Below are positions 1-63,105 of a stretch of 63,105 nucleotides of DNA, in pieces. How positions within the stretch are numbered: the first letter of the stretch is position 1; each line of letters opens with the position of its first letter. A program made the translations under genes and the position numbers. The notes under the pieces were generated by a model that worked only from the letters and a program-made list of their open reading frames with translations, did no database searches and was not told where the DNA came from. Location: NCBI GenBank assembly GCA_964621305.1, contig CAZUOM010000002.1, forward strand, positions 1-63,105. The letters are read 5' to 3'. The stretch comes from an uncultured Gammaproteobacteria bacterium (GTDB taxonomy: Bacteria; Patescibacteriota; Microgenomatia; UBA10105; UBA927).

Positions 1-1174
<1,174 letters not shown>

Positions 1175-1328
1175 GAGAACAGAGGAGTGTACCCTTTGGT
1201 ACACCCTAAAGAACCCAACGAAACGCTTGCTGTTCTTGGGTAATCTTCGATTACCCCTTCTGATGCAACTACTCTTTAAAAAATCTACCGACCAGGAATT
1301 GCACCTGAGTCGATAGTATTTATTAAAT

Positions 1329-1340
1329 TTTCAAAGAGCA
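1329..1340 (-). promoter_or_regulatory. boxA-like antitermination element in the tRNA-23S spacer
   Basis: TGCTCTTTGAAA versus the consensus TGCTCTTTAACA, directly downstream of tRNA-Ala. Confidence 0.55.
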
Positions 1341-1342
1341 AG

Positions 1343-1415
1343 TGGACCCGGGCGGAGTCGAACCGCCTACCTCTTCATTGCAAATGAAGCATTCAACCAG
1401 GTAAACTTCGGGCCC
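1343..1415 (-). tRNA. tRNA-Ala(TGC)
   Basis: Cloverleaf: acceptor GGGCCCG/CGGGTCC, anticodon arm CTTCA-TTTGCAA-TGAAG, T-loop TTCGACT; CCA not encoded. Confidence 0.93.
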
Positions 1416-1420
1416 GACTC

Positions 1421-1450
1421 GAAAAAATAACCCCGCCTTGATGCGGGGTT
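1421..1450 (-). terminator. Intrinsic terminator-like hairpin in the rRNA leader
   Basis: AACCCCGC-ATCAAG-GCGGGGTT followed by ATTTTTT on the minus strand. Confidence 0.6.
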
Positions 1451-1597
1451 GAAAACGACATAAAGAGAAGCTATTGCACACGCAGAAACTGCTTGATTGA
1501 AAAGAGTATGTGTGTCTCGTTGCTTCTCATGAAGAAATATTCCATCCGGAATATATATTCCGAACGAAATCGTCCACCTCGCATCAAAGGCAACTCT

Positions 1598-1626
1598 ATT
1601 TTATTCTGCTTTGCAAATCTTGTCAA
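1598..1626 (-). promoter_or_regulatory. Sigma70 promoter for the tRNA-Ala-23S transcript
   Basis: TTGACA-N17-TAAAAT. Confidence 0.72.
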
Positions 1627-1649
1627 TAGGGGCTGCAGGGGCTGCCGGC

Positions 1650-2636
1650 CTACCTAGCATACTCAACATAGTTCTCCGGTGTCGGCTGGCCGTAAGCGAC
1701 GTGGAAAATATTGTTTGGGATGTCAAAAATCACCGATCCGATCGTTTCCTCTCGACAAACCTTAGGATCATTACGGTCACTTAAGACTTGTTTTATATCT
1801 TCAGCTGTGTTTGTAGTTTCCAAAAGTTTTTCTACCTTCTTGTAGCGATCTTCTGACACGGTATTGCCCTTGTCAATGCGCTTAAGCTCGGTGACGTAGT
1901 GATTGGTGTGAACATATTTTGCTCGCTGGATTTTTTCGGTCATATATTCTCTTGCAGACGTTTCAATGTTCCATAACCGATCTCCTTGGACCAACAGATG
2001 ATTAAATCCGTTCCGTCTCGGAACTGTTTTTATTAGTTCTTCTGCTTCCTCAAGTGTTTTACAATCAATAATGGCTCGCGCAATAAACGCTTTAGGAACA
2101 CCACCGCGTGCATCTGTGTGAGACAACTCATTGACCGCCTCAACAAGTCCAAAGTGATTTATCGCAATCGAATCGCCGATGATTGTGTTGACAAAATCAT
2201 ATCCAAGGCCAAATATTTTTATCCCATCAACAGTTGCGTCCAAAAGATATAGATGCGCAAGTGCTTCTTTTTCCCAATCTTCATTATGGCCGACCAGATA
2301 ACCATCGTGATACGGAATGCCAATAATCGTGCAGTGGTCTGAACCAGTGGCTTCTTCAAAATAGGAAAGTTCATGACCGTTGGAAAGAAACAGCTCCTCT
2401 ATTGGGAGGCCAGCTCCATCTGCTAACCCTCGAAGTTCATCGACATACTGTGGAAAGTACTTGTTTGTTAGTTGCAGCAGCTCGTTTCCCTTGAATCGGA
2501 AACTAGTAAAGTAGTCAGGATATAAGGATTTATTTTTGTTAAACAAAGTCAATATTGCTTCCCGCATGGTCTCACCCACAGCGCGCCCCACCTCGTAATG
2601 AGTTCCGCTGGTGCGGACAATAGGAAATTCTTTCAT
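1650..2636 (-). CDS. C45-family Ntn hydrolase (acyl-CoA:6-APA acyltransferase-like peptidase)
   Basis: DH-C-T autoproteolytic nucleophile site, GHNED and HTNHY motifs. Confidence 0.75.
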   Translation of the reverse strand: MKEFPIVRTSGTHYEVGRAVGETMREAILTLFNKNKSLYPDYFTSFRFKGNELLQLTNKYFPQYVDELRGLADGAGLPIEELFLSNGHELSYFEEATGSDHCTIIGIPYHDGYLVGHNEDWEKEALAHLYLLDATVDGIKIFGLGYDFVNTIIGDSIAINHFGLVEAVNELSHTDARGGVPKAFIARAIIDCKTLEEAEELIKTVPRRNGFNHLLVQGDRLWNIETSAREYMTEKIQRAKYVHTNHYVTELKRIDKGNTVSEDRYKKVEKLLETTNTAEDIKQVLSDRNDPKVCREETIGSVIFDIPNNIFHVAYGQPTPENYVEYAR

Positions 2637-3397
2637 AATGTTTTCTTAAACCACGCAACAACTTCATTCAAAAATTCCTCACGGATTGCTCGCGGCACAT
2701 CAGTGATGCCGTGGCCGCCGTTTTTAAATATTTTCAGCTTCTTTTGCTTGGCCGCAACTGCATCAAAAAATCTTTTAACATCAACGGTATCGATTTTATC
2801 GTCTTGATCTCCATGAATAACCAACATTGGAGCCGTCAGTTTTTGAGCAATCACAAGAGGATCAAATACATCTATCGATGGCCAGAATTCCGGTCCAACA
2901 ATGGTCTTTTTTCCACTTGCCCGAGGCAATGCCGTGTCCCTGTCATAATAAATGGTCGCCCCTCTCCCCTGGAATTGTTTCCGAAACCGGGTCAACCAAT
3001 AGACGCCACTGGCAAAGGAAAGAGACTTAACGCCGAATAGGCTTGCTGATAACGTAGTGGGAGCGCCAAACGATGTCGCATGAATTCCAATCCTCTCTGT
3101 TATAACATTTTTATTTTGTTTGACCCATGTCAAAACCGACGCTAATTCTTTGGCTCTATGTGGCAGTGCAAGCTCCCTCCCTGTCCCCACTACGCTAAAG
3201 TTGAACTGGACGGTCAAAAAACCGGCCTCAACCAAACGCTTCGAAACTTCATCATTGGAATTTTTCCACTCATGGAGATCCATTCCAAATCCGGACACGA
3301 TCACCACTGCCGGAAACGGCCCATTGCCATCTGGCTTTCGTATGAGCGCCTCCAGCTTTTCTCCAAACCGGTTAGGAATCCAGACTGCTTCATTCAT
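2633..3397 (-). CDS. Alpha/beta hydrolase
   Basis: Nucleophile elbow ATSFG, acid in HGDQDD, His in GGHG. Confidence 0.85.
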   Translation of the reverse strand: MNEAVWIPNRFGEKLEALIRKPDGNGPFPAVVIVSGFGMDLHEWKNSNDEVSKRLVEAGFLTVQFNFSVVGTGRELALPHRAKELASVLTWVKQNKNVITERIGIHATSFGAPTTLSASLFGVKSLSFASGVYWLTRFRKQFQGRGATIYYDRDTALPRASGKKTIVGPEFWPSIDVFDPLVIAQKLTAPMLVIHGDQDDKIDTVDVKRFFDAVAAKQKKLKIFKNGGHGITDVPRAIREEFLNEVVAWFKKTL

Positions 3398-3798
3398 GGT
3401 TCGATGCGAAGCTTGGCATCCAATCGGTCGAAGTGTTTGTCAAACGAGAGAATACCGGCGTGCTCTTCCTTTGCCAGCGACCACGTAAGAAGATCAACAA
3501 AATCTATCGGCGAGTGCTTATAGACTTCCAGTGCTTCATTAACAGCTGTTTTTGAAAAAATCTCCAACCATGGCGGAGAGATAAATAACAGCAATTTATC
3601 CGCTGCAAACTCTTTTTTTTCTTTGTACCAATGCTCCAACAAAAATAATACCTCTACGAGGGTGGCGTGGGTGACGACTGCCCGTATTTTCCCATCCGCT
3701 ACGGATTCAAACCAACGGCGCACGCTCTCGGCTTGCCCAACAACATCATTCGTCAGATACCGTAAAATAACATTGGTATCAATAAATACACTACTCAT
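3394..3798 (-). CDS. vapC: PIN-domain (VapC) toxin
   Basis: FIDTNV, TLVE, DFVD and SFD acidic motifs; coupled to an upstream AbrB-type gene. Confidence 0.9.
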   Translation of the reverse strand: MSSVFIDTNVILRYLTNDVVGQAESVRRWFESVADGKIRAVVTHATLVEVLFLLEHWYKEKKEFAADKLLLFISPPWLEIFSKTAVNEALEVYKHSPIDFVDLLTWSLAKEEHAGILSFDKHFDRLDAKLRIEP

Positions 3799-4040
3799 GA
3801 ATTCATCCGACGCGTGCCCAAGTAGCGAATAAACGATTGTCTCATGGCACGAATATTCATCTTCTTTTTAGTTTTCACCGAACCCAAGAGAGAAAAGAAA
3901 TCGGCCGCAGGTTTTATTCTTGCGCCGTCCGTATCTTTGGTAATAATTACGCGCTGCCTGGGCTGCAGCCCGAGCGCCGCCCGGATCGAAGCCGGTATTG
4001 TTATCTGCCCCTTCTGTGTAATGGTAGAATATCCGATCAT
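3795..4040 (-). CDS. AbrB/MazE/SpoVT-type antitoxin
   Basis: STITQKGQITIPASIRAALGL motif. Confidence 0.9.
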   Translation of the reverse strand: MIGYSTITQKGQITIPASIRAALGLQPRQRVIITKDTDGARIKPAADFFSLLGSVKTKKKMNIRAMRQSFIRYLGTRRMNS

Positions 4041-4049
4041 AGTATTACT

Positions 4050-4078
4050 ACTATACGAAATGTATTACATTCTGTCAA
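4050..4078 (-). promoter_or_regulatory. vapBC promoter with palindromic operator
   Basis: TTGACA-N17-TATAGT; AATGTA-N-TACATT palindrome at 4059-4071 within the spacer. Confidence 0.7.
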
Positions 4079-4089
4079 TAGGTATTACC

Positions 4090-4730
4090 TTATGGTTTTC
4101 TGGAAAAACTTGATATCCACCAAAGATCGCGGTGGTCTGGTCGGCGATCTTTTTTGTTGTGCGTATACTGTTCGACACGTGCAAATCCGGCGTCTTCTAA
4201 TAGATTTTTAAGCCCATTCTGTTCAAAATAGGTAAAATGCCGCGATAAATGAGATGGCAATTCTTCGGCAACATCCGCCTCACCCATCCCCGCTTTCACC
4301 ATAATGAAAAGAACACCATTGGGTTTCAGGAGTTGGAAAAACCTTCGAAGTACCATTGGCACTTCGGATCGTTTCAAATGAAGTAGCGATGCGCAGGCCC
4401 AGACTCCATCAAAAGTTCCTTTTTGAAAAGGCAAGGCGCGCAAATCGACAAGTACGAATCGGGGGTTTTGACCATCTTTCAGTTTCGTTTTGGCTATATC
4501 GAGTAACTTTTCTGATAGATCTACTCCGACTACATCAAGCCCTTTTGATACAAAATAAAAACTGTCTCGACCGGCGGCGCAGCCTACGTCAAGTATTTTA
4601 GCGCCTTTTTGGAAGAAATTGTCAAACTTATCTCTCTCTAGAGTCGGAACATACGAGTCGATCTGTTGTGCATAGGTGGTCGCTATTGCGTCGTACACGG
4701 CAATCGTTTTTTTATGTGGTCATCGCCCAT
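4090..4730 (-). CDS. Class I SAM-dependent methyltransferase; 5' end frameshifted at an A7 tract (4707-4713)
   Basis: LDVGCAAG motif I. ATG 4730 has TATACT 6 nt upstream, and one extra A gives MGDDHIKKTIAVYDAIA. Confidence 0.85.
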
Positions 4731-4790
4731 GCCCGTAGTATAGCGAAAATCGTAATTGCAAACCCAAGGTATGTTGATATACTTAGCATA

Positions 4791-5129
4791 ATGATCGTCA
4801 CATCTACATTGCCATTTACACCAGAACAGATTGCACAAGTCAAAGAACGATTTGGTATATACGTAAAAACGGTCATCGATATAGAGAAAAAAATTTGCTG
4901 CGCGGGCATGGATAGGCATTTTGAGGGTGAGGCATTACTCCTTGAATCGGGATCACGTCAATCAAATATTTGGGGAGGTGGAATCGATATGGAAACAAAA
5001 GAAATTGACTTTAACTCATTCATCAATATCCGACCGCAAGACAACAATCTCAAAAATGAAATCCAAAGTGAGAAAACGAAAAAAACATATACCGAATTGA
5101 CAAAGTATTTCTTTAAACTCGTCTTATGA
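4791..5129 (+). CDS. DUF5674-like protein
   Basis: KTVIDI...H...LLESGSRQSNIWGGG...NSFINIRP pattern recalled for this family; TATACT 7 nt before ATG 4791. Confidence 0.7.
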   Translation: MIVTSTLPFTPEQIAQVKERFGIYVKTVIDIEKKICCAGMDRHFEGEALLLESGSRQSNIWGGGIDMETKEIDFNSFINIRPQDNNLKNEIQSEKTKKTYTELTKYFFKLVL

Positions 5130-5401
5130 CAGAAACAAAAATACTCATCGGATCACTTTCAAACGATCTGGCCCGGGTGGCGACGATGATCTATAGAAAA
5201 TCGTCCGGTGCAGAAATATTTTTCCGAGAGATGTTTCGATGGGTCAATAAACTCGATACCAACTCAGTCAAACCATATATTCAAACAATTCTTTCTGATA
5301 TTAAATCCCACGAGAAATATCCACAACTCTCCCATGAACGTGCAGAGACGTACCTGATGTACAGTACAATTCTTCAAAATTACAGTCTCCACATGGAATA
5401 A
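5126..5401 (+). CDS. Small helical hypothetical protein coupled to the DUF5674-like gene
   Basis: ATGA overlap, 91 aa. Confidence 0.7.
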   Translation: MTETKILIGSLSNDLARVATMIYRKSSGAEIFFREMFRWVNKLDTNSVKPYIQTILSDIKSHEKYPQLSHERAETYLMYSTILQNYSLHME

Positions 5402-5425
5402 CGTCTAACGAAGAGTGAAGTTATT

Positions 5426-7066
<1,641 letters not shown>

Positions 7067-7396
7067 TTAATCTACGATTGCCAGAATATCTTTTTGTTCC
7101 ACGATTGTCCATTCTTCGCCGTTGACCTTAACTTCATTGCCACCCCATTTTTTGTACATTACGCGGTCACCAACGTTGACGACCATTTTTCCATCAGAGC
7201 AGCAATCTTTTTCTCCGTCACCGCACTGACAATCATGGCACCCTCCTTTGCCCGGACCGACGGCCATCACGAGTCCAACCTGAGGCTTTTCCTTAACGCT
7301 ATCCGGAAGAACAATGCCCGACGGAAGCACGTCTTCGGCAGCAAGCGGCTTAATCAAAACGTTATCAAACAATGGTTTATAGTTAACTTTTGCCAT
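7067..7396 (-). CDS. groS: Co-chaperonin GroES with a Cys-rich insertion
   Basis: PLFDNVLIKP, SGIVLPDSVKEKP, VGDRVMY; directly upstream of groL. Confidence 0.97.
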   Translation of the reverse strand: MAKVNYKPLFDNVLIKPLAAEDVLPSGIVLPDSVKEKPQVGLVMAVGPGKGGCHDCQCGDGEKDCCSDGKMVVNVGDRVMYKKWGGNEVKVNGEEWTIVEQKDILAIVD

Positions 7397-7404
7397 AGAA
7401 AAAA

Positions 7405-7458
7405 TTGGCAGTCTCTATAAGTGACCGCTATTCTAGCGGCCATAAAAAATCTTGTCAA
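7405..7458 (-). promoter_or_regulatory. groESL promoter plus CIRCE-like (HrcA) operator
   Basis: TTGACA-N17-TAGAAT (7430-7458); ATAGCGGTC-N9-GACTGCCAA (7405-7431), a degenerate TTAGCACTC-N9-GAGTGCTAA. Confidence 0.65.
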
Positions 7459-8338
7459 GTGGTATTTTATGTCGTACTAAACGGGCTGCCAATTTGCTCC
7501 GAATCCACTCCCGTGCATCAACCGGATGAAAACGGATAAGGCTGTCGTTAACTACTTCTGTAGAACGGCGTTTGTTCATGTACCATAATTGAATAGCTCG
7601 GACTGGAAACTCAATAATGCTAAGTGCTAAATGCCAAATGCTAAATATTTTCTTTGATTTTTTTATTGACCATTTATCATTTATCACTTGGCATTTTGCT
7701 ATCCACGCATTGGGTAAAAAAGACTTAACCCACCTGTTGGCTTTCAAAAATCTCCAATACGTTCCTCCACTCTCCCATAACGGAATCATCTGCAAAACCT
7801 CATGAGCGGTAAATAAATCTTGCTCTCTTCTGGGTACGACCATGTGGGATTCGTCCACGTACATATTCAGACAAATTTTATTACAAAAAGAGACGTCCCC
7901 GGGCTTCCTGCGTAATCCGAGTATTTCAAGAATAATCGTTGTCAAAAATCGAGCGCTCCACAAAGTTCCGGCCGCGGCAACCACATAGAAATCAATATCA
8001 TCATCGCGACGTGTATTTTGCATCGCAAGGGCACCGGTAACACCAACGAGCTTGATGGTAGGAATAAACTTAAGAATATTTGCTGCCTGTGCCGCAATTC
8101 GCATTTTCCGCTTTGCCCATTTCTCCCGTTGTTTTCGTATCGCTACAATTCTTCGCCTCCCCTCAAGAAATAAACGCCCATCCAGTGAGTTAACTCCTTG
8201 TATTTTTTTTAACTTTGAACTTTTAACTTTTAACTTTGAACTTTTTATAATCCATTTCTCCAACTCTTGTTCCGTCAACGGATAATCGAATACGTCAGCA
8301 TAGGCCAACGTCGCAAAAACTGTGTCACGAAGCGTCAT
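7433..8338 (-). CDS. Hypothetical protein with a pol-beta-like nucleotidyltransferase motif
   Basis: VGVTGALA...DDDIDFYVV (G-[S/A]...DxD); carries two micro-repeat inserts. Confidence 0.6.
   Translation of the reverse strand: MTLRDTVFATLAYADVFDYPLTEQELEKWIIKSSKLKVKSSKLKKIQGVNSLDGRLFLEGRRRIVAIRKQREKWAKRKMRIAAQAANILKFIPTIKLVGVTGALAMQNTRRDDDIDFYVVAAAGTLWSARFLTTIILEILGLRRKPGDVSFCNKICLNMYVDESHMVVPRREQDLFTAHEVLQMIPLWESGGTYWRFLKANRWVKSFLPNAWIAKCQVINDKWSIKKSKKIFSIWHLALSIIEFPVRAIQLWYMNKRRSTEVVNDSLIRFHPVDAREWIRSKLAARLVRHKIPLDKIFYGR
7622..7697. repeat. Inverted pair of 7-nt tandem micro-repeats inside a CDS
   Basis: Minus strand AAATGCC AAGTGAT AAATGAT AAATGGT ... ATTTAGC ATTTGGC ATTTAGC. Confidence 0.7.
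8210..8244. repeat. (T/G)AACTTT x5 in-frame micro-repeat
   Basis: Five 7-mers encoding SSKLKVKSSKL. Confidence 0.85.
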
Positions 8339-8344
8339 TGAAAA

Positions 8345-9946
8345 CTAATGTTCGGCAGGTACAGAAGTAGATACTAGGCCGTATTGCGACAAAATTTGTT
8401 GAAATCCAGAAGCCAATGTTTGAAGCACAGCAGAAGGAGCGGAACCGGCAATTGTTCCGTTGACAGCGTCCTCCAAATATTTGATAAGCTTATCATTGAG
8501 TCCATTGTCAAAGGTACGAGATGCCAACGGGAAGGTTCTTGCGTTTTTTGCCTGCGCAATATACGCACCAACGTACGGATCTTCTAGCATAGTGTTGCCA
8601 AGCTCAACCCGTGCATAAGGCTCACCGAATAACCGAGTCTTAGATGCTTCAGTGTACAGTTTTATCGCTCCCTCTTTACTTGTTAAATACTTGACGAATT
8701 CCCAAGCGGCTTCAGGTTCTCTACTTTTACTGGAGACTCCCTCCACCCAAAACGAAGCCCACGTAACTGTCGTCCCTGGCAATTGCGGTATCGGTGAGAT
8801 ATGAAAACGAAGTTTTGGGTTAATCTCTCGAATATCAAGCGCGCGCCAGGAGGGGGCTAGTATCATTGCAACTTTCTCCGTAGCAAATGCATACACAGAA
8901 TTATCAAGCGTGTCGTTCCAGGTATAGACTGGATCCGATGGGGTTGCAAATTTGCGATAAAATATTAGCGTTTCTTCTGCTTCTTTTCCCGTTGGTTTTG
9001 CTAAATTTGCTCCATTCTGAAGCATCATAACGGCAAGTATGTCACTAGCAGCTTCTATATTCCCCCACGTGCCGAGCGAAATGGCGGAGGTTGTAATGAT
9101 ATCAGCATTTTTTACTGTCAGTTGAGGAACAATAGACAACACATCTTCCCATGTCGTAGGTACTTTTACACCGGCAGCAGCAAAAAGATCATCGTTAGTA
9201 TAGAGTCCTAACCCATCAATTTCTATCGGGATTCCGTAGATAGACGAACCGGCCATCAGGCTGTCAGCAACTATCGGGTAAAAAGATTTGGAAAAATCCT
9301 CCGCCGTCGTGACCGTTTTAGGAACAAGCGATAGCTCATTTTTGAGCATAGGCACCCACGTGTTGTGAAAACGAAAAACGTCAGGCCCATCCCCCCTGGC
9401 TATGGATGCCTGGAGGCGCTCCCGAAATTGTTTAGGGGATTGCTTGACGTAGTCAACCTTTATTTTCGGATGCGCCGACTCAAATGCGGCGATGACTGGC
9501 TGTATTATGCTTTCGTTTTCCCACAGCCCCCAATAAGATATGGTCACTTCCTTTGCTCCGGATAACAATCCCAACACAAAACGGGCACCGGCAAATACTG
9601 CCCCTGCCAAAAGTAAAAACACAACAATCATGAGGAGTCGCCTGACCAAAAAACTGCGCTCATGAGGAGAAGCTGGAGAAGAAACCTGCGGACCTCCTTG
9701 CGGGATAAATGGATTCTCTTTAGCGGATAAACCCGTCTGCGGAGCTGGTAGAACGGTCTCCGCCGCTGGAACGATATAAGTATCTTGTGGAGGAGGCGCT
9801 GGGGGCTCTTGGACTACCTGAGGCAAATCAATCGTCATGCCGGAAAGCGGAGATTGGGGCGCTAGAGGCGGAGGCGAAGCTCCGTTCGAAGAACCTACCT
9901 CTTCTTGAATAGGAAAATTTTGCTGGGGGCGATTTTGATCGTCCAT
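8345..9946 (-). CDS. Extracellular solute-binding protein (family 1, sugar-type) with Pro-rich N-terminus and TM anchor
   Basis: ISYWGLWE, GDGPDVF, LYTNDDLFAAAG and FATEKVAM motifs; probable start MDDQ at 9946. Confidence 0.85.
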   Translation of the reverse strand: MDDQNRPQQNFPIQEEVGSSNGASPPPLAPQSPLSGMTIDLPQVVQEPPAPPPQDTYIVPAAETVLPAPQTGLSAKENPFIPQGGPQVSSPASPHERSFLVRRLLMIVVFLLLAGAVFAGARFVLGLLSGAKEVTISYWGLWENESIIQPVIAAFESAHPKIKVDYVKQSPKQFRERLQASIARGDGPDVFRFHNTWVPMLKNELSLVPKTVTTAEDFSKSFYPIVADSLMAGSSIYGIPIEIDGLGLYTNDDLFAAAGVKVPTTWEDVLSIVPQLTVKNADIITTSAISLGTWGNIEAASDILAVMMLQNGANLAKPTGKEAEETLIFYRKFATPSDPVYTWNDTLDNSVYAFATEKVAMILAPSWRALDIREINPKLRFHISPIPQLPGTTVTWASFWVEGVSSKSREPEAAWEFVKYLTSKEGAIKLYTEASKTRLFGEPYARVELGNTMLEDPYVGAYIAQAKNARTFPLASRTFDNGLNDKLIKYLEDAVNGTIAGSAPSAVLQTLASGFQQILSQYGLVSTSVPAEH

Positions 9947-10063
9947 AAAAAAGGAATGTATACCCATCTTACTCAGGTTTGTAGCCCGTTAGGGCAAAAA
10001 AGCTGATTAGATGGGTATATACCGGAACAACCCTAAGTTGTTTCAGTATATAATCATCATAGC

Positions 10064-11455
10064 ATGCCAAACAAAGCACACAAGAAGATCATTGCCGATG
10101 CCATCATCGGACTCTTCAGCGGATGGCTACTACTGGTAGCGTTGATCGCCATTGGCTTGCAAGTTTTTGAACAAAAATATCGCAATCGCGTCTATCCTAA
10201 CGTCGCGGTGGCAGGCCTAACCGTAAGTGGAAAAACCAAAGAGGAAGTGACCAGTTTCTGGTTATCCAAAAACGCACCGTTTACCGAGGCCGTATTTACC
10301 TTTAGCTTTCACAACCAGACTGCAACCGTTTCCGGAGCCCAGCTTAATGCCGGCTACGATGCCACGCTTTCTGCCACCCAGGCCATGGCCGTGGGAAGAT
10401 CAGGTCATTTTTTCGCAGATTTTTATGCCAAGTTTGCTCCGTCGGTGACGAACCTTTCTCCGCTGTTTCGCTGGGACGAAGAAACGCTCGACGACATCCT
10501 CAAGACGCTATCCCAATATATCGATATTCCCGTACAGGATGCGCTCTTTACCTTTGCCAACGGCCGGGTGACCGCGTTTCGGCCTTCACGAGAAGGAAGA
10601 CACGCAAATATCCCTGCGGTCAAAGAAAAATTCCGCGAATCTCTCACCGCGATTTCTGCCGACAAAAATATTCATATCCCCATTTCCGTTACCATCGACA
10701 TACCGACGTTTACCACTGATAGGGTCAACAGTTTTGGCATTAAAGAACTCGTAGGAAGGGGTTATTCTGAGTTTGCACACTCGATCCCCGGCCGCATTCA
10801 CAACGTGACGCTGGCTGCCGCAAAAATCAATGGAATCCTGATTAAACCCGGCGATACTTTCTCTTTTAACGAAGCGCTTGGCGACGTATCTGCTCTGACC
10901 GGCTTTCAGCCGGCCTACATAATTAAAGAGGGAAAAACCGTGCTCGGAGACGGAGGCGGCGTGTGCCAGGTCTCCACAACCTTGTTTCGGGCTGCCCTTG
11001 CCGCCGGACTCCCTATCGCCGAGCGGCGAGCGCACGCCTACCGCGTGTCTTACTACGAGCAGGCCGGGTTTAAAGCCGGCCTGGACGCAACGGTGTTTGC
11101 TCCTTCCGTTGATCTCAAAATCAAAAACAATACACCTGCATATATCCTCATCCAGACCAAAACCGATACAAAAAACCTAACTCTTACAATTGAACTCTAC
11201 GGCACCGGCGACGGCAGAAGTGCACAGATTAGTGACCACCGAGTCTGGGCCGAAACCGCGCCTCCGCCGCCTTTATACCAAGATGATCCGACGCTTAAAG
11301 CTGGTGTGATCAAACAAGTTGACTTTGCCGCCTGGGGGGCGAAAGCAAGCTTCCGCTACCGCGTAACGCGGGGAGGCGAAGTCCTTGAGGATACTGATTT
11401 TTTCTCTAACTTCCGACCATGGCAGGCAGTATACTTGGGAGGCACAGCACAATGA
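10064..11455 (+). CDS. VanW-family protein (membrane anchored)
   Basis: RIHNV..AA.KING.LI.PG.TFSFN, GGGVCQVSTTLF, GLDATV. Confidence 0.9.
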   Translation: MPNKAHKKIIADAIIGLFSGWLLLVALIAIGLQVFEQKYRNRVYPNVAVAGLTVSGKTKEEVTSFWLSKNAPFTEAVFTFSFHNQTATVSGAQLNAGYDATLSATQAMAVGRSGHFFADFYAKFAPSVTNLSPLFRWDEETLDDILKTLSQYIDIPVQDALFTFANGRVTAFRPSREGRHANIPAVKEKFRESLTAISADKNIHIPISVTIDIPTFTTDRVNSFGIKELVGRGYSEFAHSIPGRIHNVTLAAAKINGILIKPGDTFSFNEALGDVSALTGFQPAYIIKEGKTVLGDGGGVCQVSTTLFRAALAAGLPIAERRAHAYRVSYYEQAGFKAGLDATVFAPSVDLKIKNNTPAYILIQTKTDTKNLTLTIELYGTGDGRSAQISDHRVWAETAPPPPLYQDDPTLKAGVIKQVDFAAWGAKASFRYRVTRGGEVLEDTDFFSNFRPWQAVYLGGTAQ

Positions 11456-11871
11456 AAAAAATAGTTTTAGTAGGGGGTTCTTTCGATCTTCTTCATTTCG
11501 GTCATACCGAATTCTTGCGCCAAGCCAAGGCGCTTGGAGACTGGCTTGTCGTGGCGCTTGAATCAGATGAAAATGTAAACCGGATGAAGGGAAATGGCCG
11601 GCCGATTCACTCACAACATCAACGGAGAAAAATGCTCCAATCTCTTTCTTTCGTCGATGAAGTACTGCTGCTTCAGCCAATGAAAACCGATGAAGAGTAC
11701 GCCAGTCTCGTTAAAAAGGTGCAACCGCACGTCATTGCCGTCACCGAAGGCGACCCGATCTTGGACAAGAAAAAGGGGCATGCCGTAGCCGTTGGTGCGC
11801 AGGTTATCGTAATCCCCAAGATCCACACCCCCTCCACCTCCATGATCACCAAGCTCCTGGGACTTGAGTAA
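11452..11871 (+). CDS. Cytidylyltransferase-like protein (RfaE-II/TagD family)
   Basis: GGSFDLLHFGH HIGH motif, RPIH, STS. Confidence 0.85.
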   Translation: MKKIVLVGGSFDLLHFGHTEFLRQAKALGDWLVVALESDENVNRMKGNGRPIHSQHQRRKMLQSLSFVDEVLLLQPMKTDEEYASLVKKVQPHVIAVTEGDPILDKKKGHAVAVGAQVIVIPKIHTPSTSMITKLLGLE

Positions 11872-11880
11872 AATATCAGC

Positions 11881-12978
11881 ATGAAAATTCTTGCTATTGA
11901 AACATCATGTGATGAAACGGCGGCGGCGGTCGTTGAGGACGGCACAAAAATTATCAGCAACGCAATTGCATCCTCTGCCCATATGCACAGAAAATACGGC
12001 GGCATCGTGCCGGAGGTTGCCGCACGCAAGCAGCTCGAGTGTATTCTTTCGGTCATTGCCGAGGTGTTACAACCGTTAATACAAGACGGCTCGTCAGATC
12101 AACATTTACAAGGGGACCCCTTGCAACAATCCATTGACGCAGTCGCGGTAACGGTAGGACCAGGATTAATAGCCGGGTTGTTGGTGGGTGTCGAGACAGC
12201 AAAGACCATTGCATTTGCAACCGGCAAGCCCATCATCCCGGTCAATCACGTACTCGCTCACATGTATGCCAATTTTGTTAGTTTTGAACAAAATTGGAAA
12301 TCTCAAATCTCAAATCTCAAATCTCAAACAATTCAACAATATAACAATATAACAATTGAGTATCCGGCTATTTCTTTAGTAGCAAGCGGAGGCCATACGG
12401 AACTTTACTTAATGAAATCCATCAAGGATCTCAAGTGGTTGGGCGGCACCCTTGATGATGCAGCAGGAGAATGTTTTGATAAAACCGCCAGGCTACTGGG
12501 TTTTGGTACCGGCGGCGGGCTTGCAATAGAAAAAGCCGCAAAGAACTTTAAAATTAAAACTTTAAACTTTAAACTGCCAAGGCCAATGCTTGATGAATCT
12601 TGGAATTTTTCGTTTAGCGGGTTAAAAACCGCGGTGATACGAGAATGGAATAAATATGAAAAACATGACGAAACCGTCATTAATTCGTTTGCCTATGAAA
12701 TTCAAGAGGCAATAACCGACGTGCTGGTGAAAAAAACTCTTCGCGCAGCACAAAAATATGAGGCAAAAACCATCCTTCTCTCCGGCGGGGTCGCATCCAA
12801 CTCCCGCCTGCGCGAAAAGTTTAAAGTTAAAAGTTTAAATTTTAAAGTAGTGGCACCGCCTGCGCCACTGTGCACAGACAATGCCGTCTACATCGCCAGC
12901 TACGCATTTTTCCGAGGAAAACCAACCGATTGGCACAAAATCACCGCAGTTCCGGATCTTTCTGTTGAAGCGTCCTGA
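11881..12978 (+). CDS. tsaD: tRNA N6-threonylcarbamoyltransferase TsaD
   Basis: IETSCDETAAA, GGIVPEVAAR, NHVLAH, SGGHT, CTDNA; four low-complexity inserts. Confidence 0.95.
   Translation: MKILAIETSCDETAAAVVEDGTKIISNAIASSAHMHRKYGGIVPEVAARKQLECILSVIAEVLQPLIQDGSSDQHLQGDPLQQSIDAVAVTVGPGLIAGLLVGVETAKTIAFATGKPIIPVNHVLAHMYANFVSFEQNWKSQISNLKSQTIQQYNNITIEYPAISLVASGGHTELYLMKSIKDLKWLGGTLDDAAGECFDKTARLLGFGTGGGLAIEKAAKNFKIKTLNFKLPRPMLDESWNFSFSGLKTAVIREWNKYEKHDETVINSFAYEIQEAITDVLVKKTLRAAQKYEAKTILLSGGVASNSRLREKFKVKSLNFKVVAPPAPLCTDNAVYIASYAFFRGKPTDWHKITAVPDLSVEAS
12109..12123. repeat. Palindrome CAAGGGG-A-CCCCTTG (AAGG-N5-CCTT family) in a tsaD loop
   Basis: Seen directly; encodes QGDPL in a segment longer than canonical TsaD. 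Confidence 0.6.
12298..12358. repeat. (AAATCTC)4 plus (AACAATNN)4 in-frame insert in tsaD
   Basis: Encodes KSQISNLKSQTIQQYNNITIE between NHVLAH and SGGHT. Confidence 0.9.
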
Positions 12979-12998
12979 CGGAAAACCACGGGTGACCA

Positions 12999-13202
12999 TT
13001 ATTCGTCTGCTACCCAAACGACCTTTTCTGGATCATCTGATCTCCTCTTTTGTAATTCTATATAAGCATCCATTAATTTTTCTTCTTCCGTCCGAGTATC
13101 TACCCACTCTGGATCCTCTCGGGGCTCCTCACGTGGAACAGATTGTTGCAGCGGCACGCCATCCTGACGATAATAAAGCCCTTTACTTTCCGTCAGTCGC
13201 AT
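12999..13202 (-). CDS. Small hypothetical protein
   Basis: GGAGGAGGTGA upstream of ATG 13202. Confidence 0.45.
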   Translation of the reverse strand: MRLTESKGLYYRQDGVPLQQSVPREEPREDPEWVDTRTEEEKLMDAYIELQKRRSDDPEKVVWVADE

Positions 13203-13252
13203 CTTATCTCTCACCTCCTCCGAGCAGGAAGATAGAAGAAGGCTACTCTCTC

Positions 13253-13275
13253 TCTCTCTGCAAAAGTCAAATTTT
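13253..13275 (+). repeat. 23-bp direct repeat, left copy
   Basis: TCTCTCTGCAAAAGTCAAATTTT, identical to 14226-14248. Confidence 0.9.
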
Positions 13276-13293
13276 TGAGCTATAATTACGCAT

Positions 13294-13596
13294 ATGGCTC
13301 ACCCGCCGAAATCGCTCCAACATGTTTTGTGGTCAGTAGATGTCAACAAAATAAACCTCGAAACTGACAAGGCCTACATCATCCATCAAATTTTTGCGCA
13401 CGGAAGTTTTGATGATTTTCGGTGGTTATTTCGGGTATACCCATTACCGGATATTATTCGCGTATTTACGGCAACACCTTATAAAGATTACCGACCGGCA
13501 CGTTTTAATTTTGTGAAAAACATACTCCTCAGATTAAAAGATCGCGCCATGGATCCGCGACGCTATGTCAAAAATACACCTAGAGCTATTGGATAG
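13294..13596 (+). CDS. DUF6922-like partner (putative antitoxin) of an AbiEii-type toxin
   Basis: LWSVD...YII.QIF.HG..DD.RWLF..Y pattern; overlaps the downstream toxin. Confidence 0.7.
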   Translation: MAHPPKSLQHVLWSVDVNKINLETDKAYIIHQIFAHGSFDDFRWLFRVYPLPDIIRVFTATPYKDYRPARFNFVKNILLRLKDRAMDPRRYVKNTPRAIG

Positions 13597-14209
13597 TTCC
13601 CGCCAAAAAGTCTTTGAGCAACTGCGTGTGTTTGCACAGTACGGCTACCTGGCTGGCGGCACTGCGCTTGCTTTACAACTTAACCATCGCAAGTCCGTAG
13701 ACTTTGATGTTTTCGTACAAAAACCCATCGGTTCCGCTTTGCGGAAGGAAATCAATAAAGTATTCGGTGATCACCCATATGAAGTAAACACTGCAGATCA
13801 AATTACTTTCCCGCTTGGAAAAAACATTGAGATCACGTTTCTTTACTACTGGTACCCACACATCAGGCCGCTCATTACTACCGCGTCAATTTCTCTTGCG
13901 TCCGTTGACGACATCATCGCTGACAAAGCCCACGTTCTCGGTCGCCGGACTGTGTGGCGGGACTATGTGGATTTGTTTGTCATCATGAAAAACCACGGCA
14001 TGTCGATTACGAACATTTTCAATTTGGCTACAAAAAAATTTGTTGGGGAATTCGTACGGGAGCAATTCTTGGAACAGCTCTCTTATTTTGATGACGTTGC
14101 TCCTGTTCCCGTCGAATTTGTCACCCAATCCTACACCGCAGATGAAATCAAATCCTATCTGACAGAAAAATCCAAAGAGTACGCAGCAACCATCCGACCT
14201 AAGAAATAA
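13565..14209 (+). CDS. Nucleotidyltransferase AbiEii/AbiGii-family toxin
   Basis: YLAGGTALALQLNHRKSVDFD, KAH....R..WRDYVD. Confidence 0.85.
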   Translation: MSKIHLELLDSSRQKVFEQLRVFAQYGYLAGGTALALQLNHRKSVDFDVFVQKPIGSALRKEINKVFGDHPYEVNTADQITFPLGKNIEITFLYYWYPHIRPLITTASISLASVDDIIADKAHVLGRRTVWRDYVDLFVIMKNHGMSITNIFNLATKKFVGEFVREQFLEQLSYFDDVAPVPVEFVTQSYTADEIKSYLTEKSKEYAATIRPKK

Positions 14210-14225
14210 AACACACATCGGGCCG

Positions 14226-14248
14226 TCTCTCTGCAAAAGTCAAATTTT
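14226..14248 (+). repeat. 23-bp direct repeat, right copy
   Basis: Identical to 13253-13275; overlaps the stop codon of the GHKL gene. Confidence 0.9.
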
Positions 14249-15744
14249 GGGAGGGGCTTTTTCTACTAATGCATCCGTTAAAAGGCGCGACTGCCAGTCG
14301 TAGCCCTGCTCTATCTTCTCCGGGCGGGCAAGCTGGACCAGTTCTTGGGTAATGAGCCGCGCCAGATGATAACCGGAAACAGCGTCATCTTTGGCTGTTT
14401 GATCAAATAAAGGATGATCTCGATTGATAAAAACAACCCCGCCCTCTACAAAACTTTCCCGCTCCTCCGGCCCCAAGTGGGACAGAGAACAGACCAAATT
14501 CATGCCCCCGATTTTGACGCGTTTAACCAATCGCGTCTTGTCGTGCAACACGGTTTTAACTAAACTCCTACGCTTTCTGTTTTTTATTCCATCCAGGACC
14601 TGTCTTGTGCTATCAGTACTGTTTTCGGATTTCCTGGCCTTGCCCAGGGACTTACCCATTGTTGTTGTTCCGAGAGCTTTCTCAAGTTCCGGCCGGGCAC
14701 TAGACACGGCTCCGGCAAAGAGCGGCAGGTCATGCATGAGAAAAATATCGGTGTTTTTCTTGAGCGCCTGCTTAACGCGTGACAAAGCGTTTGAAAGGGC
14801 TTCGTCTGTTTTAATATCCGCGCGTCCACGGGAAACCAGCCGCAGGTCTTTGGCAATTTTTTTATTTTCTTCTCCATGACGGCAGCAAAAACGGCAAACT
14901 CCTGGCTGTCACGAAGAAAATTGTCCCGGCTAGAAGTCAAAGGAAGAAAATCCGCATGAAGCTCTCCGGTGAGCCGCCGCGGCGGCAACTCCCGAATGCC
15001 GTCCAGGCCAAAATTCTCGCGCCGTATGCTCATTCCCCGAACCTTGACTGCAATCCCAACCTGCTCTGCGGGTAAAAGGAGTGAAGAAATGACTACTTCG
15101 CCTGCTATCAATCCTGCTGGCGTTGCTTCGCGGATCCGATAACGCCGGCCGAGAACAACGTGGACCATCAACCGTTCTCCATTGAGGATGACGCGAAAGT
15201 TCTTGGCTCCCAGGGGAAGCTGCTGGCGAAGCCGCCGGGCAAGCTGTTCAACGCCAATTGGGTAACGCAGGTCTGAAAGGCTCACCTTGGTCCCGTGTCC
15301 TTCTCCGGCAACTGCCTGCTCGAGGACCGGAATTTCCCAGTCAGACGCAGATTCAAATGCGCTCCGGTCAAAAACCACGGTTGCGCTGTAGGCTTGTTTG
15401 CGCGTATACATGGTAAACCGGTCGCAGAGGGAAAGGACGGCAAATTTGCCGATGCCAAACTCGCCGATTCGCTGCCTTTGATAAATCGGCGACTGGGGAT
15501 TACGGCGCTTAAAATCGGACCCGATGGTAAAATACTGGGTCAATCCTTCCCGATCCATTCCGCTTCCGTCATCTTCAACAATTAGCTCGCTATCTGTAAG
15601 GGTTATCTTTACCGTGGTGGCATCAGCATCGTATGCATTGGCTACCAACTCCCGCACGAGGTCGAGGCTTTCTGCATAGAGCCGGGTACCGATCGTGGTC
15701 AGGTGCGATTTGTCAAAAGTAATAGGGATCGTGGAGGGAACCAT
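14240..15744 (-). CDS. GHKL (HSP90/MutL/MORC-like) ATPase, split by a frameshift at an A7 tract (14857-14863)
   Basis: RELVANAYDA, EDDGSGM, GEFGIGK, GTKV. One extra A joins the ORFs into about 501 aa ending ...INRDHPLF.... Confidence 0.8.
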
Positions 15745-15818
15745 GCGTAGATTGTATCCTATTGTGCTCTTGCGCACAAAAACTAGCTGGAGGCGCATTT
15801 TTTCAGTACAATGCGAAC

Positions 15819-17990
15819 ATGGAGAAGACGTATAACCCGGCTCTCGTTGAAGAAAAAATCTACCAGATGTGGGAGGAGGGCGGGTATTTTACCCCTCGTA
15901 AAACTCGGGGCAAGCCGCCATTCTCAATAATTTTACCTCCGCCTAATGCCAATGCGGATCTTCACCTAGGTCACGCGATGTATATCGTTGAGGATATTAT
16001 GATCCGGTATCACCGCATGAAAGGCGACCCCACGCTTTGGCTGCCAGGCGCTGACCACGCAGGATTTGAAACGCAATACGTGTTTGAAAAGGAACTTGCC
16101 AAGGAGGGGAAAAGCCGCTTTGATTTTGACCGCGATACACTTTATAAAATGATCTGGGACTTTGTGCAAAAAAACCGCACGACCATGGAAAATCAGTTGC
16201 GGCGGCTTGGTTTTTCTTTAGATTGGACCCGCAATACCTTTACCCTTGACCCGAAAATAGTCGAGATAGTCTATAAAACCTTTAAACAATTGTACGACGA
16301 TGGACTCGTTTACCGCGGCACGAGACTGGTCAACTATTGCACCAAAGACGGCACCGGATTTTCGGATCTGGAGGTCAAATACGTCGAACGGACTGACCCC
16401 CTCTACTATATGAAATACGGCCCGTTTACCATAGCGACAGCCCGACCGGAAACCAAATTCCGCGACACGGCACTTGCTGCCAACCCCAATGATAAACGCT
16501 ACCAAAAGTGGATAGGTAAAACAGTTGAAGTCCTGGGGCTTCTCGGACCGTTTCAGCTTACCGTCATCCCCGACCCTGACGTAGATCCTAAATTCGGCAC
16601 GGGCATTATGAAAGTGACGCCGGCACACGATCCTCATGATTTTGAGTTGGGACAAAAGTTTAATTTACCGGTAACGCCAATTATAGATTTTAAAGGCCGA
16701 ATGGACTTTTCGTGGTTTTTGGAGAAAAATGATGTAAATCCAAAGCATCGAGCCCGCGCAGAAAAATATCACGGCAAAAAAGTTATAGAAGCCCGAGCGC
16801 TCATGGTTGAGGACCTTAAAGAAGACGGCTTACTGGTAAAAACTGACGAAAGGTACACACACCACATCGGCACCTGTTACAAATGCGGCTCTGTCATCGA
16901 GCCGCTTCCTATGGAACAGTGGTTTGTGAAAGTGGCTCCGCTAGCAAAACGAGCAATACAAGCAATACAAGCAAAAAAAGTAATGTTCATACCAAAACGG
17001 TTTGAAAAAACAGCCAAGCAGTGGCTCACCGATTTTCACGATTGGAACATTAGTCGCCAACTTGTTTGGGGCATGAGAATTCCAGCTTGGCAATGTCAAA
17101 AATGTTTAAAGTGGACCGTCACTGACGAAAAAAAACCGGAGCGATGTACCAAGTGCGGCGACATAAATCTCAAGCAAGATACCGACACGTTCGATACGTG
17201 GTTTAGTTCTGGACAATGGCCCTTCGCTGCGCTTCGCGCGGCTCACGGTAAACCCCTTGATACCATTGATGACTTTGTATATTTCTACCCCACGAGTGTT
17301 ATGGAGACGGGGTACGACATTCTACCCTGGTGGGTGTGTCGGATGATGATGGTGGGAATATACGTAACCGGCGATGTTCCCTTCCGAACAGTTTATCTTC
17401 ATGGCTTAGTTCGGGATGCCAAAGGACAAAAGATGAGCAAAAGCAAAGGAAACGCGATCAACCCCCTTAAAATGGTTGACCAATATGGAGCTGACGCACT
17501 GCGCATGGCGCTCGTCTACAGTACTGCTGCCGGCAACGATCAGTCGTTATCCGAAGACAAAATCCGAGGAATGCGCAATTTTGCAAATAAAATATGGAAC
17601 ATAGCCAGATTCATTGTCATGAATCTGGAAAACTCAAAACTCAATGACCAAATCTCAACGAAGGAATTAAAAAATCCTGATGATAAAAAAATCATCAAAG
17701 AACTCAACAAGCTAACAAAATCTGTAGCCAAAAATATGGAAACCTACCGCTTTTCGGATGCTGCGCAAAAAATTTACGATTTTACCTGGCACAGACTTGC
17801 TGACGTGTATTTGGAAAAAAACAAAGAGAGGTTTAAAAATGGAGATCCTCAAGCGCTAGCGATTATTCTTCATGTGTATCGAACAATTCTCAAACTCCTC
17901 CATCCCTTCATGCCTTTTGTTACCGAAGAAATCTGGGGGAAATTACCGAGGAAATTAACCGATCCACTCATCATCTCTAAGTGGCCGTAA
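15819..17990 (+). CDS. valS: Valyl-tRNA synthetase (short form)
   Basis: PPPNAN, HLGH, TARPET, GTGIMKVTPAHD, KMSKS; start MEKTY at 15819. Confidence 0.98.
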   Translation: MEKTYNPALVEEKIYQMWEEGGYFTPRKTRGKPPFSIILPPPNANADLHLGHAMYIVEDIMIRYHRMKGDPTLWLPGADHAGFETQYVFEKELAKEGKSRFDFDRDTLYKMIWDFVQKNRTTMENQLRRLGFSLDWTRNTFTLDPKIVEIVYKTFKQLYDDGLVYRGTRLVNYCTKDGTGFSDLEVKYVERTDPLYYMKYGPFTIATARPETKFRDTALAANPNDKRYQKWIGKTVEVLGLLGPFQLTVIPDPDVDPKFGTGIMKVTPAHDPHDFELGQKFNLPVTPIIDFKGRMDFSWFLEKNDVNPKHRARAEKYHGKKVIEARALMVEDLKEDGLLVKTDERYTHHIGTCYKCGSVIEPLPMEQWFVKVAPLAKRAIQAIQAKKVMFIPKRFEKTAKQWLTDFHDWNISRQLVWGMRIPAWQCQKCLKWTVTDEKKPERCTKCGDINLKQDTDTFDTWFSSGQWPFAALRAAHGKPLDTIDDFVYFYPTSVMETGYDILPWWVCRMMMVGIYVTGDVPFRTVYLHGLVRDAKGQKMSKSKGNAINPLKMVDQYGADALRMALVYSTAAGNDQSLSEDKIRGMRNFANKIWNIARFIVMNLENSKLNDQISTKELKNPDDKKIIKELNKLTKSVAKNMETYRFSDAAQKIYDFTWHRLADVYLEKNKERFKNGDPQALAIILHVYRTILKLLHPFMPFVTEEIWGKLPRKLTDPLIISKWP

Positions 17991-18756
17991 ATGTAATCGT
18001 CCCTACGATTTTATCAAACAACGCATCATCGGTATCCCAGTTGGCGTTAACGCCGGTCGGAGTAAAATGATTGACTTCAAGAGAAATACCCTCCGGTCCG
18101 TGAACAACGAAGCCACGGATTTGGACAAACGTGTAGCCGCCCCCGGTAGTGCCGGCAAATAGGCCCGAAAATTCCTGGGCGGGCAATCCGGAAACTGATG
18201 CCTCCTTCATGAGAAACGCCCGGCCGCCGGCATCGGTCATGATTGCCCCGATTGTCGTAGGCAACGCCTGACCCCTGCCCCGCGGAGCAACAGTCAAACG
18301 GGTTCCGCCGGGAAGATATGTTCCCTGTGAGGCGCACGTTTGTCCATCGCAAATTGGACTCACCACGTCCGACGGAAGTTTTAGCGAGATCCAGGCAATC
18401 GGCTCCCTGCTATTGCTTGAAATCGGAACATACCTGATCCACCCGGCATACGGGCCAACCGGCAATGTGACAGACGGCATAAGAGCCGAAGGCGCGCTGG
18501 GTGTTGGCTGCAGAGCAATTTGCCCTGTACGCTGAATCAGATACTGATGAAGAAAAACGCTCGCTCCAACCCCGAAAGCAAAAAGAATACTAAACAGCAT
18601 GATATTGCCCAGCACAGATAAAAGACCTGAGTGCCTTGATGCCGGCTTGGTAATTTCATGCTCCGGAGCGAACTGGGGCTTTGGCGTGCCGGTTTTTTCG
18701 TCTATCTCCGGCGTTTCTTCATAGTGAAGAAACTTGGATTTTTGTTGATCGTCCAT
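17977..18756 (-). CDS. Hypothetical single-TM protein
   Basis: Hydrophobic segment VLGNIMLFSILFAFGVGASVFL; probable start MDDQ at 18756. Confidence 0.6.
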   Translation of the reverse strand: MDDQQKSKFLHYEETPEIDEKTGTPKPQFAPEHEITKPASRHSGLLSVLGNIMLFSILFAFGVGASVFLHQYLIQRTGQIALQPTPSAPSALMPSVTLPVGPYAGWIRYVPISSNSREPIAWISLKLPSDVVSPICDGQTCASQGTYLPGGTRLTVAPRGRGQALPTTIGAIMTDAGGRAFLMKEASVSGLPAQEFSGLFAGTTGGGYTFVQIRGFVVHGPEGISLEVNHFTPTGVNANWDTDDALFDKIVGTITFTAT

Positions 18757-18788
18757 AAAAATATTGTTCCATGTCTGGAAGGCGTCTG

Positions 18789-19520
18789 TCAATTTCGAAT
18801 CCACTTAAAAAGACACGCGGTCATGTTATCCTTGCTGCCTCCTTTTTCTGCACTATGGAGCAACGCAATGACTGATTCGGTCATGCTCTCCGATGTTTTA
18901 CCAGAGCTTGCAATGATTGTAGAAATGTCTTTTTCAGATACAAAATTGGTTACACCGTCTGTTGCCATAAAAATTGCTTCACAATCGAAAACGTGAAGCA
19001 CATATATTTGCGGAGTAAGGCCATAGCGCATCGTGCCAATGGCTTTAGTCAAGTGTCCATCAGTGCTTATGTCGTCGTGTGTCACCTTTTTCAACGCACC
19101 ATTGTGAAGTATATAAACAGGACTATCCCCAACGCTACCGACCCAGATGCTCCTCTGACCAACCATAACCATAGAAAGAGTAGTCGCCATTCCATCGCTG
19201 TATCCAATTTCTTTCTGTTTCTGATAGATGGCTATGTTCGTTGAACGAAAAATACGCTTAAGCAATAATTTTTTGTCTTTCCAATATGTATTTCGTAACT
19301 GTATTTGCTTGTATCCCCAAACGGCCGTTTCGCAAGCGAGCTTGGCTGCTGTATCTCCATGGGGCATCCCGCCGACGCCATCAGCAATAACGACACATTC
19401 ATCATGATAATTGAGAAAATAGTCTTCTTGTATCTTGCGGTCACCTTGAAGTTGCGAAGCGGCAAACAGCGTTGAAACCTTGGATTGATCGATCTTTCGA
19501 AAATACGGATCAAGCTGCAT
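18789..19520 (-). CDS. PP2C-family Ser/Thr phosphatase
   Basis: QED, ADGVGG, VGDS, ATDG, DNMT. Confidence 0.9.
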
Positions 19521-20121
19521 GGAATCTAACCTCCACCTCGCTCCAGTTCACAACGTTCCACCAATTTTTAATGTAATCGGTCCGCATATTCTGGTACTTG
19601 AGGTAGTACGCATGTTCCCACAAATCCAAACCAACTATAGGGCTTTTACCTTCCATGAGGGGATTGTCCTGATTGGGCGTATCAGAAATAACCAGCTTTC
19701 CGCCGTCAACAACCAGCCACACCCAACCGCTACCGAATCGGCCCATGCCTTTTGCAGAAAATTGCTCCTGAAATTTTTCAAAGCTTTCAAAGGCGCTTTC
19801 GATTGCCGCCTTGAGCGCTCCGCTTGGTGCCCGCGGCTCTCCTTTGGGATTGGCCGCCATGACGGCCCAAAAAAGGGAGTGGTTGTAGTGTCCACCACCA
19901 TTATTTCTTACTTTAGTTCGTATTGGCTGCGGAACTTGATCGAGCTTTTTGAGTAAATCCTCAATTGTTACATTGTTAAATTGTTGAATTGTTGTGAGAG
20001 CTTCGTTGAGATTTTTTACGTACGTCCCATGGTGCTTATCGTGGTGAATCTGCATCGTACGCTCATCGATGTACGGCTCAAGAGCGTTGTAGGAGTAAGG
20101 CAGATCTGGAAGTGTAAACAT
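19510..20121 (-). CDS. sodA: Superoxide dismutase, Mn-type signature
   Basis: [31 protein letters not shown]; AGGAGG upstream. Confidence 0.96.
19962..19993. repeat. (AACAATNN)4 in-frame insert in sodA
   Basis: Minus strand AACAATTC AACAATTT AACAATGT AACAATTG, encoding [11 protein letters not shown]. Confidence 0.85.
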
Positions 20122-20140
20122 AAAACCTCCTTTGAAAAAT

Positions 20141-20236
20141 TTATTTCTGTCTGGCGAGCAATGCCACAAGCGTAATTGCGATTAAAAGTAAAACCCAAAA
20201 GATATTCCCAATGGTAAAAAGTTCATTTGCTGTCAT
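20141..20236 (-). CDS. 31-aa single-TM peptide (below ORF-track cutoff)
   Basis: [31 protein letters not shown]; ATGA overlap with the upstream ORF. Confidence 0.5.
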
Positions 20237-20481
20237 CGTCTGCCTCCTGATTTTGCTTCCAGTATAAGTGCTGTCGCAAGGAAAGTCAAAGAAAGCATCG
20301 CGCCGCTAAAAAGTTCACTCAGTGTTGGCCGAAAAGAAGACTGCAAGACGCTGGGGAAGAAATATCCTGCGACATTGTAAAGCAGTACCGCCTTTGACAT
20401 ATCTTCCGCATAACGCGAAAGAAGATCGTATTGTCCACGAGTAAACCGAAGTATCATCAAAACTATGATAACACAGAACAA
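20233..20481 (-). CDS. Small hydrophobic hypothetical protein
   Basis: Hydrophobic segments; coupled to the 31-aa ORF; start uncertain. Confidence 0.45.
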   Translation of the reverse strand: MFCVIIVLMILRFTRGQYDLLSRYAEDMSKAVLLYNVAGYFFPSVLQSSFRPTLSELFSGAMLSLTFLATALILEAKSGGRR

Positions 20482-20590
20482 TCGTTATATTCTTGCCAAG
20501 TCTTAGTTGCAACACTTTGTCAAGACTTGTGTTTCATATAAGGAAACAAACTGACCACAGTAGGCGAGGTGCTCTGAAATACGGGTGGTG

Positions 20591-20761
20591 TCAATGTCGA
20601 GCGCCAAGATTTTGGTTGTGGTCGCTGCCGGCTATGAAGTTGGTTAAATCAATTAAAGAAACAGAGCGACCCAAGCTGCGAGCCATCGCGATTACGACAT
20701 CAGTAACTTTTTGGGTCTGATTTCCTGTGCGACTTGTTCCGTTAATGATTGTTATATTCAT
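20591..20761 (-). pseudogene. Truncated N-terminus of a NADPH-dependent FMN reductase/flavodoxin-like gene
   Basis: MNITIINGTSRTGNQTQKVT...LIDL then a stop after 56 aa; overlaps the end of the upstream gene. Confidence 0.55.
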
Positions 20762-21692
20762 GTTGTTTTAAGAAGTGAGCAAGAATTTTTTTAGCATCTT
20801 TTTGGATCATGCTGTAATGAAAGGGTAAAATTTTATCGAAATCGTAGGCGAGAAGTTTTTTCGCGCTTGCCAGTCGCTCTCTTATATCGCCGCTTGTTCC
20901 ATCATTATTGGACACAAAATCATAAATTCCTTCTCTTCCATCGCCTTCAACGTGATCTCCAGAAAAAAGAATTTTGTTTTTCGTATCCAAAAGGAGGGCG
21001 CTGCCTGGCGTATGACCGGGGACATGAATAACCTGCAAGTGATCAGCAAATTTATATCCGTCGTCGACGAGAACATCTGGTTTAACAGTTAGCCATTGGT
21101 TATTTCCGTCATTTTTGTGAAGGTAAATTTTCGCTCGATATTCCTTCTGAAGCTTTTTCGCTTCGCCGGCTGTTGGACCATGAGACATAAAGAGTTTAAC
21201 CGGCTTATCAAAATGATCAATAAAATCCTCGTGTTCTTCGGTTAGCTGCTGAGGGCCGTCAATCAAAACTAAAAAATCTTTTTCTTCAATAAGATAACTT
21301 CCCACGTCCTCGCCATAAAAAGTTTGTTCGGGGAAACGATAGACGTTGGTCGCTATTTTAAAACGGTCGTTTGTAACGGTTTCATTGCCGTTTGCTTTCC
21401 AATCTGCCAAACCGCCTGAATATTCTAGTATATTTGTGTAGCCAAGTTTTGTAAGCTCTTTCAGGCAACGAACGCTTGCAGCGCACGTAAATCCGTCGCA
21501 AGAAGTAACGATAATAGATTTTTTATCAAGCAAAAGCTTGCCTGCTCGATCACGAACATACTTCCAACGCAAATTTTGGGCTCCAATAATGTGTTCCCAG
21601 TTGAAATAATCAACGCCTCGGCAATCAAGAAGCGTAAATTTTTTTCCTGATGTTATCAACTCTTTAAGTTCTTGGGTTGTAATTTCTTTCAT
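20742..21692 (-). CDS. Rhodanese plus metallo-beta-lactamase-fold fusion
   Basis: LLDCRG..F...HI.GA, CDGFTCAAS, YSGGLADW; then PGHTPGS and FSGDH. HxHxDH is degenerate (SHGPTA). Confidence 0.8.
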   Translation of the reverse strand: MKEITTQELKELITSGKKFTLLDCRGVDYFNWEHIIGAQNLRWKYVRDRAGKLLLDKKSIIVTSCDGFTCAASVRCLKELTKLGYTNILEYSGGLADWKANGNETVTNDRFKIATNVYRFPEQTFYGEDVGSYLIEEKDFLVLIDGPQQLTEEHEDFIDHFDKPVKLFMSHGPTAGEAKKLQKEYRAKIYLHKNDGNNQWLTVKPDVLVDDGYKFADHLQVIHVPGHTPGSALLLDTKNKILFSGDHVEGDGREGIYDFVSNNDGTSGDIRERLASAKKLLAYDFDKILPFHYSMIQKDAKKILAHFLKQHEYNNH

Positions 21693-21694
21693 TG

Positions 21695-22024
21695 TTAACG
21701 TATTTGCGAAATACTACTATCAACAAAACTCTTGATAGAAACAAGCGCTTCTTTATTTGGCTTACAGTAAACAAACTTTCCATTTTTCTTGCACTCGATA
21801 AGCCCCCCTTGTCTCAAGTCATCTATGTAACTAGAGACTGTCGATTGTGGAAGTTTCAGATCCTTTACTACACCAGTAACACAGTTGCCTGTATAGCCTT
21901 TTGCCGTATCTAAATCGCAATCGCAGCCCTCGGCAAGGATTTTTAAGAATATCGAAAGGCGCAAGGGGTTTCCTAAAAGATCCATGTATCGAGACACGGA
22001 GCGATAGAACAGCAGCTTAGTCAT
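21695..22024 (-). CDS. ArsR/SmtB-family transcriptional regulator
   Basis: LGNPLRLSIF...LPQSTVS....LRQGGLI...K.GK.VYC; TTGACA-N16-TATAAT upstream. Confidence 0.85.
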   Translation of the reverse strand: MTKLLFYRSVSRYMDLLGNPLRLSIFLKILAEGCDCDLDTAKGYTGNCVTGVVKDLKLPQSTVSSYIDDLRQGGLIECKKNGKFVYCKPNKEALVSIKSFVDSSISQIR

Positions 22025-22089
22025 ATACACATATTATATCACATTTTTACGATATGTCAAGCGAAGAATAATAAGTATATAATTGTGGC

Positions 22090-24336
22090 ATGGCAAAACT
22101 AAAGAAAGAGAAACTGCCGCAGCATTTGAAGGAACTTCTTAAAATCAGTGGTAAGCCCACGTGGCGCAAAAAGATCAGGAAGTGGTTGCCGTGGACATTT
22201 TGGGTGCTGCCGCTTTTAGTCGTTATTCTTTCATATCTTCTGATTTTCAAAGACCTTCCTTCGCCGACCGGACTGGGCAAATACGATATTCCGCTGGCCA
22301 CCAAAATCTATGACCGAAACGGTAAACTTCTTTTTGACATTTTTGCTGAACAAAACAGGACTCCTGTTCCCCTCAAGGATATTCCAAAACATGTACAGCA
22401 GGCAACAATAGCTATAGAAGATAAAGACTTTTATAACCACGGCGCGATCGATCCCATCGGTGGGCTGTTGCGGGCGGCAGCAGCGACTGTCACCGGAAAA
22501 AAACTTCAAGGTGGTTCAACGATCACACAACAGATGGTTAAATCAGCTCTTCTTACTCCGGAGCGAACCATCATACGAAAAATAAAAGAAATTATTTTGG
22601 CGTTTTGGGTCGAGATCCTGTACCCGAAAGATAAAATCCTTGAACTCTACCTTAACCAAGTCCCCTACGGCGGAACCGCGTGGGGCATAGAAACAGCCAG
22701 TGAAAAATACTTCGCTAAATCCGTGCGCGAACTGACATTGGCTGAGGCCACACTTCTTACGGGCCTGCCGCAAGCGCCGACGCTCTACTCCCCATTTGGA
22801 GCTCACCCGGAGCTAGCTAGAAAGCGACAAAAAGAAGTGTTGCGTCGGATGGTGGAGGACCGCTACATTACCCAAAATCAGGCAGACGCGGCCATAAGCG
22901 AAGAGCTCCACTTTAAAAACGAACCAAATATCAAGGCCGCTCACTTTGTCATGTACGTCAAAGAAGAGTTAGTAGAAAAGTTTGGCGAACGACTCGTTGA
23001 GCAGGGCGGGCTCAAAGTAACGACTACGCTTGACCTGTCTTTGCAAGAGCATTCTCAAGCAACTGTGGCAGCAGAAGTAGCAAAACTCAAAAATTTGCGC
23101 GTCACCAATGGCGCTGCGTTAATCACAAAACCTGCTACCGGCGAGATATTGGCTATGGTCGGCTCCACAGACTACTTTGCCTCGCGATCGGGAAACTTTA
23201 ACGTCACGACAGCCCCTCGCCAACCTGGCTCATCAATTAAACCAATTAATTACGCCATTGGCCTAGAAAAAAAAATTATTACTCCGGCAACTATGTTTCT
23301 AGACGTTCCAACGTGTTTTGCCAACGTCAACCAGCCTAACTACTGCCCAAAAAATTATGACGGGCAATTTCACGGACCCGTGCAAGCCCGCTTTGCACTG
23401 GGCAACTCATATAACATCCCGGCGGTCAAAATGCTCTACTTAAATACAGTTAGTGACATGGTGGCATCGGCTTCGGCCTTCGGTTTGGACACGCTTGTTG
23501 ACCCAAGCCGCTACGGCCTTTCACTGACTCTTGGCGGCGGCGAAGTACGTATGACTGATATGGCAGAGGCATTCGGCGTATTTGCAAACGCAGGTGTAAG
23601 AAAAGATTTGATAGCAATACTTAAAGTCGTCGATAAGCGGGGAAAGCTGCTTTTCGAACGTAAAGACCCAAATCTCACTCAAGAAGTTCCCTCGCAACTG
23701 CTCTTGCAAGGACCTCGGGTTTTATCACCGGAAACGAGTTTCCTAGTGTCGCATATGCTTTTGGATAACAACGCTAGAAGTGCCGCCTTCGGACCTAATT
23801 CCGCCCTAGTCATCCCAGGCTACGCGGTATCAGTCAAAACCGGAACAACCGATGATTTGCGGGATAACTGGACGATTGGCTACACGCCGCAAGTCTTGGT
23901 CGCCACCTGGGTCGGCAATAACGACAATACGCCGATGAACCAGACACTAGTTTCAGGTGTAACCGGGGCAGCTCCAATCTGGAATAAGATAATGAAGCGC
24001 GCGCTCGAGGGGAAAACTGATGTCTGGCCCAAACAGCCCGAGGGGGTCGTCGGCGCGCAAGTGTGTTCGCTGACAGGGCTTGCTCCACCTAACCCCGAGG
24101 GAGATGATAAAGGGTGTACCACGCGCTTTGAGTACTTCACCCGCGGCACTGTTCCAACTCAAAGGGAGACAATCAAACAACAAGTGCTTATTGACAAAGA
24201 AACTGGAGATATTGCTCCACCAGGAAAAACAAATAACGTAGAGATCCAGGGGCACGATGTGCTTCGCGACCAAACCAGCGCCACTTGGTGCCTGGACTGC
24301 CCCCACCCGGACGAAAGGGTGACATTGATCAGATGA
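22090..24336 (+). CDS. Class A penicillin-binding protein (PBP1A family), copy 1
   Basis: EDKDFY.H, GGSTITQQ, RKIKE, SSIK (SxxK), SYN, KTGT. Confidence 0.95.
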   Translation: MAKLKKEKLPQHLKELLKISGKPTWRKKIRKWLPWTFWVLPLLVVILSYLLIFKDLPSPTGLGKYDIPLATKIYDRNGKLLFDIFAEQNRTPVPLKDIPKHVQQATIAIEDKDFYNHGAIDPIGGLLRAAAATVTGKKLQGGSTITQQMVKSALLTPERTIIRKIKEIILAFWVEILYPKDKILELYLNQVPYGGTAWGIETASEKYFAKSVRELTLAEATLLTGLPQAPTLYSPFGAHPELARKRQKEVLRRMVEDRYITQNQADAAISEELHFKNEPNIKAAHFVMYVKEELVEKFGERLVEQGGLKVTTTLDLSLQEHSQATVAAEVAKLKNLRVTNGAALITKPATGEILAMVGSTDYFASRSGNFNVTTAPRQPGSSIKPINYAIGLEKKIITPATMFLDVPTCFANVNQPNYCPKNYDGQFHGPVQARFALGNSYNIPAVKMLYLNTVSDMVASASAFGLDTLVDPSRYGLSLTLGGGEVRMTDMAEAFGVFANAGVRKDLIAILKVVDKRGKLLFERKDPNLTQEVPSQLLLQGPRVLSPETSFLVSHMLLDNNARSAAFGPNSALVIPGYAVSVKTGTTDDLRDNWTIGYTPQVLVATWVGNNDNTPMNQTLVSGVTGAAPIWNKIMKRALEGKTDVWPKQPEGVVGAQVCSLTGLAPPNPEGDDKGCTTRFEYFTRGTVPTQRETIKQQVLIDKETGDIAPPGKTNNVEIQGHDVLRDQTSATWCLDCPHPDERVTLIR

Positions 24337-24389
24337 CGTAATATATTAAAGAACCTATAATTAGTATTATTAAACACTACTATTAAAAA

Positions 24390-27218
24390 ATGGAACGGAT
24401 TCCAAATACCGGACAATTTGTTATTGGCCCGGACAATAAAATTCATCGTGGTAACCAGATTCTTAACAATAGTGAAGTCTTGCCGCGCTTATCTGAAGTC
24501 CCGGAACCGTACCGACAGGATTATGAGGGTCTCTGTAGTATGTATGGCAAAGACCGGGTTGATGGGCTGCGCGCTGCGGGTAAAACCGTGGCGGTCTTGT
24601 ACCCCTTTGCCGGCATGGGACACGCGTATCAGGCGTGGGTGCTAGCTGAGTATTACCAGGCCATGGGTTTTCGTGTCGTGTTTGCGGACATATTCGAAAT
24701 TGCCCAACCTGACGAACTCGTACGGCTGAAGATGGAACAAGAGGTTTTGAGATCAATCCATCAAAGCAAGAGAGGCGAGTGGGACACTTTGGTTCGCAGA
24801 GACCCAAAATATTTCGTCTTAGATAAAATCGTTTCAGTGTTCGCCACTATGGGGCACAGCCTATATGCTGCTGGCGCGGAAGACGGAATTAGAAAAACAG
24901 GGCGCCAAAATTTTGTCGAAAAAATAGGGAATGCGATCGGAAAAAACCTAGACAAATCCAAGCACGTAGTGCCGTTTTTGTTTCGACTCCTTGTCCGGCT
25001 TGAACAGCAATTCGTTTCCAAGGAGATGCAAAACTCCATGGTATCCTTTTGCGACAGTCTTGGAGTAGACCTTGTAGCGGCATCGCATACTTGGGGGGTG
25101 CGTCCATTTATCGGGACCAAGTACGAAGATCGGGCGTTTAGCGCCATTCCGGATATAGGCTATAGCGACCCCGCCATCATGTTTTCATTCGCTGCGGTCG
25201 GCAGCCGGATCGCACACGGAACGCCGGGGGGTAGACCCGCAAAACTTTTATCCGATTTTCGTCATATACCGAAGAACCAGAGATTTGATCGGGTTGGCAC
25301 GTTGGCGCAGACACCGGATTATTTGGCAAAAGCGAAATGGGAATCTGATGACCGGTGGGTGATGATTTCGGCTTCCGGCAATAACGATAACCATGATTAT
25401 ATGATGAGGGCATTACAAGATTGGTACAGCTGTTACAAAAATAAGCAAAGCCCGTATGGGCTAATCTTGTTTCTTGGTATGCACAATGGCAAAGAGGTGC
25501 TGAATGAATTGGAGCGATTGGGTTTAACAGGTAATCCAAACATTCACGTCGTGCAGACAGCCAATATGATAGAGACAGCTATATGGCGTTGGTACTGCAA
25601 GCAGGCAGTACAAATTGATATAGCCAAACCCGGAGAAAACCCGCTGGACAGCGGCCCACTTGGAGTTGTTAACCTTGCCATAAAAGCAGGCGCAAGAAAT
25701 GAGGTGAACAACTTAGCCCATGCGGCAATTGACTGGGGGTCTGCAATTCCCTCTGCCTGGCCGCCGGAAGATTACAAATATTGGAAAAGCACCAATGAAT
25801 TTTCGGCATTTACCGCCCCGGGGTTTGAAAGATCTCAGCAAAACTTGTTCGTTTATCTCGATTACCTATTTGGTGAAAATCAGGAGAAAAAAAATTATGC
25901 TAGAGATTGCGCAACCCGGGGTCGCTATAGCGTGCCGCATCAGGCTGGTAAATATTACGCGGCATTAGTAATTAGTAAAATGCTCGGCATAGACTCACTT
26001 AATATGCGCATGGTTGCGTTTCAAAACGTAGAAGAGCGCAAGGAAAAACTGCGCATGGTGCTTGATTTGGTTGGTAGAAACTGGAAAGACGCTCCGTCAG
26101 TTGTGGATTGGCTGCAGGATGCTCTGCTTGAGCTGGCCGGGTATCAACGGGGAGAGATGAATGTGTTTTTAAAGGCTGTTGCACCAAAAACCATGGTAAT
26201 AACCATTCACGGAGGTGCGGCAACACGGTGGGGTGAATCGTTTCAGACTGATGAAGGAAAGCAGATTCTAGATCGCTACGAAATTAATCCATCGGTATCA
26301 ACCAAAGCCAGATGCCTGGTGGACCTTCCGGTTGCCTTCAGTGAGCATTACCCGGATAATGATAGGCAGCCGGTTATTGCATGGAATTTTGAGGCAGTCA
26401 GGGATATCGTCTGCGCCGGAGCAAGCCACATGGTGATAGCAGGTTCAGAAAAAAACAAAGATGAGCTTCTCGGAGTCGCCTCTCAAATGGGGATGGATGG
26501 AAGCTTTGGAAGATTGCAGAAAGTAAGAGACCGTAAGCTAAAAGTGCAAGGCCACGGTGATGCGCTACTACAGCAGCTAGATGACCTGAAAAAAGCAAAA
26601 GAACAAGGAATAGAGTATTTAGTGGCACATTTTGCCGGAGACGCTACTGATTCGCGCAGTGTTCAAATGAGCCTTTTGCTTCAGTACGTACTCAAATTAA
26701 ATGGTAAACCCGTCTCGGGCGTTTTACCGACGGCACCCATGGCGATCCCCAAGTATCCGGTCTACCGTGATACCATGGGCCGGAGTGTCTTTCTTGGCCA
26801 CGAAAAATTATATGGTCCTAACTCTGTAGGCAATCCTCTGGCAAAAGTGGTACAGCTGACGTTTGATGGCAAGGAGGATCTTTTTGAAACCGGCGGGTCC
26901 AATATCGGGGTATGGGTTTTTGACCTGCCTCAGACAATTGAAGTGCTTGATAGCGTTGTCGGGCTCTACGACGAAGCTCATACGTTTGCAAGGCTGCCTG
27001 GTCACGGAGCCAAACAGATGGATGAGTTTGCCCTCGACGACCTCGTCCGAATGCTGGGCGATGTGGTTCAAATTATGGTATCGAGCAAAAAAGAGATAGC
27101 TTCTAGCGTTAAAGCCCTCACGGATATTACGGGATTTCTAGAGAGTGTTGCTGCTGTTAAAAGTCGCCAGCGCTCTCGCAAAAGCAGACAAAAAATACTC
27201 AAACCATTCCTCTTGTAG
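24390..27218 (+). CDS. Putative GT-B glycosyltransferase fused to a GlmU-like nucleotidyltransferase domain
   Basis: N-half AGMGH, SHTWG, SASG, IAKPGE; C-half IHGGAATRW, GHGDAL, FAGD, NIGVWVF. Confidence 0.6.
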   Translation: MERIPNTGQFVIGPDNKIHRGNQILNNSEVLPRLSEVPEPYRQDYEGLCSMYGKDRVDGLRAAGKTVAVLYPFAGMGHAYQAWVLAEYYQAMGFRVVFADIFEIAQPDELVRLKMEQEVLRSIHQSKRGEWDTLVRRDPKYFVLDKIVSVFATMGHSLYAAGAEDGIRKTGRQNFVEKIGNAIGKNLDKSKHVVPFLFRLLVRLEQQFVSKEMQNSMVSFCDSLGVDLVAASHTWGVRPFIGTKYEDRAFSAIPDIGYSDPAIMFSFAAVGSRIAHGTPGGRPAKLLSDFRHIPKNQRFDRVGTLAQTPDYLAKAKWESDDRWVMISASGNNDNHDYMMRALQDWYSCYKNKQSPYGLILFLGMHNGKEVLNELERLGLTGNPNIHVVQTANMIETAIWRWYCKQAVQIDIAKPGENPLDSGPLGVVNLAIKAGARNEVNNLAHAAIDWGSAIPSAWPPEDYKYWKSTNEFSAFTAPGFERSQQNLFVYLDYLFGENQEKKNYARDCATRGRYSVPHQAGKYYAALVISKMLGIDSLNMRMVAFQNVEERKEKLRMVLDLVGRNWKDAPSVVDWLQDALLELAGYQRGEMNVFLKAVAPKTMVITIHGGAATRWGESFQTDEGKQILDRYEINPSVSTKARCLVDLPVAFSEHYPDNDRQPVIAWNFEAVRDIVCAGASHMVIAGSEKNKDELLGVASQMGMDGSFGRLQKVRDRKLKVQGHGDALLQQLDDLKKAKEQGIEYLVAHFAGDATDSRSVQMSLLLQYVLKLNGKPVSGVLPTAPMAIPKYPVYRDTMGRSVFLGHEKLYGPNSVGNPLAKVVQLTFDGKEDLFETGGSNIGVWVFDLPQTIEVLDSVVGLYDEAHTFARLPGHGAKQMDEFALDDLVRMLGDVVQIMVSSKKEIASSVKALTDITGFLESVAAVKSRQRSRKSRQKILKPFLL

Positions 27219-27250
27219 AAAGCCCATAGCCTGTGATAAACTAGCTGGCT

Positions 27251-29491
27251 ATGGCTGGGAATAAAGCGCCAAACAGAAAATTTGATCTTTGGGAATTTTC
27301 TCTTCTTGAGTTTTTAGTAATTCCTATCCTGGTTGTTATCCGAGTAGGCGACATAACACGCTTCTTCATTCGTTCTCTCGTCAATGTTTTTATAAAAACC
27401 TATAATATAATTTCCTTTGTCAGCAAAGAGGCTGCCACTGGCGCTCGTCACTGGCTAAGAGAAAAAACCCGGAAAAAAAGGGCAAAAATTTCGCTACCAA
27501 CGATTGTATTTCCAAAAATTTCAATCACTGAACAATGGAAGTCGTTTGTTGCGGGAGTAGTTGTCACCGTGGTTATTTTATTCATCCCCTATAACGCGTA
27601 TGTCTGGCTTAAAAATCTGCCCAATCCGCAGCTTCTCACCAAAAGAGATCTTGAAGTCACTACAAAGATTTTTGATCGAAACGGAGCACTTCTTTATGAA
27701 GTCTATGCCGATCAAAACAGGACGCCGGTAGCCCTTGCCGACATTCCCGCGTTTGTCAAACAGGCAACCATTGCAATCGAAGACAAAGATTTTTACCGCC
27801 ACCAAGGGTTTTCAATTTTTGGTATTCTCCGATCCATTCGGGAAATTCTTCTCAACAGGCGAATTCAAGGAGGATCAACGATTACCCAACAGCTTATTAA
27901 GTCTACTCTTTTGACCCCGGAAGTAAAAATATCGCGCAAAATCAAGGAAATACTGCTCGCTTTCTGGGCAGAACGAATCTACAGCAAAAATCTGATTCTG
28001 GAAATGTATCTCAATCAGGTGCCCTACGGCGGCACCGCCTGGGGGATAGAAGCGGCCTCTCAAACGTACTTCGGAAAAAGCGTCAAACAGCTCACGCTTC
28101 CCGAAGCGGCGCTTCTGGCGAGTCTCCCTGCTGCTCCAAGTGAGTATTCTCCGTTTGGCAGTCACCCGGAAAAAGCATTTGAGCGCCAGGCAGAAGTCCT
28201 ACGTCGGATGGTGGAGGACCGCTATATTACCAAACAAGATGCAGAGGAAGCACTTGCCCGGACAGTCCATTTTGTTGCGCCCCGAACCGGAATCCGCGCT
28301 CCTCACTTTGTCATGTATGTACGAAATATTTTAGTCAAGCGCTACGGCCCCCGCCTGGTGGAACGAGGAGGCTTGCGCATCACTACCTCTTTGGATATCA
28401 ACATCCAGGAAAAAGCAGATGACATTGTCAGAAGCCATATCGAAGCTCTTAAGCATTTGCGCGTCGGCAACAGCGCTGCCCTTGTTACAAATCCAAAAAC
28501 CGGTGAAATCCTGGCAATGGTCGGCAGCAAAAACTACTTTGATCTGCCCGCCGAGGGAAACGTTAACGTCACTACAAGTCTGCGCCAGCCCGGCTCTTCT
28601 ATTAAAGTCGTAAATTACGCTGCGGCTTTGGAAATGGGACTTACCGCGGCAACTATTTTAGACGATTCCCCGGTCGTCTATCGCGTACCCGGCAGTCCTC
28701 CTTATTCGCCAGTCAACTACAACGGCCGCTTCCACGGGCCGACGCCGCTTCGATATGCTCTGGGAAACTCCTACAATATTCCGGCAGTCAAAACGTTAGC
28801 TAAAATCGGCGTCAAAACAATGATTGATAAAGGGGAACTTATGGGTATTGAGTCATGGAAAGACGAAAGCCGATACGGCCTTTCGCTGACCCTCGGCGGC
28901 GGTGATGTAACTATGCTTGAAATGGCAAAAGTTTTTGGGACTCTCGCTAACTCCGGCAAGCGCGTCGACCTTATGCCGGTTTTAGAAATTACCGACTATA
29001 CGGGGAAAGTCATTGAAAAAAATACGCCTAAAAAGGGGGTACAGGCTGTAAAACTTGAAGTCAGTTGGATTTTGGGAAATATTCTCAGTGATAATGCCGC
29101 GCGAACCAGCGCCTTCGGACCAAATTCTGCTCTGGTTATCAAAGACAAAACTGTTTCAGTCAAAACCGGAACAAGTAACGACAAGAGAGATAACTGGACG
29201 ATCGGCTACACTCCTTCAGTCGTGGCCGCAGTGTGGGTTGGCAATAACAATAATGCGCCCATGGACCCTTACTTAACCAGTGGCGTAACTGGCGCCGCCC
29301 CGATCTGGCACGATATCATGACGGAAATCCTAAAAGACAGACCGGATGAGGTGGCGCCAAAACCGGATAACGTTGTCGCCCTGCCCTGCTACTTTGGGAG
29401 AGTCGAGTATTTTGTCCGCGGCACCGAGCCGTCCGGCGGCCGCTGCGGCCCGCTGCCCACGCCGTCGCCTTCGCCTACCCCAAGGACCTGA
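27251..29491 (+). CDS. Class A penicillin-binding protein (PBP1A family), copy 2
   Basis: EDKDFY.H, GGSTITQQ, SSIK, SYN, KTGT. Confidence 0.95.
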   Translation: MAGNKAPNRKFDLWEFSLLEFLVIPILVVIRVGDITRFFIRSLVNVFIKTYNIISFVSKEAATGARHWLREKTRKKRAKISLPTIVFPKISITEQWKSFVAGVVVTVVILFIPYNAYVWLKNLPNPQLLTKRDLEVTTKIFDRNGALLYEVYADQNRTPVALADIPAFVKQATIAIEDKDFYRHQGFSIFGILRSIREILLNRRIQGGSTITQQLIKSTLLTPEVKISRKIKEILLAFWAERIYSKNLILEMYLNQVPYGGTAWGIEAASQTYFGKSVKQLTLPEAALLASLPAAPSEYSPFGSHPEKAFERQAEVLRRMVEDRYITKQDAEEALARTVHFVAPRTGIRAPHFVMYVRNILVKRYGPRLVERGGLRITTSLDINIQEKADDIVRSHIEALKHLRVGNSAALVTNPKTGEILAMVGSKNYFDLPAEGNVNVTTSLRQPGSSIKVVNYAAALEMGLTAATILDDSPVVYRVPGSPPYSPVNYNGRFHGPTPLRYALGNSYNIPAVKTLAKIGVKTMIDKGELMGIESWKDESRYGLSLTLGGGDVTMLEMAKVFGTLANSGKRVDLMPVLEITDYTGKVIEKNTPKKGVQAVKLEVSWILGNILSDNAARTSAFGPNSALVIKDKTVSVKTGTSNDKRDNWTIGYTPSVVAAVWVGNNNNAPMDPYLTSGVTGAAPIWHDIMTEILKDRPDEVAPKPDNVVALPCYFGRVEYFVRGTEPSGGRCGPLPTPSPSPTPRT

Positions 29492-29518
29492 TTATTTTCT
29501 TAATTAAATGTCTTATTG

Positions 29519-29561
29519 TTTATCTTAAGATAAATATTGACAAAATATTAACACTATGGTA
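29519..29561 (+). promoter_or_regulatory. TA promoter with an adjacent 16-bp palindrome
   Basis: TTTATCTTAAGATAAA (29519-29534), then TTGACA-N17-TAGTCT. Confidence 0.6.
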
Positions 29562-29571
29562 GTCTCTAATT

Positions 29572-29892
29572 ATGCAATTACAATCAATTTCGGACCAAAC
29601 CCCCAACGTCATTTCCATTACCCAGGTTCGTGAAGATATCGATATTTTGACAAAGGCATTGAACGAATTTGGCAGAGTACGGGTATTGCGTGGCCAGAAA
29701 GTCTTGTTTGATGCTGTTGATCCCTCTTTTGAAGAAAAACGGCGGGAAAGGATCAAAAAAGCAGTGGCGCAAATTAGGTTTGTGGCCCAAAAATATAAAA
29801 ACAAAAAAGGTTCGATATCTGCGACAGAATGGTTAATCAAAGAGCGCGATCGGATGCGAACCAAAAAATATTATGAAGATCGTAACCGTTGA
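29572..29892 (+). CDS. Putative Phd/YefM-like antitoxin
   Basis: ISITQVR...RVRVLR N-terminus; directly upstream of and overlapping a PIN toxin. Confidence 0.55.
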   Translation: MQLQSISDQTPNVISITQVREDIDILTKALNEFGRVRVLRGQKVLFDAVDPSFEEKRRERIKKAVAQIRFVAQKYKNKKGSISATEWLIKERDRMRTKKYYEDRNR

Positions 29893-30298
29893 CACTTCTG
29901 TAATTGCAAAGTGGTATTGCACAGAAAACGAGGCAGATTTAGACAAAAGTTACCAGCTTCAAGAATTTATTGTTGACGAAAAATATTTCCTGATTTGCCC
30001 TCGAATTATTACTTTAGAACTGGTAAACGTCTTAAGATTTAGCAAGAAGATGTCCCACGGCGACTGCCTCAATTCAGTAAATTCATTAATTGATCTTTGC
30101 ACAAATTTAACAGAAACTCCAAAAATGGAATTGGTTACTGAAATCATGTACAAGAGTAACTTAACAAGTTATGATTCGGCGTTTATAGCCTTAGCTGAAT
30201 CGAAGAATTGTCCTCTAATTACTGCCGATTATAAACACCACAAAAAATCTGTCTCCAAAAATATCGTCTGGTTGAAAGAATGGAAAGGATCTTTTTGA
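29873..30298 (+). CDS. vapC: PIN-domain (VapC) toxin
   Basis: VDTSVIAKW, LELVN, YDSAFIALA, LITAD. Confidence 0.88.
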   Translation: MKIVTVDTSVIAKWYCTENEADLDKSYQLQEFIVDEKYFLICPRIITLELVNVLRFSKKMSHGDCLNSVNSLIDLCTNLTETPKMELVTEIMYKSNLTSYDSAFIALAESKNCPLITADYKHHKKSVSKNIVWLKEWKGSF

Positions 30299-30371
30299 TA
30301 GTTTCCCCCGGCTATACTCCTACGCTATATCCATCAGCGAATGATGTCAATAGCTACTAAGCTCTCTTTTA

Positions 30372-30869
30372 TTACTCTGTCACTGCCACCGTTCCGGTGT
30401 CGCTTGGGTTGACGTGGTTGTGGTACTTCCATGTTCCAACCTTGGTAAAGGTATAGCCGTACGCTCCACCTTTGGCCACACTTTTTAGATGGTCAAACCC
30501 TGGCAATAACTGGTGGGTCGGATGGACTGCCGAAGCCACCCACATACCACCGCTTGATCCGTTAATAAATGTTACACTTGTTCCCTTTTTTACGGTGACA
30601 GTTGATGGAGCAAACCCGGTATCAGTATAGGTTACTACCGAGTCCGCAATATCGCTTAGTTTTACTCCACCCTTTTGGCCTTCCATAGCGCCGGTCGGCT
30701 CAACCGTGGTCACAACCATTTCCGTTGGCGCTGGAGTCGATTCAACCACCGGCATCGCCTCTTCAACCGGAACCTCGCTACTAGGTTTATTCTCGCCTCT
30801 AAGCACATACCAACCAACCCCTAATCCAGCTAAAATTACGACAAGGCCAAGAAGTAATTTACTATTCAT
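30372..30869 (-). CDS. Membrane-anchored cupredoxin-fold protein
   Basis: FAPSTVTVKKGTSVTFIN...HPTH...YTFTKVGTWKYHNH; lacks the type-1 Cu Cys. Confidence 0.75.
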   Translation of the reverse strand: MNSKLLLGLVVILAGLGVGWYVLRGENKPSSEVPVEEAMPVVESTPAPTEMVVTTVEPTGAMEGQKGGVKLSDIADSVVTYTDTGFAPSTVTVKKGTSVTFINGSSGGMWVASAVHPTHQLLPGFDHLKSVAKGGAYGYTFTKVGTWKYHNHVNPSDTGTVAVTE

Positions 30870-30926
30870 TTGATATCACCCCCTTTTAGAAAGACTTAAC
30901 GAGTTTTACGAATTTACTCTTTCTTA

Positions 30927-30988
30927 AACCCGCCGACGAAGCGCAGCATGAGTCCGCCGGCTGGCGGACGAATGCTAAGCTAAGACGG
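30927..30988. repeat. REP-like nested hairpin with core TCCGCCGGCTGGCGGA
   Basis: Core at 30953-30968 flanked by AGCAT/ATGCT and CCCG/CGGG arms, just 3' of the YkuK-like gene. Confidence 0.55.
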
Positions 30989-30993
30989 GCTTC

Positions 30994-31464
30994 TTATGTA
31001 TAACGGTCCGCCACTTTGCTTGCCGCGTAACTGTCTGGTTTGGTTTTGACGTTATAGCCACTACCGCGAATCATTCCAACGATTTCAGCGATCATCTCGC
31101 GCGTTTCACCGAATGCGCCGATATCAACATGGATCTCCACATCATACTTGGTTATACCATCTTTATGAAGGAGAGTAAGGACGGTATCCGCAGTCTCCAT
31201 TGAAAGGGCCGCCTCCTCATACATGCGCTGCCGCAGCACGTAGTGTTTTTTGTTAACCACTCGTTTCCAAAAATAAATGCCGCCGCGGCCTACCCTGTGG
31301 ATGACGATAGCCGTGACAAAATCAACTCCTGTCCCGTTATGCGGCTGGGAGTCGGTACCAACGACAATTTGGTATTTTCGTTCGGGCTCGCGGGCGAGAA
31401 AACTAAGGATGTGTTGCCGTACACCAGTCAACTCGAGGCTTCCGTAAGTCGGGCTCTGGAACAT
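30994..31464 (-). CDS. YkuK-family RNase H-like protein
   Basis: VGTDSQ, EIHVDIG, KP.SYAAS.VADRY; start MFQSP. Confidence 0.9.
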   Translation of the reverse strand: MFQSPTYGSLELTGVRQHILSFLAREPERKYQIVVGTDSQPHNGTGVDFVTAIVIHRVGRGGIYFWKRVVNKKHYVLRQRMYEEAALSMETADTVLTLLHKDGITKYDVEIHVDIGAFGETREMIAEIVGMIRGSGYNVKTKPDSYAASKVADRYT

Positions 31465-31523
31465 ACGCGCATATGGTAACAAACTGTTCACCAAGAGGCA
31501 ACTTAAACAATTTCCAACCGCAC

Positions 31524-31614
31524 ATCGCAGATGCACGCGGAGGCTACGCAGATAAACGCTCATATCATGTCTGCGCTCATCCGCGATATTTTTCCTTCCG
31601 CGTTGATCTGCGAT
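31524..31614. repeat. Intergenic inverted tandem-repeat element (CGCRGAN units, about 10-nt period)
   Basis: CGCAGAT/CGCGGAG/CGCAGAT then GTCTGCG/ATCCGCG/TTCCGCG/ATCTGCG; terminal ATCGCAGAT...ATCTGCGAT. Confidence 0.6.
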
Positions 31615-31881
31615 TTACTGTCTCGGTCGTTCTTCCCGAGGACGCGCCTCGTTGACAACCAACTTTCTCCCTTCCACGTCGTAGTTATTAAACATATGGA
31701 TCGCTTTGGCGGTTTCCTCGGGCGTGGACATTTCCACAAAGCCAAATCCGCGTGATCGACCAGAATATTTATCACTGATGACTTTTGCTGAAACCACACT
31801 ACCTGCTTGCGCAAACAGCTGGCCCAATGCATCAGAATCCATGGTGTATGGAAGGTTTCCTACAAATAGATTTGTAGCCAT
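31615..31881 (-). CDS. RRM-domain RNA-binding protein
   Basis: LFVGNL (RNP2), RGFGFVEM (RNP1), VVNEARPR. Confidence 0.95.
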   Translation of the reverse strand: MATNLFVGNLPYTMDSDALGQLFAQAGSVVSAKVISDKYSGRSRGFGFVEMSTPEETAKAIHMFNNYDVEGRKLVVNEARPREERPRQ

Positions 31882-32028
31882 ATAGGGACTCCTTTCTCCT
31901 TCGGAAGCAAGAGCGAGAACTGGGACACCCGAAAAAGAAAGTTCATTGGGTAACAATGAGGCTTTCTATGGAGCACCATCACACACTTCTTTCCTAGGTC
32001 AAAGGCAGTATACCACAAGTAAGCAAGT

Positions 32029-32625
32029 TCAATCAAGAACTTCCTCTTCTATAATCTCTTCGAGAGCGCTTTCACTGCTGGACGGAACCGACTCTTTCAC
32101 CATAAAGCTTGAAACAATTGTGTTATGAACATTAGACCAATAACTACCATATTCAAGCGTCGCTTCGATGGTAAATACAATACTATCTGAAATCGCTCCT
32201 ACGATGAGCATTTTTTCTGGGCTTGTTAAAAGTATCTTCTTTGCCGGTAGTCCACCAAGTGTTGTATCAAGGATACTAGCGCTGGAAAAACGCTTCTCGG
32301 TTTTGACCCACGCAGTCACATCCTGAGCATTAGTATCTTTAGCCCAAATAATGAGTTTGCCGGGGTGATCTTTCTTAGTAAGCTCGATGTGGGCGTAATT
32401 GTCTGTATCCTCATCGTGTTTGTTGACAGACAGATCTTTGGGGTATTGAAACTGAAATCCGGCCTGGTCATTCCATGTGGCCATTTCTACAGGACTAGTG
32501 GTTGGCGCAAAAACTGTAGAAAGAGCCTGCTTGTTGTTTTGCTTATCTGCCAAAAAAACTCCCGCTCCAGTGCCGCCAAAGAGGATGCCGAGGATGATAG
32601 CAATAAGTACTTTCCGATTCTTCAC
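32029..32625 (-). CDS. Hypothetical single-TM exported protein
   Basis: N-terminal TM followed by a beta-rich domain. Confidence 0.65.
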   Translation of the reverse strand: MKNRKVLIAIILGILFGGTGAGVFLADKQNNKQALSTVFAPTTSPVEMATWNDQAGFQFQYPKDLSVNKHDEDTDNYAHIELTKKDHPGKLIIWAKDTNAQDVTAWVKTEKRFSSASILDTTLGGLPAKKILLTSPEKMLIVGAISDSIVFTIEATLEYGSYWSNVHNTIVSSFMVKESVPSSSESALEEIIEEEVLD

Positions 32626-32643
32626 AGATGATATAATACTACC

Positions 32644-33063
32644 ATGAATCGACTGATGGTTTCTCTTCTATTTCTCTTTATCCTCGTTATGTTTTATGCC
32701 GTGCCGGCCGAGGCAGCCAAAAAAAGGGTGTTTAAATCGGGATCAAAAGGAAAAGCTGTTGCAGGAAGCTTTTCTACTGCAAGACTGTCGCGGGCAACCA
32801 ACAGCGTGGTTATCACTTTTCTCAACTTGAAAAAAGTCAAAAAGGTAACCTACACGTTAAGTTATACGGCAAATGGTATTGCTCAGGGAGTTGTTGGAAG
32901 CCTGGTTCCCACTGGCCTTGCTACCGATAGCCGCGACCTCTACTTTGGCACCTGTTCGGCTGGCGTGTGCACCCCGCACGGGAACATCACGGGCGCAACG
33001 TTAACCGTTTCAACGCAGCTAACCAGCGGCAGCAACGTCAAACGGTATCGGATAAAGGTGTAG
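32644..33063 (+). CDS. Hypothetical secreted protein
   Basis: Signal peptide ending PAEA; FGTCSAGVC. Confidence 0.65.
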   Translation: MNRLMVSLLFLFILVMFYAVPAEAAKKRVFKSGSKGKAVAGSFSTARLSRATNSVVITFLNLKKVKKVTYTLSYTANGIAQGVVGSLVPTGLATDSRDLYFGTCSAGVCTPHGNITGATLTVSTQLTSGSNVKRYRIKV

Positions 33064-33102
33064 GTAGACAAAAATTGCCAAAAACCCAATCTTCAACTTC
33101 AA

Positions 33103-33684
33103 TTAACTCCCACACGAGGCAGAACCAACGTTCGGATAGGCATAGTCAACTAAGCGATAGTTCAGCCCGGGCCGACCGTCCCAGACGCCCAAAAACGGCG
33201 CGCTACCAGACCCAACGGCTGTACCCGGAAGGTCAATAGCATGATTTTCTAAAACATAGTGAAAGTTGGGATGCGCTATTGCAAGAGCTATGCCGTCGGA
33301 CAGCGTGGCAGGCCGTTCGTTTCTACCAATATGGCTTCGCACCCAGTCAACGCTTTTGTCTCTATATTGCCGTCCGTCTTGTATCCAGATGAGTTTAAGA
33401 TTTGAGTAAGTAACCCCTCCTGCAGTATCATACCCTGCAGAAAGGTCGAAATAGATCCCTAGACCAGCAAAATCAGCTTGGGTTTTCAAATCTACGCTCG
33501 TACCGAGGGTTACAACTGGAATGAACTCTTTGGGTAATTTATCAGGACGAGGAGCAACGAGTACCATAATTCTATCTTTCAATACACCCAACCCACGGTA
33601 GATATTAGCCTGCCGTTCCAATTCGGCACTTAGCTTTGCTAAGCCCTCTTCTCTGTTACTAAATTCAAATTCAAATTGAGGCAT
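33103..33684 (-). CDS. DUF5701-like hypothetical protein
   Basis: RPATL.DGIAL...P...GSASC ending recalled for this family; start MPQ has TGGTATAAA 7 nt upstream. Confidence 0.55.
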   Translation of the reverse strand: MPQFEFEFSNREEGLAKLSAELERQANIYRGLGVLKDRIMVLVAPRPDKLPKEFIPVVTLGTSVDLKTQADFAGLGIYFDLSAGYDTAGGVTYSNLKLIWIQDGRQYRDKSVDWVRSHIGRNERPATLSDGIALAIAHPNFHYVLENHAIDLPGTAVGSGSAPFLGVWDGRPGLNYRLVDYAYPNVGSASCGS

Positions 33685-33755
33685 AATGCACTTTATACCA
33701 TACTTATAGGCCATTTGTCCAGTTTTCGGCTTTCTAACAAAGCAAAGGTTGTTCT

Positions 33756-34035
33756 TTATAGTAGTTGTGAGGTTGGGGTAAAGGTGATTTCCACTCCCTC
33801 CCGATTTTCTATTTTTTTGTTCGTCGAATGTAACAACCAAAGCTTTTTTCAACTGCTCTTTACGGCAGTAGTATAAGAGGTGTTCTAAATCGTTTTTTCT
33901 AATATGAGGTTGATATTTGATCTCAATTGGTAGCTTCCCGTCGCAGGCAACATGAAGAAAATCAACTTCTTTTACTTGCCTCTGGCGAAAAAAGTAGATT
34001 TCTCCTTGCTCCAGGCGTACAAGGTAATTTATCCA
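33756..34035 (-). pseudogene. 3' remnant of an AAA+/DUF4143 ATPase gene
   Basis: YFFR...EVDF......PIEIKY...ALVVT; a frameshift at A7 (33812-33818) restores ...GVEITFTPTSQLL*. No 5' part. Confidence 0.6.
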
Positions 34036-34101
34036 TAATTTGATTGTAAATGCACAGTTGCACTCAAAAGTGCAAACAATTTGATGATATCTGTCAAGTC
34101 G

Positions 34102-34773
34102 TCACCTTTTAACTATGAAGCCGATGGTGTTTGCCACAAGAAGTGCGAGGAGCAGCGGATCGGCAAGAGTGATTCCGAAGAAGCTTTGAGCCAGCACCAA
34201 AAACCCAACGAGTATTCCCCATCCCAAGCTCCATTTCCCTTGTACCGGCGAGGTTTTGGGCTCAGGAAGCATCACGAAGGCAAAGAGAAATACTGTTCCA
34301 TCAATCGTTAATCGAAGCGAGGTTGCGGCCATATATATAATAAAGAAGGTTAGTGGCATCCATTGGCGGCGCAGCCTCCATAATATAGGAAGCATCCCGA
34401 CCGCAATAATCGCAACCGGTAACATTCCCCATGCCGCCCCCCACCAGGCAACGGGCCGATTAAATATAAGCGAGGAGAACATAATCCCGAATGCCGCAGG
34501 GTTAAAAATGTGCTTATGTTTTCCTATTCTTGCCAGAATACAGGCAACCAAAACCGGCAAAACTCCCGCCATTGGATCAAAAATCAAGCCTATCAATAAG
34601 CCGGTTACAATCGAAGACAGAGAAGGATTTAATATTGAAGAAGCAAAAACCGCTAACAAAACATTTAAAACCAAATTGATTTGAAAATGGTTGGCGAGAC
34701 TGACAATCCACAAAACGAGAAGAACAACAATAACTTTCCCTCTACTATCCGCCCAGTAAGGTTTTAGATCCAT
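34102..34773 (-). CDS. Short RnfD/NqrB-like membrane protein
   Basis: KHIFNPAAFG, VAWWG, FVMLPEPKTSP. Confidence 0.7.
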   Translation of the reverse strand: MDLKPYWADSRGKVIVVLLVLWIVSLANHFQINLVLNVLLAVFASSILNPSLSSIVTGLLIGLIFDPMAGVLPVLVACILARIGKHKHIFNPAAFGIMFSSLIFNRPVAWWGAAWGMLPVAIIAVGMLPILWRLRRQWMPLTFFIIYMAATSLRLTIDGTVFLFAFVMLPEPKTSPVQGKWSLGWGILVGFLVLAQSFFGITLADPLLLALLVANTIGFIVKR

Positions 34774-34833
34774 TATTTTACTATAACACTCAATCTTGAC
34801 AAAAGCCCAAAAAACGTTCAAGCTAGTAAAGTA

Positions 34834-35130
34834 ATGAAAAAGTTCGTCCTCACCCTCGTTATCCTTATTCTTATTACTGCAATTGCAGTAGCCGGATATT
34901 TTGGCTACACGCAGATAACACAGTCAAAGGCCGCCTCAACAATCCAAACAGGAATAGCACTCCCTAGCTTATTAGTCAATCCGTTTATTGAAAAGCCTGC
35001 CAGCGGATTTGGTGGCGCCTCCATGGTCCAGACATTGTTTACTGAGCCCACGCCAACTTATCAGAATCCATTCGGATCAACGCGGTCGGGAAACCCGTCA
35101 TACCAGAATCCTTTTGAGGCACTACGATGA
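34834..35130 (+). CDS. Hypothetical single-TM protein
   Basis: N-terminal TM; YQNPF repeated in the tail. Confidence 0.6.
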   Translation: MKKFVLTLVILILITAIAVAGYFGYTQITQSKAASTIQTGIALPSLLVNPFIEKPASGFGGASMVQTLFTEPTPTYQNPFGSTRSGNPSYQNPFEALR

Positions 35131-35131
35131 T

Positions 35132-36328
35132 ATGCAAACTTCAAACTTAAAAATGAAAACTTTAAACTTTTTAAAACTCTGTGTTTTTCTTTTCGTATTT
35201 ATCATTTTGAATTTTAAAGTTTTAAGTTTACCGTTCCCTTCTATATTCGCCCAATCCCGCTTGACCTATCCGATCCCCGAGCTCGGCTTTTGCCGAGACG
35301 CCAAGGAGTGCTACCTCTACTGTCAGATTCCAGAAAACAAGGCTGCTTGTTGGTCGTACGGCAAATACAAACTTGGTCCGCAAGTCTTGGGCGCAAACAC
35401 CATGAGCGAAGAAGAAAAGCGCTTTATGCGGGAGAAAGCCAAACAGTACGGTATCACCTTCCCCATTGCCGAGCTGGATAACTGCGCGGGGCCGGCTGAA
35501 TGTCGCGACTTCTGTGAACAACCTAATAATCACCAGACATGCATGGACTTTGCCAAGAAAAAAGGCTTTGCCAGAGAGATGGACCAGCGTCCTGGGGGCA
35601 TTGCCCAAGAGAAGCGACTGCAAATCATGCAAAGTGCTCAAAGAGAACTTGGCTGTACCTCGATGGAAAGCTGCAGGAACGTCTGTGAACAGGACCAGGC
35701 TCGCTGCGAGGCTTTCGCCAAAAAATACGGCCTAACTCAAGAACCGCCTGCTGAGTATCGGCAAAAGAAGGAAGAAATGATGAAAAAAGCCCGTGTTGAT
35801 CTTGGTTGTGACTCGATGGAATCCTGTCGCAGTGTCTGTGAAAAAAATCCGGAGCGCTGCATGCAATTTGCCCGGCGTCACGGCTTTGACCGAGGATCGC
35901 ATCCGCAGTCGCCTCCACCAGAGGCATCGCCAAACTACGGGATCCAACGGTTTGGCAAAGGCGGTTGTGATAGCCAAGATTCCTGCAAAAAATACTGCCA
36001 GGAACACCCTGATGAATGCCCTGGATTCCAGGGGTACACACGTGCCATAGAGGGCGGGGTCTCCTCACAACAAAGCCCAGGAACCTACGTGGGTCCCACC
36101 GGCTGCCGCTCTGAGACAGAGTGTAAAGGTTTTTGCGAAACCAACCCAGACAAATGTCCCGGATTTAGGCAGTCCCAGCAGAAAATGCCCACGTATCAAG
36201 AGCAATATCCCTACCAACCGCCTTCCGTGTCCCCGTATCCCAGCTACGCGCCAGGAGGGGGCACCTACCTCGAGCCAATACCCATCTCCTATCCTACTTA
36301 TTCCACCACACCCAACACACAACCATAA
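35132..36328 (+). CDS. Secreted Cys-rich repeat protein
   Basis: Six C-x5-C-x3-C-x6/8-C units; the N-terminus is built from 7-nt micro-repeats. Confidence 0.75.
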   Translation: MQTSNLKMKTLNFLKLCVFLFVFIILNFKVLSLPFPSIFAQSRLTYPIPELGFCRDAKECYLYCQIPENKAACWSYGKYKLGPQVLGANTMSEEEKRFMREKAKQYGITFPIAELDNCAGPAECRDFCEQPNNHQTCMDFAKKKGFAREMDQRPGGIAQEKRLQIMQSAQRELGCTSMESCRNVCEQDQARCEAFAKKYGLTQEPPAEYRQKKEEMMKKARVDLGCDSMESCRSVCEKNPERCMQFARRHGFDRGSHPQSPPPEASPNYGIQRFGKGGCDSQDSCKKYCQEHPDECPGFQGYTRAIEGGVSSQQSPGTYVGPTGCRSETECKGFCETNPDKCPGFRQSQQKMPTYQEQYPYQPPSVSPYPSYAPGGGTYLEPIPISYPTYSTTPNTQP

Positions 36329-36369
36329 CACCCTTCACGATGAAACTCCAAAAGAAGTAAAGGAAAAAG

Positions 36370-37161
36370 TTAGTCCTCGGCGAGGATAACGAAGGTGAAG
36401 AGTTTGTGGCCAGGGCCAAGCTCGCGTTCAAAAAGCGCAACGTGGTTGTTGCCTTTCACCTGCTTACCCCACTCTTTCCGATCATCAAGGTCTCCTTTTG
36501 CCGCCTCTGCTTGTGATTGACCGAGTGTTTGTCCTACGGTAGTCGTGCTATCCAAATGTGCGTAGATTGCCTCCAGCTGTTCGTAGTCGTGGGCATTGGG
36601 ATGTTCATTGCTGGGCGGTCCGGCTGGGTTACTGGTGTAGTCCATGCAGGTTCCGAGGTTGGAGTTGCTAAAGTTCACGTCCTGATGATCCAGTCCAAAC
36701 TCATGTCCTATCTCTTGGCACATGACGAGGTTTTTCCACGCTGGGGTGTTGTACTTGGCGGTAGTAAAGTATGTGTCATTAACTTTAGTTACTCCCTGAT
36801 AGATGTGGCTGCCGCTTACCCAGATCTGTGCCAACCCCAGCCAGCCGTTTGCGCCGTACTTGTAGTTGCAGACCTCCACTCGGCCATTGGTCGGTCGACA
36901 TGTCCTCGGGTTTTTCCCACCGGCAACAATGGTCGTATCAAGAACTGAAGACTTGTTCCAGTCGCTCGACGTTGTTCCTAAAAACGGATCCCAGGCTGAG
37001 GAAAGGTTGTCACTAAGCTTAAGGGTAAATGGGTTGGCGGCTCGTGCCCAATGGTAAGCTCCCCACGAGTGGCTGGCAAAAACAAGCACTGGAAACACCA
37101 ATAGAGGAAGAATGGTTGCACCGATACTAAAGTGACGAGGAGATAGAGAACGTCGTTTCAT
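36370..37161 (-). CDS. Secreted metzincin-like protease
   Basis: Signal peptide; QEIGHEFGLDH; Met-turn CMDY. Confidence 0.7.
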   Translation of the reverse strand: MKRRSLSPRHFSIGATILPLLVFPVLVFASHSWGAYHWARAANPFTLKLSDNLSSAWDPFLGTTSSDWNKSSVLDTTIVAGGKNPRTCRPTNGRVEVCNYKYGANGWLGLAQIWVSGSHIYQGVTKVNDTYFTTAKYNTPAWKNLVMCQEIGHEFGLDHQDVNFSNSNLGTCMDYTSNPAGPPSNEHPNAHDYEQLEAIYAHLDSTTTVGQTLGQSQAEAAKGDLDDRKEWGKQVKGNNHVALFERELGPGHKLFTFVILAED

Positions 37162-37260
37162 GAAACCATTGCATATGGTACTAAAGAAATCGGCCCCGTG
37201 TCAACTGCAACTAGCGGCCTTTGGCGTAACTCCCAACTCTTTGTTATTATAAAGCTCACC

Positions 37261-37583
37261 ATGAACCTAATCGATTTTTCCTTGCCACTTGATAGTTCCA
37301 CGCGACCATGGACTGGAGACCCGCCGGTAAAAGTCGAACCGGTCTACACCCACTGGCCAACGCTTTAGTTGCTGCGAGAATAAAAATCGTCGGCCTAGAT
37401 AGTCCGAGTCCGGATAAAGACCCCTACACCATCCACAAAATTCTTTTATAAAACGAGGTTCTCATAATCGAAAACCTCTGCAATCTTGATAAGCTAATTG
37501 GAAAAAGGTTCAAAGTCTATGCTTTCCCGCTCAAAACCCCAACCGACGGCATACCTCTGCGGGTCGTTGCAGAAATTATCTGA
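37261..37583 (+). pseudogene. Cyclase/kynurenine formamidase pseudogene
   Basis: MNLIDFSLPL....W.GDP.V, then IVGLDSPSPD...IIENL.NL...AFPLK.....PLRVVA; the HxGTHxD region is missing and there are internal stops. Confidence 0.75.
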
Positions 37584-37687
37584 TGAAAAATAAACCACAT
37601 CTCCATCATTTCTGGCTTATGGTCGCCGCTCCAACTTCCGAGTAAAAAATCTTCTTCTGCCAGTTTCCAATAGCGATAATGTGAGGG

Positions 37688-38773
37688 TTACTCAAGATAA
37701 TCTTTTAGTTTCTTGCTCCTGCTTGGATGTCTCAACTTTCTTAGCGCTTTCGCCTCTATTTGCCGAATGCGTTCGCGCGTAACACCGAACTGAGCGCCAA
37801 CCTCCTCAAGCGTCCTCGGACGGCCGTCTTCCAAGCCAAACCGCAAAATAAGAACTCGCTTCTCTCTGTCAGAAAGGGTGGCAAGCACTTCTTCCATGTG
37901 TTCTTTCAGTAGTTGCCGAGACGTTACTTCATACGGAGTAGGACCGGGGTCAGAAATAAAATCACCCAAGTGGCTATCTTCTTCATCTCCTACTGGTGTC
38001 TCAAGGCTCGTAGGTTCCTGAGAAACCTTCATGATCTCTCGAACTTTTGTTACATCTATCTGCATAATCTTTGCAACTTCTTCCGGCGACGGTTCCCGAC
38101 CTAAATCCTGCATTAGACGACGGCTAGCACGCACAAACCGATTGATCGTCTCAACCATATGAACAGGAATCCTTATGGTACGAGCTTGGTCGGCTATGGC
38201 ACGGGTGATGGCCTGCCGGATCCACCAGGTGGCGTAGGTAGAAAACTTGTATCCCTTTCTCCAATCATATTTTTCTACTGCACGGATGAGCCCCTGATTG
38301 CCTTCCTGAATAAGATCTAAAAGACTCATGCCGCGACCGATATATTTTTTGGCAATGGAAACAACGAGCCGAAGATTACTTTCAGTCAACCTGGTCTTAG
38401 CTTGTTTGTCGCCTTTTTCGTAACGCTTGGCCAAGGAAATTTCGTCGGCAAATACCAAGAGCGGGATTCTGCCGATCTCTTTGAGGTACATCCGCACCGG
38501 ATCAGAAACCCCTTCTTCACTAGCACGAACCAGCGCCTCAATCTCTTTCTCTAGCTCTACAATGCTTTTGCTCGCTTCTTTCTCTATGTCTTGTGATGTA
38601 GTTTCAAAAACATCAATGCGTGCTTTTATTAGCTGATCATAAAGGTAATCTAGGTCTTTGATGTGTTCCTCTGGTTTTGGGTAAAGTGCAAAAATATCGT
38701 CTTGAGTGACAAAACCATTTTCTTTTCCTTCTGCAAGCAGATCAGCTATTGTTGTAATGGGCTTTGCTTTCAC
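37688..38773 (-). CDS. rpoD: Primary sigma factor RpoD
   Basis: [42 protein letters not shown]. Confidence 0.98.
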
Positions 38774-38791
38774 GGTGCGGACTTTATTCTA

Positions 38792-40576
38792 TCAAACCGA
38801 GGCTGATTTAACTAGAGCACTAAGGCTTTTAGTTGACTGGGTCAGTGCTTTTTCTGCCTGAATGTATGCATTGCTGCCCACCTTAAAAATTTTCAACTGT
38901 TTAGAAATATCATTGATATCATGCCTCAAGTGTACTTCTCTCAGGCTCCGGAATGCCTTTGACCATTCTTGAATGAGTGCATTTTCATCATCCACGATAT
39001 CAGCTATATCCCATAAAAACGCCCTATCTAGTGTCGACAACAACTCCTTGGGGAGGCTCGCAGCAAACTCTTTGACAATAAATTGTCTAGAGCCTTTTAT
39101 ATAACCAAAAAGATGAGAAAGGGCTTGATGAACTGGCGCATAAAAAAATTTTTCTATTGGTAAAGCTTCAACAAGTTCTTCAAAAAACTCTTGTGTTTTG
39201 CCTTGCACTATCAATGCAAGCACGTAAAGCTCAAGTTTTTCTACCCTGTTCAACGCATCCGTCGTCGATCGTTGCTCCGACATTGGTATCGGTGTCCCGA
39301 CTGTCTTTGCTGCTTTCTTCACTGCCTCATCAATGGCCACTTCTGATACATCAAGGGCTTTAGCGAATTTTTTTATGTAATGCTCTTTGACAATTGGATT
39401 GTCTATGGTGGCAATAATCGGCAACAGCTCATCGGTTGCTTGTTTCTTGCCATAGGCGGAGGCCACGTCAAAACGCCCAAGAGCGGAGGAAATAAAATAA
39501 TCATACATCGGCTGGGCGTCTTTGATGGCTTTTTTGAGCAGCCCGGCGCTTTGACGAGCCGCCGCGTCCGGGTCTTTGCCCAATGGCATCGTGGCAACAG
39601 CCAACTCCAGCCCTGCTTTGTCTGCTAAGGCTATCCCCCGTCTGGCCGCCGCGTCTCCAGCTGGGTCGCTGTCGAGCGCAAAAATAACCTTTTGAGCAAA
39701 ACGCTTAAGTAAATGTACGTGACCTTCCGTCAGTGCAGACCCCTTAATGGCCACAACGTTGCTAATCCCTGCTTGGAAAGAAGAAATGGCGTCAAACTCT
39801 CCTTCAACAAGGACTGCCTCATTGGCTTTTGCTATAGCATCTTTTGTCACATCCAGCCCGTAGAGCAGGTTCCCCTTGCCGTATACCGACGTCTCGGATG
39901 TATTTATATACTTAGCTTCTTTTGCATCTTTATCTAGAAGCCTTCCGGAAAATCCTACGACGTTGCCTCTGTGATCTTTGAGTGTAAACATGAGCCTACC
40001 GCGGAAGCGATCATAGCCGCCGCGGGAGGACGGCACAAGCAGGCTCGCTTTCTCCAGAAGCCCTGCTTCATAGCCTTTTTTTGAAAGATACTTCAGTAGT
40101 CCATCCCAACTGTTTGGGCTATAGCCGAGCCCGAATGTTTTGATGGATTTTTCAGATACTCCGCGGCTTTCCAGATATACACGCGCTTTCTCTCCTAGAG
40201 AATGCTTCATTAATAGATACTGGTAAAACTCGCTAGCCAGATGATTCACCTCATAGAGTTTCTGCTTGAGCTTTGCCTCCGGCGTATCTGCAGACCTTCG
40301 TTCAAGGACCACCCCTGCTTTTTCCGCAAGCGTTTGGAGAGCCTCAAGAAAATCCACATGTTCGTACTCCATGACAAAATCAATCACCGATCCGCCTTTG
40401 CCACAGCCGAAACAGTGCCAGGTCTGACGCTCAGGGCTTACCATAAACGATGGTGTTTTCTCCGAGTGAAACGGACAAAGAGCCTTAAAGTGGCGTCCGG
40501 CTTTCTTAAGCGTCACGCGGCCGCTGACAACATCAACAATATTTAACCGGGACTTAACCTCGTCAATATCGCTCAT
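38792..40576 (-). CDS. dnaG: DNA primase
   Basis: CPFHSEKTPSF...CFGC zinc finger, KYINT.ET, VEGEFD, DSDPAG. Confidence 0.97.
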   Translation of the reverse strand: MSDIDEVKSRLNIVDVVSGRVTLKKAGRHFKALCPFHSEKTPSFMVSPERQTWHCFGCGKGGSVIDFVMEYEHVDFLEALQTLAEKAGVVLERRSADTPEAKLKQKLYEVNHLASEFYQYLLMKHSLGEKARVYLESRGVSEKSIKTFGLGYSPNSWDGLLKYLSKKGYEAGLLEKASLLVPSSRGGYDRFRGRLMFTLKDHRGNVVGFSGRLLDKDAKEAKYINTSETSVYGKGNLLYGLDVTKDAIAKANEAVLVEGEFDAISSFQAGISNVVAIKGSALTEGHVHLLKRFAQKVIFALDSDPAGDAAARRGIALADKAGLELAVATMPLGKDPDAAARQSAGLLKKAIKDAQPMYDYFISSALGRFDVASAYGKKQATDELLPIIATIDNPIVKEHYIKKFAKALDVSEVAIDEAVKKAAKTVGTPIPMSEQRSTTDALNRVEKLELYVLALIVQGKTQEFFEELVEALPIEKFFYAPVHQALSHLFGYIKGSRQFIVKEFAASLPKELLSTLDRAFLWDIADIVDDENALIQEWSKAFRSLREVHLRHDINDISKQLKIFKVGSNAYIQAEKALTQSTKSLSALVKSASV

Positions 40577-40650
40577 TGCAAGGCGAAGAATAACACAAAT
40601 TGCGATACAGGTCGAACGATAAAAGTCACTTCACCAGAGGTCTCTAATAA

Positions 40651-40761
40651 TTAACGGCCTAGGCTTCTCTTTGGCCAATTTTTTACCATAATTACAACGG
40701 CAACTGCCAAGAGGGCATTTACAATGCCTGCAACGAGAATCCATTGATCGATGCTATTCAT
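40651..40761 (-). CDS. Possible 36-aa single-TM peptide
   Basis: MNSIDQWILVAGIVNALLAVAVVIMVKNWPKRSLGR; GGAAGG upstream. Confidence 0.3.
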   Translation of the reverse strand: MNSIDQWILVAGIVNALLAVAVVIMVKNWPKRSLGR

Positions 40762-40971
40762 GACAACCTTCCTTTCATGGCTAACCAAATAGAGGCAAAC
40801 ATCAACTTGCTTGCTATTTCCACTCTTTGCGTATTCTTTTTCTCCATGCCTCTACCACTCTTTTATTTTTCCAGTTTGGATGATTTCTTTTCCATTTACC
40901 AGTGGCAACAAAATTTTTTGCTATGGTCCCTGGCTCTATCTTTCGATCAGATAATACTGTTTTCATATCGA

Positions 40972-41060
40972 TGGCGGTGGGGGCGAGATTCGAACTCGCG
41001 CGTGCCTTGCGGCACATCTGCTCTCCAAGCAGACGCAATGGGCCTCTATGCGACCCCACC
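40972..41060 (-). tRNA. tRNA-Ser(GGA)
   Basis: Long variable arm GTGCC-GCAA-GGCAC, anticodon loop TTGGAGA, encoded CCA. Confidence 0.93.
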
Positions 41061-41086
41061 TACGGTTTCTCCCTTAACACGCTTTG

Positions 41087-41509
41087 TCAAACATCTGCGG
41101 ACCTCCAAACATTTGCTATCATTTCTTGTAATTTAAAAAAGTCAACTTTATGATTATATCTAATTTTAAAAGTTCCCAACTCGTTGGGTTTATACTTGCT
41201 ATTTTTTTGTTTCAACAGAATAACTTTTTGAAATTGACGTTTCGGAATTCCAGACCGTCTTGACCAAAAATTTTTTAACTTTTCAATGTTATAATCAGGA
41301 TACAAAAAAAGTTGGCCCCTCACCCTTGTTGAGTCAACCGCTAAAATCTCTCTGAGAAATTTGCAAAACAACGCAATAATTTCCGGCTTAGAATTAGTTA
41401 ACTCGATTGCATAAATCCAATGACTTTTTTCTTTTTGACTGTTTCTCGCTTTAGTTCCTTCGCAGGCGTAAAGCATCGCACCTGCTAGTTTTAGCTGACT
41501 CTTGGTCAT
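41087..41509 (-). CDS. Single-motif LAGLIDADG-like protein adjacent to tRNA
   Basis: LAGAMLYACEGTK ... ELTNSKPEII..F..FL ... FWS...GIP..QF ... GTFKIRY. Confidence 0.55.
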   Translation of the reverse strand: MTKSQLKLAGAMLYACEGTKARNSQKEKSHWIYAIELTNSKPEIIALFCKFLREILAVDSTRVRGQLFLYPDYNIEKLKNFWSRRSGIPKRQFQKVILLKQKNSKYKPNELGTFKIRYNHKVDFFKLQEMIANVWRSADV

Positions 41510-41560
41510 GTACGCTAGTATAGCGTACTACCCTCAAATGTCTGCTTTTTAGGTGGGTTT

Positions 41561-42445
41561 TTACTTATAACGCGATATGAGGTACACGCCGGAGACAAGA
41601 AGCGCGGCCCCTAACAGAAACGAGCTGGCAATAGTTTCGCCAAACACAAAAAATCCCGCAACGCCTGCAGTTGCCGTATTGAGGTACACGATGCTACTAG
41701 TCAAAAGTGTTGATCCGTACTTGATGCCAAAGTTATATAGATACCACATGACGATACTCAAAACTATCCCAACAAACAGAAGCGCTGCCCATCCGACAGC
41801 TGACAGCGAGGCAATGGCTGCCATTTGATTACCTTCAAATATAATCATCGCGCCGATAGAGGCAACCAGTGTCATAAATGCAGTTGCTGCCGTAATCTCA
41901 ATGGGTGTGACAATCGTACTGATTCGCTTTGCAGCCAAAAGATAGAGCGACCAACAAATGGTTGCGAGCGTCAATAAAGTATTGCCGTATACAGTGCCTA
42001 GTCCAACAGCGCCGCTTGCGGGATGTAAAACTATAATAAGTGTCCCGCTTAAGCCAAAAAGTATTCCGAGAAGTTGCCTCGGCTGAAATGATTTTTTTGT
42101 CCCAATAGTTTGCTCGATAAACATAAGAACCGGAACGGCTCCATACAAAAGTTGCGATACGGCGCTCGTTGTATAGCCAACGCCTAAAATGAAAAGAAAA
42201 ATATTGCCGGCAAAAAATGCGCTTAATAGGACCAGTTTCTTCCAGTGGGCAATCAAAGCTGGTGCCTGGCGATAGACCAGCGGCACAAGGATGACGCTGG
42301 CGACAGCGTAGCGCAAAAACGTAATAGTCATGGGAGGCAATTCGCGGAGAAGAATTTTTGCAGCAATCGGCGCAAGTCCGCCGAGAATCCCCGCGCAAAC
42401 TAGTGCAAGCGTTGCAGTGGTCGCTTTATTTTGCAAACTCTTCAT
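41561..42445 (-). CDS. DMT/EamA-family transporter
   Basis: About 10 TM segments, duplicated EamA pattern, GET/LGAALLVSG ending. Confidence 0.9.
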   Translation of the reverse strand: MKSLQNKATTATLALVCAGILGGLAPIAAKILLRELPPMTITFLRYAVASVILVPLVYRQAPALIAHWKKLVLLSAFFAGNIFLFILGVGYTTSAVSQLLYGAVPVLMFIEQTIGTKKSFQPRQLLGILFGLSGTLIIVLHPASGAVGLGTVYGNTLLTLATICWSLYLLAAKRISTIVTPIEITAATAFMTLVASIGAMIIFEGNQMAAIASLSAVGWAALLFVGIVLSIVMWYLYNFGIKYGSTLLTSSIVYLNTATAGVAGFFVFGETIASSFLLGAALLVSGVYLISRYK

Positions 42446-43043
42446 GGAGGCTGTCACGGATGTTTTTCCACCAGTCTTGGGAACTTGAGATAACTAAATC
42501 TTGCGCCAATGCAATGGCCTCCGGCAGCCGCAAGCGCTTGATATTACCGTCGATCCATTCCTGGGCGTGGGTGTTGCCTTTTTCCAAAAGGAGCTTGAGT
42601 TCGACGAGAAACGCAATCACGTTGGCCTCGTAGACTATTTTGGCTTCAAGCGTTTCTTTTTTTTCGTAGGTATTGAGCATCTTAAGCAACTCATTATCAA
42701 CGCCTTCAAATATATCGCGGTTGGCTTTGTCCTGATCGCGCGTCATGTAGAACTTGGCGATCTTATCAAGATCCCCGGTGCGGGCTTCGTGGAAATCGTG
42801 GAAAACTGCCATCGTCAAAACGGTTTCCATGTTTACCGTTTTTATAAGGTCTCTCCTTGCCTCTTGCAAGGAGAGACCTTTAGAAATTTCTTTCGCAAGG
42901 AAATACGCAATTACACACGTCATAAATGTATGTTCCCCCACCCCTTCCTCGTTGTCCCCAAGAATTTGCCAGCCTGTCCGAAGCATCCGCTTGACTACAG
43001 CTGCTTCATATACGAGATTGGTAATTGCTTTAGTGTTTTTCAT
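42426..43043 (-). CDS. HD-domain phosphohydrolase (YfbR-like)
   Basis: R.GW...E.VGEH, HDFHEARTGD; palindromic insert. Confidence 0.88.
   Translation of the reverse strand: MKNTKAITNLVYEAAVVKRMLRTGWQILGDNEEGVGEHTFMTCVIAYFLAKEISKGLSLQEARRDLIKTVNMETVLTMAVFHDFHEARTGDLDKIAKFYMTRDQDKANRDIFEGVDNELLKMLNTYEKKETLEAKIVYEANVIAFLVELKLLLEKGNTHAQEWIDGNIKRLRLPEAIALAQDLVISSSQDWWKNIRDSLHEEFAK
42846..42880. repeat. Perfect 15-bp inverted repeat inside the HD gene
   Basis: AAGGTCTCTCCTTGC-CTCTT-GCAAGGAGAGACCTT. Confidence 0.9.
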
Positions 43044-43083
43044 GGGCGTTTACGCAGAAAATCGCGTCTTCGCGATTATTCTG

Positions 43084-43155
43084 CGCTCTCGGGCAGAGTC
43101 GAACTGCCATCCCAGCCTTCGGAGGGCCGCGTTCTATCCATTGAACTACGAGAGC
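43084..43155 (-). tRNA. tRNA-Arg(CCG)
   Basis: Cloverleaf, anticodon loop CTCCGAA. Confidence 0.93.
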
Positions 43156-43182
43156 CTAGGGATATTATATCGCAGAAGAACG

Positions 43183-43601
43183 TCACTCCTCTATATTGGT
43201 AATGTCTCCCTGTAGGACAACCGGCTGCATGGCATGCAACTCTAAACTATACTCCATCGTGGGTAAATCATATAACACGTAGATCTTTTTCTTTAGAAAA
43301 TAAGCTACTCCCATCTCCAAAAACGAATTGCCGCCGATGTAGCAGGCAACGCCGTGTTTTGCAGGATTGACCACAAGAATCGCCTCTGATCGTTTTATTT
43401 TCTCAAAGTGTTCGCTCAAGAAGTGATACTTTTCTTCGGCTTGCAAACGCTCTTCTGTTGTCACCGGCTTTTGGAATCCTTTCTCCTCCATGAGCGTAAG
43501 ACTTGGGGCACCAGCGGTGTATGCCCAAGAGCTTTGAGCGCTTTTTCCACGTCGCGCATTTCTTTATGAAACGTAGTGCTACCGCAGATAGTTATAACCA
43601 T
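43183..43601 (-). pseudogene. Nucleoside 2-deoxyribosyltransferase-like gene with a frameshift near 43505-43512
   Basis: MVITICGS...GH...P in one frame, continuing ...SEAILVVN...YIG..S.LEM..A..LKK.IY in another. Confidence 0.65.
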
Positions 43602-43604
43602 AAG

Positions 43605-43691
43605 CGGAGGCGAGAGGATTTGAACCTCTGTGAGCCTTACGGCCCGCTCGGTTTTCGAGACCGGCCAAATAAACCACTCTTGCACGCCTCC
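43605..43691 (-). tRNA. tRNA-Ser(CGA)
   Basis: Long variable arm GGGCC-GTAA-GGCTC, anticodon loop CTCGAAA. Confidence 0.92.
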
Positions 43692-43717
43692 CGAAATAAT
43701 TTCTTCGAAATTTTCTG

Positions 43718-43789
43718 TGTCCCCGAGCAGAGTCGAACTGCTATTTCAGCCTTCGCAGGGCCGCGCTCTATCCATTGAGCTACGAGGAC
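43718..43789 (-). tRNA. tRNA-Arg(GCG)
   Basis: Cloverleaf, anticodon loop CTGCGAA. Confidence 0.92.
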
Positions 43790-43828
43790 AATGCTTATAT
43801 TTTACTATAGAAGCCAATGGAAGGCTAG

Positions 43829-44344
43829 TTATGCTGGCTTCTCTAGAGGGATTTTCTTCGTGAGCCAGCTAGCGGCGTTGTCGACCCATGTTTTTTCAGG
43901 AATTTCTCGAAAAGGAATGTGCTTTGCTATGACCTCTCGTACTTTCTCTTCATTGTAAATGCCAAGAAGGACGATCATCCGCGACCCGAGAAGTGTCCGG
44001 ACTACCAACGTGGATTGCCCCCACTGCTCCTCAAACCAAAAATCCGCGAGTGTCTCCCACCGGTAAAAGTGTCCAGCGATTTCGATACCCAGGTTGGTCA
44101 CCTTATGTTCTACTTCCTCTGGTGGCACGGTGGAAAGCACATAAATGAGAAATACGATCGAAAGAACTGCGGCAATCAGAACGAATTCGCGGGCAAAAAC
44201 CAAAATCACAAGTAGGAGAAAAACAATAGCGGCAATGTTGGTAAAATATTCCCGATCCCGCTTCTTAAACAGTCGAGATGGTGATGTCCAAGACAGATAT
44301 ACTTCCAGCTCTGCGCCTTCACGTTGTGAAACGTCGTTTACCAT
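43829..44344 (-). CDS. Two-TM hypothetical membrane protein
   Basis: WTSPSRLFKKRD, two TM helices, beta-rich tail. Confidence 0.75.
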   Translation of the reverse strand: MVNDVSQREGAELEVYLSWTSPSRLFKKRDREYFTNIAAIVFLLLVILVFAREFVLIAAVLSIVFLIYVLSTVPPEEVEHKVTNLGIEIAGHFYRWETLADFWFEEQWGQSTLVVRTLLGSRMIVLLGIYNEEKVREVIAKHIPFREIPEKTWVDNAASWLTKKIPLEKPA

Positions 44345-44417
44345 ACAAACCAGTATAACCCATTGTTATAGAACTTGTAACATTTCTTTTTAAAATACAG
44401 TTTGATAAACTTAGTAT

Positions 44418-45038
44418 ATGATTGCGTTGCGTTTTTTTGTTACCACTCTTTTTGTCGGTGCGCTTTCTCTATTGATAGAACCAGTAATGGCAGTATGTCA
44501 ACCCATCAATGGGTGGACAGCACTGTGTGATGTTGGCATAAACTGCGGTGTCACCAAAAGACAAACCTACCCGGATATTTCAAATGTTTGCTGTAGCAAC
44601 ATTTCCGAGTGCCAAAACGTAGATCCACAAACACTTAATTACAGCACCCATGACTTCTCCGGAGCTGGGACAGGACTAGTAGACACGAGGACTACACCGG
44701 GGCCATCGCAGAAATCAGGCTCATCGATTTCTCCATTTGACGGCTGCCCTAATAAAAAAGTCAATACCGCTTTCGGATGTATTGATGCAAAGCCCGAAGG
44801 GTTATTTAGATTATTTTTTCGCCTCGGCATCGGCATTGCCGGCGGTATTGCATTTCTCCTGATTATGTTCGGAGGATTTCAGATCATGACCTCAGCAGGA
44901 AACCCGGAACATCTCAATGAAGGAAAAGAGCTCGTATCCTCTGCCATCGCAGGGCTGCTCATGGTGATATTTTCTGTCTTTTTATTACAAGTCATTGGCG
45001 TTCATATTCTTTGCATTCCGGGATTTGGAAGTTGCTAA
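44418..45038 (+). CDS. VirB2/TrbC-like pilin with a Cys-rich N-domain
   Basis: Full signal peptide; GGF.IMTSAGNPE....GKE....AI.GL pilin core. Confidence 0.75.
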   Translation: MIALRFFVTTLFVGALSLLIEPVMAVCQPINGWTALCDVGINCGVTKRQTYPDISNVCCSNISECQNVDPQTLNYSTHDFSGAGTGLVDTRTTPGPSQKSGSSISPFDGCPNKKVNTAFGCIDAKPEGLFRLFFRLGIGIAGGIAFLLIMFGGFQIMTSAGNPEHLNEGKELVSSAIAGLLMVIFSVFLLQVIGVHILCIPGFGSC

Positions 45039-45039
45039 T

Positions 45040-45411
45040 ATGGAAAAAATTTTCGCACAAGTGGTAACACTGCCAGGAAATACTGCCATCAGGGGCATCG
45101 ATGCAGCACCAGAAACCATAGGAGTCCTCATCGGCCGCATGGTTCCCTACCTTTTTGCCTTTGCAGGATTTGGGCTTCTCCTGGTTATAATCAGGGCGGG
45201 ATTTACGCTCCTTACCTCTTCCGGGGATGCCAAAAAAATTGAACAGGGCAAGCAGCAATTAACGATGGGCGTCGCCGGCTTCTTTATTATTTTTGCATCC
45301 TTCTGGATTGTTCAGGCAGTAGGAACAATTCTTGGATACGGACCAGCAAAACAAATATTTATCCCAAAAGCACCCAGCGTAACCGTGCCACGTCTCGGCG
45401 GGCCCCGGTAA
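45040..45411 (+). CDS. VirB2/TrbC-like pilin
   Basis: AGF.LLTSSGDAKKIEQGKQQLT.G..G; leader MEKIFAQ. Confidence 0.75.
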   Translation: MEKIFAQVVTLPGNTAIRGIDAAPETIGVLIGRMVPYLFAFAGFGLLLVIIRAGFTLLTSSGDAKKIEQGKQQLTMGVAGFFIIFASFWIVQAVGTILGYGPAKQIFIPKAPSVTVPRLGGPR

Positions 45412-45420
45412 CACAGAAGT

Positions 45421-46119
45421 CTACTTTCCAAATCTGCGCTGGCGGGAGGTGAACTGAGCAATCACATCATCCAGTTTTTCCGGAGTAAATTCCGGCATAA
45501 ACCACTGGGGAAAATAGATCTCGCTGTAAACAGACTGCCAAGGTAAAAATCCGCTCAGTCGCTGTTCCCCTCCAGTGCGGACAATCATCTCCGGATCGGG
45601 AATGCCGGAAGTATCAAGACAATTGTTAAATTGTTCCATTGTTAAATTATTACAGTTTCCTCTCACATTAAGCAACTTATTTATTGCTCGAATAATCTCG
45701 TCTCTTCCTCCGTAGTTGAGCGCAAAGATTGCCGTAATAGCGGTGTTGTTTTTCGTTTGTTCCACAACTTTATCCAGGGCATCTTTAATGTGGTTAGAGA
45801 ATTTACTGGTGTCGCCAATCACCTTAATCTGCACTCCCTTTTTATGCAGCCGGTACCATCGGTCTTTGATGATATACCGAAAAATCCGCATGATTCCTTC
45901 GACTTCTTTTTTATCCCTCTTCCAATTTTCTGTCGACCACGCCCAAAAGGTCATGTATTTGATACCGCGTTTGGTAGCATACTCAATAAGCGGCTCAAGA
46001 ATGTCATCGGCAACCTTCTTATGCCCGGCCAATGGTGATAGTCCGTGTGTCTTTGCCCACCTGCGGTTGCCATCCATGATAATGGCTATATGAAGGGGGA
46101 CATTGGTAAATTGTTTCAT
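45421..46119 (-). CDS. uppS: cis-prenyltransferase (undecaprenyl diphosphate synthase)
   Basis: HIAIIMDGNRRWA, STENW.R, LNYGGR.E, RTGGE.RLSGF. Confidence 0.97.
   Translation of the reverse strand: MKQFTNVPLHIAIIMDGNRRWAKTHGLSPLAGHKKVADDILEPLIEYATKRGIKYMTFWAWSTENWKRDKKEVEGIMRIFRYIIKDRWYRLHKKGVQIKVIGDTSKFSNHIKDALDKVVEQTKNNTAITAIFALNYGGRDEIIRAINKLLNVRGNCNNLTMEQFNNCLDTSGIPDPEMIVRTGGEQRLSGFLPWQSVYSEIYFPQWFMPEFTPEKLDDVIAQFTSRQRRFGK
45620..45651. repeat. (AAYAATNN)4 in-frame insert in uppS
   Basis: Encodes NNLTMEQFNN. Confidence 0.8.
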
Positions 46120-46131
46120 TGTTAAATTGTT
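46100..46131. repeat. (AACAATNN)4 at the NUDIX/uppS junction
   Basis: Supplies the NUDIX stop and the probable uppS start. Confidence 0.8.
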
Positions 46132-46646
46132 AAAAACCCGATATGTTTCAGTGTCGCCGCGGCCCACGTTGAAAGCATTACCTCTCCGGATGAAATTTTT
46201 TTATCAAGCTCTTCTTTACTGAAAAAGGCAACGTGATCGATTTCGTCAGGACTGGTCTGGAACGGACCTTCATATATAGTCTTGTACAGCGCGTTCATTT
46301 CTGCTTCCCGTTCATCTTCAAAGTATCGAGTGTGGAGGTGCTTCACTGGTACATCAATACCGAGCTCTTCTACAAGCTCCCGCCTCACCGCTTGCTCGTA
46401 AGTTTCTCCTTTGGAAACATGACCTGCTGCGGAAATGCCCCAGTATCCAGGTTGTAAATCTTTGGTCAAGCTCCGCTTCTGCAGAAGAATCCTGCCTTTC
46501 TTGTCGAAAATAACGACTCCTACGGCGCGATGGATGAGCGCTTTGTCCCGATGACACTCTGTTCGCATACGGTACCCCAAGACATTGTCATTGCGGTCAA
46601 CGACAATAAAAAGCTCATGTAAATCATCAGTTATTTGTCGTTTCAT
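46122..46646 (-). CDS. NUDIX hydrolase, IPP-isomerase-like
   Basis: HRAV...ILLQKRS..K...PG.W..SAAGHV..GE......RELVEELG. Confidence 0.85.
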   Translation of the reverse strand: MKRQITDDLHELFIVVDRNDNVLGYRMRTECHRDKALIHRAVGVVIFDKKGRILLQKRSLTKDLQPGYWGISAAGHVSKGETYEQAVRRELVEELGIDVPVKHLHTRYFEDEREAEMNALYKTIYEGPFQTSPDEIDHVAFFSKEELDKKISSGEVMLSTWAAATLKHIGFLTI

Positions 46647-47458
46647 GCTTCCACACGCGTCCCCAATACGCTCTCCCCTGCAACGGCTTGTGAAAGTGTC
46701 CCCTGCTCAATGCCATCGATGATAAGGCCGGGGATCCCCGCTTTGGCAAGCACCAGAGATTCCTCCACTTTGTGTTCCATGCCGCCCGTCACGTCGGTGC
46801 CGTGAGATCCGGTGACTGCGGCCTGATATGTTGAGAAAGTTTTAGGAGTAATCAACCCAATGGTGTTTCCGCCGGAATCATACACTCCATTGGTTTGTCC
46901 GCAATGGATGATTCTTTCAATCTCATAGCCTTTCTTTTTTAGATGCAGGGCCAAATATCCGAGGACTTTTTCCGTTGAAAAAATTGTACAGCCGGCTCCT
47001 GTGTCCAAGATAACGTCACCGTAAACCACAGGCATTAAATCCAGCCGCAGCAATTGTTCGAGGCTATCTGTGTTTAAAGATTTCAAAACAAAATTGTCGG
47101 AAACCATGATTGAGAGAGGACTTATGGAAACTGCACGAACTCCTTTTTCAATTAATTTTTTTACTACTATTCGATTGAGCTGTCCTGCAACGTCTGCTAC
47201 CTCCACAAGTCCCTGGAGACTATCATTATTGATCACCCCTTTGTGTGTTTGGTATTTCTTTGCCGGCACGTGTCCAAATGATCCGGCTCCATGACCGACG
47301 ACGAGCTGCTTGCCAAGTCCTTGCGCTCTCTTAATTTCTCTACAAATAATATCAAGCGCCCGCTCATTAAGCGTGTATGGCTTAGTTTTATCCGTAATAA
47401 GCGACCCACCGATTTTTATAAAAATAGTTGGTTTTCGTGAAAAAAGATTTCGCTTCAT
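46643..47458 (-). CDS. ipk: Isopentenyl phosphate kinase (amino-acid-kinase fold)
   Basis: KIGGSLITDK, GHGAGSFGH, P..YGDV, DVTGGM..K. Confidence 0.88.
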   Translation of the reverse strand: MKRNLFSRKPTIFIKIGGSLITDKTKPYTLNERALDIICREIKRAQGLGKQLVVGHGAGSFGHVPAKKYQTHKGVINNDSLQGLVEVADVAGQLNRIVVKKLIEKGVRAVSISPLSIMVSDNFVLKSLNTDSLEQLLRLDLMPVVYGDVILDTGAGCTIFSTEKVLGYLALHLKKKGYEIERIIHCGQTNGVYDSGGNTIGLITPKTFSTYQAAVTGSHGTDVTGGMEHKVEESLVLAKAGIPGLIIDGIEQGTLSQAVAGESVLGTRVEA

Positions 47459-47462
47459 GTTG

Positions 47463-48263
47463 TCAAACCCAAACGCTTCCTGAGCTGACGTTACTACGAA
47501 CGTACAGTATATTTAGCTGCATATCGTGCCTAGCGGACGACACCTCTTTAATAAAACTGCCATTACTTCTGGCCCCGAACAATTTGTCCTGTTGAAATCG
47601 CCAATCTGCCACCATACCAAGAACCCCTCGTCTTGCGGCAAGTCCGCCAAGCAAAATATTTGGCTCGGTCCACATAGGCATATCTGTCTCTCCGTCAATC
47701 GCGCGTATTGGAACATCGCGGATAATCCCAGGAGAAACGTAACCAGAAAATAGTTTTACCAATACGTGAGTTTTCACTTCACCATACTTGTTCGCTACAG
47801 GATACGCGTATGTCCCAAGTGGAACAGGCGATAGTTGAACAAGCCCATTATGCCAACCCATTTCTTCTCTAAGTGCCCTGCTTAAAATCCTTTCTTCACT
47901 CTCTGTTTCAAAACCTGATTCGGCAAGAATGCTAAAATCTCCTGCTTTTCGATCGACAATCGGTTTATCAATTCGTTCTCTTTGCACAAATATTAGTGCC
48001 CGACCATCAATTATTGTATATAGAACAGCGGCAACTCCAAATAATTTTTGGTCAAAACCCAGTTCTCCACAAGCCCTTGACTCCTTAATCCAATTTTCTA
48101 AGACGCTATCTCCCATTTGTTCTACTCCCTGATCGCTTACTGTCACCCGGGAGGATCCTTTGCCTGAAAAAAACACAGTAGCGTCTCCACTTATCGGATA
48201 TCCATTACTCGAAAACCCATCTGTGACCAATAACTGATTCCAGCCGTATTCTACTATTTTCAT
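47463..48263 (-). CDS. Divergent NUDIX-like hypothetical protein
   Basis: Partial Nudix box ...ESG.E......RALREEMG. Confidence 0.55.
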   Translation of the reverse strand: MKIVEYGWNQLLVTDGFSSNGYPISGDATVFFSGKGSSRVTVSDQGVEQMGDSVLENWIKESRACGELGFDQKLFGVAAVLYTIIDGRALIFVQRERIDKPIVDRKAGDFSILAESGFETESEERILSRALREEMGWHNGLVQLSPVPLGTYAYPVANKYGEVKTHVLVKLFSGYVSPGIIRDVPIRAIDGETDMPMWTEPNILLGGLAARRGVLGMVADWRFQQDKLFGARSNGSFIKEVSSARHDMQLNILYVRSNVSSGSVWV

Positions 48264-48811
48264 ATATCGAATAGCTCCTTTTCGAACTTTAGCTCCTTTA
48301 CTATAAGACTAAGCCAAGGCGCATACTTATCCGCGTCAACAACCCTCTCTTTTTTTACAGTTGCCCACTCAACCCACCGATAATCGTCTGCCTCACGTTT
48401 ATTCAATTTCGGTTCACCGTCCCACTGCCCAACCAAAACATAATCCACTTCTTGTTCTAAAAATTCATCATTGTATTTGGCTGCATAGACTAACGGGAAA
48501 ACGACGCGGAGTTTTTGTTCATTAATTTCTATTCCCATCTCTTCTTTCAGCCTCCGAACCGCGCAGGCTTTCAACGACTCTCCATCGCGCGGGTGGGTGC
48601 TAGTTGTGTCTGCCCAGTACAGCGGCCAAAGAAGTTTAGTTTTCCCTCTCTGCTGGAGAAGCACTTCTGTTTTCCCGTTTTTCTTTCGATACAACAACAC
48701 TGAAATTGCCCGATGAAGGTGGCCTGGTGCTCTGTGCGCAGCCAGTTTTTCCATCAGGCCGACTTTGTTATCGTTTTTATCAACCAAGACTACCTGTTCC
48801 ATAAGAATCAA
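48260..48811 (-). CDS. idi: Type 1 isopentenyl-diphosphate isomerase-like protein
   Basis: LHRAISV, LLQQR..K..WP..W....HP, EEMG, EQEVD, PW; Ser in place of the catalytic Cys. Confidence 0.8.
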   Translation of the reverse strand: MILMEQVVLVDKNDNKVGLMEKLAAHRAPGHLHRAISVLLYRKKNGKTEVLLQQRGKTKLLWPLYWADTTSTHPRDGESLKACAVRRLKEEMGIEINEQKLRVVFPLVYAAKYNDEFLEQEVDYVLVGQWDGEPKLNKREADDYRWVEWATVKKERVVDADKYAPWLSLIVKELKFEKELFDI

Positions 48812-49425
48812 ATAAACGGTACTTTAAAAATACCCAGGCGGTACATGACGAACGAATAGATACCAAGTGGAGGCGTTGCGATGGCGGCAACCACAAGGAT
48901 TTTGGCCAAATCCAGCTTTAGCCCGAACCGCATCGTCAGATACGCAAGCATTCCTTTCCAAAAAAAGAGTGTTGCCGAAAAAACTAAAAACAATAAGCTA
49001 AACGCAACGCCCTGGGGGCTCGTCGTCCGGGGGGGCGGCAAAACAACGTAGAGAAGGGATGTTACCAAAAACCAAAGAACCGTAGGAATAAGCGTGTATG
49101 CCCAGGCAAGAGCCAGTCGAGACGGTTGACCTTTTCCGCCAACAAAATTACCCACAAACCAAAGGAGGCCGACGACTGCTAGATATGTCGCCGCCGTTGC
49201 GGATGTCAAAACGAAAAATTGCTTGGTAAGTAAAAACGGACGGAATGCAGCAGTTTTAACCAGGCTTGCAACGGCAAAATAAAATGCCAGGAGAACTGCA
49301 ATATAGACTGATTCTAATAAGCTTCCTTGGTATGCGATACGCCGGTACGTTTCATACGGCCTAGTTACCATACCAACAACCGTTCGTATAAATTGCACGC
49401 CGGAGAAAATGAGCTGGTCAATCAC
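48808..49425 (-). CDS. Yip1-like membrane protein
   Basis: PY.TY.RI, five TM segments, GG.G...LAWAY..IP. Confidence 0.7.
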   Translation of the reverse strand: MIDQLIFSGVQFIRTVVGMVTRPYETYRRIAYQGSLLESVYIAVLLAFYFAVASLVKTAAFRPFLLTKQFFVLTSATAATYLAVVGLLWFVGNFVGGKGQPSRLALAWAYTLIPTVLWFLVTSLLYVVLPPPRTTSPQGVAFSLLFLVFSATLFFWKGMLAYLTMRFGLKLDLAKILVVAAIATPPLGIYSFVMYRLGIFKVPFI

Positions 49426-49452
49426 GATATATAATTAGTCGTAAAAAGAGGG

Positions 49453-49683
49453 TTAGAACCCTCGTTGGAGCAAAGAAACAAGGAAAGTGATGGCTGAACC
49501 AACAAGAATATAAGTACTTAGAACCAAAAAACTAGCGCCAAGTATTAATAGTGGCCACGGCATGATTTTTAGGTGTTTGACAAGCCTTTTATATGCCGGA
49601 GTCAGCGGCCCCAATCTTTGCGGCGGCAGCTCCATGACCTCTTCAAAACGGGCAACAAATTTCTGGTAGGCGATCTTTGTCAT
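49453..49683 (-). CDS. Small single-TM protein next to the ECF sigma factor
   Basis: LPPQRLGPLT, then a TM; ATGA overlap with the sigma gene. Confidence 0.7.
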   Translation of the reverse strand: MTKIAYQKFVARFEEVMELPPQRLGPLTPAYKRLVKHLKIMPWPLLILGASFLVLSTYILVGSAITFLVSLLQRGF

Positions 49684-50219
49684 AACGATAAAAATGCTTC
49701 TACAAAGGCTTTCCGTGCTCGAAACAACTGTGACTCAACGCTTTTGAGCGTAGTTGTCAGACGCTGGGAAATTTCGGCAACGGACAGGCTCTCGAAATAG
49801 CGCAGCGAAAGTATGTTGCGGTACTGTGGAATCATACGACTCAAAACATTTTTAATTTTTTCTTTAACGAATATTGTATCAATAATTTCTTCGGGATTAA
49901 GGATCGGTGAAACTAGCGCTTCAAGATTGGGGGTTTTAGAAAAAACCATGTGGAAAACTTTTTTCCTCCGATAGTAGTCGATAATTTTATGGTTGCAGAT
50001 GGCAAAAAGGAATGTTTCCATAGATGACTTGCCGGTGTAATCACGGATTGACTCAAGAAATGCAAAAAGGGTATCCTGCAACACTTCCTCCGCGTCAGTG
50101 GGGTTGGTAATTTTGGTGCGAATTCTGCGGGATAGCTTGGGCTCAAAGGTGTGATAAAAAATGTGGAGCGCTCTCTTGTCTCGATCCAATATCTGGTCGA
50201 TGAGGAGTCTGTCTATCAT
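49680..50219 (-). CDS. ECF-type RNA polymerase sigma factor
   Basis: DAEEVLQDT, Y.GKSS..TFL..I..HK..DYYR, LS..EIS......VESQLFRAR. Confidence 0.92.
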   Translation of the reverse strand: MIDRLLIDQILDRDKRALHIFYHTFEPKLSRRIRTKITNPTDAEEVLQDTLFAFLESIRDYTGKSSMETFLFAICNHKIIDYYRRKKVFHMVFSKTPNLEALVSPILNPEEIIDTIFVKEKIKNVLSRMIPQYRNILSLRYFESLSVAEISQRLTTTLKSVESQLFRARKAFVEAFLSL

Positions 50220-50237
50220 AGATAATACCTTACTATA

Positions 50238-51065
50238 TCAGGCTATTCGCTCGATGACAAATCGGGCAAAATCCTCGAAAGATTTTCTTATGTCCAGCGA
50301 AATATCAAGTGCAGCTAGAGCTTCTTGTGCTTCTTTTTCTAGTGGGCCGACCAATTGATCAAACTGTCTTTTTGTTATTTCCTTATCCAATAGATCGTCT
50401 TTGAGCTGAAACAGCTTTCCTACCGGAACACCATAGAGGGCCAACTGCTTCAGTGTTTGTTCCCCTGCTCCTGCTAGCGCTGCCCCAATCTGCAGCGGCC
50501 GCACCACTGTATACCAGGCGGTTTTGAGCTTGTTGATTTTCTCTTGAGATACTTTCTTATACCCTGCCTGCTTCATAATGTCTAATGTTTGACCGAAAAC
50601 AACCTCTTCCTTCATTTTGAAGTATAAATCTATTGCTGCAATGTTTTGAGTTTTACTCATACATTCGTCCGCCCACACAAGAGCAAGATCACCGGCTAGA
50701 ATCGCCATGCTCTCACCAAAACGCTTTGCATTTTTCACTTTAAACTTTAAACTTTCAACTTTAAACTTTTCATGTACCGTCGGTCCCCCCCGCCTCTGCA
50801 CATCCTCGTCCATAATATCGTCATGAATTAGGGCAAACGTGTGAAACAGCTCTACGCCAAGCATTGCATCGAGCAAAGCTCTTGGGAAATTCCCAGAATT
50901 TGCGAGTTGATACCCGAGCCTGACGAGATACGGCCGAACCCGCTTGGAAGGACGAAGGGTAAGGTCGGCTACCCCCTCGACAATAGCAACACAGGCTCTG
51001 TCAATCGCCGCTGCAGCCTTTTTCTTTTTTTCAAAAAAATAAACCAGCTCTTCAGCTAATTCCAT
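50238..51065 (-). CDS. trans-polyprenyl diphosphate synthase
   Basis: KRVRP, IHDDIMDED..RRG.PT, GQ.LD, KTAWY, FQLKDDLLD. Confidence 0.92.
   Translation of the reverse strand: MELAEELVYFFEKKKKAAAAIDRACVAIVEGVADLTLRPSKRVRPYLVRLGYQLANSGNFPRALLDAMLGVELFHTFALIHDDIMDEDVQRRGGPTVHEKFKVESLKFKVKNAKRFGESMAILAGDLALVWADECMSKTQNIAAIDLYFKMKEEVVFGQTLDIMKQAGYKKVSQEKINKLKTAWYTVVRPLQIGAALAGAGEQTLKQLALYGVPVGKLFQLKDDLLDKEITKRQFDQLVGPLEKEAQEALAALDISLDIRKSFEDFARFVIERIA
50735..50769. repeat. (AAAGTTN)5 in-frame insert in the polyprenyl synthase
   Basis: Encodes KFKVESLKFKVK. Confidence 0.85.
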
Positions 51066-51122
51066 GCCCAAAGTATACCACCAGCGTTGACTTCTTTCGT
51101 CCTATTCTCCTACACTGATAGT

Positions 51123-51434
51123 ATGGAGCGTATTTTTGCGGCCGTAAAACTGGAAGACGTAACTCCGTCCTCGATAGGTTCGTTCGGAGAACTCGTGTCT
51201 TTGGTAGTATTCAATGCGTTTGTTTTGGCTGGGGTCCTCAGCTTCGTTTTCTTGATTCTCGGCGGATTTGGAGTTATAGTAGGCGCCGGTGGTGGTGACG
51301 CCAAAAAACTAGAGAGTGCAAAAAATACCATCGTCTATGCCGTAATTGGGCTGCTCATTGTCGTCGGATCGCTCTGGATCGTCCAGATTGTAGGCACTCT
51401 TGCCGGTATCGATATTTTGAAACCAAAAATCTAA
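51123..51434 (+). CDS. VirB2-like pilin 1 of array
   Basis: GGF..I..GGGDAKKLESAKNTI..A.IGL; leader MERIFAA. Confidence 0.8.
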   Translation: MERIFAAVKLEDVTPSSIGSFGELVSLVVFNAFVLAGVLSFVFLILGGFGVIVGAGGGDAKKLESAKNTIVYAVIGLLIVVGSLWIVQIVGTLAGIDILKPKI

Positions 51435-51435
51435 T

Positions 51436-51816
51436 ATGCATATCGTTCACGCTCTTGATCCTGTTGTTGGCGAAGTCAAAACAACTATTCTGCCACCAGC
51501 CTATCAAAGCATTATCGGCTCACCTGGTTCGCCCGGCGGACTTGTCCTTTTTTTCACTAATGTCATCCGGCTCTTTTTCGTGGGTGCTGGCGTCTGGGCG
51601 TTTGTCAATCTTCTGATTGGAGGGATGCAATTTATGTCTGCCGGAGGAGACGCCAAGGCTGTTTCCGCTGCATGGAATAGAATCTGGCAGTCGCTCCTAG
51701 GACTTATCATTATTGTAGGATCATTTGCTCTGGCATCAGTATTTGGGTACGTTCTTTTCGGACAGGCTGATTTCATCCTCAATCCCAAAATATACGGGCC
51801 AACCCAAACGAAGTAA
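51436..51816 (+). CDS. VirB2-like pilin 2
   Basis: GG.QF.SAGGDAK.V..A..RI..S.LGL; leader MHIVHAL. Confidence 0.8.
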   Translation: MHIVHALDPVVGEVKTTILPPAYQSIIGSPGSPGGLVLFFTNVIRLFFVGAGVWAFVNLLIGGMQFMSAGGDAKAVSAAWNRIWQSLLGLIIIVGSFALASVFGYVLFGQADFILNPKIYGPTQTK

Positions 51817-51819
51817 CCT

Positions 51820-52212
51820 ATGAATACGCTTGCACAAGTTCCTCAAGATCTTGGAAAAATAGAAGGGGGCGGTCTGGGTCCGTTTGGTCAAAAAATTCCC
51901 GGTCCCCAAGACGGAGCAATGGGGCTTATCAACGTTACCAACCTTGTTTCTAGCGTCATTGGCCTCATGACCATCAGTGCAACTATCTGGTTTATGTTTC
52001 AATTCATCGTCGGCGGCATCAACTGGCTAGCGTCCGGCGGAGACAAAACAAAACTGCAAGAAGCCCGAGATCGCATCACCAATGCCTTTGTGGGGTTGGT
52101 AATCGTCATGGCGGCCTGGGGCATCATCGCAATACTGGGTGCATTCTTTGGCGGATTTGATATCCTTATTACAAATCCGAAAAAAATTATAGAAAACATC
52201 AGAGTAAAATAA
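51820..52212 (+). CDS. VirB2-like pilin 3
   Basis: GGINWLASGGDKTKLQEARDRITNAFVGL; leader MNTLAQ. Confidence 0.8.
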   Translation: MNTLAQVPQDLGKIEGGGLGPFGQKIPGPQDGAMGLINVTNLVSSVIGLMTISATIWFMFQFIVGGINWLASGGDKTKLQEARDRITNAFVGLVIVMAAWGIIAILGAFFGGFDILITNPKKIIENIRVK

Positions 52213-52216
52213 TGCT

Positions 52217-52642
52217 ATGAACACTCTGGCCCAAATTACCAATCCTGCAATACCCCCAAGCCTAGGTACGATCGGAAAAGCACCGGCAGAATCTGTAGGA
52301 CAGATTGTTGTGGGAGAATACATCGGCGCGCTGATGGGACTGCTGTTTATTATTGCATTCATACTTACTCTTTTTTATATGGTCCTTGCGGGGATCGAGT
52401 GGCTTGGAAGCGGCGGAGACAAAACGCACTTAGAAAACGCACGGAACAAAATGACCCATGCCATCGTCGGACTCGTCCTGGTTGGTGCATCCTGGGCCAT
52501 CATGACTATCGTCGGACAATTTTTTGGATTCAAATTCGGCGCCAAGCGGTTCGAGCTGCCGATTCCGCAAGTCGCACCATCTGTGCCACAGGGCATTCAG
52601 TTGCCTGCAGTACCACCAGAGTTGCCGGGCCCGCCGAAATAG
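52217..52642 (+). CDS. VirB2-like pilin 4
   Basis: AGIEWLGSGGDKTHLENARNKMTHAIVGL; leader MNTLAQ. Confidence 0.8.
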   Translation: MNTLAQITNPAIPPSLGTIGKAPAESVGQIVVGEYIGALMGLLFIIAFILTLFYMVLAGIEWLGSGGDKTHLENARNKMTHAIVGLVLVGASWAIMTIVGQFFGFKFGAKRFELPIPQVAPSVPQGIQLPAVPPELPGPPK

Positions 52643-52710
52643 CCAGACGGTAGTTGTAAAACCGGGGGTTGACAAGGAGTAATGCTTTACATCACAATAA
52701 GGAGGAGTCT

Positions 52711-53064
52711 ATGTTTGAAAAAGTCTACGCACTTAGTAAAACTGATCCAATAAGAGTTGAAAGGCCCAGCGATACAATCCAAATTACCGACGTGGGCCAA
52801 CTGGTCGGCGCAGCTGTGGGTGCGCTCCTTATTGTCTCAGCACTCTTGGCATTTTTCTTTCTTATCTTGGGTGGCATCCAGTGGATAACCTCTGGTGGAG
52901 ACAAAAGCGGCATGGAAGCGGCTCGTAACAAAATCACCCACGCCATCGTAGGCCTCGTCATCGTGGGAGCCGCATGGGCCATCATGATGCTCATCCAGAG
53001 CTTTTTGGGCATCAAAATCATCGGAACAGGAGTTGAAAACGTAACGCTCCCAAGACCGTTTTAA
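52711..53064 (+). CDS. VirB2-like pilin 5
   Basis: GGIQWITSGGDK..MEAARNKITHAIVGL; AAGGAGG SD; leader MFEKVYAL. Confidence 0.8.
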   Translation: MFEKVYALSKTDPIRVERPSDTIQITDVGQLVGAAVGALLIVSALLAFFFLILGGIQWITSGGDKSGMEAARNKITHAIVGLVIVGAAWAIMMLIQSFLGIKIIGTGVENVTLPRPF

Positions 53065-53415
53065 ATGATCCCTACTGTTTTTGCCGCAGAACCCTGGAGG
53101 TCTCTCGGCGGACCAGGACCCAAAGCCGACGTTGCAACCATCGCTTCCCTAGAATCACTGTTTAAAAACGTTGCCACAGCCGCCGGGTCGCTAGCGATCG
53201 TAGCGCTTTTTATCATGCTCATCGTGGGAGGATTTAAATTCCTCTTTTCTGGCGGAGACGCCAAAAAGATGGAGGCAGCAAAGGGTACGGTCACTGCATC
53301 TGTCTTGGGAATTGTCCTTGTCGCCACCGCCTACCTTATCATCCGTCTAATCGGAGAATTCGCTGGCGTGCCTGATATCACTACATTTCAAATACAGACG
53401 AGTCCAATTCAATAA
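53065..53415 (+). CDS. VirB2-like pilin 6
   Basis: GGFKFLFSGGDAKKMEAAKGTVT.S.LGI; leader MIPTVFAA. Confidence 0.8.
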   Translation: MIPTVFAAEPWRSLGGPGPKADVATIASLESLFKNVATAAGSLAIVALFIMLIVGGFKFLFSGGDAKKMEAAKGTVTASVLGIVLVATAYLIIRLIGEFAGVPDITTFQIQTSPIQ

Positions 53416-53470
53416 AGAAATAGCAGACAATTGACGCCAACCGCATGGTCATCCATAATTAGACATAGTC

Positions 53471-55108
53471 ATGACCAGCTCTGTATTAGTACACCGAATC
53501 ATCTTTGTTTTCATTGTCTTTTCCGTTGCTGGGCTCCTTGCGGGCTTACCCCCTTCCCCCGCGTTCGCCCAAACGCATGCAGAAAACGAGGCAACACTGG
53601 AACGCCAGCGCCAGGAAATTCTCTACCGCCAGCTCCAAAATTCTCAATCGTGGATTGACGGCGGAGGATTTGCTGTAAGCCGAGAAAAAAAAGTAGCAAG
53701 TCTTGAAACTTCCACAAATGCAATATTTTCAAGCGGGATCCTTTCCTCGCTCCATGCAATCATGCCGGTACCAGGCTTAACCTACCGGCCGACGGCAGAC
53801 GCATCATATATCCAGCAACAGTACCGAAACAGCGCGCTTGGCAACATGACTTTAGCTATTGCCGCCGTCTACGCAAACCCGCCGGCAGACTTAGCGTTAT
53901 GGATCCGCGATACCGGCCAGTCGCTCGGTTTCCTCCCGCGTCAAGCCTACGCCCAGGGCGTCGGATTCACTGGGCTTGCGCCGCTACTACCGCTTTGGAA
54001 AATCATGCGCAACGTCGCCTATGTACTCCTGGCTATGGTACTTATCGTCGTTGGATTCATGGTGATGCTGCGCAAAAAAATCGATCCCAAAACAGTCGTC
54101 ACCGTCCAAAACGCGCTCCCTAAAATCGTCGTCACTCTCATCCTTATTACGTTTTCCTACGCCATCGTGGGGCTTATGGTTGACATAATGTATATCGTGA
54201 TGGTACTTGCGATATCTCTTTTTAAACAAGCTGGGCTCTTGCCTGATCTTACCGGAGCATGGAATCTACTTGTAAAGGGGGCGAGTGACACGCCAGTTCT
54301 TGATAAGCTTTTCAATATCAAAACGACAGAGGATCTCATTTTACGCGGTGGACTTTTGCAAAACATTACCAATTTTGACTTTAATCCAACACGGCTGCTG
54401 TTTGGCACTGATTTTGGCGTTGACGGGTGGGTGTCTGGAACAGTTGCTAGCGTCTTGGCAATAGTCGGCGGCTTAGCTGTTGGATCTGTCGCAGGTCCTC
54501 CAGCTGGTATTGCAGTTGGGTTACTATTCGCATCTGTCCCTTTACTAGCCCTTATCATCGCCATTGCACAACTGCTTCTTATGATTCGCTTATTTTTCTT
54601 TTTCCTGGGTGCTTACGTGAACATAATTATAGCACTCATTTTTGGTCCCATACAAATACTTGCTGAAGCAATTCCCGGAGTCGGAGGATTCTCTGCTTGG
54701 TTTAAAAATCTCCTAGCAAATATCGCCGTCTTCCCCATCGCCGCCATGATGTTTTTGCTTGCCGGCGCAATCATCAAGCTAACAAGCTCCAATTCTGCCA
54801 ATCTCTGGGCTCCCTCCTATGGAGCGCTCATGTTTAATACGGCAGCTAGCGTCGGCTCATGGGTAGCCCTTGGCATCCTCTTTGCTATCCCCACCGTCGG
54901 TGCGCAATTCCGGGAGCTTCTCAAGGCCAAGCCGCTCGTTGCCGCCGGGCCGGAAACCATTGGCAGCATCTTCACTCAACCAATTGGCATGATCATGCAG
55001 CTTGTACAAATGGGAATGCATCACCAAACAATGGAAGCTTTAAAACAAAAGAGTCCTTTATCTACTGGTGGTGGTGGTGGTGGTGGACGGCCAAGGGGAC
55101 ACCCATAA
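53471..55108 (+). CDS. VirB6-like polytopic membrane protein
   Basis: W...RN..Y......L...GF..M, LITFSYAI.GL..D, many TMs; follows the pilin array. Confidence 0.65.
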   Translation: MTSSVLVHRIIFVFIVFSVAGLLAGLPPSPAFAQTHAENEATLERQRQEILYRQLQNSQSWIDGGGFAVSREKKVASLETSTNAIFSSGILSSLHAIMPVPGLTYRPTADASYIQQQYRNSALGNMTLAIAAVYANPPADLALWIRDTGQSLGFLPRQAYAQGVGFTGLAPLLPLWKIMRNVAYVLLAMVLIVVGFMVMLRKKIDPKTVVTVQNALPKIVVTLILITFSYAIVGLMVDIMYIVMVLAISLFKQAGLLPDLTGAWNLLVKGASDTPVLDKLFNIKTTEDLILRGGLLQNITNFDFNPTRLLFGTDFGVDGWVSGTVASVLAIVGGLAVGSVAGPPAGIAVGLLFASVPLLALIIAIAQLLLMIRLFFFFLGAYVNIIIALIFGPIQILAEAIPGVGGFSAWFKNLLANIAVFPIAAMMFLLAGAIIKLTSSNSANLWAPSYGALMFNTAASVGSWVALGILFAIPTVGAQFRELLKAKPLVAAGPETIGSIFTQPIGMIMQLVQMGMHHQTMEALKQKSPLSTGGGGGGGRPRGHP

Positions 55109-55125
55109 TAAAATTTTCTCCATTA

Positions 55126-58100
55126 TCAGGAGGATTTATGTTGCTGTTGTCCCCCTCCGGTTTTTGCCTCTTGACCAATAATCAGAACCAGAAGCAATGC
55201 GGCGCCGGCTGTTAGCATCAGCGCCTTGGCTCCGATGACCCCGTTGGGAATTTTATCCTCTAAAATTTCCATTGCATCGGTCATGTTTTTCTCAGTTAAA
55301 TAGCGTTTGGCAAAATTTCCGATAAATTTTTCCAGTTTGGATGCGTTTGGTTTATCTGCCAGTGCCTGAAGGTTCTCCACTATTTGCGCGCGGTTACTGT
55401 GTCCGCCAAGGATGAGGCGGTCCCAGGATGAAATGCCGAGCCTGTCCCTGCCTGCAGCCTCGATAGGCAACACTGTTGGCGCTCTATATCGGGTCTTTTC
55501 TCCTAATGCCGTACCTATTTCCACCTCGAGTTCATGAAGGAGTTCGTCGGGGGATTTTGATTTAGCATGCCCACCCGCGTATTTTTTTATGGGTGAAGAA
55601 TCAGGTAGCCCCTCCAAAAGAGGCCCGTATTTTGCATACACCTTCTGCATCCCCAGTCGACCAAAGGCATTAAGCAGTCCATTGATTTTTGCCGCCACCA
55701 CACCCTGTATCCCCACAATGCCTTTATAGGTCTGCTCTTGAGCTTTTAAATATCGTTCTGGTTCAATTCGCCACGTCTCACCAATAAGAGCAAAAAGATC
55801 AGCCATGCCGCCAAGGTCTCGCCACATCCTCCGCCAGAGGCCGCTTTGCTCATCTGTGTCTCCGGTGGTTTTCTCGGTAATCCGGGTCAAAAAAATATTT
55901 TCCAATTCCGGTTTTCCTCGAATATCTTCAAACTTCTTACCCAGCCGGGACAACATGCGCTCCGGATATTGCAAAAATTCATACGGATAATCATCAAAAC
56001 GCAACTTCATAAGAAGCGGCGCGTAGCGGATGTTCGTCAGCTCACTAATAGCGCCGTATTCTTGAGTTACTTCCTTTGGCGTCAGAAGATAGTCTGCCGC
56101 CTCCTTCATTTTTGCAAAATAATCCTCTTTGGCCGCATCTGCCTGCTTGCGATTATTGTCATGCTGAATCATAAAAATCTGGTCAATGGTTTCATCTTGA
56201 AAACCATTTAAGCCGCTTAGTCCCTTGCTATAATCTACCTGCTCACCGAGGGCGAGAGCCCGAAAAATAGTTCTATGAACAAGCGATAGCTCTCCATAGT
56301 GCTTCCCAAACCCACGCGCGCCTCCGGGGACGTGACTATCCGTCCACGCTCGAAGGGGCTTTGATTCTCCTTCTCGAAGGGCAAACAACAGCTCAAGCGG
56401 ACTATATCTTGCCACAATAGCCTGCTCATCCAAAAACTTGCTTCTCGAGTGCTTAGTATCGTGACCGTATTTTGTGGTGTGAAAGTACCCAAATGCAGAC
56501 TCTAGTGCCACAAAAGTCAAAAAATTTTGCTTGGCCAAATCTTTGTTTCCGCCCAGAACCTCCGACAGAAGTCCAAACTGGGCCCGGCGCCTGGCGCCGC
56601 TTTCGGAAAAGCCATTGTATGGAAACAAGCCGTACGTCTCATCGATAAGAAGGCTATTGTAAAATCGTGTTTCCTCTAAAAGCTTTTTGAACGACAAAGA
56701 ACGAAGCTTTTCTCCTGCGCTTTTTGCATCAGAAAACGCAGGAAGCTCATCAAAGCTATCTACAGAAAAACTAAATATGGTTTTAACCTGCCCATACAAG
56801 TGTTTTTGTTGGTCTTCTTCAAGCTTGTCAAAGCGCTGTATCTTGTCCCAATAGTCTTTTGCGCTCTCTTCTCCCCACGCGTCAATTTCTCGACAGGCAA
56901 GACGCCAAACAGCCGAGCGCTCCCGCATCGCCAGTCGCTCTGTCTGATCAAATCCCTGAGTAATACCACCCCATGTCAGCTGCCACGCAGTGAATCGTCG
57001 CATCAGTTTTGCAATTTTCTGTTTTTCAAAAAATTGGGTCGGGATCTGATCTGCATTGACTCCAACAACAGTCGGGGCAAACCGGATATCCATATTGTAT
57101 TTTTCACCACTCATAATCATGCGGAATTTAGCAAATTGCCCAATCACATTACATGCATCTTCATACTTCATCCGAGCGTCTAATAACTTTTGCCCATCAG
57201 GTGTAGCGCCTTTTGCATTCATCACTGCGTTCAAAGCGCTCTCCTCTTTTGAGTCCGGATCTTCTTTAAAAAATCTTCCGTTCATGTAATCATTCCAAAC
57301 CGCCTCATAACGTTTTTTGTTTTTTCCGTCCCTCATTTCCCTAATAGTTTCATCTACTGCTTCTTTCCAAAGTTTGTCCCAATGGGCTTGCTTATTGCCT
57401 CGCGAATCAAATATCTTCTGGGCATATTTAACCTGTAATATTTCTCTTGCGTGCTGTACTAAGCCGCCATAAAGCCCATCCATTCCATAAAAATCATCCT
57501 CTTTCATTCTTGAGTTGAGTACGCGTTTGAAATTTTCATCATTGGCATCAGCCGTATGCATCCATACCTGGATAAACTGAGCTTCTCGTCTTCTTCGGGA
57601 AAATTGCCGTTCGAAATTTTTGAGTTCTACTGTAAGGGTGCGTTGGCGCTCCCCAGTAAGCTTTTTTAGCCCCCCGAGCGCAGCGTCGATGTTGTTTTGA
57701 ATTTGAGAAAGGTCTACGCCGGACTGCTTAATGCTTAAAACTTTCTTTTTTGATAAAACGGCATCCATAAGGTCTGCTTTGCTCTTCACGATAAAAACAT
57801 CTGAAGCAAGCAGTTTCCTCCCAAGTTGCGGAGAAAAAAGGAACGATTCGATAAGATCCAGCCTGTCCATTAAAAATCGGGCGCGGGGGCCCATCTCATC
57901 TTCAATAAGGGCCTCTATTGCTTCGTTAAATATCCGCTCTACTGTTCCAATAGGATCGTTTTGCATCCCTTCTACCTCATCTTCTGTTAAATAGAGCTTG
58001 TTGGGAGGCTGTTCGCCGCGTTCAGCCAATGTAAGTTGAGTTTTTATCTTCCGATAATATTTTTCTAATATCGCTCGCTGCTCCGACGACATGTTTTTTC

Positions 58101-59367
58101 CATGCGTACGAAGAAGCGTCTGAAGCGTATCTACTGCGCCAGCTAGCTCTCCCAGGTCTTCGGCAGCAAATTCTTCCAAGTCGCTGTGTGCACGAAACTG
58201 CTCGTCAAGTTCAATAAGTCGACGACGCACTTCTGGAAAAACGTCGGCTGGGAATGCCTCAAGCTCATCGGCAAGATCGGCAAATAATTCTGTCATCGAA
58301 GCTCCGCTGCGGTTTCGCCACCGTTCTTCGACCTCTATAAGCTCAGCCCGTGACTCGGCGCTAGCGCCAGCTGTCTCTCCGCCGCCGTTCCTCGGTATAA
58401 AAAACTCTTCTGTTTCGACAGCCAGTCGGCGCTGTATGGACCCAACTTCTTTGCGTATCAAGTTCCATTTGCCTAATTCGTTTGGCTTTCCTTTCTTGCC
58501 GGCCATACCCTTACTCTCTTCTGTGCCTCGATCCAGTTGCTGTTTTGCGGTCGTAAGTATTTGTTTTTCATTTTGTGCGGTATTGGGTCTTTGCAATTTT
58601 ATCTGGAGATCTTTTAGGAACTGGCGAAGGCTTTCTCGTTGGTTGTTTCTATCTTCTGCTGCCGAATCACCAGGAGACACCGACTCGTCCTCTACATGCG
58701 TGGAGAAATAATAGTCTCCCAAGCCGCGCCACAGCCTGTTGTTGTTTTTTGGAAATTCGATTGGAGGGGCGCTTTTTGCTGCCAAGGCGCGCATGTGCGC
58801 GAAAGAATTCTCAAAGACTTTTATCAGTTCTTTTTCCCCATCGGGAGTCAAATTGTGAAAATCGATAGATTGGTAGGCGCGTTGTACCTCAAACCACCAC
58901 ATGCGCGGATTTTCGGCAAACTCCTTTTGCAGCTGCAACGCGGTCACCCGAGAAACAAATTCCATGGCAACAGAGCTATGGTTTAACTCTGAAAGATCTT
59001 TAATAATTGTTTCTGGTGCTACGTTGTTGCCTTTGGCGAATTTCCAGACGGCCTCAAGGGTTGTTTTTGCTTGTTGCTGGGATTTTTCTTCATAACTATG
59101 ATCAAGCAGCCTAAATCGTGCCTGAAAGCGTTCTTGTCCGTGTTTGCTCATGGCCAGCTCAAAAATGACATTGGAGCCTCTTCGTATCTCTCCAAACCCT
59201 TCTTCTGTCTTATCGCTTCCATAGCCTAGTGCGTCAAGTGCCCGCAACACTAGTTCTTCAAATCTAGTCGGGGTGGATGGACCAGTGGGCGCAGCGGCGG
59301 ATTGTTCTGCTTCGATGATTTTTTCCACCTCGCCTGAAAAATCGATATATCCTACTTCTTTTTTCAT
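55126..59367 (-). CDS. 1413-aa hypothetical helical protein with a C-terminal TM
   Basis: Long uninterrupted ORF, charged and helical; hydrophobic ALMLTAGAALLLVLIIG near the C-terminus. Confidence 0.85.
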   Translation of the reverse strand: MKKEVGYIDFSGEVEKIIEAEQSAAAPTGPSTPTRFEELVLRALDALGYGSDKTEEGFGEIRRGSNVIFELAMSKHGQERFQARFRLLDHSYEEKSQQQAKTTLEAVWKFAKGNNVAPETIIKDLSELNHSSVAMEFVSRVTALQLQKEFAENPRMWWFEVQRAYQSIDFHNLTPDGEKELIKVFENSFAHMRALAAKSAPPIEFPKNNNRLWRGLGDYYFSTHVEDESVSPGDSAAEDRNNQRESLRQFLKDLQIKLQRPNTAQNEKQILTTAKQQLDRGTEESKGMAGKKGKPNELGKWNLIRKEVGSIQRRLAVETEEFFIPRNGGGETAGASAESRAELIEVEERWRNRSGASMTELFADLADELEAFPADVFPEVRRRLIELDEQFRAHSDLEEFAAEDLGELAGAVDTLQTLLRTHGKNMSSEQRAILEKYYRKIKTQLTLAERGEQPPNKLYLTEDEVEGMQNDPIGTVERIFNEAIEALIEDEMGPRARFLMDRLDLIESFLFSPQLGRKLLASDVFIVKSKADLMDAVLSKKKVLSIKQSGVDLSQIQNNIDAALGGLKKLTGERQRTLTVELKNFERQFSRRRREAQFIQVWMHTADANDENFKRVLNSRMKEDDFYGMDGLYGGLVQHAREILQVKYAQKIFDSRGNKQAHWDKLWKEAVDETIREMRDGKNKKRYEAVWNDYMNGRFFKEDPDSKEESALNAVMNAKGATPDGQKLLDARMKYEDACNVIGQFAKFRMIMSGEKYNMDIRFAPTVVGVNADQIPTQFFEKQKIAKLMRRFTAWQLTWGGITQGFDQTERLAMRERSAVWRLACREIDAWGEESAKDYWDKIQRFDKLEEDQQKHLYGQVKTIFSFSVDSFDELPAFSDAKSAGEKLRSLSFKKLLEETRFYNSLLIDETYGLFPYNGFSESGARRRAQFGLLSEVLGGNKDLAKQNFLTFVALESAFGYFHTTKYGHDTKHSRSKFLDEQAIVARYSPLELLFALREGESKPLRAWTDSHVPGGARGFGKHYGELSLVHRTIFRALALGEQVDYSKGLSGLNGFQDETIDQIFMIQHDNNRKQADAAKEDYFAKMKEAADYLLTPKEVTQEYGAISELTNIRYAPLLMKLRFDDYPYEFLQYPERMLSRLGKKFEDIRGKPELENIFLTRITEKTTGDTDEQSGLWRRMWRDLGGMADLFALIGETWRIEPERYLKAQEQTYKGIVGIQGVVAAKINGLLNAFGRLGMQKVYAKYGPLLEGLPDSSPIKKYAGGHAKSKSPDELLHELEVEIGTALGEKTRYRAPTVLPIEAAGRDRLGISSWDRLILGGHSNRAQIVENLQALADKPNASKLEKFIGNFAKRYLTEKNMTDAMEILEDKIPNGVIGAKALMLTAGAALLLVLIIGQEAKTGGGQQQHKSS

Positions 59368-59477
59368 ACTATTTTAGAAACTATAGGCTTTTTATACCAT
59401 ATGCCATACTAAAATGGAATATATGGTTTTCTTTATTGTATGCGGTCAGATAAACACGCGCAAGCGGCGTCGAGAGG

Positions 59478-60011
59478 CTACTCTGTAAACCACAGGCCGC
59501 GGCGAGATTCCTTGGCCTCAAGCTCGGCAGCCTGAAGACGCGGGAGCGTTACGGATTTCGCCTCTCCCCGAATGATTTTGACCTGGGCATATCCTTCCCT
59601 GACGAGCGCTTCGGCAACAAGCGTCTTCCCTGTCCAGACGTCGGCGATGGTGCGCCCGTAGGGATCTCTGGCGCGGCTCGGCTGAACGCGGACCTGCTTG
59701 TCCAAAACGAGGGACCGGTTGAGCCTTGTGGCCGCCTCTCCCCAGCGCTCACGCAGCTCCGGAGCATCAATGCCGTAATACCGGATATGCCGACCACCGG
59801 AAAGCTCGATCGTGTCCCCGTCTAAAATACGCACCACCTGATATTCGCCCTCGAGGAGCTCCTGATCCTGAGTTTTGGTTTTAGTTTGGGTTTGGCTGAC
59901 GGGAGGCGGTTGAACCGGCACATTGATCCGCGCACCAAGGAGGATGCCGGCGATAAAGACGATGGTGAGAGCAAAAGGAAAAATTGGAAGAGTGCGCTTT
60001 GCGAATATCAT
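59478..60011 (-). CDS. Membrane-anchored thermonuclease (SNase family)
   Basis: DGDT, RYYGIDAPE, D.YGR, L.REGYA, RGLW. Confidence 0.92.
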   Translation of the reverse strand: MIFAKRTLPIFPFALTIVFIAGILLGARINVPVQPPPVSQTQTKTKTQDQELLEGEYQVVRILDGDTIELSGGRHIRYYGIDAPELRERWGEAATRLNRSLVLDKQVRVQPSRARDPYGRTIADVWTGKTLVAEALVREGYAQVKIIRGEAKSVTLPRLQAAELEAKESRRGLWFTE

Positions 60012-60805
60012 GGCAGCGTAATGAACCCCTCCCGCGCCAACGCATCAAGTGCCATTGGTTTGAAGTTAGAAATATTTCTCCGCTCCTGCATCGGCAAAAA
60101 CTTGGCCAAATCCTGATAGATGTCTTTTTCCTCCCATGATTGAATTTTCTCCCGGAGCGCGTCCGGATGAAACGTCTCTTTGTAATACAAAAGCTTTGCA
60201 TTGAGGAACGAAAGAGGCAGTTTTGTATTGGTTTGCAATAAATACAAAAGATCGAACAGGTCGCGAGCTTTTTTCCGATGGATAAGCGCACGAATTTTTT
60301 CTGCCAGTATCTCTGTTTTGGACAGGTGCTCGACAATAATGATATTCGGCACGGGCAACCTGATCTGTAACGCGCTTACTTGGGGGTCAAGGACCGATTC
60401 CCGAACCGAAAAATCAAGCTTGACCGAGAGTGGGTGTTGCAGCGACGGGCCGGAGGTCAGTACTCGTGCACCATATCCCTGAATGGTTTTCACCTCTTTT
60501 ATCCGAAGACCGGGAAACTCGACGTTGAGCGTTCTTTGTATGCTCTCAAGCAGGCTCCGCGTGTCGCTTGGGGACAATCTCGTCGTGAAGTCAAGGTCTT
60601 CAGAATGGCGAATGGAGCCGGCTACAAGCCGGAGCGCCGTTCCTCCTTTGAAAAAGGAGGAGCCGGGCTTTACCTTCCGATACCACGCCTCCAGAAAGCG
60701 AATCTGAAGGTATTCGCGAAGAATCGTATTGCTATCAATCCCCCATTGCTGAGCCAGGCGGGTTGTGGTTGAAGCGTCCATCATACTATTTTGTTGGACC
60801 GGCAA
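60008..60805 (-). CDS. AbiEii-family nucleotidyltransferase toxin
   Basis: FKGGTALRL....RHSEDLDF, AEKIRA...R..ARDLFD. Confidence 0.92.
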   Translation of the reverse strand: MPVQQNSMMDASTTTRLAQQWGIDSNTILREYLQIRFLEAWYRKVKPGSSFFKGGTALRLVAGSIRHSEDLDFTTRLSPSDTRSLLESIQRTLNVEFPGLRIKEVKTIQGYGARVLTSGPSLQHPLSVKLDFSVRESVLDPQVSALQIRLPVPNIIIVEHLSKTEILAEKIRALIHRKKARDLFDLLYLLQTNTKLPLSFLNAKLLYYKETFHPDALREKIQSWEEKDIYQDLAKFLPMQERRNISNFKPMALDALAREGFITLP

Positions 60806-61371
60806 TAATTGAGAAATGAAGCGGAACGGATCTGTTTGCAGTATGACCGGAACAGGCTACGGTTGAGACGAGAGTAGTCCAGTTCGTCCAGAGGAGCCGA
60901 ACGAAGACCTTTTGAGGCAAGATACAGAAGGTCGACAAGTGCTTTTTCGGGGGTAGCGATGACGTAGGACTGCTCTTTGACAAAGCCAAAAAATAGTTGT
61001 GGAGACATGTGAACATACTCAAATGTTTGATGAAAGGTAAATTCATAGTGTCTTTTTACCGTAACCGACGTCTCAATGAAAGGGATCTGAGAAAGAATGC
61101 CATAGAGGGATAGGGCTGTTTCCAAGCTGACATAGGACGGGCCATAGGCGGCGTTGGCGATGGTAAATACCGGCGTATTGGACCCGACGACAACATAGAG
61201 GCCTCCTCTGACCCGTTCGAGAACACCTTTGTGTGTTAGCCGTTGAAGGAGCTTATAGGTAGTGTTTTCGTTGGTGATGCTAAAAATACGCTGTAGATCT
61301 ATTTTTGTCAATAATCCGATGTTCATTGCGGCGAGTTTCTGATGAATAGTCAAAAGGCTTAACGATGACAT
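60781..61371 (-). CDS. AbiEi-family antitoxin
   Basis: wHTH N-terminus, PSYVSLETALS.YG...Q, ATPEKALVD; TTGACA-N17-TATAAT upstream. Confidence 0.9.
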   Translation of the reverse strand: MSSLSLLTIHQKLAAMNIGLLTKIDLQRIFSITNENTTYKLLQRLTHKGVLERVRGGLYVVVGSNTPVFTIANAAYGPSYVSLETALSLYGILSQIPFIETSVTVKRHYEFTFHQTFEYVHMSPQLFFGFVKEQSYVIATPEKALVDLLYLASKGLRSAPLDELDYSRLNRSLFRSYCKQIRSASFLNYCRSNKIV

Positions 61372-61406
61372 AATTGGTATAATTATATACCAAAAAATGC
61401 ACCGTG

Positions 61407-63105
61407 TCAAGGTGGGGTTTTTGGATGGTAGGGGTATTTAATTGCCGGCGCCGGAGGCTTTGGTTGTTCCGACGGTTCGGTCTTCCTCCCGTATCGCTCG
61501 CGACTGCCGCCGATGACTTTATCCCGATTCTGGTTTTTACTCCGCGACAGCGGCAATGTCGTAGCCGAAAAAGGCCGCGAGGTGTGATTGTCTATAGAAA
61601 GCTTGAGAAGAGTCTGATAATTGCCCAAGCCAACCAATTCGCCTTCTTCGTACTTTTCCCCAAACTCCCGGGCGAGCATCCGCGCATCGGCCGCCCCTAC
61701 ACAGAAGGAAACCAAGGATCCAGCATTGCCAAAGATTGCCATGGCGACTTCTTCATCGATTTGCCCGATGTATTGATTGGCCAAAGACAAACAGAGGCGG
61801 TACTTACGCGCCTCAGAGAGAATTTTTACAAACGAGCTGGTGGCGAAGTTTTGAAATTCGTCCACATAAAGGTAAAAATCGCGGCGCGCTGATTCTGCCA
61901 CATAGACGCGGTTCATGGCCGCCAGCTGCATTTTGGTAATAAGCATAGCTCCCAAAAGAGCGCTGTTGTCCTCGCCCAATTTACCCTGAGAGAGATTGGC
62001 TAATATAATTTTTCCTTCGTTCATCATAGACTCCAGATTAATCGTAGAAACCGGATGGCCGATGATGTTTCTGATGGTTTGGGACGAAAGAAACTGGCCG
62101 ACCTTGTTGAGTATTGGAGACGTTGCCTCGCTTCTCATCTGTGGAGACATTTTGTTAAACTCATTGAGCCAAAAATTCTGCAAAACCCGGTCGGGCAGCT
62201 TCTCGATGGTTTTTGCGCGATACCCTTCGTTGGTCAATAGTTCTGGCACTTGAAGGAGTGTCGCCTGCGGCACGTGGGTTAGGGTCAAAATTGTGTTACG
62301 AAGGATATACTCAAGTCTGGGCCCCCAGCTGTTGTGGTAAAGTTTGTAAAAAATCGATACTATACCGCTTGCCACGAGCTCCCGAAACGTCGGATTGGAA
62401 ATTTCCAGAGGGTTAAGGTGAAACGGGTATTGGCTATCTGACGGATCCAATAGTGCTACGTCGTTGATGCGAAACGACGGCACGTAATCGAGGAGAATAT
62501 CCGTCAAGTCCCCGTGCGGGTCGATGACGGCTAGTCCCTCCCCGTTTCGCATGTCGTTAATCGCCATATTGGCGATCATGGTGGATTTGCCGGTACCGGT
62601 TTTGCCAATAACATAAACGTGTTTTCTTCTGTCCTCTTTTTTGATACCGAAGGTGGTAACTTTATTTCTGAATTCGGTTCTGCCAAAAAAATTGATGTCT
62701 GATTTTTCTTCTTCCTGCCCAGTGGCAATCGGCAAGTTTTCAGGTGCGTCACTTGCCAGTGTTGATCCCCACGAAATGTTTTTTATCATCGACAGGGTCA
62801 TGCCAGGCGGGTGCCAGAGCGTAGCCAGCTCCGCGGAGCCGAGAATCTGGTTGCGAGGCGCCGGGTCGCTTCCGCGCGAAAGAGTTGCCCGCTCCAGCTT
62901 GGCGCGCTGCCAAAACGGCGGCTCTGACAATAGTAAGTTATTGCCGCCACCTAAGGTAAATACGCCATAGGATCCGGCAACGCTTTGCATGAGCGTTTTG
63001 GCGCGCTCCTTGTTGGCTCCCACGGCAATAATACGAAGTGCTGCAGAAAATCCCACTTGGTTAATTTTTGTCTCTATCAATCTTGCGTGGGGGTGGGGCT
63101 TGGTT
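61407..63105 (-). CDS. VirD4/TraG/TrwB-like type IV coupling ATPase (5' end outside the window)
   Basis: GKTGTGKS Walker A, IDPHGD, LYVDEFQNF Walker B, SEARKYRL; the frame stays open to the window edge. Confidence 0.88.
   Translation of the reverse strand, partial: TKPHPHARLIETKINQVGFSAALRIIAVGANKERAKTLMQSVAGSYGVFTLGGGNNLLLSEPPFWQRAKLERATLSRGSDPAPRNQILGSAELATLWHPPGMTLSMIKNISWGSTLASDAPENLPIATGQEEEKSDINFFGRTEFRNKVTTFGIKKEDRRKHVYVIGKTGTGKSTMIANMAINDMRNGEGLAVIDPHGDLTDILLDYVPSFRINDVALLDPSDSQYPFHLNPLEISNPTFRELVASGIVSIFYKLYHNSWGPRLEYILRNTILTLTHVPQATLLQVPELLTNEGYRAKTIEKLPDRVLQNFWLNEFNKMSPQMRSEATSPILNKVGQFLSSQTIRNIIGHPVSTINLESMMNEGKIILANLSQGKLGEDNSALLGAMLITKMQLAAMNRVYVAESARRDFYLYVDEFQNFATSSFVKILSEARKYRLCLSLANQYIGQIDEEVAMAIFGNAGSLVSFCVGAADARMLAREFGEKYEEGELVGLGNYQTLLKLSIDNHTSRPFSATTLPLSRSKNQNRDKVIGGSRERYGRKTEPSEQPKPPAPAIKYPYHPKTPP

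Follow-up and report, generated by a model that had tools for sequence, protein, structure and literature searches.

Introduction

The systems closest to the leader reported here are the leader-peptide attenuators of amino-acid operons (trp, his, leu, thr, ilv and pheA), which carry a short reading frame of 14–30 codons. In the trp/his/leu type, mutually exclusive antiterminator and terminator hairpins lead up to an intrinsic terminator just before the first gene, and control depends on coupled transcription and translation. The present leader lies on the minus strand of the window (the whole stretch of 63,105 nucleotides that was analysed); it likewise combines a short frame with exclusive pairings and a terminator just before the first gene, and would likewise depend on coupled transcription and translation. 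Its target, however, is a tRNA–rRNA operon instead of a biosynthetic one, and it carries no regulatory codon run. Its antiterminator takes its 5′ strand from the very first bases of the RNA, ahead of the frame, whereas in the trp/his/leu type this strand comes just after the frame. Unlike in those attenuators, a single hairpin encloses the complete frame and buries the AUG of that frame, and the stop codon is too distant (26–37 nt) to mask the terminator.

Other attenuators respond to the ribosome itself. In Escherichia coli ampC and pyrBI/pyrE, the signal is the supply of ribosomes or their closeness behind the polymerase, with no specific amino acid involved, and control is tied to growth rate or nucleotide supply. 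The present leader would resemble them in sensing no specific amino acid. The frame of pyrBI runs through the terminator hairpin, which the ribosome prevents from forming, whereas the present frame stops well short of the hairpin; the site proposed for ampC, where ribosomes bind and meet a stop codon at once, is also unlike this leader. The antibiotic-sensing attenuators of bmrCD, yxjB, mef/mel and msrD have frames of similar length (about 10–30 codons), and ribosome stalling re-partitions their anti-antiterminator, antiterminator and terminator hairpins in a manner like that proposed here, but they serve resistance genes and drug-stalled ribosomes, whereas the target here is rRNA and a conserved stalling motif is lacking.

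The pairing itself also has precedents. In Bacillus subtilis pyrG, termination is prevented when the nascent transcript pairs, through its extreme 5′ end, with the 5′ arm of the terminator downstream. The 5′-end antiterminator pairing is the same in kind here; in pyrG, however, the pairing bases arise from CTP-sensitive reiterative transcription, whereas in the present leader they are genome-encoded and compete with a local hairpin. ON-type transcriptional riboswitches, such as the pbuE adenine riboswitch, also form a 5′-end P1 helix whose 3′ strand overlaps the 5′ arm of the terminator, but here an aptamer cannot be recognised, Rfam gives no match, and the enclosed domain is an ORF-bearing hairpin. 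Finally, rrn antitermination, in which boxA works with NusB/E/A/G and SuhB, acts in rRNA leaders and spacers to ensure read-through. A boxA is found at this locus too, but it lies downstream of the attenuator and the tRNA and therefore cannot act on this terminator. A literature search did not find such a leader described.

Materials and methods

Homologous leaders were collected from Microgenomates/Gottesmanbacteria genomes and from metagenomes, giving 71 loci (59 unique). The element was found in 11 GTDB genomes with nhmmer and at about 75 metagenome loci with a sequence pattern of which neither the tRNA nor the rRNA was part. The pattern imposed the ATG, the terminator stem and a rough spacing, and the promoter and the T-run were applied as filters; only 12 sequences were free of pattern-imposed features.

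Alignment of whole leaders with MAFFT followed by RNAalifold recovered the terminator alone, because variable hairpin insertions break such an alignment. Anchored blocks were therefore used, and for the 17-pair test they were joined into a gap-free composite alignment with artificial CACACACA linkers.

Results

In a group of uncultured groundwater bacteria, an unlinked tRNA-Ala–23S–5S operon has this stretch as its conserved leader. The rRNA genes follow in the order tRNA-Ala, 23S and 5S, with no 16S nearby. tRNA-Ala(UGC) (1342–1415, minus strand) is the first gene of the operon and starts 6 nt past the terminator U-tract, and the 5′ part of the 23S rRNA (1–1174, minus strand; LSU_rRNA_bacteria, 914.9 bits) leaves the window at its edge. 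The element occurs once in the 63-kb window. Relatives show the same arrangement of leader, tRNA-Ala, 23S (containing group I introns) and 5S: a same-strand tRNA-Ala followed the element at 64/64 loci with a measurable distance, with 23S and 5S next where checked. The assignment of the leader to the tRNA-Ala–23S operon, made in the first-pass annotation, is borne out. In this lineage, 16S and 23S are unlinked and the tRNA-Ala is a remnant of the old spacer; the tiny genomes have a single rRNA operon, which is unlinked, and encode few classical regulators. Synteny was sought through the gene upstream, which encodes a C45/AAT peptidase: a protein-based scan of genome contigs gave no match, the homologues returned by a protein search stood in other neighbourhoods, without rRNA, and the Logan contig of the window itself is too short for this purpose. 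A word search of RNA runs with the window and the relative L114 matched only conserved 23S words, and four groundwater metatranscriptomes aligned to the window and to L168 had a depth of zero upstream of 23S.

The spacer between tRNA-Ala and 23S contains the boxA-like element UGCUCUUUGAAAA (1328–1340, minus strand), which we take to be a good boxA by comparison with the E. coli consensus; UGCUCUUUAACAA in L099 and AGCUCAUUAACAA in L165 occupy the same position after the tRNA. As read from the sequence, it is likely a Nus-factor antitermination signal downstream of the attenuator. A different boxA-like site, TACTCTTTTCAA (1508–1497), had been proposed at first. It falls inside the small frame described below, where relatives carry variable A/C-rich coding sequence with no conserved GCUCUUUAACAA-like consensus, and that proposal was abandoned.

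A sigma-70-type promoter (1598–1626, minus strand) matches the consensus at 11/12 positions (−35 TTGACA, 1626–1621; 17-nt spacer; −10 TAAAAT, 1603–1598), and transcription is predicted to start near G1591, giving a leader of ~170 nt. In the window and the 11 GTDB relatives, promoters of the form TTGAC[AT]/TTGC[AG][CT], 17–18 nt, TA[ACG]AAT stand 5–7 nt before a conserved UGC; most metagenome loci have them as well, a promoter match being a condition of inclusion there. At the other end of the leader lies a predicted intrinsic terminator (1422–1450, minus strand), recognised already in the first reading, with an 8-bp G+C-rich stem and a U-rich tail: 5′ arm AACCCCGC (1450–1443), loop AUCAAG (1442–1437), 3′ arm GCGGGGUU (1436–1429) and tail AUUUUUU (1428–1422). 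All homologues have an intrinsic terminator between the frame and tRNA-Ala, its stem being part of the metagenome search pattern. The spacer between terminator and tRNA is at most 26 nt long at 14/64 loci (measured from the stem in most loci and from the T-run in a few), which leaves no room for a second promoter; rRNA transcription must therefore pass the terminator. A second promoter was also sought within the spacers and rejected, since promoter-like sites score at most 9/12 in the spacers of at least 45 nt.

The first ~15 nt of the transcript (1592–1576) are complementary to the terminator 5′ arm, its loop and the first three bases of its 3′ arm. In the resulting helix, P1, CCUUUGAUGCGAGGU (1590–1576) pairs with ACCCCGCAUCAAGG (1449–1436) on the minus strand through CCUU/AAGG, a U bulge, GAUGCG/CGCAUC, an A·C mismatch and GGU/ACC, with an extension to UGCCUU/AAGGCG, and the P1 3′ strand (1449–1434) is shared with the terminator. 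Segment A (UGCCUUU; 1586–1592, minus strand), the extreme 5′ end of the transcript, is the 5′ strand both of P1 and of a local hairpin, P0. Segment B (GAUGCG; 1580–1585, minus strand) forms the P0 loop and is complementary to CGCAUC (1445–1440) in the terminator 5′ arm and loop, and GGACGAU (1575–1569, minus strand) extends P1 by pairing with GUCGUUU (1459–1453).

The minimum free energy (MFE) structure of 1416–1592 (minus strand) contains the 5′/terminator pairing (−56.8 kcal/mol, z = −4.4, 0/200 shuffles as good), and the window leader with the terminator enforced is just 2.2 kcal/mol less stable. Across the 59 unique homologues, the duplex between 5′ region and terminator had a median z of −3.0 against shuffles, and cognate duplexes were more stable than non-cognate ones (−16.2 vs. 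−14.1 kcal/mol; 0/5000 permutations reached the cognate mean). The complementarity between the 5′ end and the terminator reported in the first-pass annotation is therefore real, with every coordinate correct, and well above chance.

Covariation further supported this pairing. In the composite alignment, 74.6% of cells were paired, compared with 29–53% when the partner was slid; the slide control did not discriminate on three A/U-rich pairs, whereas the full 17-pair test did. Cells with double changes numbered 51, against 29.9 ± 3.8 in shuffles (0/500 as high), although such shuffle statistics overstate independence because the sequences are related. At pair x1:y1, formed by the base after UGC and its terminator-side partner, CG occurred 35 times, UA 17–18 times and UG once, with 5 mismatches. 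In P1 helix 2, UGC/GCA is invariant and the flanking pairs vary (AU 24, GC 3, GU 2). Additional hairpins in relatives are inserted exactly between both halves of the P1 5′ strand. These data support the earlier view that terminator and P1 are mutually exclusive; both are kept in relatives, P1 with compensatory changes among the 59 unique homologues, which makes an attenuator controlling 23S synthesis the best reading of the leader. When the RNA was cut just before the terminator 3′ arm, pairing of the terminator 5′ arm with the 5′ region had a mean probability of 0.81 and appeared in the MFE of 51/59 sequences; in full-length RNA, the terminator appeared in the MFE of 46/59. The RNA is thus bistable.

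The same 5′ bases that enter P1 form P0 (GCCUU/GAGGU), whose 3′ strand is segment C (GAGGU; 1576–1580, minus strand) and which is present in the MFE structure of the 5′ region. P0 was predicted in 53/59 homologues, with variants GCCU/AGGC, GCUC/GAGC and GCCC/GGGC, and one 5′ base, that after UGC, covaries with both its P0 partner and its terminator-side partner. This covarying local hairpin had been overlooked in the first reading. Downstream of it, folding gives a variable hairpin, P2 (1568–1541, minus strand), which contains the GGAAUAUAUAUUCC hairpin noted earlier; in relatives P2 is missing or has another loop (UUCACC/UUUCCA). Segment C was also considered as a Shine-Dalgarno sequence sensed by 30S subunits, an idea dropped because genuine genes here lack Shine-Dalgarno sequences.

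A reading frame of 19 codons, MRSNETHILFSIKQFLRVQ (1471–1530, minus strand; AUG 1530–1528, UAG 1473–1471), is conserved as an ORF in the homologues and is probably translated. It was open for 17–20 codons in 59/59 unique homologues, including 12/12 found without the ATG pattern, against 36% of composition shuffles; frame +2 had stops within 17 codons in 28/59, and the remaining frames of the leader were closed or scattered. Indels displace the frame against the RNA motifs without interrupting it, and its closing position always falls within 4 codons. Part of this openness could stem from the A/C-rich 5′ strand of the hairpin that contains it. The first-pass annotation had overlooked this conserved 17–20-codon frame, whose AUG is inside the GAGAAGC stem. 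A longer frame starting from an AUG inside segment B was rejected, as in-frame stops lie upstream in 21/59 sequences.

The peptide sequence is not conserved across homologues and differences fall evenly on the three codon positions (176/150/165), suggesting that selection acts on the frame and not on the protein; amino-acid-level selection on the leader peptide was not seen. Arg makes up 19% of peptide residues, and the motif RRRLRV occurs in about a third of peptides and is missing from whole subgroups. Codon 2 is AGA in 58/59, and Arg is retained via CGN/AGR switches in L181 and L192. No conserved regulatory codon run for a sensed amino acid was found in the homologues. The frame has no Shine-Dalgarno sequence; GroEL, GroES and other genuine genes of the organism have none either, and the regions upstream of them are similarly U-rich.

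Folding placed the AUG and the stop codon at the two feet of the basal helix of an ORF hairpin (GAGAAGC/GCUUCUC; 1528–1522/1471–1465, minus strand), the stem of which had been noticed in the first reading. The AUG was paired with bases past the stop codon in 43/59 predicted structures; the AUG strand is invariant and its pairing partner variable. Covariation is also seen in the core helices (CAUAC/GUGUG with AUCAA/UUGAU; AAAC/GUUU with AACU/AGUU). The linker after the stop codon (1453–1470, minus strand) consists of the ORF-hairpin 3′ strand (CUUCUC...AUG) and GUCGUUU, and the stop codon lies 26–37 nt from the terminator stem in 57/59 homologues. The frame fills the ORF hairpin, which lies inside P1, but overlaps neither P0, P1 nor the terminator, and masking of the ribosome footprint leaves the folding equilibrium unchanged.

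Rfam searches with the window and 11 relatives, at the gathering threshold and at permissive E-values, returned nothing above chance level for the leader, and no family reached threshold there. The best matches were GcvB, with 26.7 bits against a gathering score of 42, and Trp_leader, with 25.7 bits against 41; no T-box matched even at E ≤ 1–10.

Discussion

On balance, comparative sequence analysis and predicted folding suggest that the leader is probably a transcription attenuator of the ribosome-mediated kind, acting as a gate on the sole promoter of the unlinked tRNA-Ala–23S–5S operon. Two folds would compete. In the termination fold, the 5′ end would be held in P0 and the small frame in its own hairpin, with the terminator formed; in the read-through fold, P1 would stack on the ORF hairpin and exclude the terminator. 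Since the ORF hairpin buries its own AUG, a ribosome could load only briefly, before the hairpin 3′ strand is transcribed. If no ribosome loads, the ORF hairpin would close and hold the 5′ segment beside the emerging terminator arm, so that P1 could zip ahead of the 3′ arm and transcription would continue past the terminator into tRNA-Ala, 23S and 5S. A ribosome that does load would keep the hairpin melted and would be at or near the stop codon once the polymerase is at the U-tract; P1 would then not be pre-organised, P0 would persist, the local terminator would win and transcription would stop. In this way, 23S and 5S synthesis would be lowered by ribosomes that are free and competent to initiate, or by those that starvation has stalled within the frame, and the model amounts to a cis-acting ribosome feedback. 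With the stop codon 26–37 nt before the terminator, the ribosome cannot mask either terminator arm, and because footprint masking changes nothing in equilibrium folding, the direction of control is argued on kinetic grounds only.

The same attenuator could work in reverse, with translation of the frame causing read-through. In an untranslated leader, P0, the ORF hairpin and the terminator would fold one after another, in the way of trp ‘superattenuation’, and transcription would terminate. More translational activity would then mean more rRNA synthesis, a dependence on growth rate like that of the E. coli ampC attenuator. We consider this reversed scheme unlikely, although it has several points in its favour: co-transcriptional folding prefers local hairpins, the full-length MFE is P0 plus terminator in 46/59, classical leader-peptide attenuators all terminate when untranslated, and in short forms of the leader the AUG is no more than ~30 nt away from segments B and C, so that an initiating ribosome would open P0. 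In forms with P2, however, a hairpin of 40–50 nt separates the 5′ segments from the AUG and puts P0 beyond the reach of the ribosome. A ribosome over segment B would block the antiterminator instead of helping it, and in the short forms masking the start region lowers the P1 probability. Moreover, P1 is already preferred in naked RNA before the 3′ arm exists (0.81), and a positive feedback of ribosomes on rRNA would be physiologically less stable.

The first reading had left open an attenuator or a riboswitch-like control of 23S synthesis. The conserved exclusive pairings sustain the attenuator; the riboswitch part fits poorly with the lack of an Rfam match and with a conserved core consisting of a hairpin that contains the ORF. 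Were the attenuator of a riboswitch-like or protein-binding kind, its core would serve as an aptamer or as the binding site of, say, a ribosomal protein or an assembly factor. Such binding would shift the balance of P0, P1 and terminator, and the open frame would be a by-product of RNA constraints. Its architecture, with the P1 3′ strand overlapping the terminator, would be that of ON-riboswitches. The covarying core helices, the absence of a codon-position signature (176/150/165) and the high conservation of one strand (UUCAUGAGAAGC) and of GGCGACGUUUGCGUGUG, third codon positions included, are all in keeping with it. Nevertheless, the frame is open in 59/59 through indels that shift it against the RNA motifs, its start and stop codons mark exactly the two feet of the basal helix, and instead of a multi-helix junction the conserved core forms one simple, long hairpin, leaving this reading doubtful and, in our judgement, quite unlikely.

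It is improbable that the leader is a separate small gene, that is, a stable ~170-nt RNA (the first-pass annotation had offered a separate ~165-nt sRNA) and/or a 19-residue peptide that merely precedes the rRNA operon, with a constitutively leaky terminator and with the 5′/3′ pairing as the closing stem of the mature RNA. The element does have its own consensus promoter and canonical terminator, its P1 fold closes into a rod whose ends are paired, as in many stable RNAs, trans-acting sRNAs and leader peptides derived from attenuators are known (peTrpL), and there is the weak, sub-threshold GcvB match (26.7 bits against 42). The element is, however, never found apart from tRNA-Ala–23S (64/64 loci), the tRNA often starts 6–26 nt after the terminator (counted mostly from the stem, in a few loci from the T-run), and the loci with short spacers have no other rRNA-operon promoter. 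A closing stem would also destroy the terminator, so that both cannot be ‘the’ structure; the covarying alternative partner P0 would be left without a role, and the peptide is unconserved. A processing or stability element, either an RNase III-type stem surviving from an ancestral 16S–23S operon, as the first reading had also suggested, or a 5′ cap-like protection of the precursor, is very improbable: the unlinked 16S and 23S, the tRNA-Ala as a remnant of the old spacer and the pairing of the 5′-most bases in both folds would suit it, but the stem is irregular (about 13–21 bp) and encloses the leader alone and no rRNA, the leader has no similarity to 16S, and the U-tract terminator, the alternative partner and the open frame are left unexplained.

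The ribosome-mediated attenuator matters for the control of ribosome synthesis. Bacteria control their growth mainly at rRNA synthesis, which in model organisms is governed at the promoter by ppGpp/DksA, the initiating NTPs and Fis. To our knowledge, a direct mechanism for Nomura's feedback of ribosomes on their own rRNA synthesis has never been found, and an attenuator between the only promoter and tRNA-Ala–23S–5S would, if true, supply a mechanism of this type. It would also add stable-RNA operons to the amino-acid and resistance operons as targets of ribosome-mediated attenuation. The leader is a defined RNA of less than 200 nt, which makes it testable outside its uncultured host. More tentatively, and as a possibility we would not yet favour, ribosomes in Microgenomates (CPR) may directly set 23S–5S transcription, the conserved 17–20-codon frame being a timer for ribosome loading, the outcome of which chooses between a 5′-end antiterminator and a strong terminator. 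If true, these bacteria would have a hard-wired, ppGpp-independent ribosome feedback on rRNA synthesis, by which an unlinked 23S operon could be kept in step with translation capacity.

Arrangement of the rRNA leader and operon

The window comes from a groundwater metagenome, and the proteins closest to its own are those of Candidatus Gottesmanbacteria (Microgenomates group, Candidate Phyla Radiation). On the minus strand, a C45/AAT-family peptidase gene ending at 1650 is the upstream neighbour of a near-consensus rRNA promoter, TTGACA-17-TAAAAT (1626-1598), and a leader of ~170 nt runs from this promoter to a canonical intrinsic terminator (AACCCCGC-AUCAAG-GCGGGGUU followed by AUUUUUU, 1450-1422). 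tRNA-Ala(UGC) (1415-1342) begins six bases past the terminator, 23S rRNA starts at ~1174, and neither 16S rRNA nor tRNA-Ile was found within the window. Unlinked rRNA genes are known to be widespread (title of preprint bioRxiv 705046).

A boxA-like UGCUCUUUGAAAA (1340-1328) lies between tRNA-Ala and 23S and is the operon's likely site of Nus antitermination; two relatives have UGCUCUUUAACAA and AGCUCAUUAACAA at this position (L099 and L165; L numbers denote comparison loci from genomes and metagenomes). Because the real boxA follows the tRNA, the Nus system cannot act on the leader terminator, and the boxA proposed within the leader by the first-pass annotation (1497-1508) turned out to be variable coding sequence in relatives.

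The window tRNA-Ala is atypical in that position 8 is an A and the D arm, GUUUACCUGGUUGAAU, is odd. In L038, L018, L197, and L108, a canonical tRNA-Ala is apparently nested in a second, window-type tRNA-like sequence (GGGCCCGAA... upstream, ...CCGCCCGGGUCCA downstream), and this outer element looks as if its anticodon arm had been exchanged for a whole tRNA. Two genes upstream of the leader is an AbrB/MazE-like antitoxin and PIN-domain toxin pair (3394-4040, minus strand), and comparable pairs also occur in relatives' versions of this neighbourhood. The GroES homologue (7067-7396, minus strand; 109 aa) contains a Cys/His/Asp-rich insertion, GGCHDCQCGDGEKDCCSDG, resembling a metal-binding loop.

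Homologous leaders precede tRNA-Ala and 23S rRNA

Since synteny via the upstream peptidase gene did not reach homologous loci, two other search routes were used. A lineage-specific 23S word retrieved 86 genome loci, 64 of which have tRNA-Ala then 23S without an upstream 16S; nhmmer detected a window-leader homologue in 11 of those 64, on the same strand and 5' of the tRNA. A leader-derived pattern (TCATGAGAA, a gap, and the terminator arms) that required no tRNA or rRNA retrieved 113 metagenome stretches, ~75 of them true homologues, as judged by a T-run following the stem plus, if upstream DNA sufficed, a TTGACA-17/18-TAnAAT promoter; the remainder were chance matches within genes. For this metagenome set the pattern itself dictated the ATG-containing word and the terminator stem as well as the spacing between them, and promoter and T-run served as filters; 12 sequences outside that bias (the window and GTDB genomes) carry the same features.

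Wherever a true homologue has sufficient DNA downstream, a co-oriented tRNA-Ala is the first feature to follow the leader, and 23S and then 5S come next in homologous loci. The distance from terminator to tRNA is 6-253 nt (≤26 nt in 14 of 64 loci), and the best promoter match in the longer spacers was only 9/12. Because of these short spacers and poor matches, all transcription of tRNA-Ala, 23S, and 5S must cross the terminator, and the consensus promoter is the predicted promoter of the tRNA-Ala-23S-5S operon.

Long spacers (L037, L080, L081, L018, L086, L099, and L197) share two hairpins and the motif (U)UGCACAUUA(C/A); the window has lost this spacer. The conservation of such RNA features beyond the terminator fits functional read-through transcripts. 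The 23S genes of L188, L118, L159, L192, and L094 contain one or two group I introns, which are known in CPR rRNA (PMC12641178), and are followed by 5S; no 16S was found within 10-14 kb at these loci. A chance pattern match, L161, contains a 16S gene start, GAGGAUUUGAUCCUGGUCCAGG; it is preceded by a TTGACA-17-TATACT promoter and by a leader of ~250 nt that bears no relation to the one before 23S. Leader-less loci of the Levybacteria type (L052, L092, L039, L053, L076, and L078) share CUUCAUAAC, which lies ~85 nt before tRNA-Ala and reads as the beginning (ATGAAG) of a divergent gene; the 23S operon in these lineages must therefore be driven from far less upstream DNA. The Microgenomates-type unlinked tRNA-Ala-23S locus with the leader is also present in many GTDB records that bear the title 'uncultured Gammaproteobacteria bacterium' (MAG TPA_asm, binchicken; L008, L012, L018, L020, L080, L086, and others), and their organism labels look wrong.

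The 5' end of the leader pairs with two alternative partners

The pairing of 1590-1576 with 1449-1436, the terminator 5' arm plus loop, had been noted in the first-pass annotation with exact coordinates and pairings. This long-range antiterminator (P1) reaches 1592/1434 and so includes the first bases of the terminator 3' arm. P1 is contained in the minimum free energy (MFE) structure of the leader (-56.8 kcal/mol, z = -4.4), and the terminator fold lies only ~2 kcal/mol above it. Across 59 unique leaders, the duplex of the 5' region with the terminator 5' arm and loop scored a median z of -3.0 relative to shuffled sequences, and cognate partners scored -16.2 versus -14.1 kcal/mol for non-cognate ones (0/5000 permutations at the cognate mean).

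Covariation was borne out in these 59 leaders, with the pairing kept by compensatory changes. The pair following the anchors (the invariant 5' UGC and the GCG opening the 3' arm) is C-G in 35, U-A in 17-18, U-G in 1, and mismatched in 5, and further compensated variants include GCCUU/AAGGC, GCUCGU/ACGAGC, GCUUG/CAAGC, GCCA/UGGC, GCCUG/CAGGC, CUGUG/CACAG, and UAGAUGC/GCAUCUA. In addition, extra hairpins in relatives are inserted precisely between both halves of the P1 5' strand. In a gap-free composite alignment, 74.6% of cells were paired, compared with 29-53% when the partner was slid; double-change cells numbered 51 versus 29.9 ± 3.8 in shuffles (0/500 as high), and the covariation score was 0.100 versus 0.065. 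Such P1 statistics overstate independence because the sequences are related; neither the register test nor the variety of pair types is affected by kinship. Several independent comparative tests thus concur that the antiterminator is real.

These 5' bases have a second, local partner, with which they form hairpin P0 (GCCUU/GAGGU in the window), predicted in 53/59 leaders. The variable 5' base changes in concert with both of its partners (C/G/G in 22, U/A/A or U/G/A in 14 leaders), which is the signature of a switch. The P0 loop carries AUGCG, complementary to the terminator arm, which could act as a toehold.

When the RNA was cut just before the terminator 3' arm, pairing between the 5' arm and the leader's 5' region had a mean probability of 0.81 and was present in the MFE of 51/59 leaders, giving a closed rod of P1, an optional branch (P2), and the hairpin enclosing the leader reading frame. 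At full length, the terminator appeared in the MFE of 46/59. In these folding models the leader RNA is bistable, and the outcome would have to be decided kinetically during transcription. P2, a variable hairpin situated between the 5' segments and the AUG of the leader reading frame, has a conserved loop in many relatives, either UUCACC(U/A) or UUUCCA (L097, L098, L100, L111, L125, L171, L192, and L193 and L008, L080, L118, L139, L170, L185, and L204), and UUCACCUC is similar to the 3' end of 16S rRNA; the window P2 is without the conserved loop and has AUAU.

A short reading frame fills the leader hairpin

An AUG within the nearly invariant UUCAUGAGAAGC opens a frame of 17-20 codons in 59/59 unique leaders (19 codons in 29), closed by a stop codon that in nearly all lies 26-37 nt before the terminator stem. 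The window frame (1530-1471, minus strand) reads MRSNETHILFSIKQFLRVQ. Frame +1 stops immediately, frame +2 stops within 17 codons in 28/59, and composition shuffles left the frame open in only 36%. Moreover, the frame is maintained despite indels that displace it with respect to the RNA motifs, and CGN/AGR switches preserve Arg in L181 and L192. The peptide sequence itself is not conserved, differences being even over codon positions. This pattern points to selection for a frame of given length and place, as with regulatory leader peptides. A longer frame through upstream extension was rejected, the extension not being conserved.

No Shine-Dalgarno motif precedes the leader frame, nor the genuine genes of the window (GroEL, GroES, AAT, hydrolase, PIN, AbrB, and others; 1650-9967, minus strand), so translation in this organism seems to initiate without Shine-Dalgarno pairing. 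Leader frame and genes have similar U-rich upstream regions, those of the genes being A/U-rich.

The frame fills one long hairpin, whose basal helix pairs (C)AUGAGAAGC with GCUUCUC...AUG, which buries the start codon and brings the stop codon into contact with the 3' strand; in 43/59 predicted structures, bases beyond the stop codon pair with the AUG. The inner helices covary (CAUAC/GUGUG with AUCAA/UUGAU; AAAC/GUUU with AACU/AGUU and ACCAA/UUGGU).

A predicted ribosome-mediated attenuator

In its anatomy the element matches a ribosome-mediated transcription attenuator, but the layout is unusual. The first-pass proposal of an attenuator in the rRNA leader was partly right but incomplete, since neither the leader frame nor the second pairing partner of the 5' segment had been noticed. 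The closest mechanisms are amino-acid operon attenuators, the ampC and pyrBI coupling sensors, antibiotic-sensing leader peptides, and the pyrG 5'-end antiterminator. What makes the layout unusual is that the extreme 5' end of the RNA supplies the antiterminator 5' strand and that the antiterminator encloses the frame instead of lying beside it. An Rfam search, also suggested in the first pass, returned no family covering the leader, and full-text searches covering rRNA operons of CPR bacteria, leader peptides, attenuators, and ribosome feedback turned up no leader-peptide attenuator described ahead of an rRNA operon.

Activity, translation, and direction of control are all predicted. The main rival is the same attenuator with the reverse direction of control, and equilibrium folding with a masked ribosome footprint does not discriminate between the two directions. 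A switch controlled by a ligand or protein is less likely, as are a leaky small gene and a processing stem.

Under the preferred ribosome-mediated model, ribosomes could load only until the hairpin closes over the AUG. With no ribosome, the closed hairpin would keep the 5' segment beside the emerging terminator arm, allowing P1 to form and transcription to read through. A ribosome on the frame would keep the hairpin open; P1 would not be pre-organised and P0 would persist, so that the local terminator would form. Ribosomes, whether free or stalled, would thereby exert negative feedback on the synthesis of 23S and 5S.

Follow-up and report, generated by a model that had tools for sequence, protein, structure and literature searches.

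Short tandem arrays with units of seven or eight nucleotides are a real, non-random feature, genome-wide in kind, of the window (the whole stretch of 63,105 nt of DNA analysed here) and, as short non-triplet simple-sequence repeats, are probably typical of the Gottesmanbacteria-like Patescibacteria lineage. Judging from their reading frames, they are translated as part of their host proteins, in which they create new or rewritten segments. The explanation that we favour, with moderate confidence, is that the arrays were seeded in place, homogenised by replication template switching and filtered for reading frame, stop codons and hydrophilicity.

Census and reading frames of the arrays

Arrays were called with TRF at a score of at least 40, and 100 dinucleotide-preserving shuffles of the 63-kb window served as the control. 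The window holds seven arrays of period 7 and four of period 8, and the shuffles gave none of either period; the comparison with shuffled controls, proposed in a first-pass annotation of this DNA, thus favours its arrays. TRF and the sequence place period-7 or period-8 repeats at all 11 sites listed in that annotation, with coordinates exact or a few bases off, although the ValS array is weak, with only 2.3 perfect copies followed by degenerate units. Arrays of both unit lengths span approximately 30-34 nt, with about four to five copies each, in a window that is not AT-rich (45-50% GC), and no arrays of period 4, 5, 10 or 11 were among those found. Period-7 arrays fall into two length modes, of which the second, at 27-35 nt, is present also outside long ORFs, unlike the lengths of period-9 arrays, which decay monotonically. 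The copy number of coding heptamer arrays dips at three and peaks at four and seven, a trend only, which is absent from the non-coding ones. Over-representation of heptamer simple-sequence repeats has been reported in bacteria, and polymerase slippage was hypothesised as its cause (PMC4692102).

Every array of the window lies within an ORF or at a gene junction, the hosts being TsaD, ValS, SodA, UppS, a polyprenyl synthase, an NTase-like ORF and a Cys-rich secreted protein. Pfam supports TsaD, ValS (tRNA-synt_1), SodA (Sod_Fe), UppS (Prenyltransf) and the polyprenyl synthase (polyprenyl_synt), and the remaining hosts are conserved ORFs according to alignment with relatives. About 93% of the window is ORF, a coding density that the placement fits and at which random placement would give the same outcome; in relatives, intergenic arrays occur as well (L007 11798 and 19021, L010 3655, L002 984). 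Among 14 array segments, the 12 that are correctly framed contain no stop in the coding frame, as against one to four stops in the other two frames of 11 of them, and the degenerate positions of the units are those at which TAA is broken. Since the arrays are open in the coding frame only, they are read here as translated, and the rotating peptides expected from a period that is not a multiple of three are those claimed in the annotation. The array ends match conserved native residues (FKVK-LPRP, xTIE-FPAISL, REKF and HxKF).

Arrays in orthologous genes

Comparison with about ten related Patescibacteria contigs, and with larger ortholog sets (106 sequences; 60 distinct), shows that orthologs at 60-75% protein identity bear arrays at the same protein positions, with species-specific units. 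TsaD carries arrays at three sites on the forward strand, for which, as for the arrays below unless stated otherwise, copy numbers in the window are from TRF. Site A consists of a perfect heptamer array (AAATCTC, 4.4 copies, 12298-12328, encoding KSQISNLKSQ) and an octamer array (AACAATNN, 3.8 copies, 12327-12358, encoding TIQQYNNITI(E)), whose final unit runs into the conserved xIE-FPAISL. Sites B (AAACTTT/AACTTTA, 4.6 copies, 12544-12575, encoding NFKIKTLNFK) and C (AAAGTTT, 4.7 copies, 12816-12848, encoding KFKVKSLNFK) are heptameric, the latter presumably seeded at a conserved REKF. The claim that the arrays were inserted into segments longer than the canonical enzyme stands for TsaD only, with a true insertion of 21 aa at site A and gains of 2 to 7 aa at sites B and C, and not for SodA, UppS or the polyprenyl synthase, which show no gain. 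The added loop at site A is predicted to be disordered (AF2 pLDDT below 50 for aa 137-156), and the pLDDT of site C is 86-87.

At site A, orthologs differ by exactly three units, beside short seeds in the unexpanded state and between conserved flanks: the heptamer is present in 1.4 units in the relative L132 and in 4.4 in the window and in L008 (as AAATCAC) at the same place, and the octamer in 2.25 units in L134 and 5.25 in L133. At site B, the 106 orthologs fall into length classes of 18 and 25 aa, i.e. 7 apart, with the 25-aa form in 63 of them and the periodicity kept in most. The two 7-aa copies co-vary among the 60 distinct orthologs (lag-7 z = 10.8, other lags z ≤ 2), in pairs such as F/F, Y/Y, C/C and H/H, and K/K, Q/Q and H/H, which indicates concerted evolution; at site C, the lag-7 covariation has z = 4.9. 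Across species, the site B units include AACTTTA, AAGTGCA, AAGTTCA (perfect), ATTCAGC (perfect), AATTCAC and TTCAGAA (perfect), and L002 and L003 differ by an identical T/G change in every unit. The relatives L010 and L011 have no array at sites A and B. Within clusters of 90% identity no copy-number polymorphism of TsaD was seen, and the process is therefore not fast on strain timescales.

In SodA, UppS and the polyprenyl synthase, the arrays occupy segments of native length. The ValS array (17629-17657, forward strand, encoding NSKLNDQIS), in which AAAACTC is followed by AATGACC AAATCTC, lies between the catalytic and anticodon-binding domains, and the L010 ortholog has a degenerate array with a 14-nt period (16855-16890). 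The SodA octamer array (19963-19993, reverse strand, sense AACAATNN, 3.9 copies) falls in a segment as long as that of array-less relatives (of 106 orthologs, 99 have 32 aa here), and the orthologs form a graded series from the native LPQFANLSIEQL to the array-encoded peptide; by this comparison, the array has taken the place of native sequence and left the length unchanged. The second UppS array (45621-45652, reverse strand, sense AACAATNN, four copies, encoding NNLTMEQFNN) aligns without insertion to the native ISETHFNEYL of M. luteus UPPS, of which the structure is solved. The array peptide of SodA and UppS, xFNNxTIEQL, is similar to the motif that distant homologs have natively (PEFANLPVEEL of E. 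coli and ISETHFNEYL). The polyprenyl synthase array (50737-50769, reverse strand, sense AAAGTTT, 4.7 copies, encoding KFKVESLKFK) is presumably seeded at a conserved H-x-K-F, shows a 21-nt super-period over 50724-50773 and aligns without gaps to the loop of GGPPS 3lk5. The TsaD, SodA and UppS alignments reveal orthologous arrays or native sequence replaced in place, and the SodA and UppS segments correspond to conserved ancestral protein sequence in relatives, an outcome that the annotation itself had named as refuting its inference. At the junction between a NUDIX-like ORF and UppS, an octamer array (46100-46135, reverse strand, encoding MKQFTNV) supplies, as annotated, both the TAA stop of the upstream ORF (46124-46122) and an ATG (46119-46117), the probable start of UppS, which then reads MKQFTNVPLHIAIIMDG.

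Two inverted pairs, described in the annotation as an A-rich run with its inverted T-rich run, were recovered. In the NTase-like ORF (7433-8338), the C-terminal variable segment contains a reverse-strand heptamer array (7616-7647, AATGCTA on the forward strand, 4.4 copies, encoding FSIWHLALSI) that reads on the sense strand as the T-rich 3' arm of a hairpin, and inverted-repeat and fold analysis identified its partner (7664-7699, reverse strand, sense AAATGAT/AAATGCC units, encoding AKCQVINDKWSI). The arms (7616-7647 and 7664-7695) are 81% complementary over 32 nt, and the RNA hairpin has -23.1 kcal/mol (z = -3.2). Including the orthologous hairpins of L007 (5757-5864) and L009 (5249-5369), three species have a hairpin built from array arms at this protein site, with units that differ between them (z = -3.2 to -4.0); the hairpin is absent from L002, L010 and L011. 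The N-terminal array of this ORF (8207-8245, reverse strand, sense AAAGTT(A/C), 5.6 copies, encoding KSSKLKVKSSKLK) has a counterpart at the same place in L002 (TCAAAAG, 3743-3772); the L010 ortholog has an AAAGTCA array (5907-5949) not there but in its C-terminal variable segment. In the Cys-rich protein, an array of 4.9 copies of AAACTTN (35136-35169, forward strand) comes right after ATG 35132 and encodes the Lys-rich n-region of the signal-peptide-like N-terminus (QTSNLKMKTLNF) reported in the annotation, and its inverted partner, with T-rich AAAGTTTT-type units (35195-35229, forward strand), encodes the last residues of the hydrophobic stretch (ILNFKVLSL). These arms (35143-35177 and 35195-35229) are 71% complementary over 35 nt (sub-arms 83-85%), and the RNA fold of the pair is no more stable than shuffles (z = 0.1). 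Inverted pairs thus encode Lys-rich plus hydrophobic segments, of which the T-rich arms yield a predicted signal-peptide-like N-terminus and a hydrophobic (signal/TM-like) segment. Together with the TsaD loop, these segments agree with the annotation's view of the arrays as a source of new protein sequence.

Proposed formation of the arrays in place

Under the favoured explanation, a native stretch that already has one to two copies of the unit would act as the seed, for example Lys-Phe codons (AAG TTT) or Thr-Ile-Glu codons (ACA ATT GAR). Template switching (slipped-strand mispairing) would gain or lose units, as the three-unit differences suggest; within a gene, the only changes to survive would be those of three units (21 or 24 nt), which leave the frame intact. 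Homogenisation may proceed by this turnover and by out-of-register conversion without net length change, which would also let an array spread into adjoining native codons at constant protein length, and the inverted pairs seen as hairpins may be made and maintained by strand-switching. Selection would account for the observed pattern: only arrays free of stops persist, most of them A-rich on the sense strand, so that surface loops, termini and variable segments receive hydrophilic peptides, and T-rich arms are kept at places that tolerate a hydrophobic stretch, e.g. in a signal peptide or a membrane segment. The three-unit differences next to seeds and the co-varying copies argue against the annotation's rejection of microsatellite slippage. 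Several points run against the favoured explanation: a single viable step from 1.4 to 4.4 units takes three slips in a row, since intermediates that differ by one unit would shift the frame of an essential gene; a filter on frame does not account for the choice of 7 and 8 nt over other periods; the 27-35 nt mode is found also in arrays outside long ORFs; the TsaD clusters show no copy-number polymorphism; and nearly all octamer arrays have one core in common, as described below.

Alternative explanations

It is also possible, if unlikely, that the arrays are cis-acting nucleic-acid elements under selection, with the copies in ORFs tolerated or used in coding sequence; candidate roles include sites for S1-, Csp- or CsrA-like single-strand RNA/DNA-binding proteins, unstructured A-rich translation leaders and mRNA hairpins. 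Nearly all octamer arrays (9 of 10 independent sites) have a common (A)ACAA(T/A) core, and at least 120 metagenome contigs contain [AACAATNN]4, with 82 of 126 arrays outside ORFs of at least 100 aa and those inside ORFs 34 sense to 10 antisense. The next downstream gene is co-oriented with the metagenome array in 51 cases versus 24, often with its start codon 0-30 nt away, a distance taken from crude ORF calling and biased short by stops within arrays. The recurrent AACAAT core is also abundant directly 5' of start codons in metagenomes, and in the window two arrays lie precisely at the start of a gene. This distribution and the shared core hint that more than neutral slippage is at work, either a preference for certain sequences or a function, and the recurrent hairpins and the retained periodicity of TsaD site B would fit such a role. 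As a precedent, TAACTGA heptamer repeats immediately 5' of start codons in Beggiatoaceae have been proposed as regulator binding sites (PMC4679880). However, heptamer units vary among sites of one genome and among species at one site, so that no single sequence-specific binder fits them; arrays or hairpins are missing in many orthologs, as detailed above for TsaD and the NTase-like ORF; and the sense bias within ORFs is accounted for by the hydropathy and stops of the antisense reading.

We consider it improbable that a lineage-specific templated synthesis, and not ordinary replication slippage, writes the arrays, for instance a break or gap repair that iteratively copies 7-8 nt beside a lesion (loop-out or snap-back synthesis) and lays direct or inverted patches of about 30 nt, sometimes replacing native sequence. 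The common array length for both unit sizes, the bimodal period-7 lengths, the replacement at constant length, the co-occurrence of direct and inverted arrays and the units that appear copied from the flank are in line with it, but length-dependent slippage could produce the length mode as its equilibrium, stepwise in-frame turnover and conversion explain the three-unit differences beside short seeds and the graded series in SodA more simply, and the window offers no candidate enzyme, having ordinary DnaG and RpoD only.

The annotation's own proposal, footprints of a non-autonomous mobile element (or shared trans-template copies) inserted in frame like Rickettsia palindromic elements (RPEs), is largely refuted and very unlikely. 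In its favour, unrelated window genes reuse units (AAAGTTN/AAACTTN at five sites, AACAATNN at four); from the sequences, the arrays of TsaD site C and the polyprenyl synthase are identical at 31 of 33 positions, and the same holds for the TsaD site A and SodA octamer arrays. Such near-identity follows from the same seed (Lys-Phe or Thr-Ile-Glu), phase and need for in-frame breaking of TAA, and conserved Lys-Phe codons (AAR TTY) as seeds, under the same stop-avoidance constraints, account for the sharing of AAAGTTN; on multi-array contigs no unit is in common except between inverted partners. The insertion at TsaD site A would suit a mobile element, as would the GC-rich palindromic in-frame inserts that the same loop carries in relatives, which resemble RPEs and make the Rickettsia analogy apt for the lineage but not for these arrays. 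Against it stand the orthologous positions with site- and species-specific units, the seeds and three-unit steps, and the constant length of SodA, UppS and polyprenyl synthase; moreover, no conserved ends, target-site duplications or cargo were seen.

Finally, the view that the arrays are just ancestral protein sequence, or A/T-rich codons that happen to be periodic, to which the likeness of the SodA/UppS peptide to native motifs might point, deserves almost no credence. The base composition of the window speaks against it, and it is refuted by the shuffles, the perfect arrays of 4.4-4.6 copies in several species and the covariation at TsaD site B.

Arrays of seven- and eight-nucleotide units and their translation

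The period-7 and period-8 tandem repeats that a first-pass annotation had listed at 11 sites are a statistically solid feature of the window, as TRF and a shuffle control both indicate. At a score of at least 40, TRF reports seven period-7 and four period-8 arrays, with matches of 77-100%, and none of either period is found in 100 dinucleotide-preserving shuffles of the window, other periods being near background. The arrays measure around 30-39 nt, equivalent to 3.8-5.6 copies; the weakest site is that of ValS, with 2.3 perfect copies followed by degenerate units. All of them are located within conserved or Pfam-supported ORFs, or at a gene junction. The hosts include TsaD, with three sites (A, 12298-12358; B, 12544-12575; and C, 12816-12848), ValS, SodA, UppS, a polyprenyl synthase, a Cys-rich protein and an NTase-like ORF (7433-8338). 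At least five different heptamer units are present, besides one octamer family.

The same annotation had proposed that the arrays encode rotating peptides, and a stop test of all frames agrees with this. In the 12 array segments, out of 14, for which the correct frame was available, the coding frame contains no stops, whereas the other two frames contain one to four in 11 of the 12; the remaining two segments, which are the arms within the Cys-rich protein, are also open according to the ORF translation. Since the coding frame alone is open, the arrays are translated, and bypass or non-translation was rejected on this ground. Examples of the resulting peptides are KSQISNLKSQTIQQYNN and, at TsaD site C, KFKVKSLNFK. 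A perfect AAAGTTT array would give TAA in every frame, and the 'degenerate' seventh position is precisely where this TAA is broken. On the sense strand, 42 coding arrays are composed of 46% A, 28% T, 16% C and 9% G, compared with 30/24/22/24 in the host genes, and A exceeds T in 33 of them. Their sense peptides are hydrophilic (mean Kyte-Doolittle, KD, from +0.06 to -1.3), whereas the opposite strand would yield hydrophobic peptides and run into stops in many cases. The T-rich arms of inverted pairs depart from this rule, as their products are hydrophobic.

The window has a GC content of 45-50%, and approximately 93% of it lies within ORFs. Its gene content is that of an ordinary chromosome (GroES/GroEL, TsaD, ValS, SodA, UppS, polyprenyl synthase, penicillin-binding proteins, DnaG and RpoD), and the closest TsaD and SodA homologs are 69-76% identical, the named ones belonging to Patescibacteria, Microgenomates or Candidatus Gottesmanbacteria. 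This ordinary gene set, together with the Patescibacteria-named homologs, indicates that the window is part of the chromosome of an uncultured, Gottesmanbacteria-like bacterium of the Candidate Phyla Radiation (CPR). A 23S rRNA gene, of which the 5' 1154 model positions are present, runs off the window start (1-1174, minus strand) and is preceded by tRNA-Ala(TGC) (1342-1415, minus strand); the window contains four further tRNAs. The 23S rRNA part bears neither an array nor a large insertion, and an Rfam scan of the window returned the 23S rRNA and tRNAs only, with no family at the arrays. Two AbiEii-type nucleotidyltransferase toxins and a TrwB/TraG-like coupling ATPase of the type IV secretion (T4SS) kind are also encoded (13565-14209, plus strand; 60008-60805 and 61407-63080, minus strand), and the syntenic place between TsaD and ValS holds other toxin-antitoxin genes (AbiEii, PIN and HepT/Pol-beta) in the related loci L010 and L002. 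Two very large ORFs have no Pfam family at E <= 1e-5 (55126-59367, minus strand, 1413 aa; 24390-27218, plus strand, 942 aa). As for repeats of other periods, (TGG)7 at 55066-55086 (plus strand) is read as GGT x7, a Gly run near the C-terminus of a 545-aa ORF without a Pfam match (53471-55108). Additionally, an ordinary, triplet-compatible 9-nt repeat, AGCAATACA x3.6, encodes AIQAIQAKK at 16943-16974 (plus strand) inside ValS, the same gene that bears a heptamer array.

Orthologous sites, unit turnover and step size

Syntenic contigs of approximately ten related organisms were found via exact-protein look-ups. All of these relatives except one (locus L011) have period-7/8 arrays, of around 30-34 nt, and the one distant locus returned by a genome-collection scan with TsaD (L001, 46% identity) has none. 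The unit at TsaD site B differs among species: it is AACTTTA in the window, AAGTGCA in L002, AAGTTCA in L003, ATTCAGC in L006, AATTCAC in L007, AAATACC in L008 and TTCAGAA in L009, with perfect arrays in L003, L006 and L009. L002 and L003 are distinguished by one T/G change that is repeated in every unit. Among 60 different orthologs whose site B has the 25-aa form, identity at lag 7 reaches z = 10.8, with z <= 2 at other lags, and site C reaches z = 4.9 at lag 7, although these column-shuffle scores ignore kinship among the orthologs. The co-varying pairs at site B include F/F, Y/Y, C/C, H/H and L/L, as well as K/K, Q/Q, H/H and T/T. Because these pairs are so varied, concerted evolution of the copies is the plain reading of the alignment despite the kinship-blind shuffle. 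Within ten TsaD clusters at 90% identity, four of them aligned, no array length differences were found, in a small sample where frame selection would hide single-unit variants; the length differences inside these clusters correspond to start or end calls. Three relatives, L002 (984-1024), L004 (1585-1623) and L010 (3655-3685), also have octamer arrays (sense AACAAANN) located at the 3' end of GroEL or shortly beyond it, a place where the window has no array.

Differences in copy number are discrete. Between the conserved flanks of TsaD site A, the related locus L132 has AAATCCC AAA (1.4 units), the window AAATCTC x4.4 and L008 AAATCAC x4.4, and, in octamer form, L134 has AACAAATT AACAATAC AA (2.25 units) versus 5.25 units in L133, so that heptamers and octamers alike differ by exactly three units. 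Site B segments comprise a minimal 18-aa class and a dominant 25-aa class. These steps and classes are what frame-filtered slipped-strand changes would give, and would account for the roughly 4.4-4.9 copies of in-gene arrays as a seed of 1.4-1.9 plus three. Metagenome heptamer arrays in long ORFs show a dip at three copies and peaks at four and seven, in small numbers, a pattern that is missing outside ORFs. A 3n+1 copy test on metagenome AACAATNN arrays gave a peak at four, the detection minimum, for coding and non-coding arrays alike.

The ends of the arrays fall on conserved native residues, namely FKVK-LPRP, REKF and xTIE-FPAISL in TsaD, TIE in SodA and H-x-K-F in the prenyl synthase. The AAAGTTN arrays of TsaD site C and the prenyl synthase begin at Lys-Phe codons, while the AACAATNN arrays of TsaD site A and SodA end at Thr-Ile-Glu codons. 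The former two are identical at 31 of 33 positions because both, given their common seed and phase, have to disrupt one and the same in-frame TAA. Array-rich metagenome contigs have no common unit except inverted partners. Given the local seeds, the avoidance of stops and the lack of a common unit, the sharing of units needs no mobile source. Gene conversion between TsaD site A and SodA, whose arrays are identical at 31 of 33 positions too, is not needed either, as L010 has the SodA array and no array at TsaD site A. A break-site idea, based on the restriction sites CAATTG, GAATTC and TTTAAA within units, was dropped since it is not general across units.

The arrays had been described as inserted, a wording that is appropriate for TsaD only. 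Site A represents a true gain, being 21 aa longer than in the shortest orthologs (FVDGKHIE), and sites B and C add 2-7 aa, whereas SodA, UppS and the polyprenyl synthase show no gain in length. The SodA array segment is as long as in array-less relatives (32 aa in 99 of 106 orthologs), and its series of forms grades from LPQFANLSIEQL to array-like ones; a graded series at constant length means that native codons were taken over in place by the spreading periodicity. UppS array 2 aligns with the native ISETHFNEYL of M. luteus UPPS, where the window protein is shorter, and the polyprenyl synthase array aligns without gaps to a loop of GGPPS 3lk5. AlphaFold modelling of the TsaD from the window (mean pLDDT 79.7) places the site A arrays in a loop with pLDDT <50, while sites B and C form part of a loop and strand of the fold with pLDDT 83-92. 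The arrays are in this way a source of new protein sequence, as had been anticipated. At 46100-46135, the observation that an array supplies both a stop and a start codon was also confirmed: the array holds the TAA of an upstream NUDIX-like ORF and, two bases on, the probable start ATG that leads into the UppS N-terminus MKQFTNVPLHIAIIMDG. A second hypervariable loop of TsaD (aa 71-77 of the protein P0001, window ~12091-12111; columns 90-165 of alignment A1) contains an insert of 0 to ~60 aa among relatives, has pLDDT <50 in the window model and bears CAATGTNN octamer arrays in L007 and L008.

Inverted pairs, hairpins and palindromic inserts

The inverted partners noted in the first-pass annotation are present at 7616-7699 and 35136-35229, the only two of the 11 window sites with such pairs, the rest being plain direct arrays. 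In the Cys-rich protein, the succession of an A-rich array, a T-rich spacer and a T-rich array encodes a Lys-rich n-region and a hydrophobic core, resembling a signal peptide. The RNA fold at 35125-35240 is no more stable than that of shuffles (z = 0.1), and the orthologous regions of L006 and L008 are not significant either. The pair in the NTase-like ORF lies in a segment whose length varies greatly, and its product is rich in Lys and Asn at first and then hydrophobic. At this place, the window, L007 and L009 each have two inverted heptamer arrays approximately 50 nt apart, made of different units, that fold as long hairpins in which each unit pairs at six positions and mismatches at one (z = -3.2, -3.4 and -4.0, respectively); L002, L010 and L011 are without this hairpin. 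Adjacent inverted array pairs are likewise common on metagenome contigs, and a function of the hairpins in the mRNA is possible.

Palindromes of another kind are found in the TsaD site A loop of relatives, where in-frame, GC-rich inserts occur (L007, 10385-10480; L002 and L003; and the proteins P0019, P0031, P0046, P0065, P0075, P0090 and P0108). These look like RPE/REP-like mini-elements, and none is present in the window. One example is GTCATTCCCGCGAAGACGGGAATC...GGGATGAC, encoding SCHSREDGN...IPDQVWDD, and further ones encode VIPAQAGI...WIPDRVGDD and SSRAQSRDN. Inverted-array inserts are also found in this loop of relatives (SFIVH...TMNHE).

Origin of the arrays and relation to known repeats

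The best-supported explanation, which we regard as probable, combines four processes. Local sequence would seed an array; its copy number would shift, presumably by slippage, in three-unit steps that keep the frame; template switching during replication would homogenise the units, including by conversion without net length change; and selection would retain those arrays whose frame is open and whose peptides can be tolerated. Template-switch mutagenesis at direct repeats and quasipalindromes, associated with Ripley and the Lovett laboratory, is a rare mutational event in E. coli and is not known to shape coding sequence pervasively. Template switching gives rise to changes in tandem repeats and to imperfect inverted repeats corrected towards complementarity, and the coexistence of direct arrays and array hairpins in the window is similar. 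We read the hairpins as products of the same template switching acting across strands. Several points speak against the four-process explanation or are not accounted for by it: the lack of polymorphism within 90% clusters, the need for three simultaneous slips, the restriction to 7 and 8 nt, the 30-nt length mode outside ORFs and the (A)ACAA(T/A) core that nearly all octamers share.

Non-triplet repeats, usually viewed as on/off switches or intergenic clutter, are here stable translated parts of TsaD, SodA, ValS and UppS. The reading frame acts as a natural filter that exposes the three-unit step size and the concerted evolution, which bears on the old question of why bacteria have an excess of heptamer repeats, and of whether these are mobile or have arisen locally. 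The arrays represent a cheap source of new protein segments, including a disordered loop, beta-hairpin-like extensions and signal- or TM-like segments; these last, Lys-rich and hydrophobic, come from an array rich in A together with its inverted, T-rich counterpart. Annotation and alignment should allow for the fact that stretches of low complexity and variable length in proteins of Patescibacteria may stem from repeats instead of being functional inserts.

Of the alternatives, the one that survives best, albeit as an unlikely one, is that the arrays are selected cis-elements. Metagenome contigs were scanned for exact matches to [AACAATNN]3AACAAT, which are present on at least 120 of them (L012-L131), with GC of 0.19-0.66. 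Among the matches listed, 82 of 126 arrays lie outside ORFs of at least 100 aa, those in ORFs being 34 sense and 10 antisense; where an array lies between genes, the next gene downstream runs in the same direction in a ratio of 51:24 and often starts within 30 nt, a distance that depends on crude ORF calling and is biased by in-array stops. Only two window arrays touch a gene start. Other arrays on the listed contigs are of period 7 (88) and period 8 (47), against period 6 (8) and period 5 (2), and the lengths of period-7 arrays have two modes, the second of them at 27-35 nt. The [AACAATNN]4 metagenome arrays sometimes supply an ATG (AACAATG).

Somewhat more doubtful is the idea that the arrays, instead of being by-products of ordinary replication, betray a dedicated process that is shared across the lineage and has its own ruler of ~30 nt. 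In one possible form, breaks or gaps would be filled by a repair or priming polymerase that copies the neighbouring 7-8 nt over and over, replacing native codons in place; in another, a protein that binds AACAAT-type periodic single strands would drive their spread, so that a cis-element normally employed in 5' leaders is written again and again into coding sequence. If either were true, Patescibacteria proteins would evolve via templated patch-writing. As an explanation of the arrays, such dedicated patch-writing synthesis is improbable. Even less probable is a mobile element or trans template, which the first-pass annotation had favoured over slippage and against which the orthologous sites, differing units, three-unit steps and local seeds speak. 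RPEs are palindromes of ~100-150 bp that belong to families with a consensus and spread by insertion. The arrays are like them in being small in-frame repeats in permissive loops of conserved proteins and a source of new peptides, but they measure ~32 nt, share no family consensus, develop from seeds on the spot and in many cases leave the length unchanged; tests for RPE-, MITE- and REP-like elements found no shared consensus, the units varying by site and species. Finally, chance or plain ancestral sequence is, set beside the shuffle control, scarcely credible.

Phase-variable contingency loci of Haemophilus and Neisseria contain non-triplet SSRs within ORFs, generated by slipped-strand mispairing, in which strain-polymorphic single-unit changes switch surface or contingency genes on and off. 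The arrays share with them the non-triplet in-frame repeats and slipped-strand mispairing as generator, although their hosts are essential enzymes, only frame-preserving states are found and the aligned 90% clusters show no polymorphism. A literature search for repeats in coding regions of Patescibacteria, Microgenomates or Gottesmanbacteria, or in housekeeping genes, found nothing.

The arrays are rather a variant of the known dispersed heptamer repeats, and their new aspect is an in-frame life inside essential genes. TAACTGA repeats, in 2-6 copies, have been reported in Beggiatoaceae, Cyanobacteria and Bacteroidetes (MacGregor 2015, PMC4679880); they are gene-oriented, often just upstream of start codons or overlapping stops, with a few inside ORFs at protein ends, and are not known to have a mechanism of transfer. 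They have a single dominant unit per genome and are almost always intergenic because the forward orientation has stops in all frames. The array at the UppS junction and the metagenome AACAATNN arrays may behave in a similar way, whereas units in the window vary by site with no dominant one, include octamers and are mostly part of stop-free arrays in housekeeping protein cores. Heptameric SSRs are over-represented in many bacteria, for which polymerase-footprint slippage has been hypothesised (Rehm 2015, PMC4692102, citing Mrazek 2007 and Mazel 1990). The same study describes cyanobacterial STRR (short tandemly repeated repetitive) sequences and intergenic GGGAATC/GGGGAYT arrays of Xanthomonas and Nostoc, which occupy conserved positions, vary in length and sequence between relatives and include some hairpin-capable inverted pairs. 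The favoured 7-nt period, conserved positions and some inverted pairs are common to these and the window arrays, but the former are G-rich, intergenic, untranslated and in some cases much longer. A cyanobacterial (STRR) origin was rejected, the HIP1 motif GCGATCGC being absent from the window.

The repeats of Borgs (Schoelmerich 2023, PMC9879509) are near-perfect, have 46-48% A on the coding strand and partial-repeat flanks, arise independently at hotspots and generate new, often disordered protein segments; those in ORFs all have unit lengths divisible by three. The present arrays are likewise A-rich on the coding strand (46% A) and near-perfect, with partial-repeat flanks, independent origins at hotspots and new, often disordered segments. 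In contrast to Borg repeats, their units are of 7 or 8 nt, each array is read in three phases, three-unit changes alone keep the frame and the hosts are bacterial chromosomal housekeeping genes.

Follow-up and report, generated by a model that had tools for sequence, protein, structure and literature searches.

A fused GT-B and sugar-1-phosphate nucleotidyltransferase-like protein encoded between two class A penicillin-binding protein genes of a probable Patescibacteria bacterium

Several bifunctional enzymes, namely GlmU, FKP, GNE and the archaeal IPCT/DIPPS, combine a nucleotidyltransferase with the enzyme that acts just before or just after it, typically where sugars are salvaged or precursors supplied. 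In Bacteroides, for example, FKP acts as an L-fucokinase/GDP-fucose pyrophosphorylase (PMC11982464). Here we describe a 942-aa protein of an uncultured groundwater bacterium that follows the same logic, in that a GT-B domain and a nucleotidyltransferase domain are joined in one chain, so that this chain probably both activates and uses a sugar. The Patescibacteria (CPR), to which its source probably belongs, are abundant and mostly host-dependent, with small genomes in which a large share of genes has no assigned function, and it is poorly understood how they assemble their envelopes on so little precursor metabolism.

The gene, its neighbourhood and its relatives

The gene lies in a window of 63,105 nucleotides, which is the whole stretch of DNA that was analysed, and the features discussed below are collected in Table 1. 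An initial sequence-only reading had described a 942-aa ORF, preceded by an AT-rich spacer and co-oriented between paralogous penicillin-binding proteins (PBPs), and all of this was borne out. Both flanking ORFs match PF00912 (E ~1e-58) and PF00905, thus carrying the transglycosylase (GT51) and transpeptidase domains that make them class A PBPs, although their TIGR02074 scores are slightly below the cutoff; the two paralogs are 54% identical. Two sigma-70-like hexamer pairs were located at the spacer (24319-24347 and 24333-24361), but promoter-like sites are no more numerous in the region than in shuffled sequences, and a promoter upstream of the gene is therefore only a possibility. No terminator-like sites were detected between the gene and the flanking PBPs. 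UppS is also encoded within the window.

Table 1. Positions of the gene, its modules and motifs, and the adjacent features in the window.
Feature	Position	Strand	Remarks
Upstream class A PBP, 748 aa	22090..24336	+	Pfam Transgly and Transpeptidase
Spacer, 53 nt, 83% AT	24337..24389	+	upstream of the gene
Two-module protein CDS, 942 aa	24390..27218	+	ATG start; stop codon included
N module, residues ~22-545	24453..26024	+	GT-B: two Rossmann-like domains, then C-terminal helices
A-G-M-G-H, residues 74-78	24609..24623	+	Gly-rich loop and His after N-domain strand beta-1
Helical insertion, residues ~101-225	24690..25064	+	between N-domain beta-2 and beta-3; basic, pI 9.1
I-P-D-I-G-Y, residues 253-258	25146..25163	+	D255 invariant (19/19)
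S-A-S-G-N, residues 327-331	25368..25382	+	loop after first C-domain strand
K-P-G-E-N, residues 413-417	25626..25640	+	G415 and E416 invariant (23/23)
N-E-V-N-N, residues 437-441	25698..25712	+	E438 and N441 invariant (23/23)
C module, residues ~550-928	26037..27173	+	UDPGP/NTP_transferase-like sugar-1-phosphate nucleotidyltransferase fold, without beta-helix
G-G-A-A-T-R-W, residues 608-614	26211..26231	+	signature loop, equivalent to G-x-G-T-R-(M/L)
K-A-R-C-L, residues 639-643	26304..26318	+	R641 (53/56) at the place of the 'PK.L' lysine
G-H-G-D, residues 721-724	26550..26561	+	predicted nucleotide-binding loop; aligns with the RffH/GlmU G-x-x-x-A loop
F-A-G-D, residues 748-751	26631..26642	+	D751 (51/59) opposite the metal-binding 'GD' Asp in the NTP-transferase alignment
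S-N-I-G, residues 837-840	26898..26909	+	N838 56/59, G840 57/59
E-F-A-L-D, residues 879-883	27024..27038	+	E879 and D883 conserved (56/57)
K908	27111..27113	+	nearly invariant (56/57)
Very basic C-terminal tail, SRQRSRKSRQKILKPFLL	27162..27215	+	pI 12; absent as a conserved feature in the other fusions
Downstream class A PBP paralog, 746 aa	27251..29491	+	Pfam Transgly and Transpeptidase

The GC content and codon-position GC of the gene are like those of its neighbours, and base composition is uniform across the N and C halves. Except for three substitutions, the same 942-aa fusion is present in two independent assemblies. Homologous fusions are found in unrelated metagenomes, and the module boundaries are shared by fusions from five or more further metagenomes. 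Taken together, the two assemblies, the homologous fusions and the neighbour-like composition show that the gene is neither a chance ORF nor the product of a chimeric assembly, and 24390..27218 is a genuine ORF. The idea that the fusion arose by frameshift, mis-assembly or read-through of two adjacent genes found no supporting point and is contradicted by these recurrences, by the uniform composition of both halves and by the confident packing of the two modules in the AF2 model (pTM 0.91); we consider it effectively refuted. Horizontal transfer or a mobile origin was likewise dropped because the composition of the gene agrees with that of its neighbours. The sequence was found in two DNA runs, both from one groundwater sample, and in no RNA run.

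Searches of Pfam, NCBIfam and PDB sequences with the 942-aa protein returned nothing, neither module matched a curated Pfam or NCBIfam family, and word-indexed homolog searches with the protein sequence and with an alignment of the N module retrieved only the protein itself. An exhaustive HMMER search, in contrast, recovered 78 relatives, including fusions with the modules in the N-C order (six proteins or more) or the other way round, C-N (two), as well as stand-alone N modules of ~550-650 aa and stand-alone C modules of ~340-390 aa, so that the search for the same fusion proposed in the sequence-only reading had a positive outcome. The HMMs of the N and C families span residues 4-555 and 550-928, respectively. 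The family is rare, with 79 clusters at 50% identity among 1.84 billion; we found no name for these proteins in any source, and a literature search yielded no paper on the assembly and none describing the pairing of a pyrophosphorylase with a GT-B domain. Full-length alignment with MAFFT, in all modes tried, placed N-only proteins on the C half, and a correct block alignment of 38 sequences (A4) was obtained with no more than 14 C-only rows and with further multi-domain relatives included.

A search for loci with alignment A5 gave one genome locus and three metagenome loci. The sequence-only reading had also called for a synteny check, which came out negative: none of the 10 other loci with relatives has an adjacent PBP gene, an arrangement seen in this genome only. 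No neighbourhood conserved across relatives, and no stand-alone N and C genes side by side, were found in the loci examined. The neighbourhoods point to synthesis of a cell-envelope glycan or glycolipid as the probable setting. A gene for a PGM/PMM/GlmM-type hexose-phosphate mutase, an enzyme type that makes sugar-1-phosphate, precedes one fusion (P0017) at a distance of 100 nt, and a C-N fusion (P0028) is the first gene of a GT2-GT2-GT4-hydrolase-GT4 cluster. A further relative (P0006) adjoins GT2/GT4 genes and a sortase, and one stand-alone C module is encoded near a Mur ligase gene.

Folds and conserved motifs of the two modules

Single-sequence AF2 prediction of the protein was useless (pLDDT 36.5), whereas the model of the full protein built on the checked alignment A4 reached a pLDDT of 90.6 and a pTM of 0.91. 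The C half of this model adopts a GT-A-like nucleotidyltransferase fold. Foldseek searches against the PDB matched it to UAP1/AGX, Entamoeba UAP, AGPase and Leishmania USP (E 2e-7 to 2e-5), with a probability of 1.00 and an E value down to 2e-7 for UAP1, AGPase and USP, and searches against BFVD retrieved a Hokovirus UDP-GlcNAc diphosphorylase (TMt 0.74) and a Klosneuvirus UGPase. At the sequence level, the curated models PF00483 and PF01704 gave no match at E<=1, and a C-module profile searched against PDB sequences found GlmU and GlgC only, with the motifs in register (E 0.13-0.57). Profile-profile comparison with hhalign linked the C module to a six-sequence alignment of E. coli NTP-transferases with a probability of 88.6% (E 2.7e-6), compared with <=0.6% for six unrelated controls, which establishes its homology to NTP-transferases. 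The GlmU/NTP-transferase assignment of the sequence-only reading thus stands with regard to fold and homology, but members of the eukaryote-type UDPGP family (UAP1, UGP, USP) are structurally closer than GlmU. The left-handed beta-helix acetyltransferase domain of GlmU is absent, as had been noticed from the sequence; the modelled C-terminus consists of helices and gives no match to hexapeptide (Hexapep) models in Pfam.

The signature loop of these enzymes, their metal-binding Asp and their sugar-binding Asn and Glu have counterparts in the C module that are conserved among its relatives: an (A/G)-G-x-x-(T/S)-R-W loop, in which G609 is conserved in 56 of 57 sequences and R613 in 55, together with D751, N838, E879, D883 and K908. 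The one deviation is a Lys-to-Arg exchange, with R641, judging from the order of the motifs, as the putative equivalent of the signature-motif Lys. Among the motifs quoted by the sequence-only reading, HGGAATRW (607-614), GHGDAL (721-726), SNIGVWVF (837-844) and, in the N half, SHT (232-234) are where they had been placed, as are all the others except for the Lys two residues on from W614, which is missing (S617 occupies the position). That reading would have been undermined by halves that do not model as the two folds or by missing catalytic residues; instead, both folds were obtained, and hardly any variation was seen at the motif residues of either family.

The N half was found to be a GT-B module, as had been proposed: DSSP topology of the AF2 model shows two Rossmann-like beta/alpha/beta domains followed by C-terminal helices, and Foldseek returned a probability of 1.00 for several GT-B structures in the PDB and BFVD. 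In the PDB, the matches were MnaA/WecB-type epimerases and TreT (E 6e-6 to 3e-5). The best neighbours are the UDP-GlcNAc 2-epimerases 5enz, 3ot5, 6vlb, 7vza and 4fkz (TMt 0.45-0.55), and TreT, a true glycosyltransferase, ranks after them (TMt 0.34); how far the two domains are opened has a strong effect on the global TM-score of a GT-B protein. The matches in BFVD were phage and giant-virus glycosyltransferases, that is, viral GT1/GT4 enzymes. G75, G77 and H78 of the Gly-rich loop are invariant in the N family, and the invariant D255 is a candidate partner of H78 with a putative catalytic role. In the model, the S-A-S-G-N loop appears to lie where GT-B enzymes usually bind phosphate, and its SxG motif is invariant, as are GE and NExxN. 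It is tempting to speculate that the basic helical insertion binds an acceptor or the membrane.

A more specific assignment of the N half to MurG- or MGDG-synthase-like enzymes, also made from the sequence, fared less well. In its weak favour, a profile of the N-domain core had UgtP (9wde_A) as its top hit among PDB sequences, at a marginal E value of 0.043 and at the G-x-G-H motif, which aligns with an N-terminal GNGH of UgtP. Against it, the protein has no Pfam/NCBIfam match to Glyco_transf_28, Glyco_tran_28_C or MGDG_synth at E<=1, 17 N-module relatives have no match to curated GT28-type models at E<=0.1, and the closest structures are epimerases. Profiles of the whole module (A3) or of its C domain alone (A6) found nothing meaningful in PDB sequences, and none of the sequence comparisons tied the N module significantly to a glycosyltransferase. 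Comparison of the N profile with single E. coli sequences of MurG, WecB, GlgA, WcaL and GlgP by hhalign gave probabilities of <=0.5%; the MurG alignment is colinear over the full length with the motifs opposed (0.4%), and the WecB alignment is out of domain register (0.5%). Since the values are this low for all of them, sequence methods cannot separate a transferase from an epimerase.

Proposed function and alternative explanations

We propose that the protein is most likely a bifunctional enzyme that activates and transfers a sugar in envelope glycan synthesis. It would be soluble, cytoplasmic and two-module; the protein has no TM helix. The C module would act as a pyrophosphorylase, converting an NTP, most likely UTP, and a sugar-1-phosphate, with hexose-1-phosphate or N-acetylhexosamine-1-phosphate as candidates, into an NDP-sugar and pyrophosphate. 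The N module would bind this NDP-sugar in its C-terminal Rossmann domain and, most likely as an inverting glycosyltransferase of the GT1/GT28 type using the invariant His78 and an Asp, pass the sugar to an acceptor held by the N domain and the helical insertion. Consecutive steps are predicted from the repeated fusion of the modules in both orders; these fusions, and the mutase and glycosyltransferase genes that adjoin relatives, make the activate-then-transfer chemistry plausible. We hold this explanation as a whole, comprising the folds, the chemistry and the action of the modules in series, with moderate confidence. Within it, activity of both modules, use of the product of one as the substrate of the other, the identities of nucleotide, sugar and acceptor, and transfer instead of epimerisation are predictions. 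As for the acceptor, the PBP neighbourhood, kept in no relative examined, is the main hint at the wall or a lipid.

The alternative that deserves most attention concerns the second step. If the C module makes an NDP-sugar such as UDP-GlcNAc and the N module modifies it rather than transferring it, either as a UDP-GlcNAc to UDP-ManNAc 2-epimerase or as a hydrolysing epimerase or NDP-sugar hydrolase of the NeuC/LegG/PseG type, the protein would be a two-step precursor-supply enzyme. All of the best GT-B structural neighbours being UDP-GlcNAc 2-epimerases, with TreT behind, speaks for this, as do the UDP-GlcNAc pyrophosphorylases at the top of the C-half matches, which would provide that very substrate. 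In GNE, moreover, an epimerase is already known to be joined to a second enzyme of its pathway. The ranking is nevertheless based on global TM-scores, with their sensitivity to domain opening; no Epimerase_2 (PF02350) match was found in Pfam, the WecB alignment is shifted as well as insignificant, the invariant G-x-G-H loop resembles the N-terminal motif of UgtP and not the 'GTRPE' loop of WecB, and the GT-B matches in BFVD are glycosyltransferases. We regard such a modifying role of the N module as unlikely. The same pyrophosphorylase matches would also suit an N module that acts as a MurG-like lipid II synthase or as a wall-polymer glycosyltransferase, with its own UDP-GlcNAc supply built in, and feeds the flanking PBPs. 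The shared orientation of the gene and the PBPs on either side of it, the lack of terminator-like sites in between, UppS in the window, the stand-alone C module near a Mur ligase and the colinear, though not significant, MurG alignment, with the G-loop, SxG and GE opposite MurG motifs, are in line with such a role. However, the PBP adjacency recurs in 0/10 other loci, the hhalign and Pfam comparisons with MurG and GT28 models are negative, and the rarity of the family means that it is no general lipid II synthase, which together leave a MurG-type function quite improbable.

A wider interpretation, in which the protein is a Patescibacteria/CPR-specific machine that turns a scavenged sugar-1-phosphate into an NDP-sugar and channels it to the divergent GT-B transferase for building a glycolipid of the envelope or a glycan of the wall, and possibly a lipid-linked precursor of peptidoglycan or of a wall polymer beside the PBPs, seems doubtful to us. 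A host-dependent lifestyle, as the sequence-only reading had imagined, is consistent with the probable Patescibacteria origin. Finally, one or both modules could be inactive and the protein a nucleotide-sugar sensor, regulator or scaffold. Both families are indeed very divergent from characterised enzymes, and Arg replaces the signature-loop Lys, but the canonical motif residues are conserved at ~85-100% in about 20-60 relatives whose overall identity is only 20-35%, as expected for active enzymes, and loss of activity is therefore very improbable.

On the proposed activate-then-transfer reading, two families without annotation can be tested as enzymes, one as a divergent sugar-1-phosphate nucleotidyltransferase and the other as a divergent enzyme of the GT-B fold. 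Confirmation of consecutive steps would establish one new family each of glycosyltransferases and pyrophosphorylases, offer a handle on CPR envelope glycan synthesis and provide a compact one-polypeptide system for activation and transfer that is possibly useful in glycoengineering. Should the CPR-specific interpretation be true, cells whose nucleotide-sugar metabolism is minimal could do without a free pool of NDP-sugars, and the two modules would define new families, one a CAZy-type GT family and one of pyrophosphorylases, as well as a new pathway design. An epimerase as N module would be a more modest result, namely a fused precursor-supply enzyme.

Comparison with known enzymes

To our knowledge, none of GlmU, FKP, GNE and IPCT/DIPPS pairs a pyrophosphorylase with a GT-B domain. 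Considered singly, the C module has its best structural match in the UDPGP family (UAP1/AGX1, UGPase, Leishmania USP; PF01704), which shares the G-G-x-x-T-R loop, a loop of the 'P-x-G-H-G-D' type, N-x-G, the acidic E-x-x-x-D and the late Lys. Identity to this family is 11-14%, with no PF01704 match at E<=1, and the C module differs in its shorter helical N-terminal region, the lack of a C-terminal beta-helix or dimerisation domain and its fusion to a GT-B module. With the PF00483 enzymes (RmlA/RffH, GalU, the GlmU N-domain and GlgC) it has the fold and a profile-profile relation in common, although it scores below every curated threshold, has Arg in place of the signature Lys and lacks the GlmU beta-helix.

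For the N module, the UDP-GlcNAc 2-epimerases (WecB/MnaA, PF02350) are the top GT-B structural neighbours (TMt up to 0.55) and act on UDP-GlcNAc, the product expected of a UAP-like module. They show no sequence relation to it, their beta-1 loop is G-T-R-P-E instead of G-x-G-H, and they are not transferases. With the GT28-type enzymes (MurG, MGDG synthase and UgtP/YpfP, the last a processive diacylglycerol glucosyltransferase), the N module shares the GT-B fold, and its N-terminal beta-1/G-x-G-H/alpha-1/beta-2 motif is where UgtP came out as the top PDB sequence hit. It has a helical N-domain insertion of ~125 residues and extra C-terminal helices, and no significant sequence similarity to them. 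Its Ser/Gly loop, G-E and N-E-x-x-N follow strands 1, 4 and 5 of the C domain, as do the donor-binding loops of MurG, to which they may be equivalent.

The gene and its surroundings

The ORF of 942 codons is flanked by two genes whose products both carry Pfam Transgly and Transpeptidase domains and are therefore class A PBPs, with a mutual identity of 54%. As described in the sequence-only reading, the gene lies between these PBPs and follows an AT-rich spacer (53 nt, 83% AT); the 3' spacer is 32 nt long and of ordinary composition. No terminator-like hairpin was found between the three genes, and the AT-rich spacer contains two promoter-like hexamer pairs, such sites being no commoner in the region than in shuffled sequences. 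The protein has no hydrophobic segment of sufficient length for a membrane helix, and both halves of the gene share the base composition of the neighbours. The same architecture is present in two assemblies of one organism, three substitutions apart, and two DNA runs, both of the same groundwater metagenome sample, contain the sequence, which confirmed that the two-module ORF between two PBPs is real. The two deposited versions (P0001 and P0002, the latter being that of the window) differ by three residues that lie close together in an N-domain surface loop (288 A/S, 291 F/R and 298 I/R), which could reflect strain variation or an assembly difference.

Features of the window, the modelled protein (AF2 secondary structure) and the loci of its relatives (L-numbers, own coordinates)
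Feature	Position	Strand	Remarks
23S rRNA, 5' 1154 positions	1-1415	-	cut by window start; tRNA-Ala(TGC) precedes
VanW + PG_binding_4 protein	10064-11455	+	envelope-related
AbiEii nucleotidyltransferase toxin family	13565-14209	+	type IV toxin-antitoxin; E 5e-13
Rhodanese + metallo-beta-lactamase fusion (316 aa) and ArsR-like HTH gene (111 aa)	20742-22030	-	divergent from first PBP; 59-nt AT-rich region between
TTGACA-16-TATAAT promoter match	22060-22033	-	perfect; in the 59-nt region
Upstream class A PBP	22090-24336	+	co-oriented
Two-module ORF	24390-27218	+
Downstream class A PBP	27251-29491	+	co-oriented
106-aa ORF without family and 141-aa PIN-domain ORF	29572-30298	+	directly 3' of second PBP; 20-nt overlap; looks like VapBC-type toxin-antitoxin
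tRNA cluster: Ser-GGA, Arg-CCG, Ser-CGA, Arg-GCG	40972-43789	-	four tRNAs
Undecaprenyl-diphosphate synthase (UppS)	45421-46167	-	envelope-related
Polyprenyl synthetase	50238-51071	-	envelope-related
1413-aa ORF (no Pfam match), then AbiEii-like gene and coupling protein	55126-63080	-	may be edge of integrated conjugative or mobile element
AbiEii nucleotidyltransferase toxin family	60008-60805	-	type IV toxin-antitoxin; E 5e-27
TrwB/TraG-type type IV secretion coupling protein	61407-63080	-
N-terminal Rossmann-like domain, strands	residues 66-71, 95-100, 228-231, 249-252, 275-277
Helical insertion in that domain	residues 101-225
Second Rossmann-like domain	residues 322-454		six-stranded
Helix set	residues 486-600
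Mixed alpha/beta domain	residues 601-895		long helix at end
PGM/PMM/GlmM-type hexose-phosphate mutase	L011 6485-7900		100 nt upstream of P0017, same strand
P0017 (N-C fusion)	L011 8001-11222
539-aa ORF without family	L011 11232-12851		directly 3' of P0017
710-aa conserved ORF, no Pfam match	L015 2910-5042; L017 1052-3184		directly 3' of divergent fusions

Fold and conservation of the two modules

An AF2 model was built from an alignment of 38 sequences, verified as block-diagonal, each half being covered by about 20 rows, whose sequence set was tuned since MAFFT misplaced N-only proteins where many C-only proteins were present. The model is confident (mean pLDDT 90.6, pTM 0.91), and disorder is confined to residues 1-21 and the three at the C-terminus. 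Foldseek returned 69 PDB matches at E ≤ 0.001. The C half matched UDP-GlcNAc pyrophosphorylases of Aspergillus, Entamoeba, Candida, human and Spodoptera, as well as ADP-glucose pyrophosphorylase (E. coli, potato) and Leishmania UDP-sugar pyrophosphorylase; the N half matched GT-B fold proteins, led by UDP-GlcNAc 2-epimerases (S. aureus MnaA, Listeria, Neisseria, B. subtilis; TMt up to 0.55), with trehalose synthase TreT ranking after them. A viral library yielded Hokovirus UDP-GlcNAc diphosphorylase (TMt 0.74), Klosneuvirus UGPase, and phage and giant-virus GT1/GT4 glycosyltransferases. The two folds predicted by the sequence-only reading, GT-B for the N half and nucleotidyltransferase for the C half, thus hold.

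Searches of Pfam, NCBIfam and PDB sequences gave no credible match for the protein. The C-module profile found only GlmU and ADP-glucose pyrophosphorylase among PDB sequences, weakly (E 0.13-0.57), in alignments that keep the four classical motifs in register. When a 60-sequence C-module profile was compared by hhalign with six E. coli K-12 NTP-transferases (RffH, RfbA, GalU, GalF, and the N-domains of GlmU and GlgC), the probability was 88.6% (E 2.7e-6, 145 columns) with GHGDA, GD and N-x-G aligned, against ≤0.6% for six unrelated E. coli proteins; judged by profile, the C module therefore belongs to the sugar-1-phosphate nucleotidyltransferase superfamily as a true and very divergent member. 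Neither the whole N-module profile nor its C-domain profile had a relevant match among PDB sequences, and hhalign gave ≤0.5% against MurG, WecB, GlgA, WcaL and GlgP; the alignment with MurG, which is not significant, runs colinearly from end to end and pairs motif with motif, and that with WecB is out of register. With the helical insertion removed, the top PDB match of the N-domain core profile was UgtP (9wde_A, E 0.043), a processive diacylglycerol beta-glucosyltransferase, aligned at the N-terminal strand/G-x-G-H/helix/strand motif, which provides the one hint at the sequence level.

Over relatives with only 20-35% identity, G75, G77, H78, D255, K316, G330, G415, E416, G425, E438, N441 and W465 are invariant or nearly so in the N family, as are G609, R613, W614, R641, G721, H722, D724, D751, N838, G840, E879, D883 and K908 in the C family. 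DSSP positions in the model and motif order suggest that the N-family residues come after the strands at which the nucleotide-sugar is bound in GT-B enzymes, and the C-family residues after those at which NTP, metal and sugar are bound in nucleotidyltransferases. This conservation speaks for both modules being active enzymes. The motifs named beforehand all occur at their expected places, except the lysine of HGG.ATRW..K, which is S617.

Relatives and their loci

A word-indexed search of 5.8 billion proteins returned the protein itself alone; when 1.84 billion cluster representatives were scanned exhaustively with HMMER, 79 proteins, the query among them, reached E ≤ 0.001. Domain mapping with phmmer and HMMs made from each half identified full N-C fusions (P0005, P0006, P0017), more divergent ones (P0020 and P0064, probably also P0043 and P0033), two fusions in C-N order (P0027, P0028), and about 17 N modules (550-660 aa) and 45 C modules (340-390 aa) standing alone. 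Nearly all relatives are singletons, and none has a name in any source or a convincing Pfam match. P0005 (residues 311-400) and a single N-only relative match DUF6938 weakly (E 0.017 and 0.0037), at the opening beta-alpha-beta unit of the C-terminal Rossmann domain in the N module, which may mean that the module is remotely related to this further uncharacterised family. The loci resemble CPR genomes, with many ORFs without family, sortases and PIN toxins, and the sole locus recovered from species-representative genomes carries the label 'Patescibacteria group bacterium'; on these grounds the window, too, probably derives from a groundwater bacterium of Patescibacteria type. Both module families are rare and apparently restricted to CPR-type bacteria.

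The proposed search for the same fusion and synteny had a divided outcome, as the fusion recurs but PBP neighbours occur in this genome only among the loci examined. P0005 lies between YchF GTPase and rpsF-ssb-rpsR, and P0006 near sortase and GT2/GT4 genes, convergent with a 1725-aa GT2-like protein. A PfkB sugar kinase is found near P0017. A GT2 gene lies 2 nt downstream of P0028, and GT2, GT4, hydrolase and GT4 genes come next. Of the modules standing alone, one C module has a Mur ligase nearby and one N module an Acyl_transf_3 gene; in the loci examined, N and C genes of this kind were not adjacent within 8 kb. What the loci have in common is a connection with sugar activation and the synthesis of envelope glycans, with one locus per association. 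The 710-aa ORF of two independent metagenome contigs, followed in L017 by a further ORF of ~708 aa, may be a functional partner of the divergent fusions.

Proposed reaction sequence

The best-supported reading is that the C module makes an NDP-sugar that the N module then uses. The C module is predicted to convert NTP and sugar-1-phosphate to NDP-sugar, and its UDPGP-type neighbours and GHGD loop suggest UTP and a hexose or N-acetylhexosamine; the mutase adjoining P0017 would supply the sugar-1-phosphate. The GT-B N module would then transfer the sugar as an inverting glycosyltransferase of the GT1/GT28 type, His78 serving as the base. That the two modules are found fused in either order is the classical signature of consecutive steps or of a complex.

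The best structural neighbours of the N module are epimerases, which gives epimerisation in place of transfer some weight; we nevertheless consider it unlikely and favour transfer because of the invariant G-x-G-H loop, the UgtP match and the glycosyltransferase-cluster contexts. The more specific earlier idea of a MurG-like enzyme supplying the flanking PBPs is based on a single neighbourhood and appears improbable.

Both folds, GT-B and nucleotidyltransferase, are well known; the novelty is that each module defines a family which Pfam and NCBIfam are not sensitive enough to detect. We found no description in the literature of a pyrophosphorylase and a GT-B domain in one chain, and we know of no such pairing. 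The logic of bifunctional activation is shared with GlmU, FKP, GNE and IPCT/DIPPS, whereas the partners are different.
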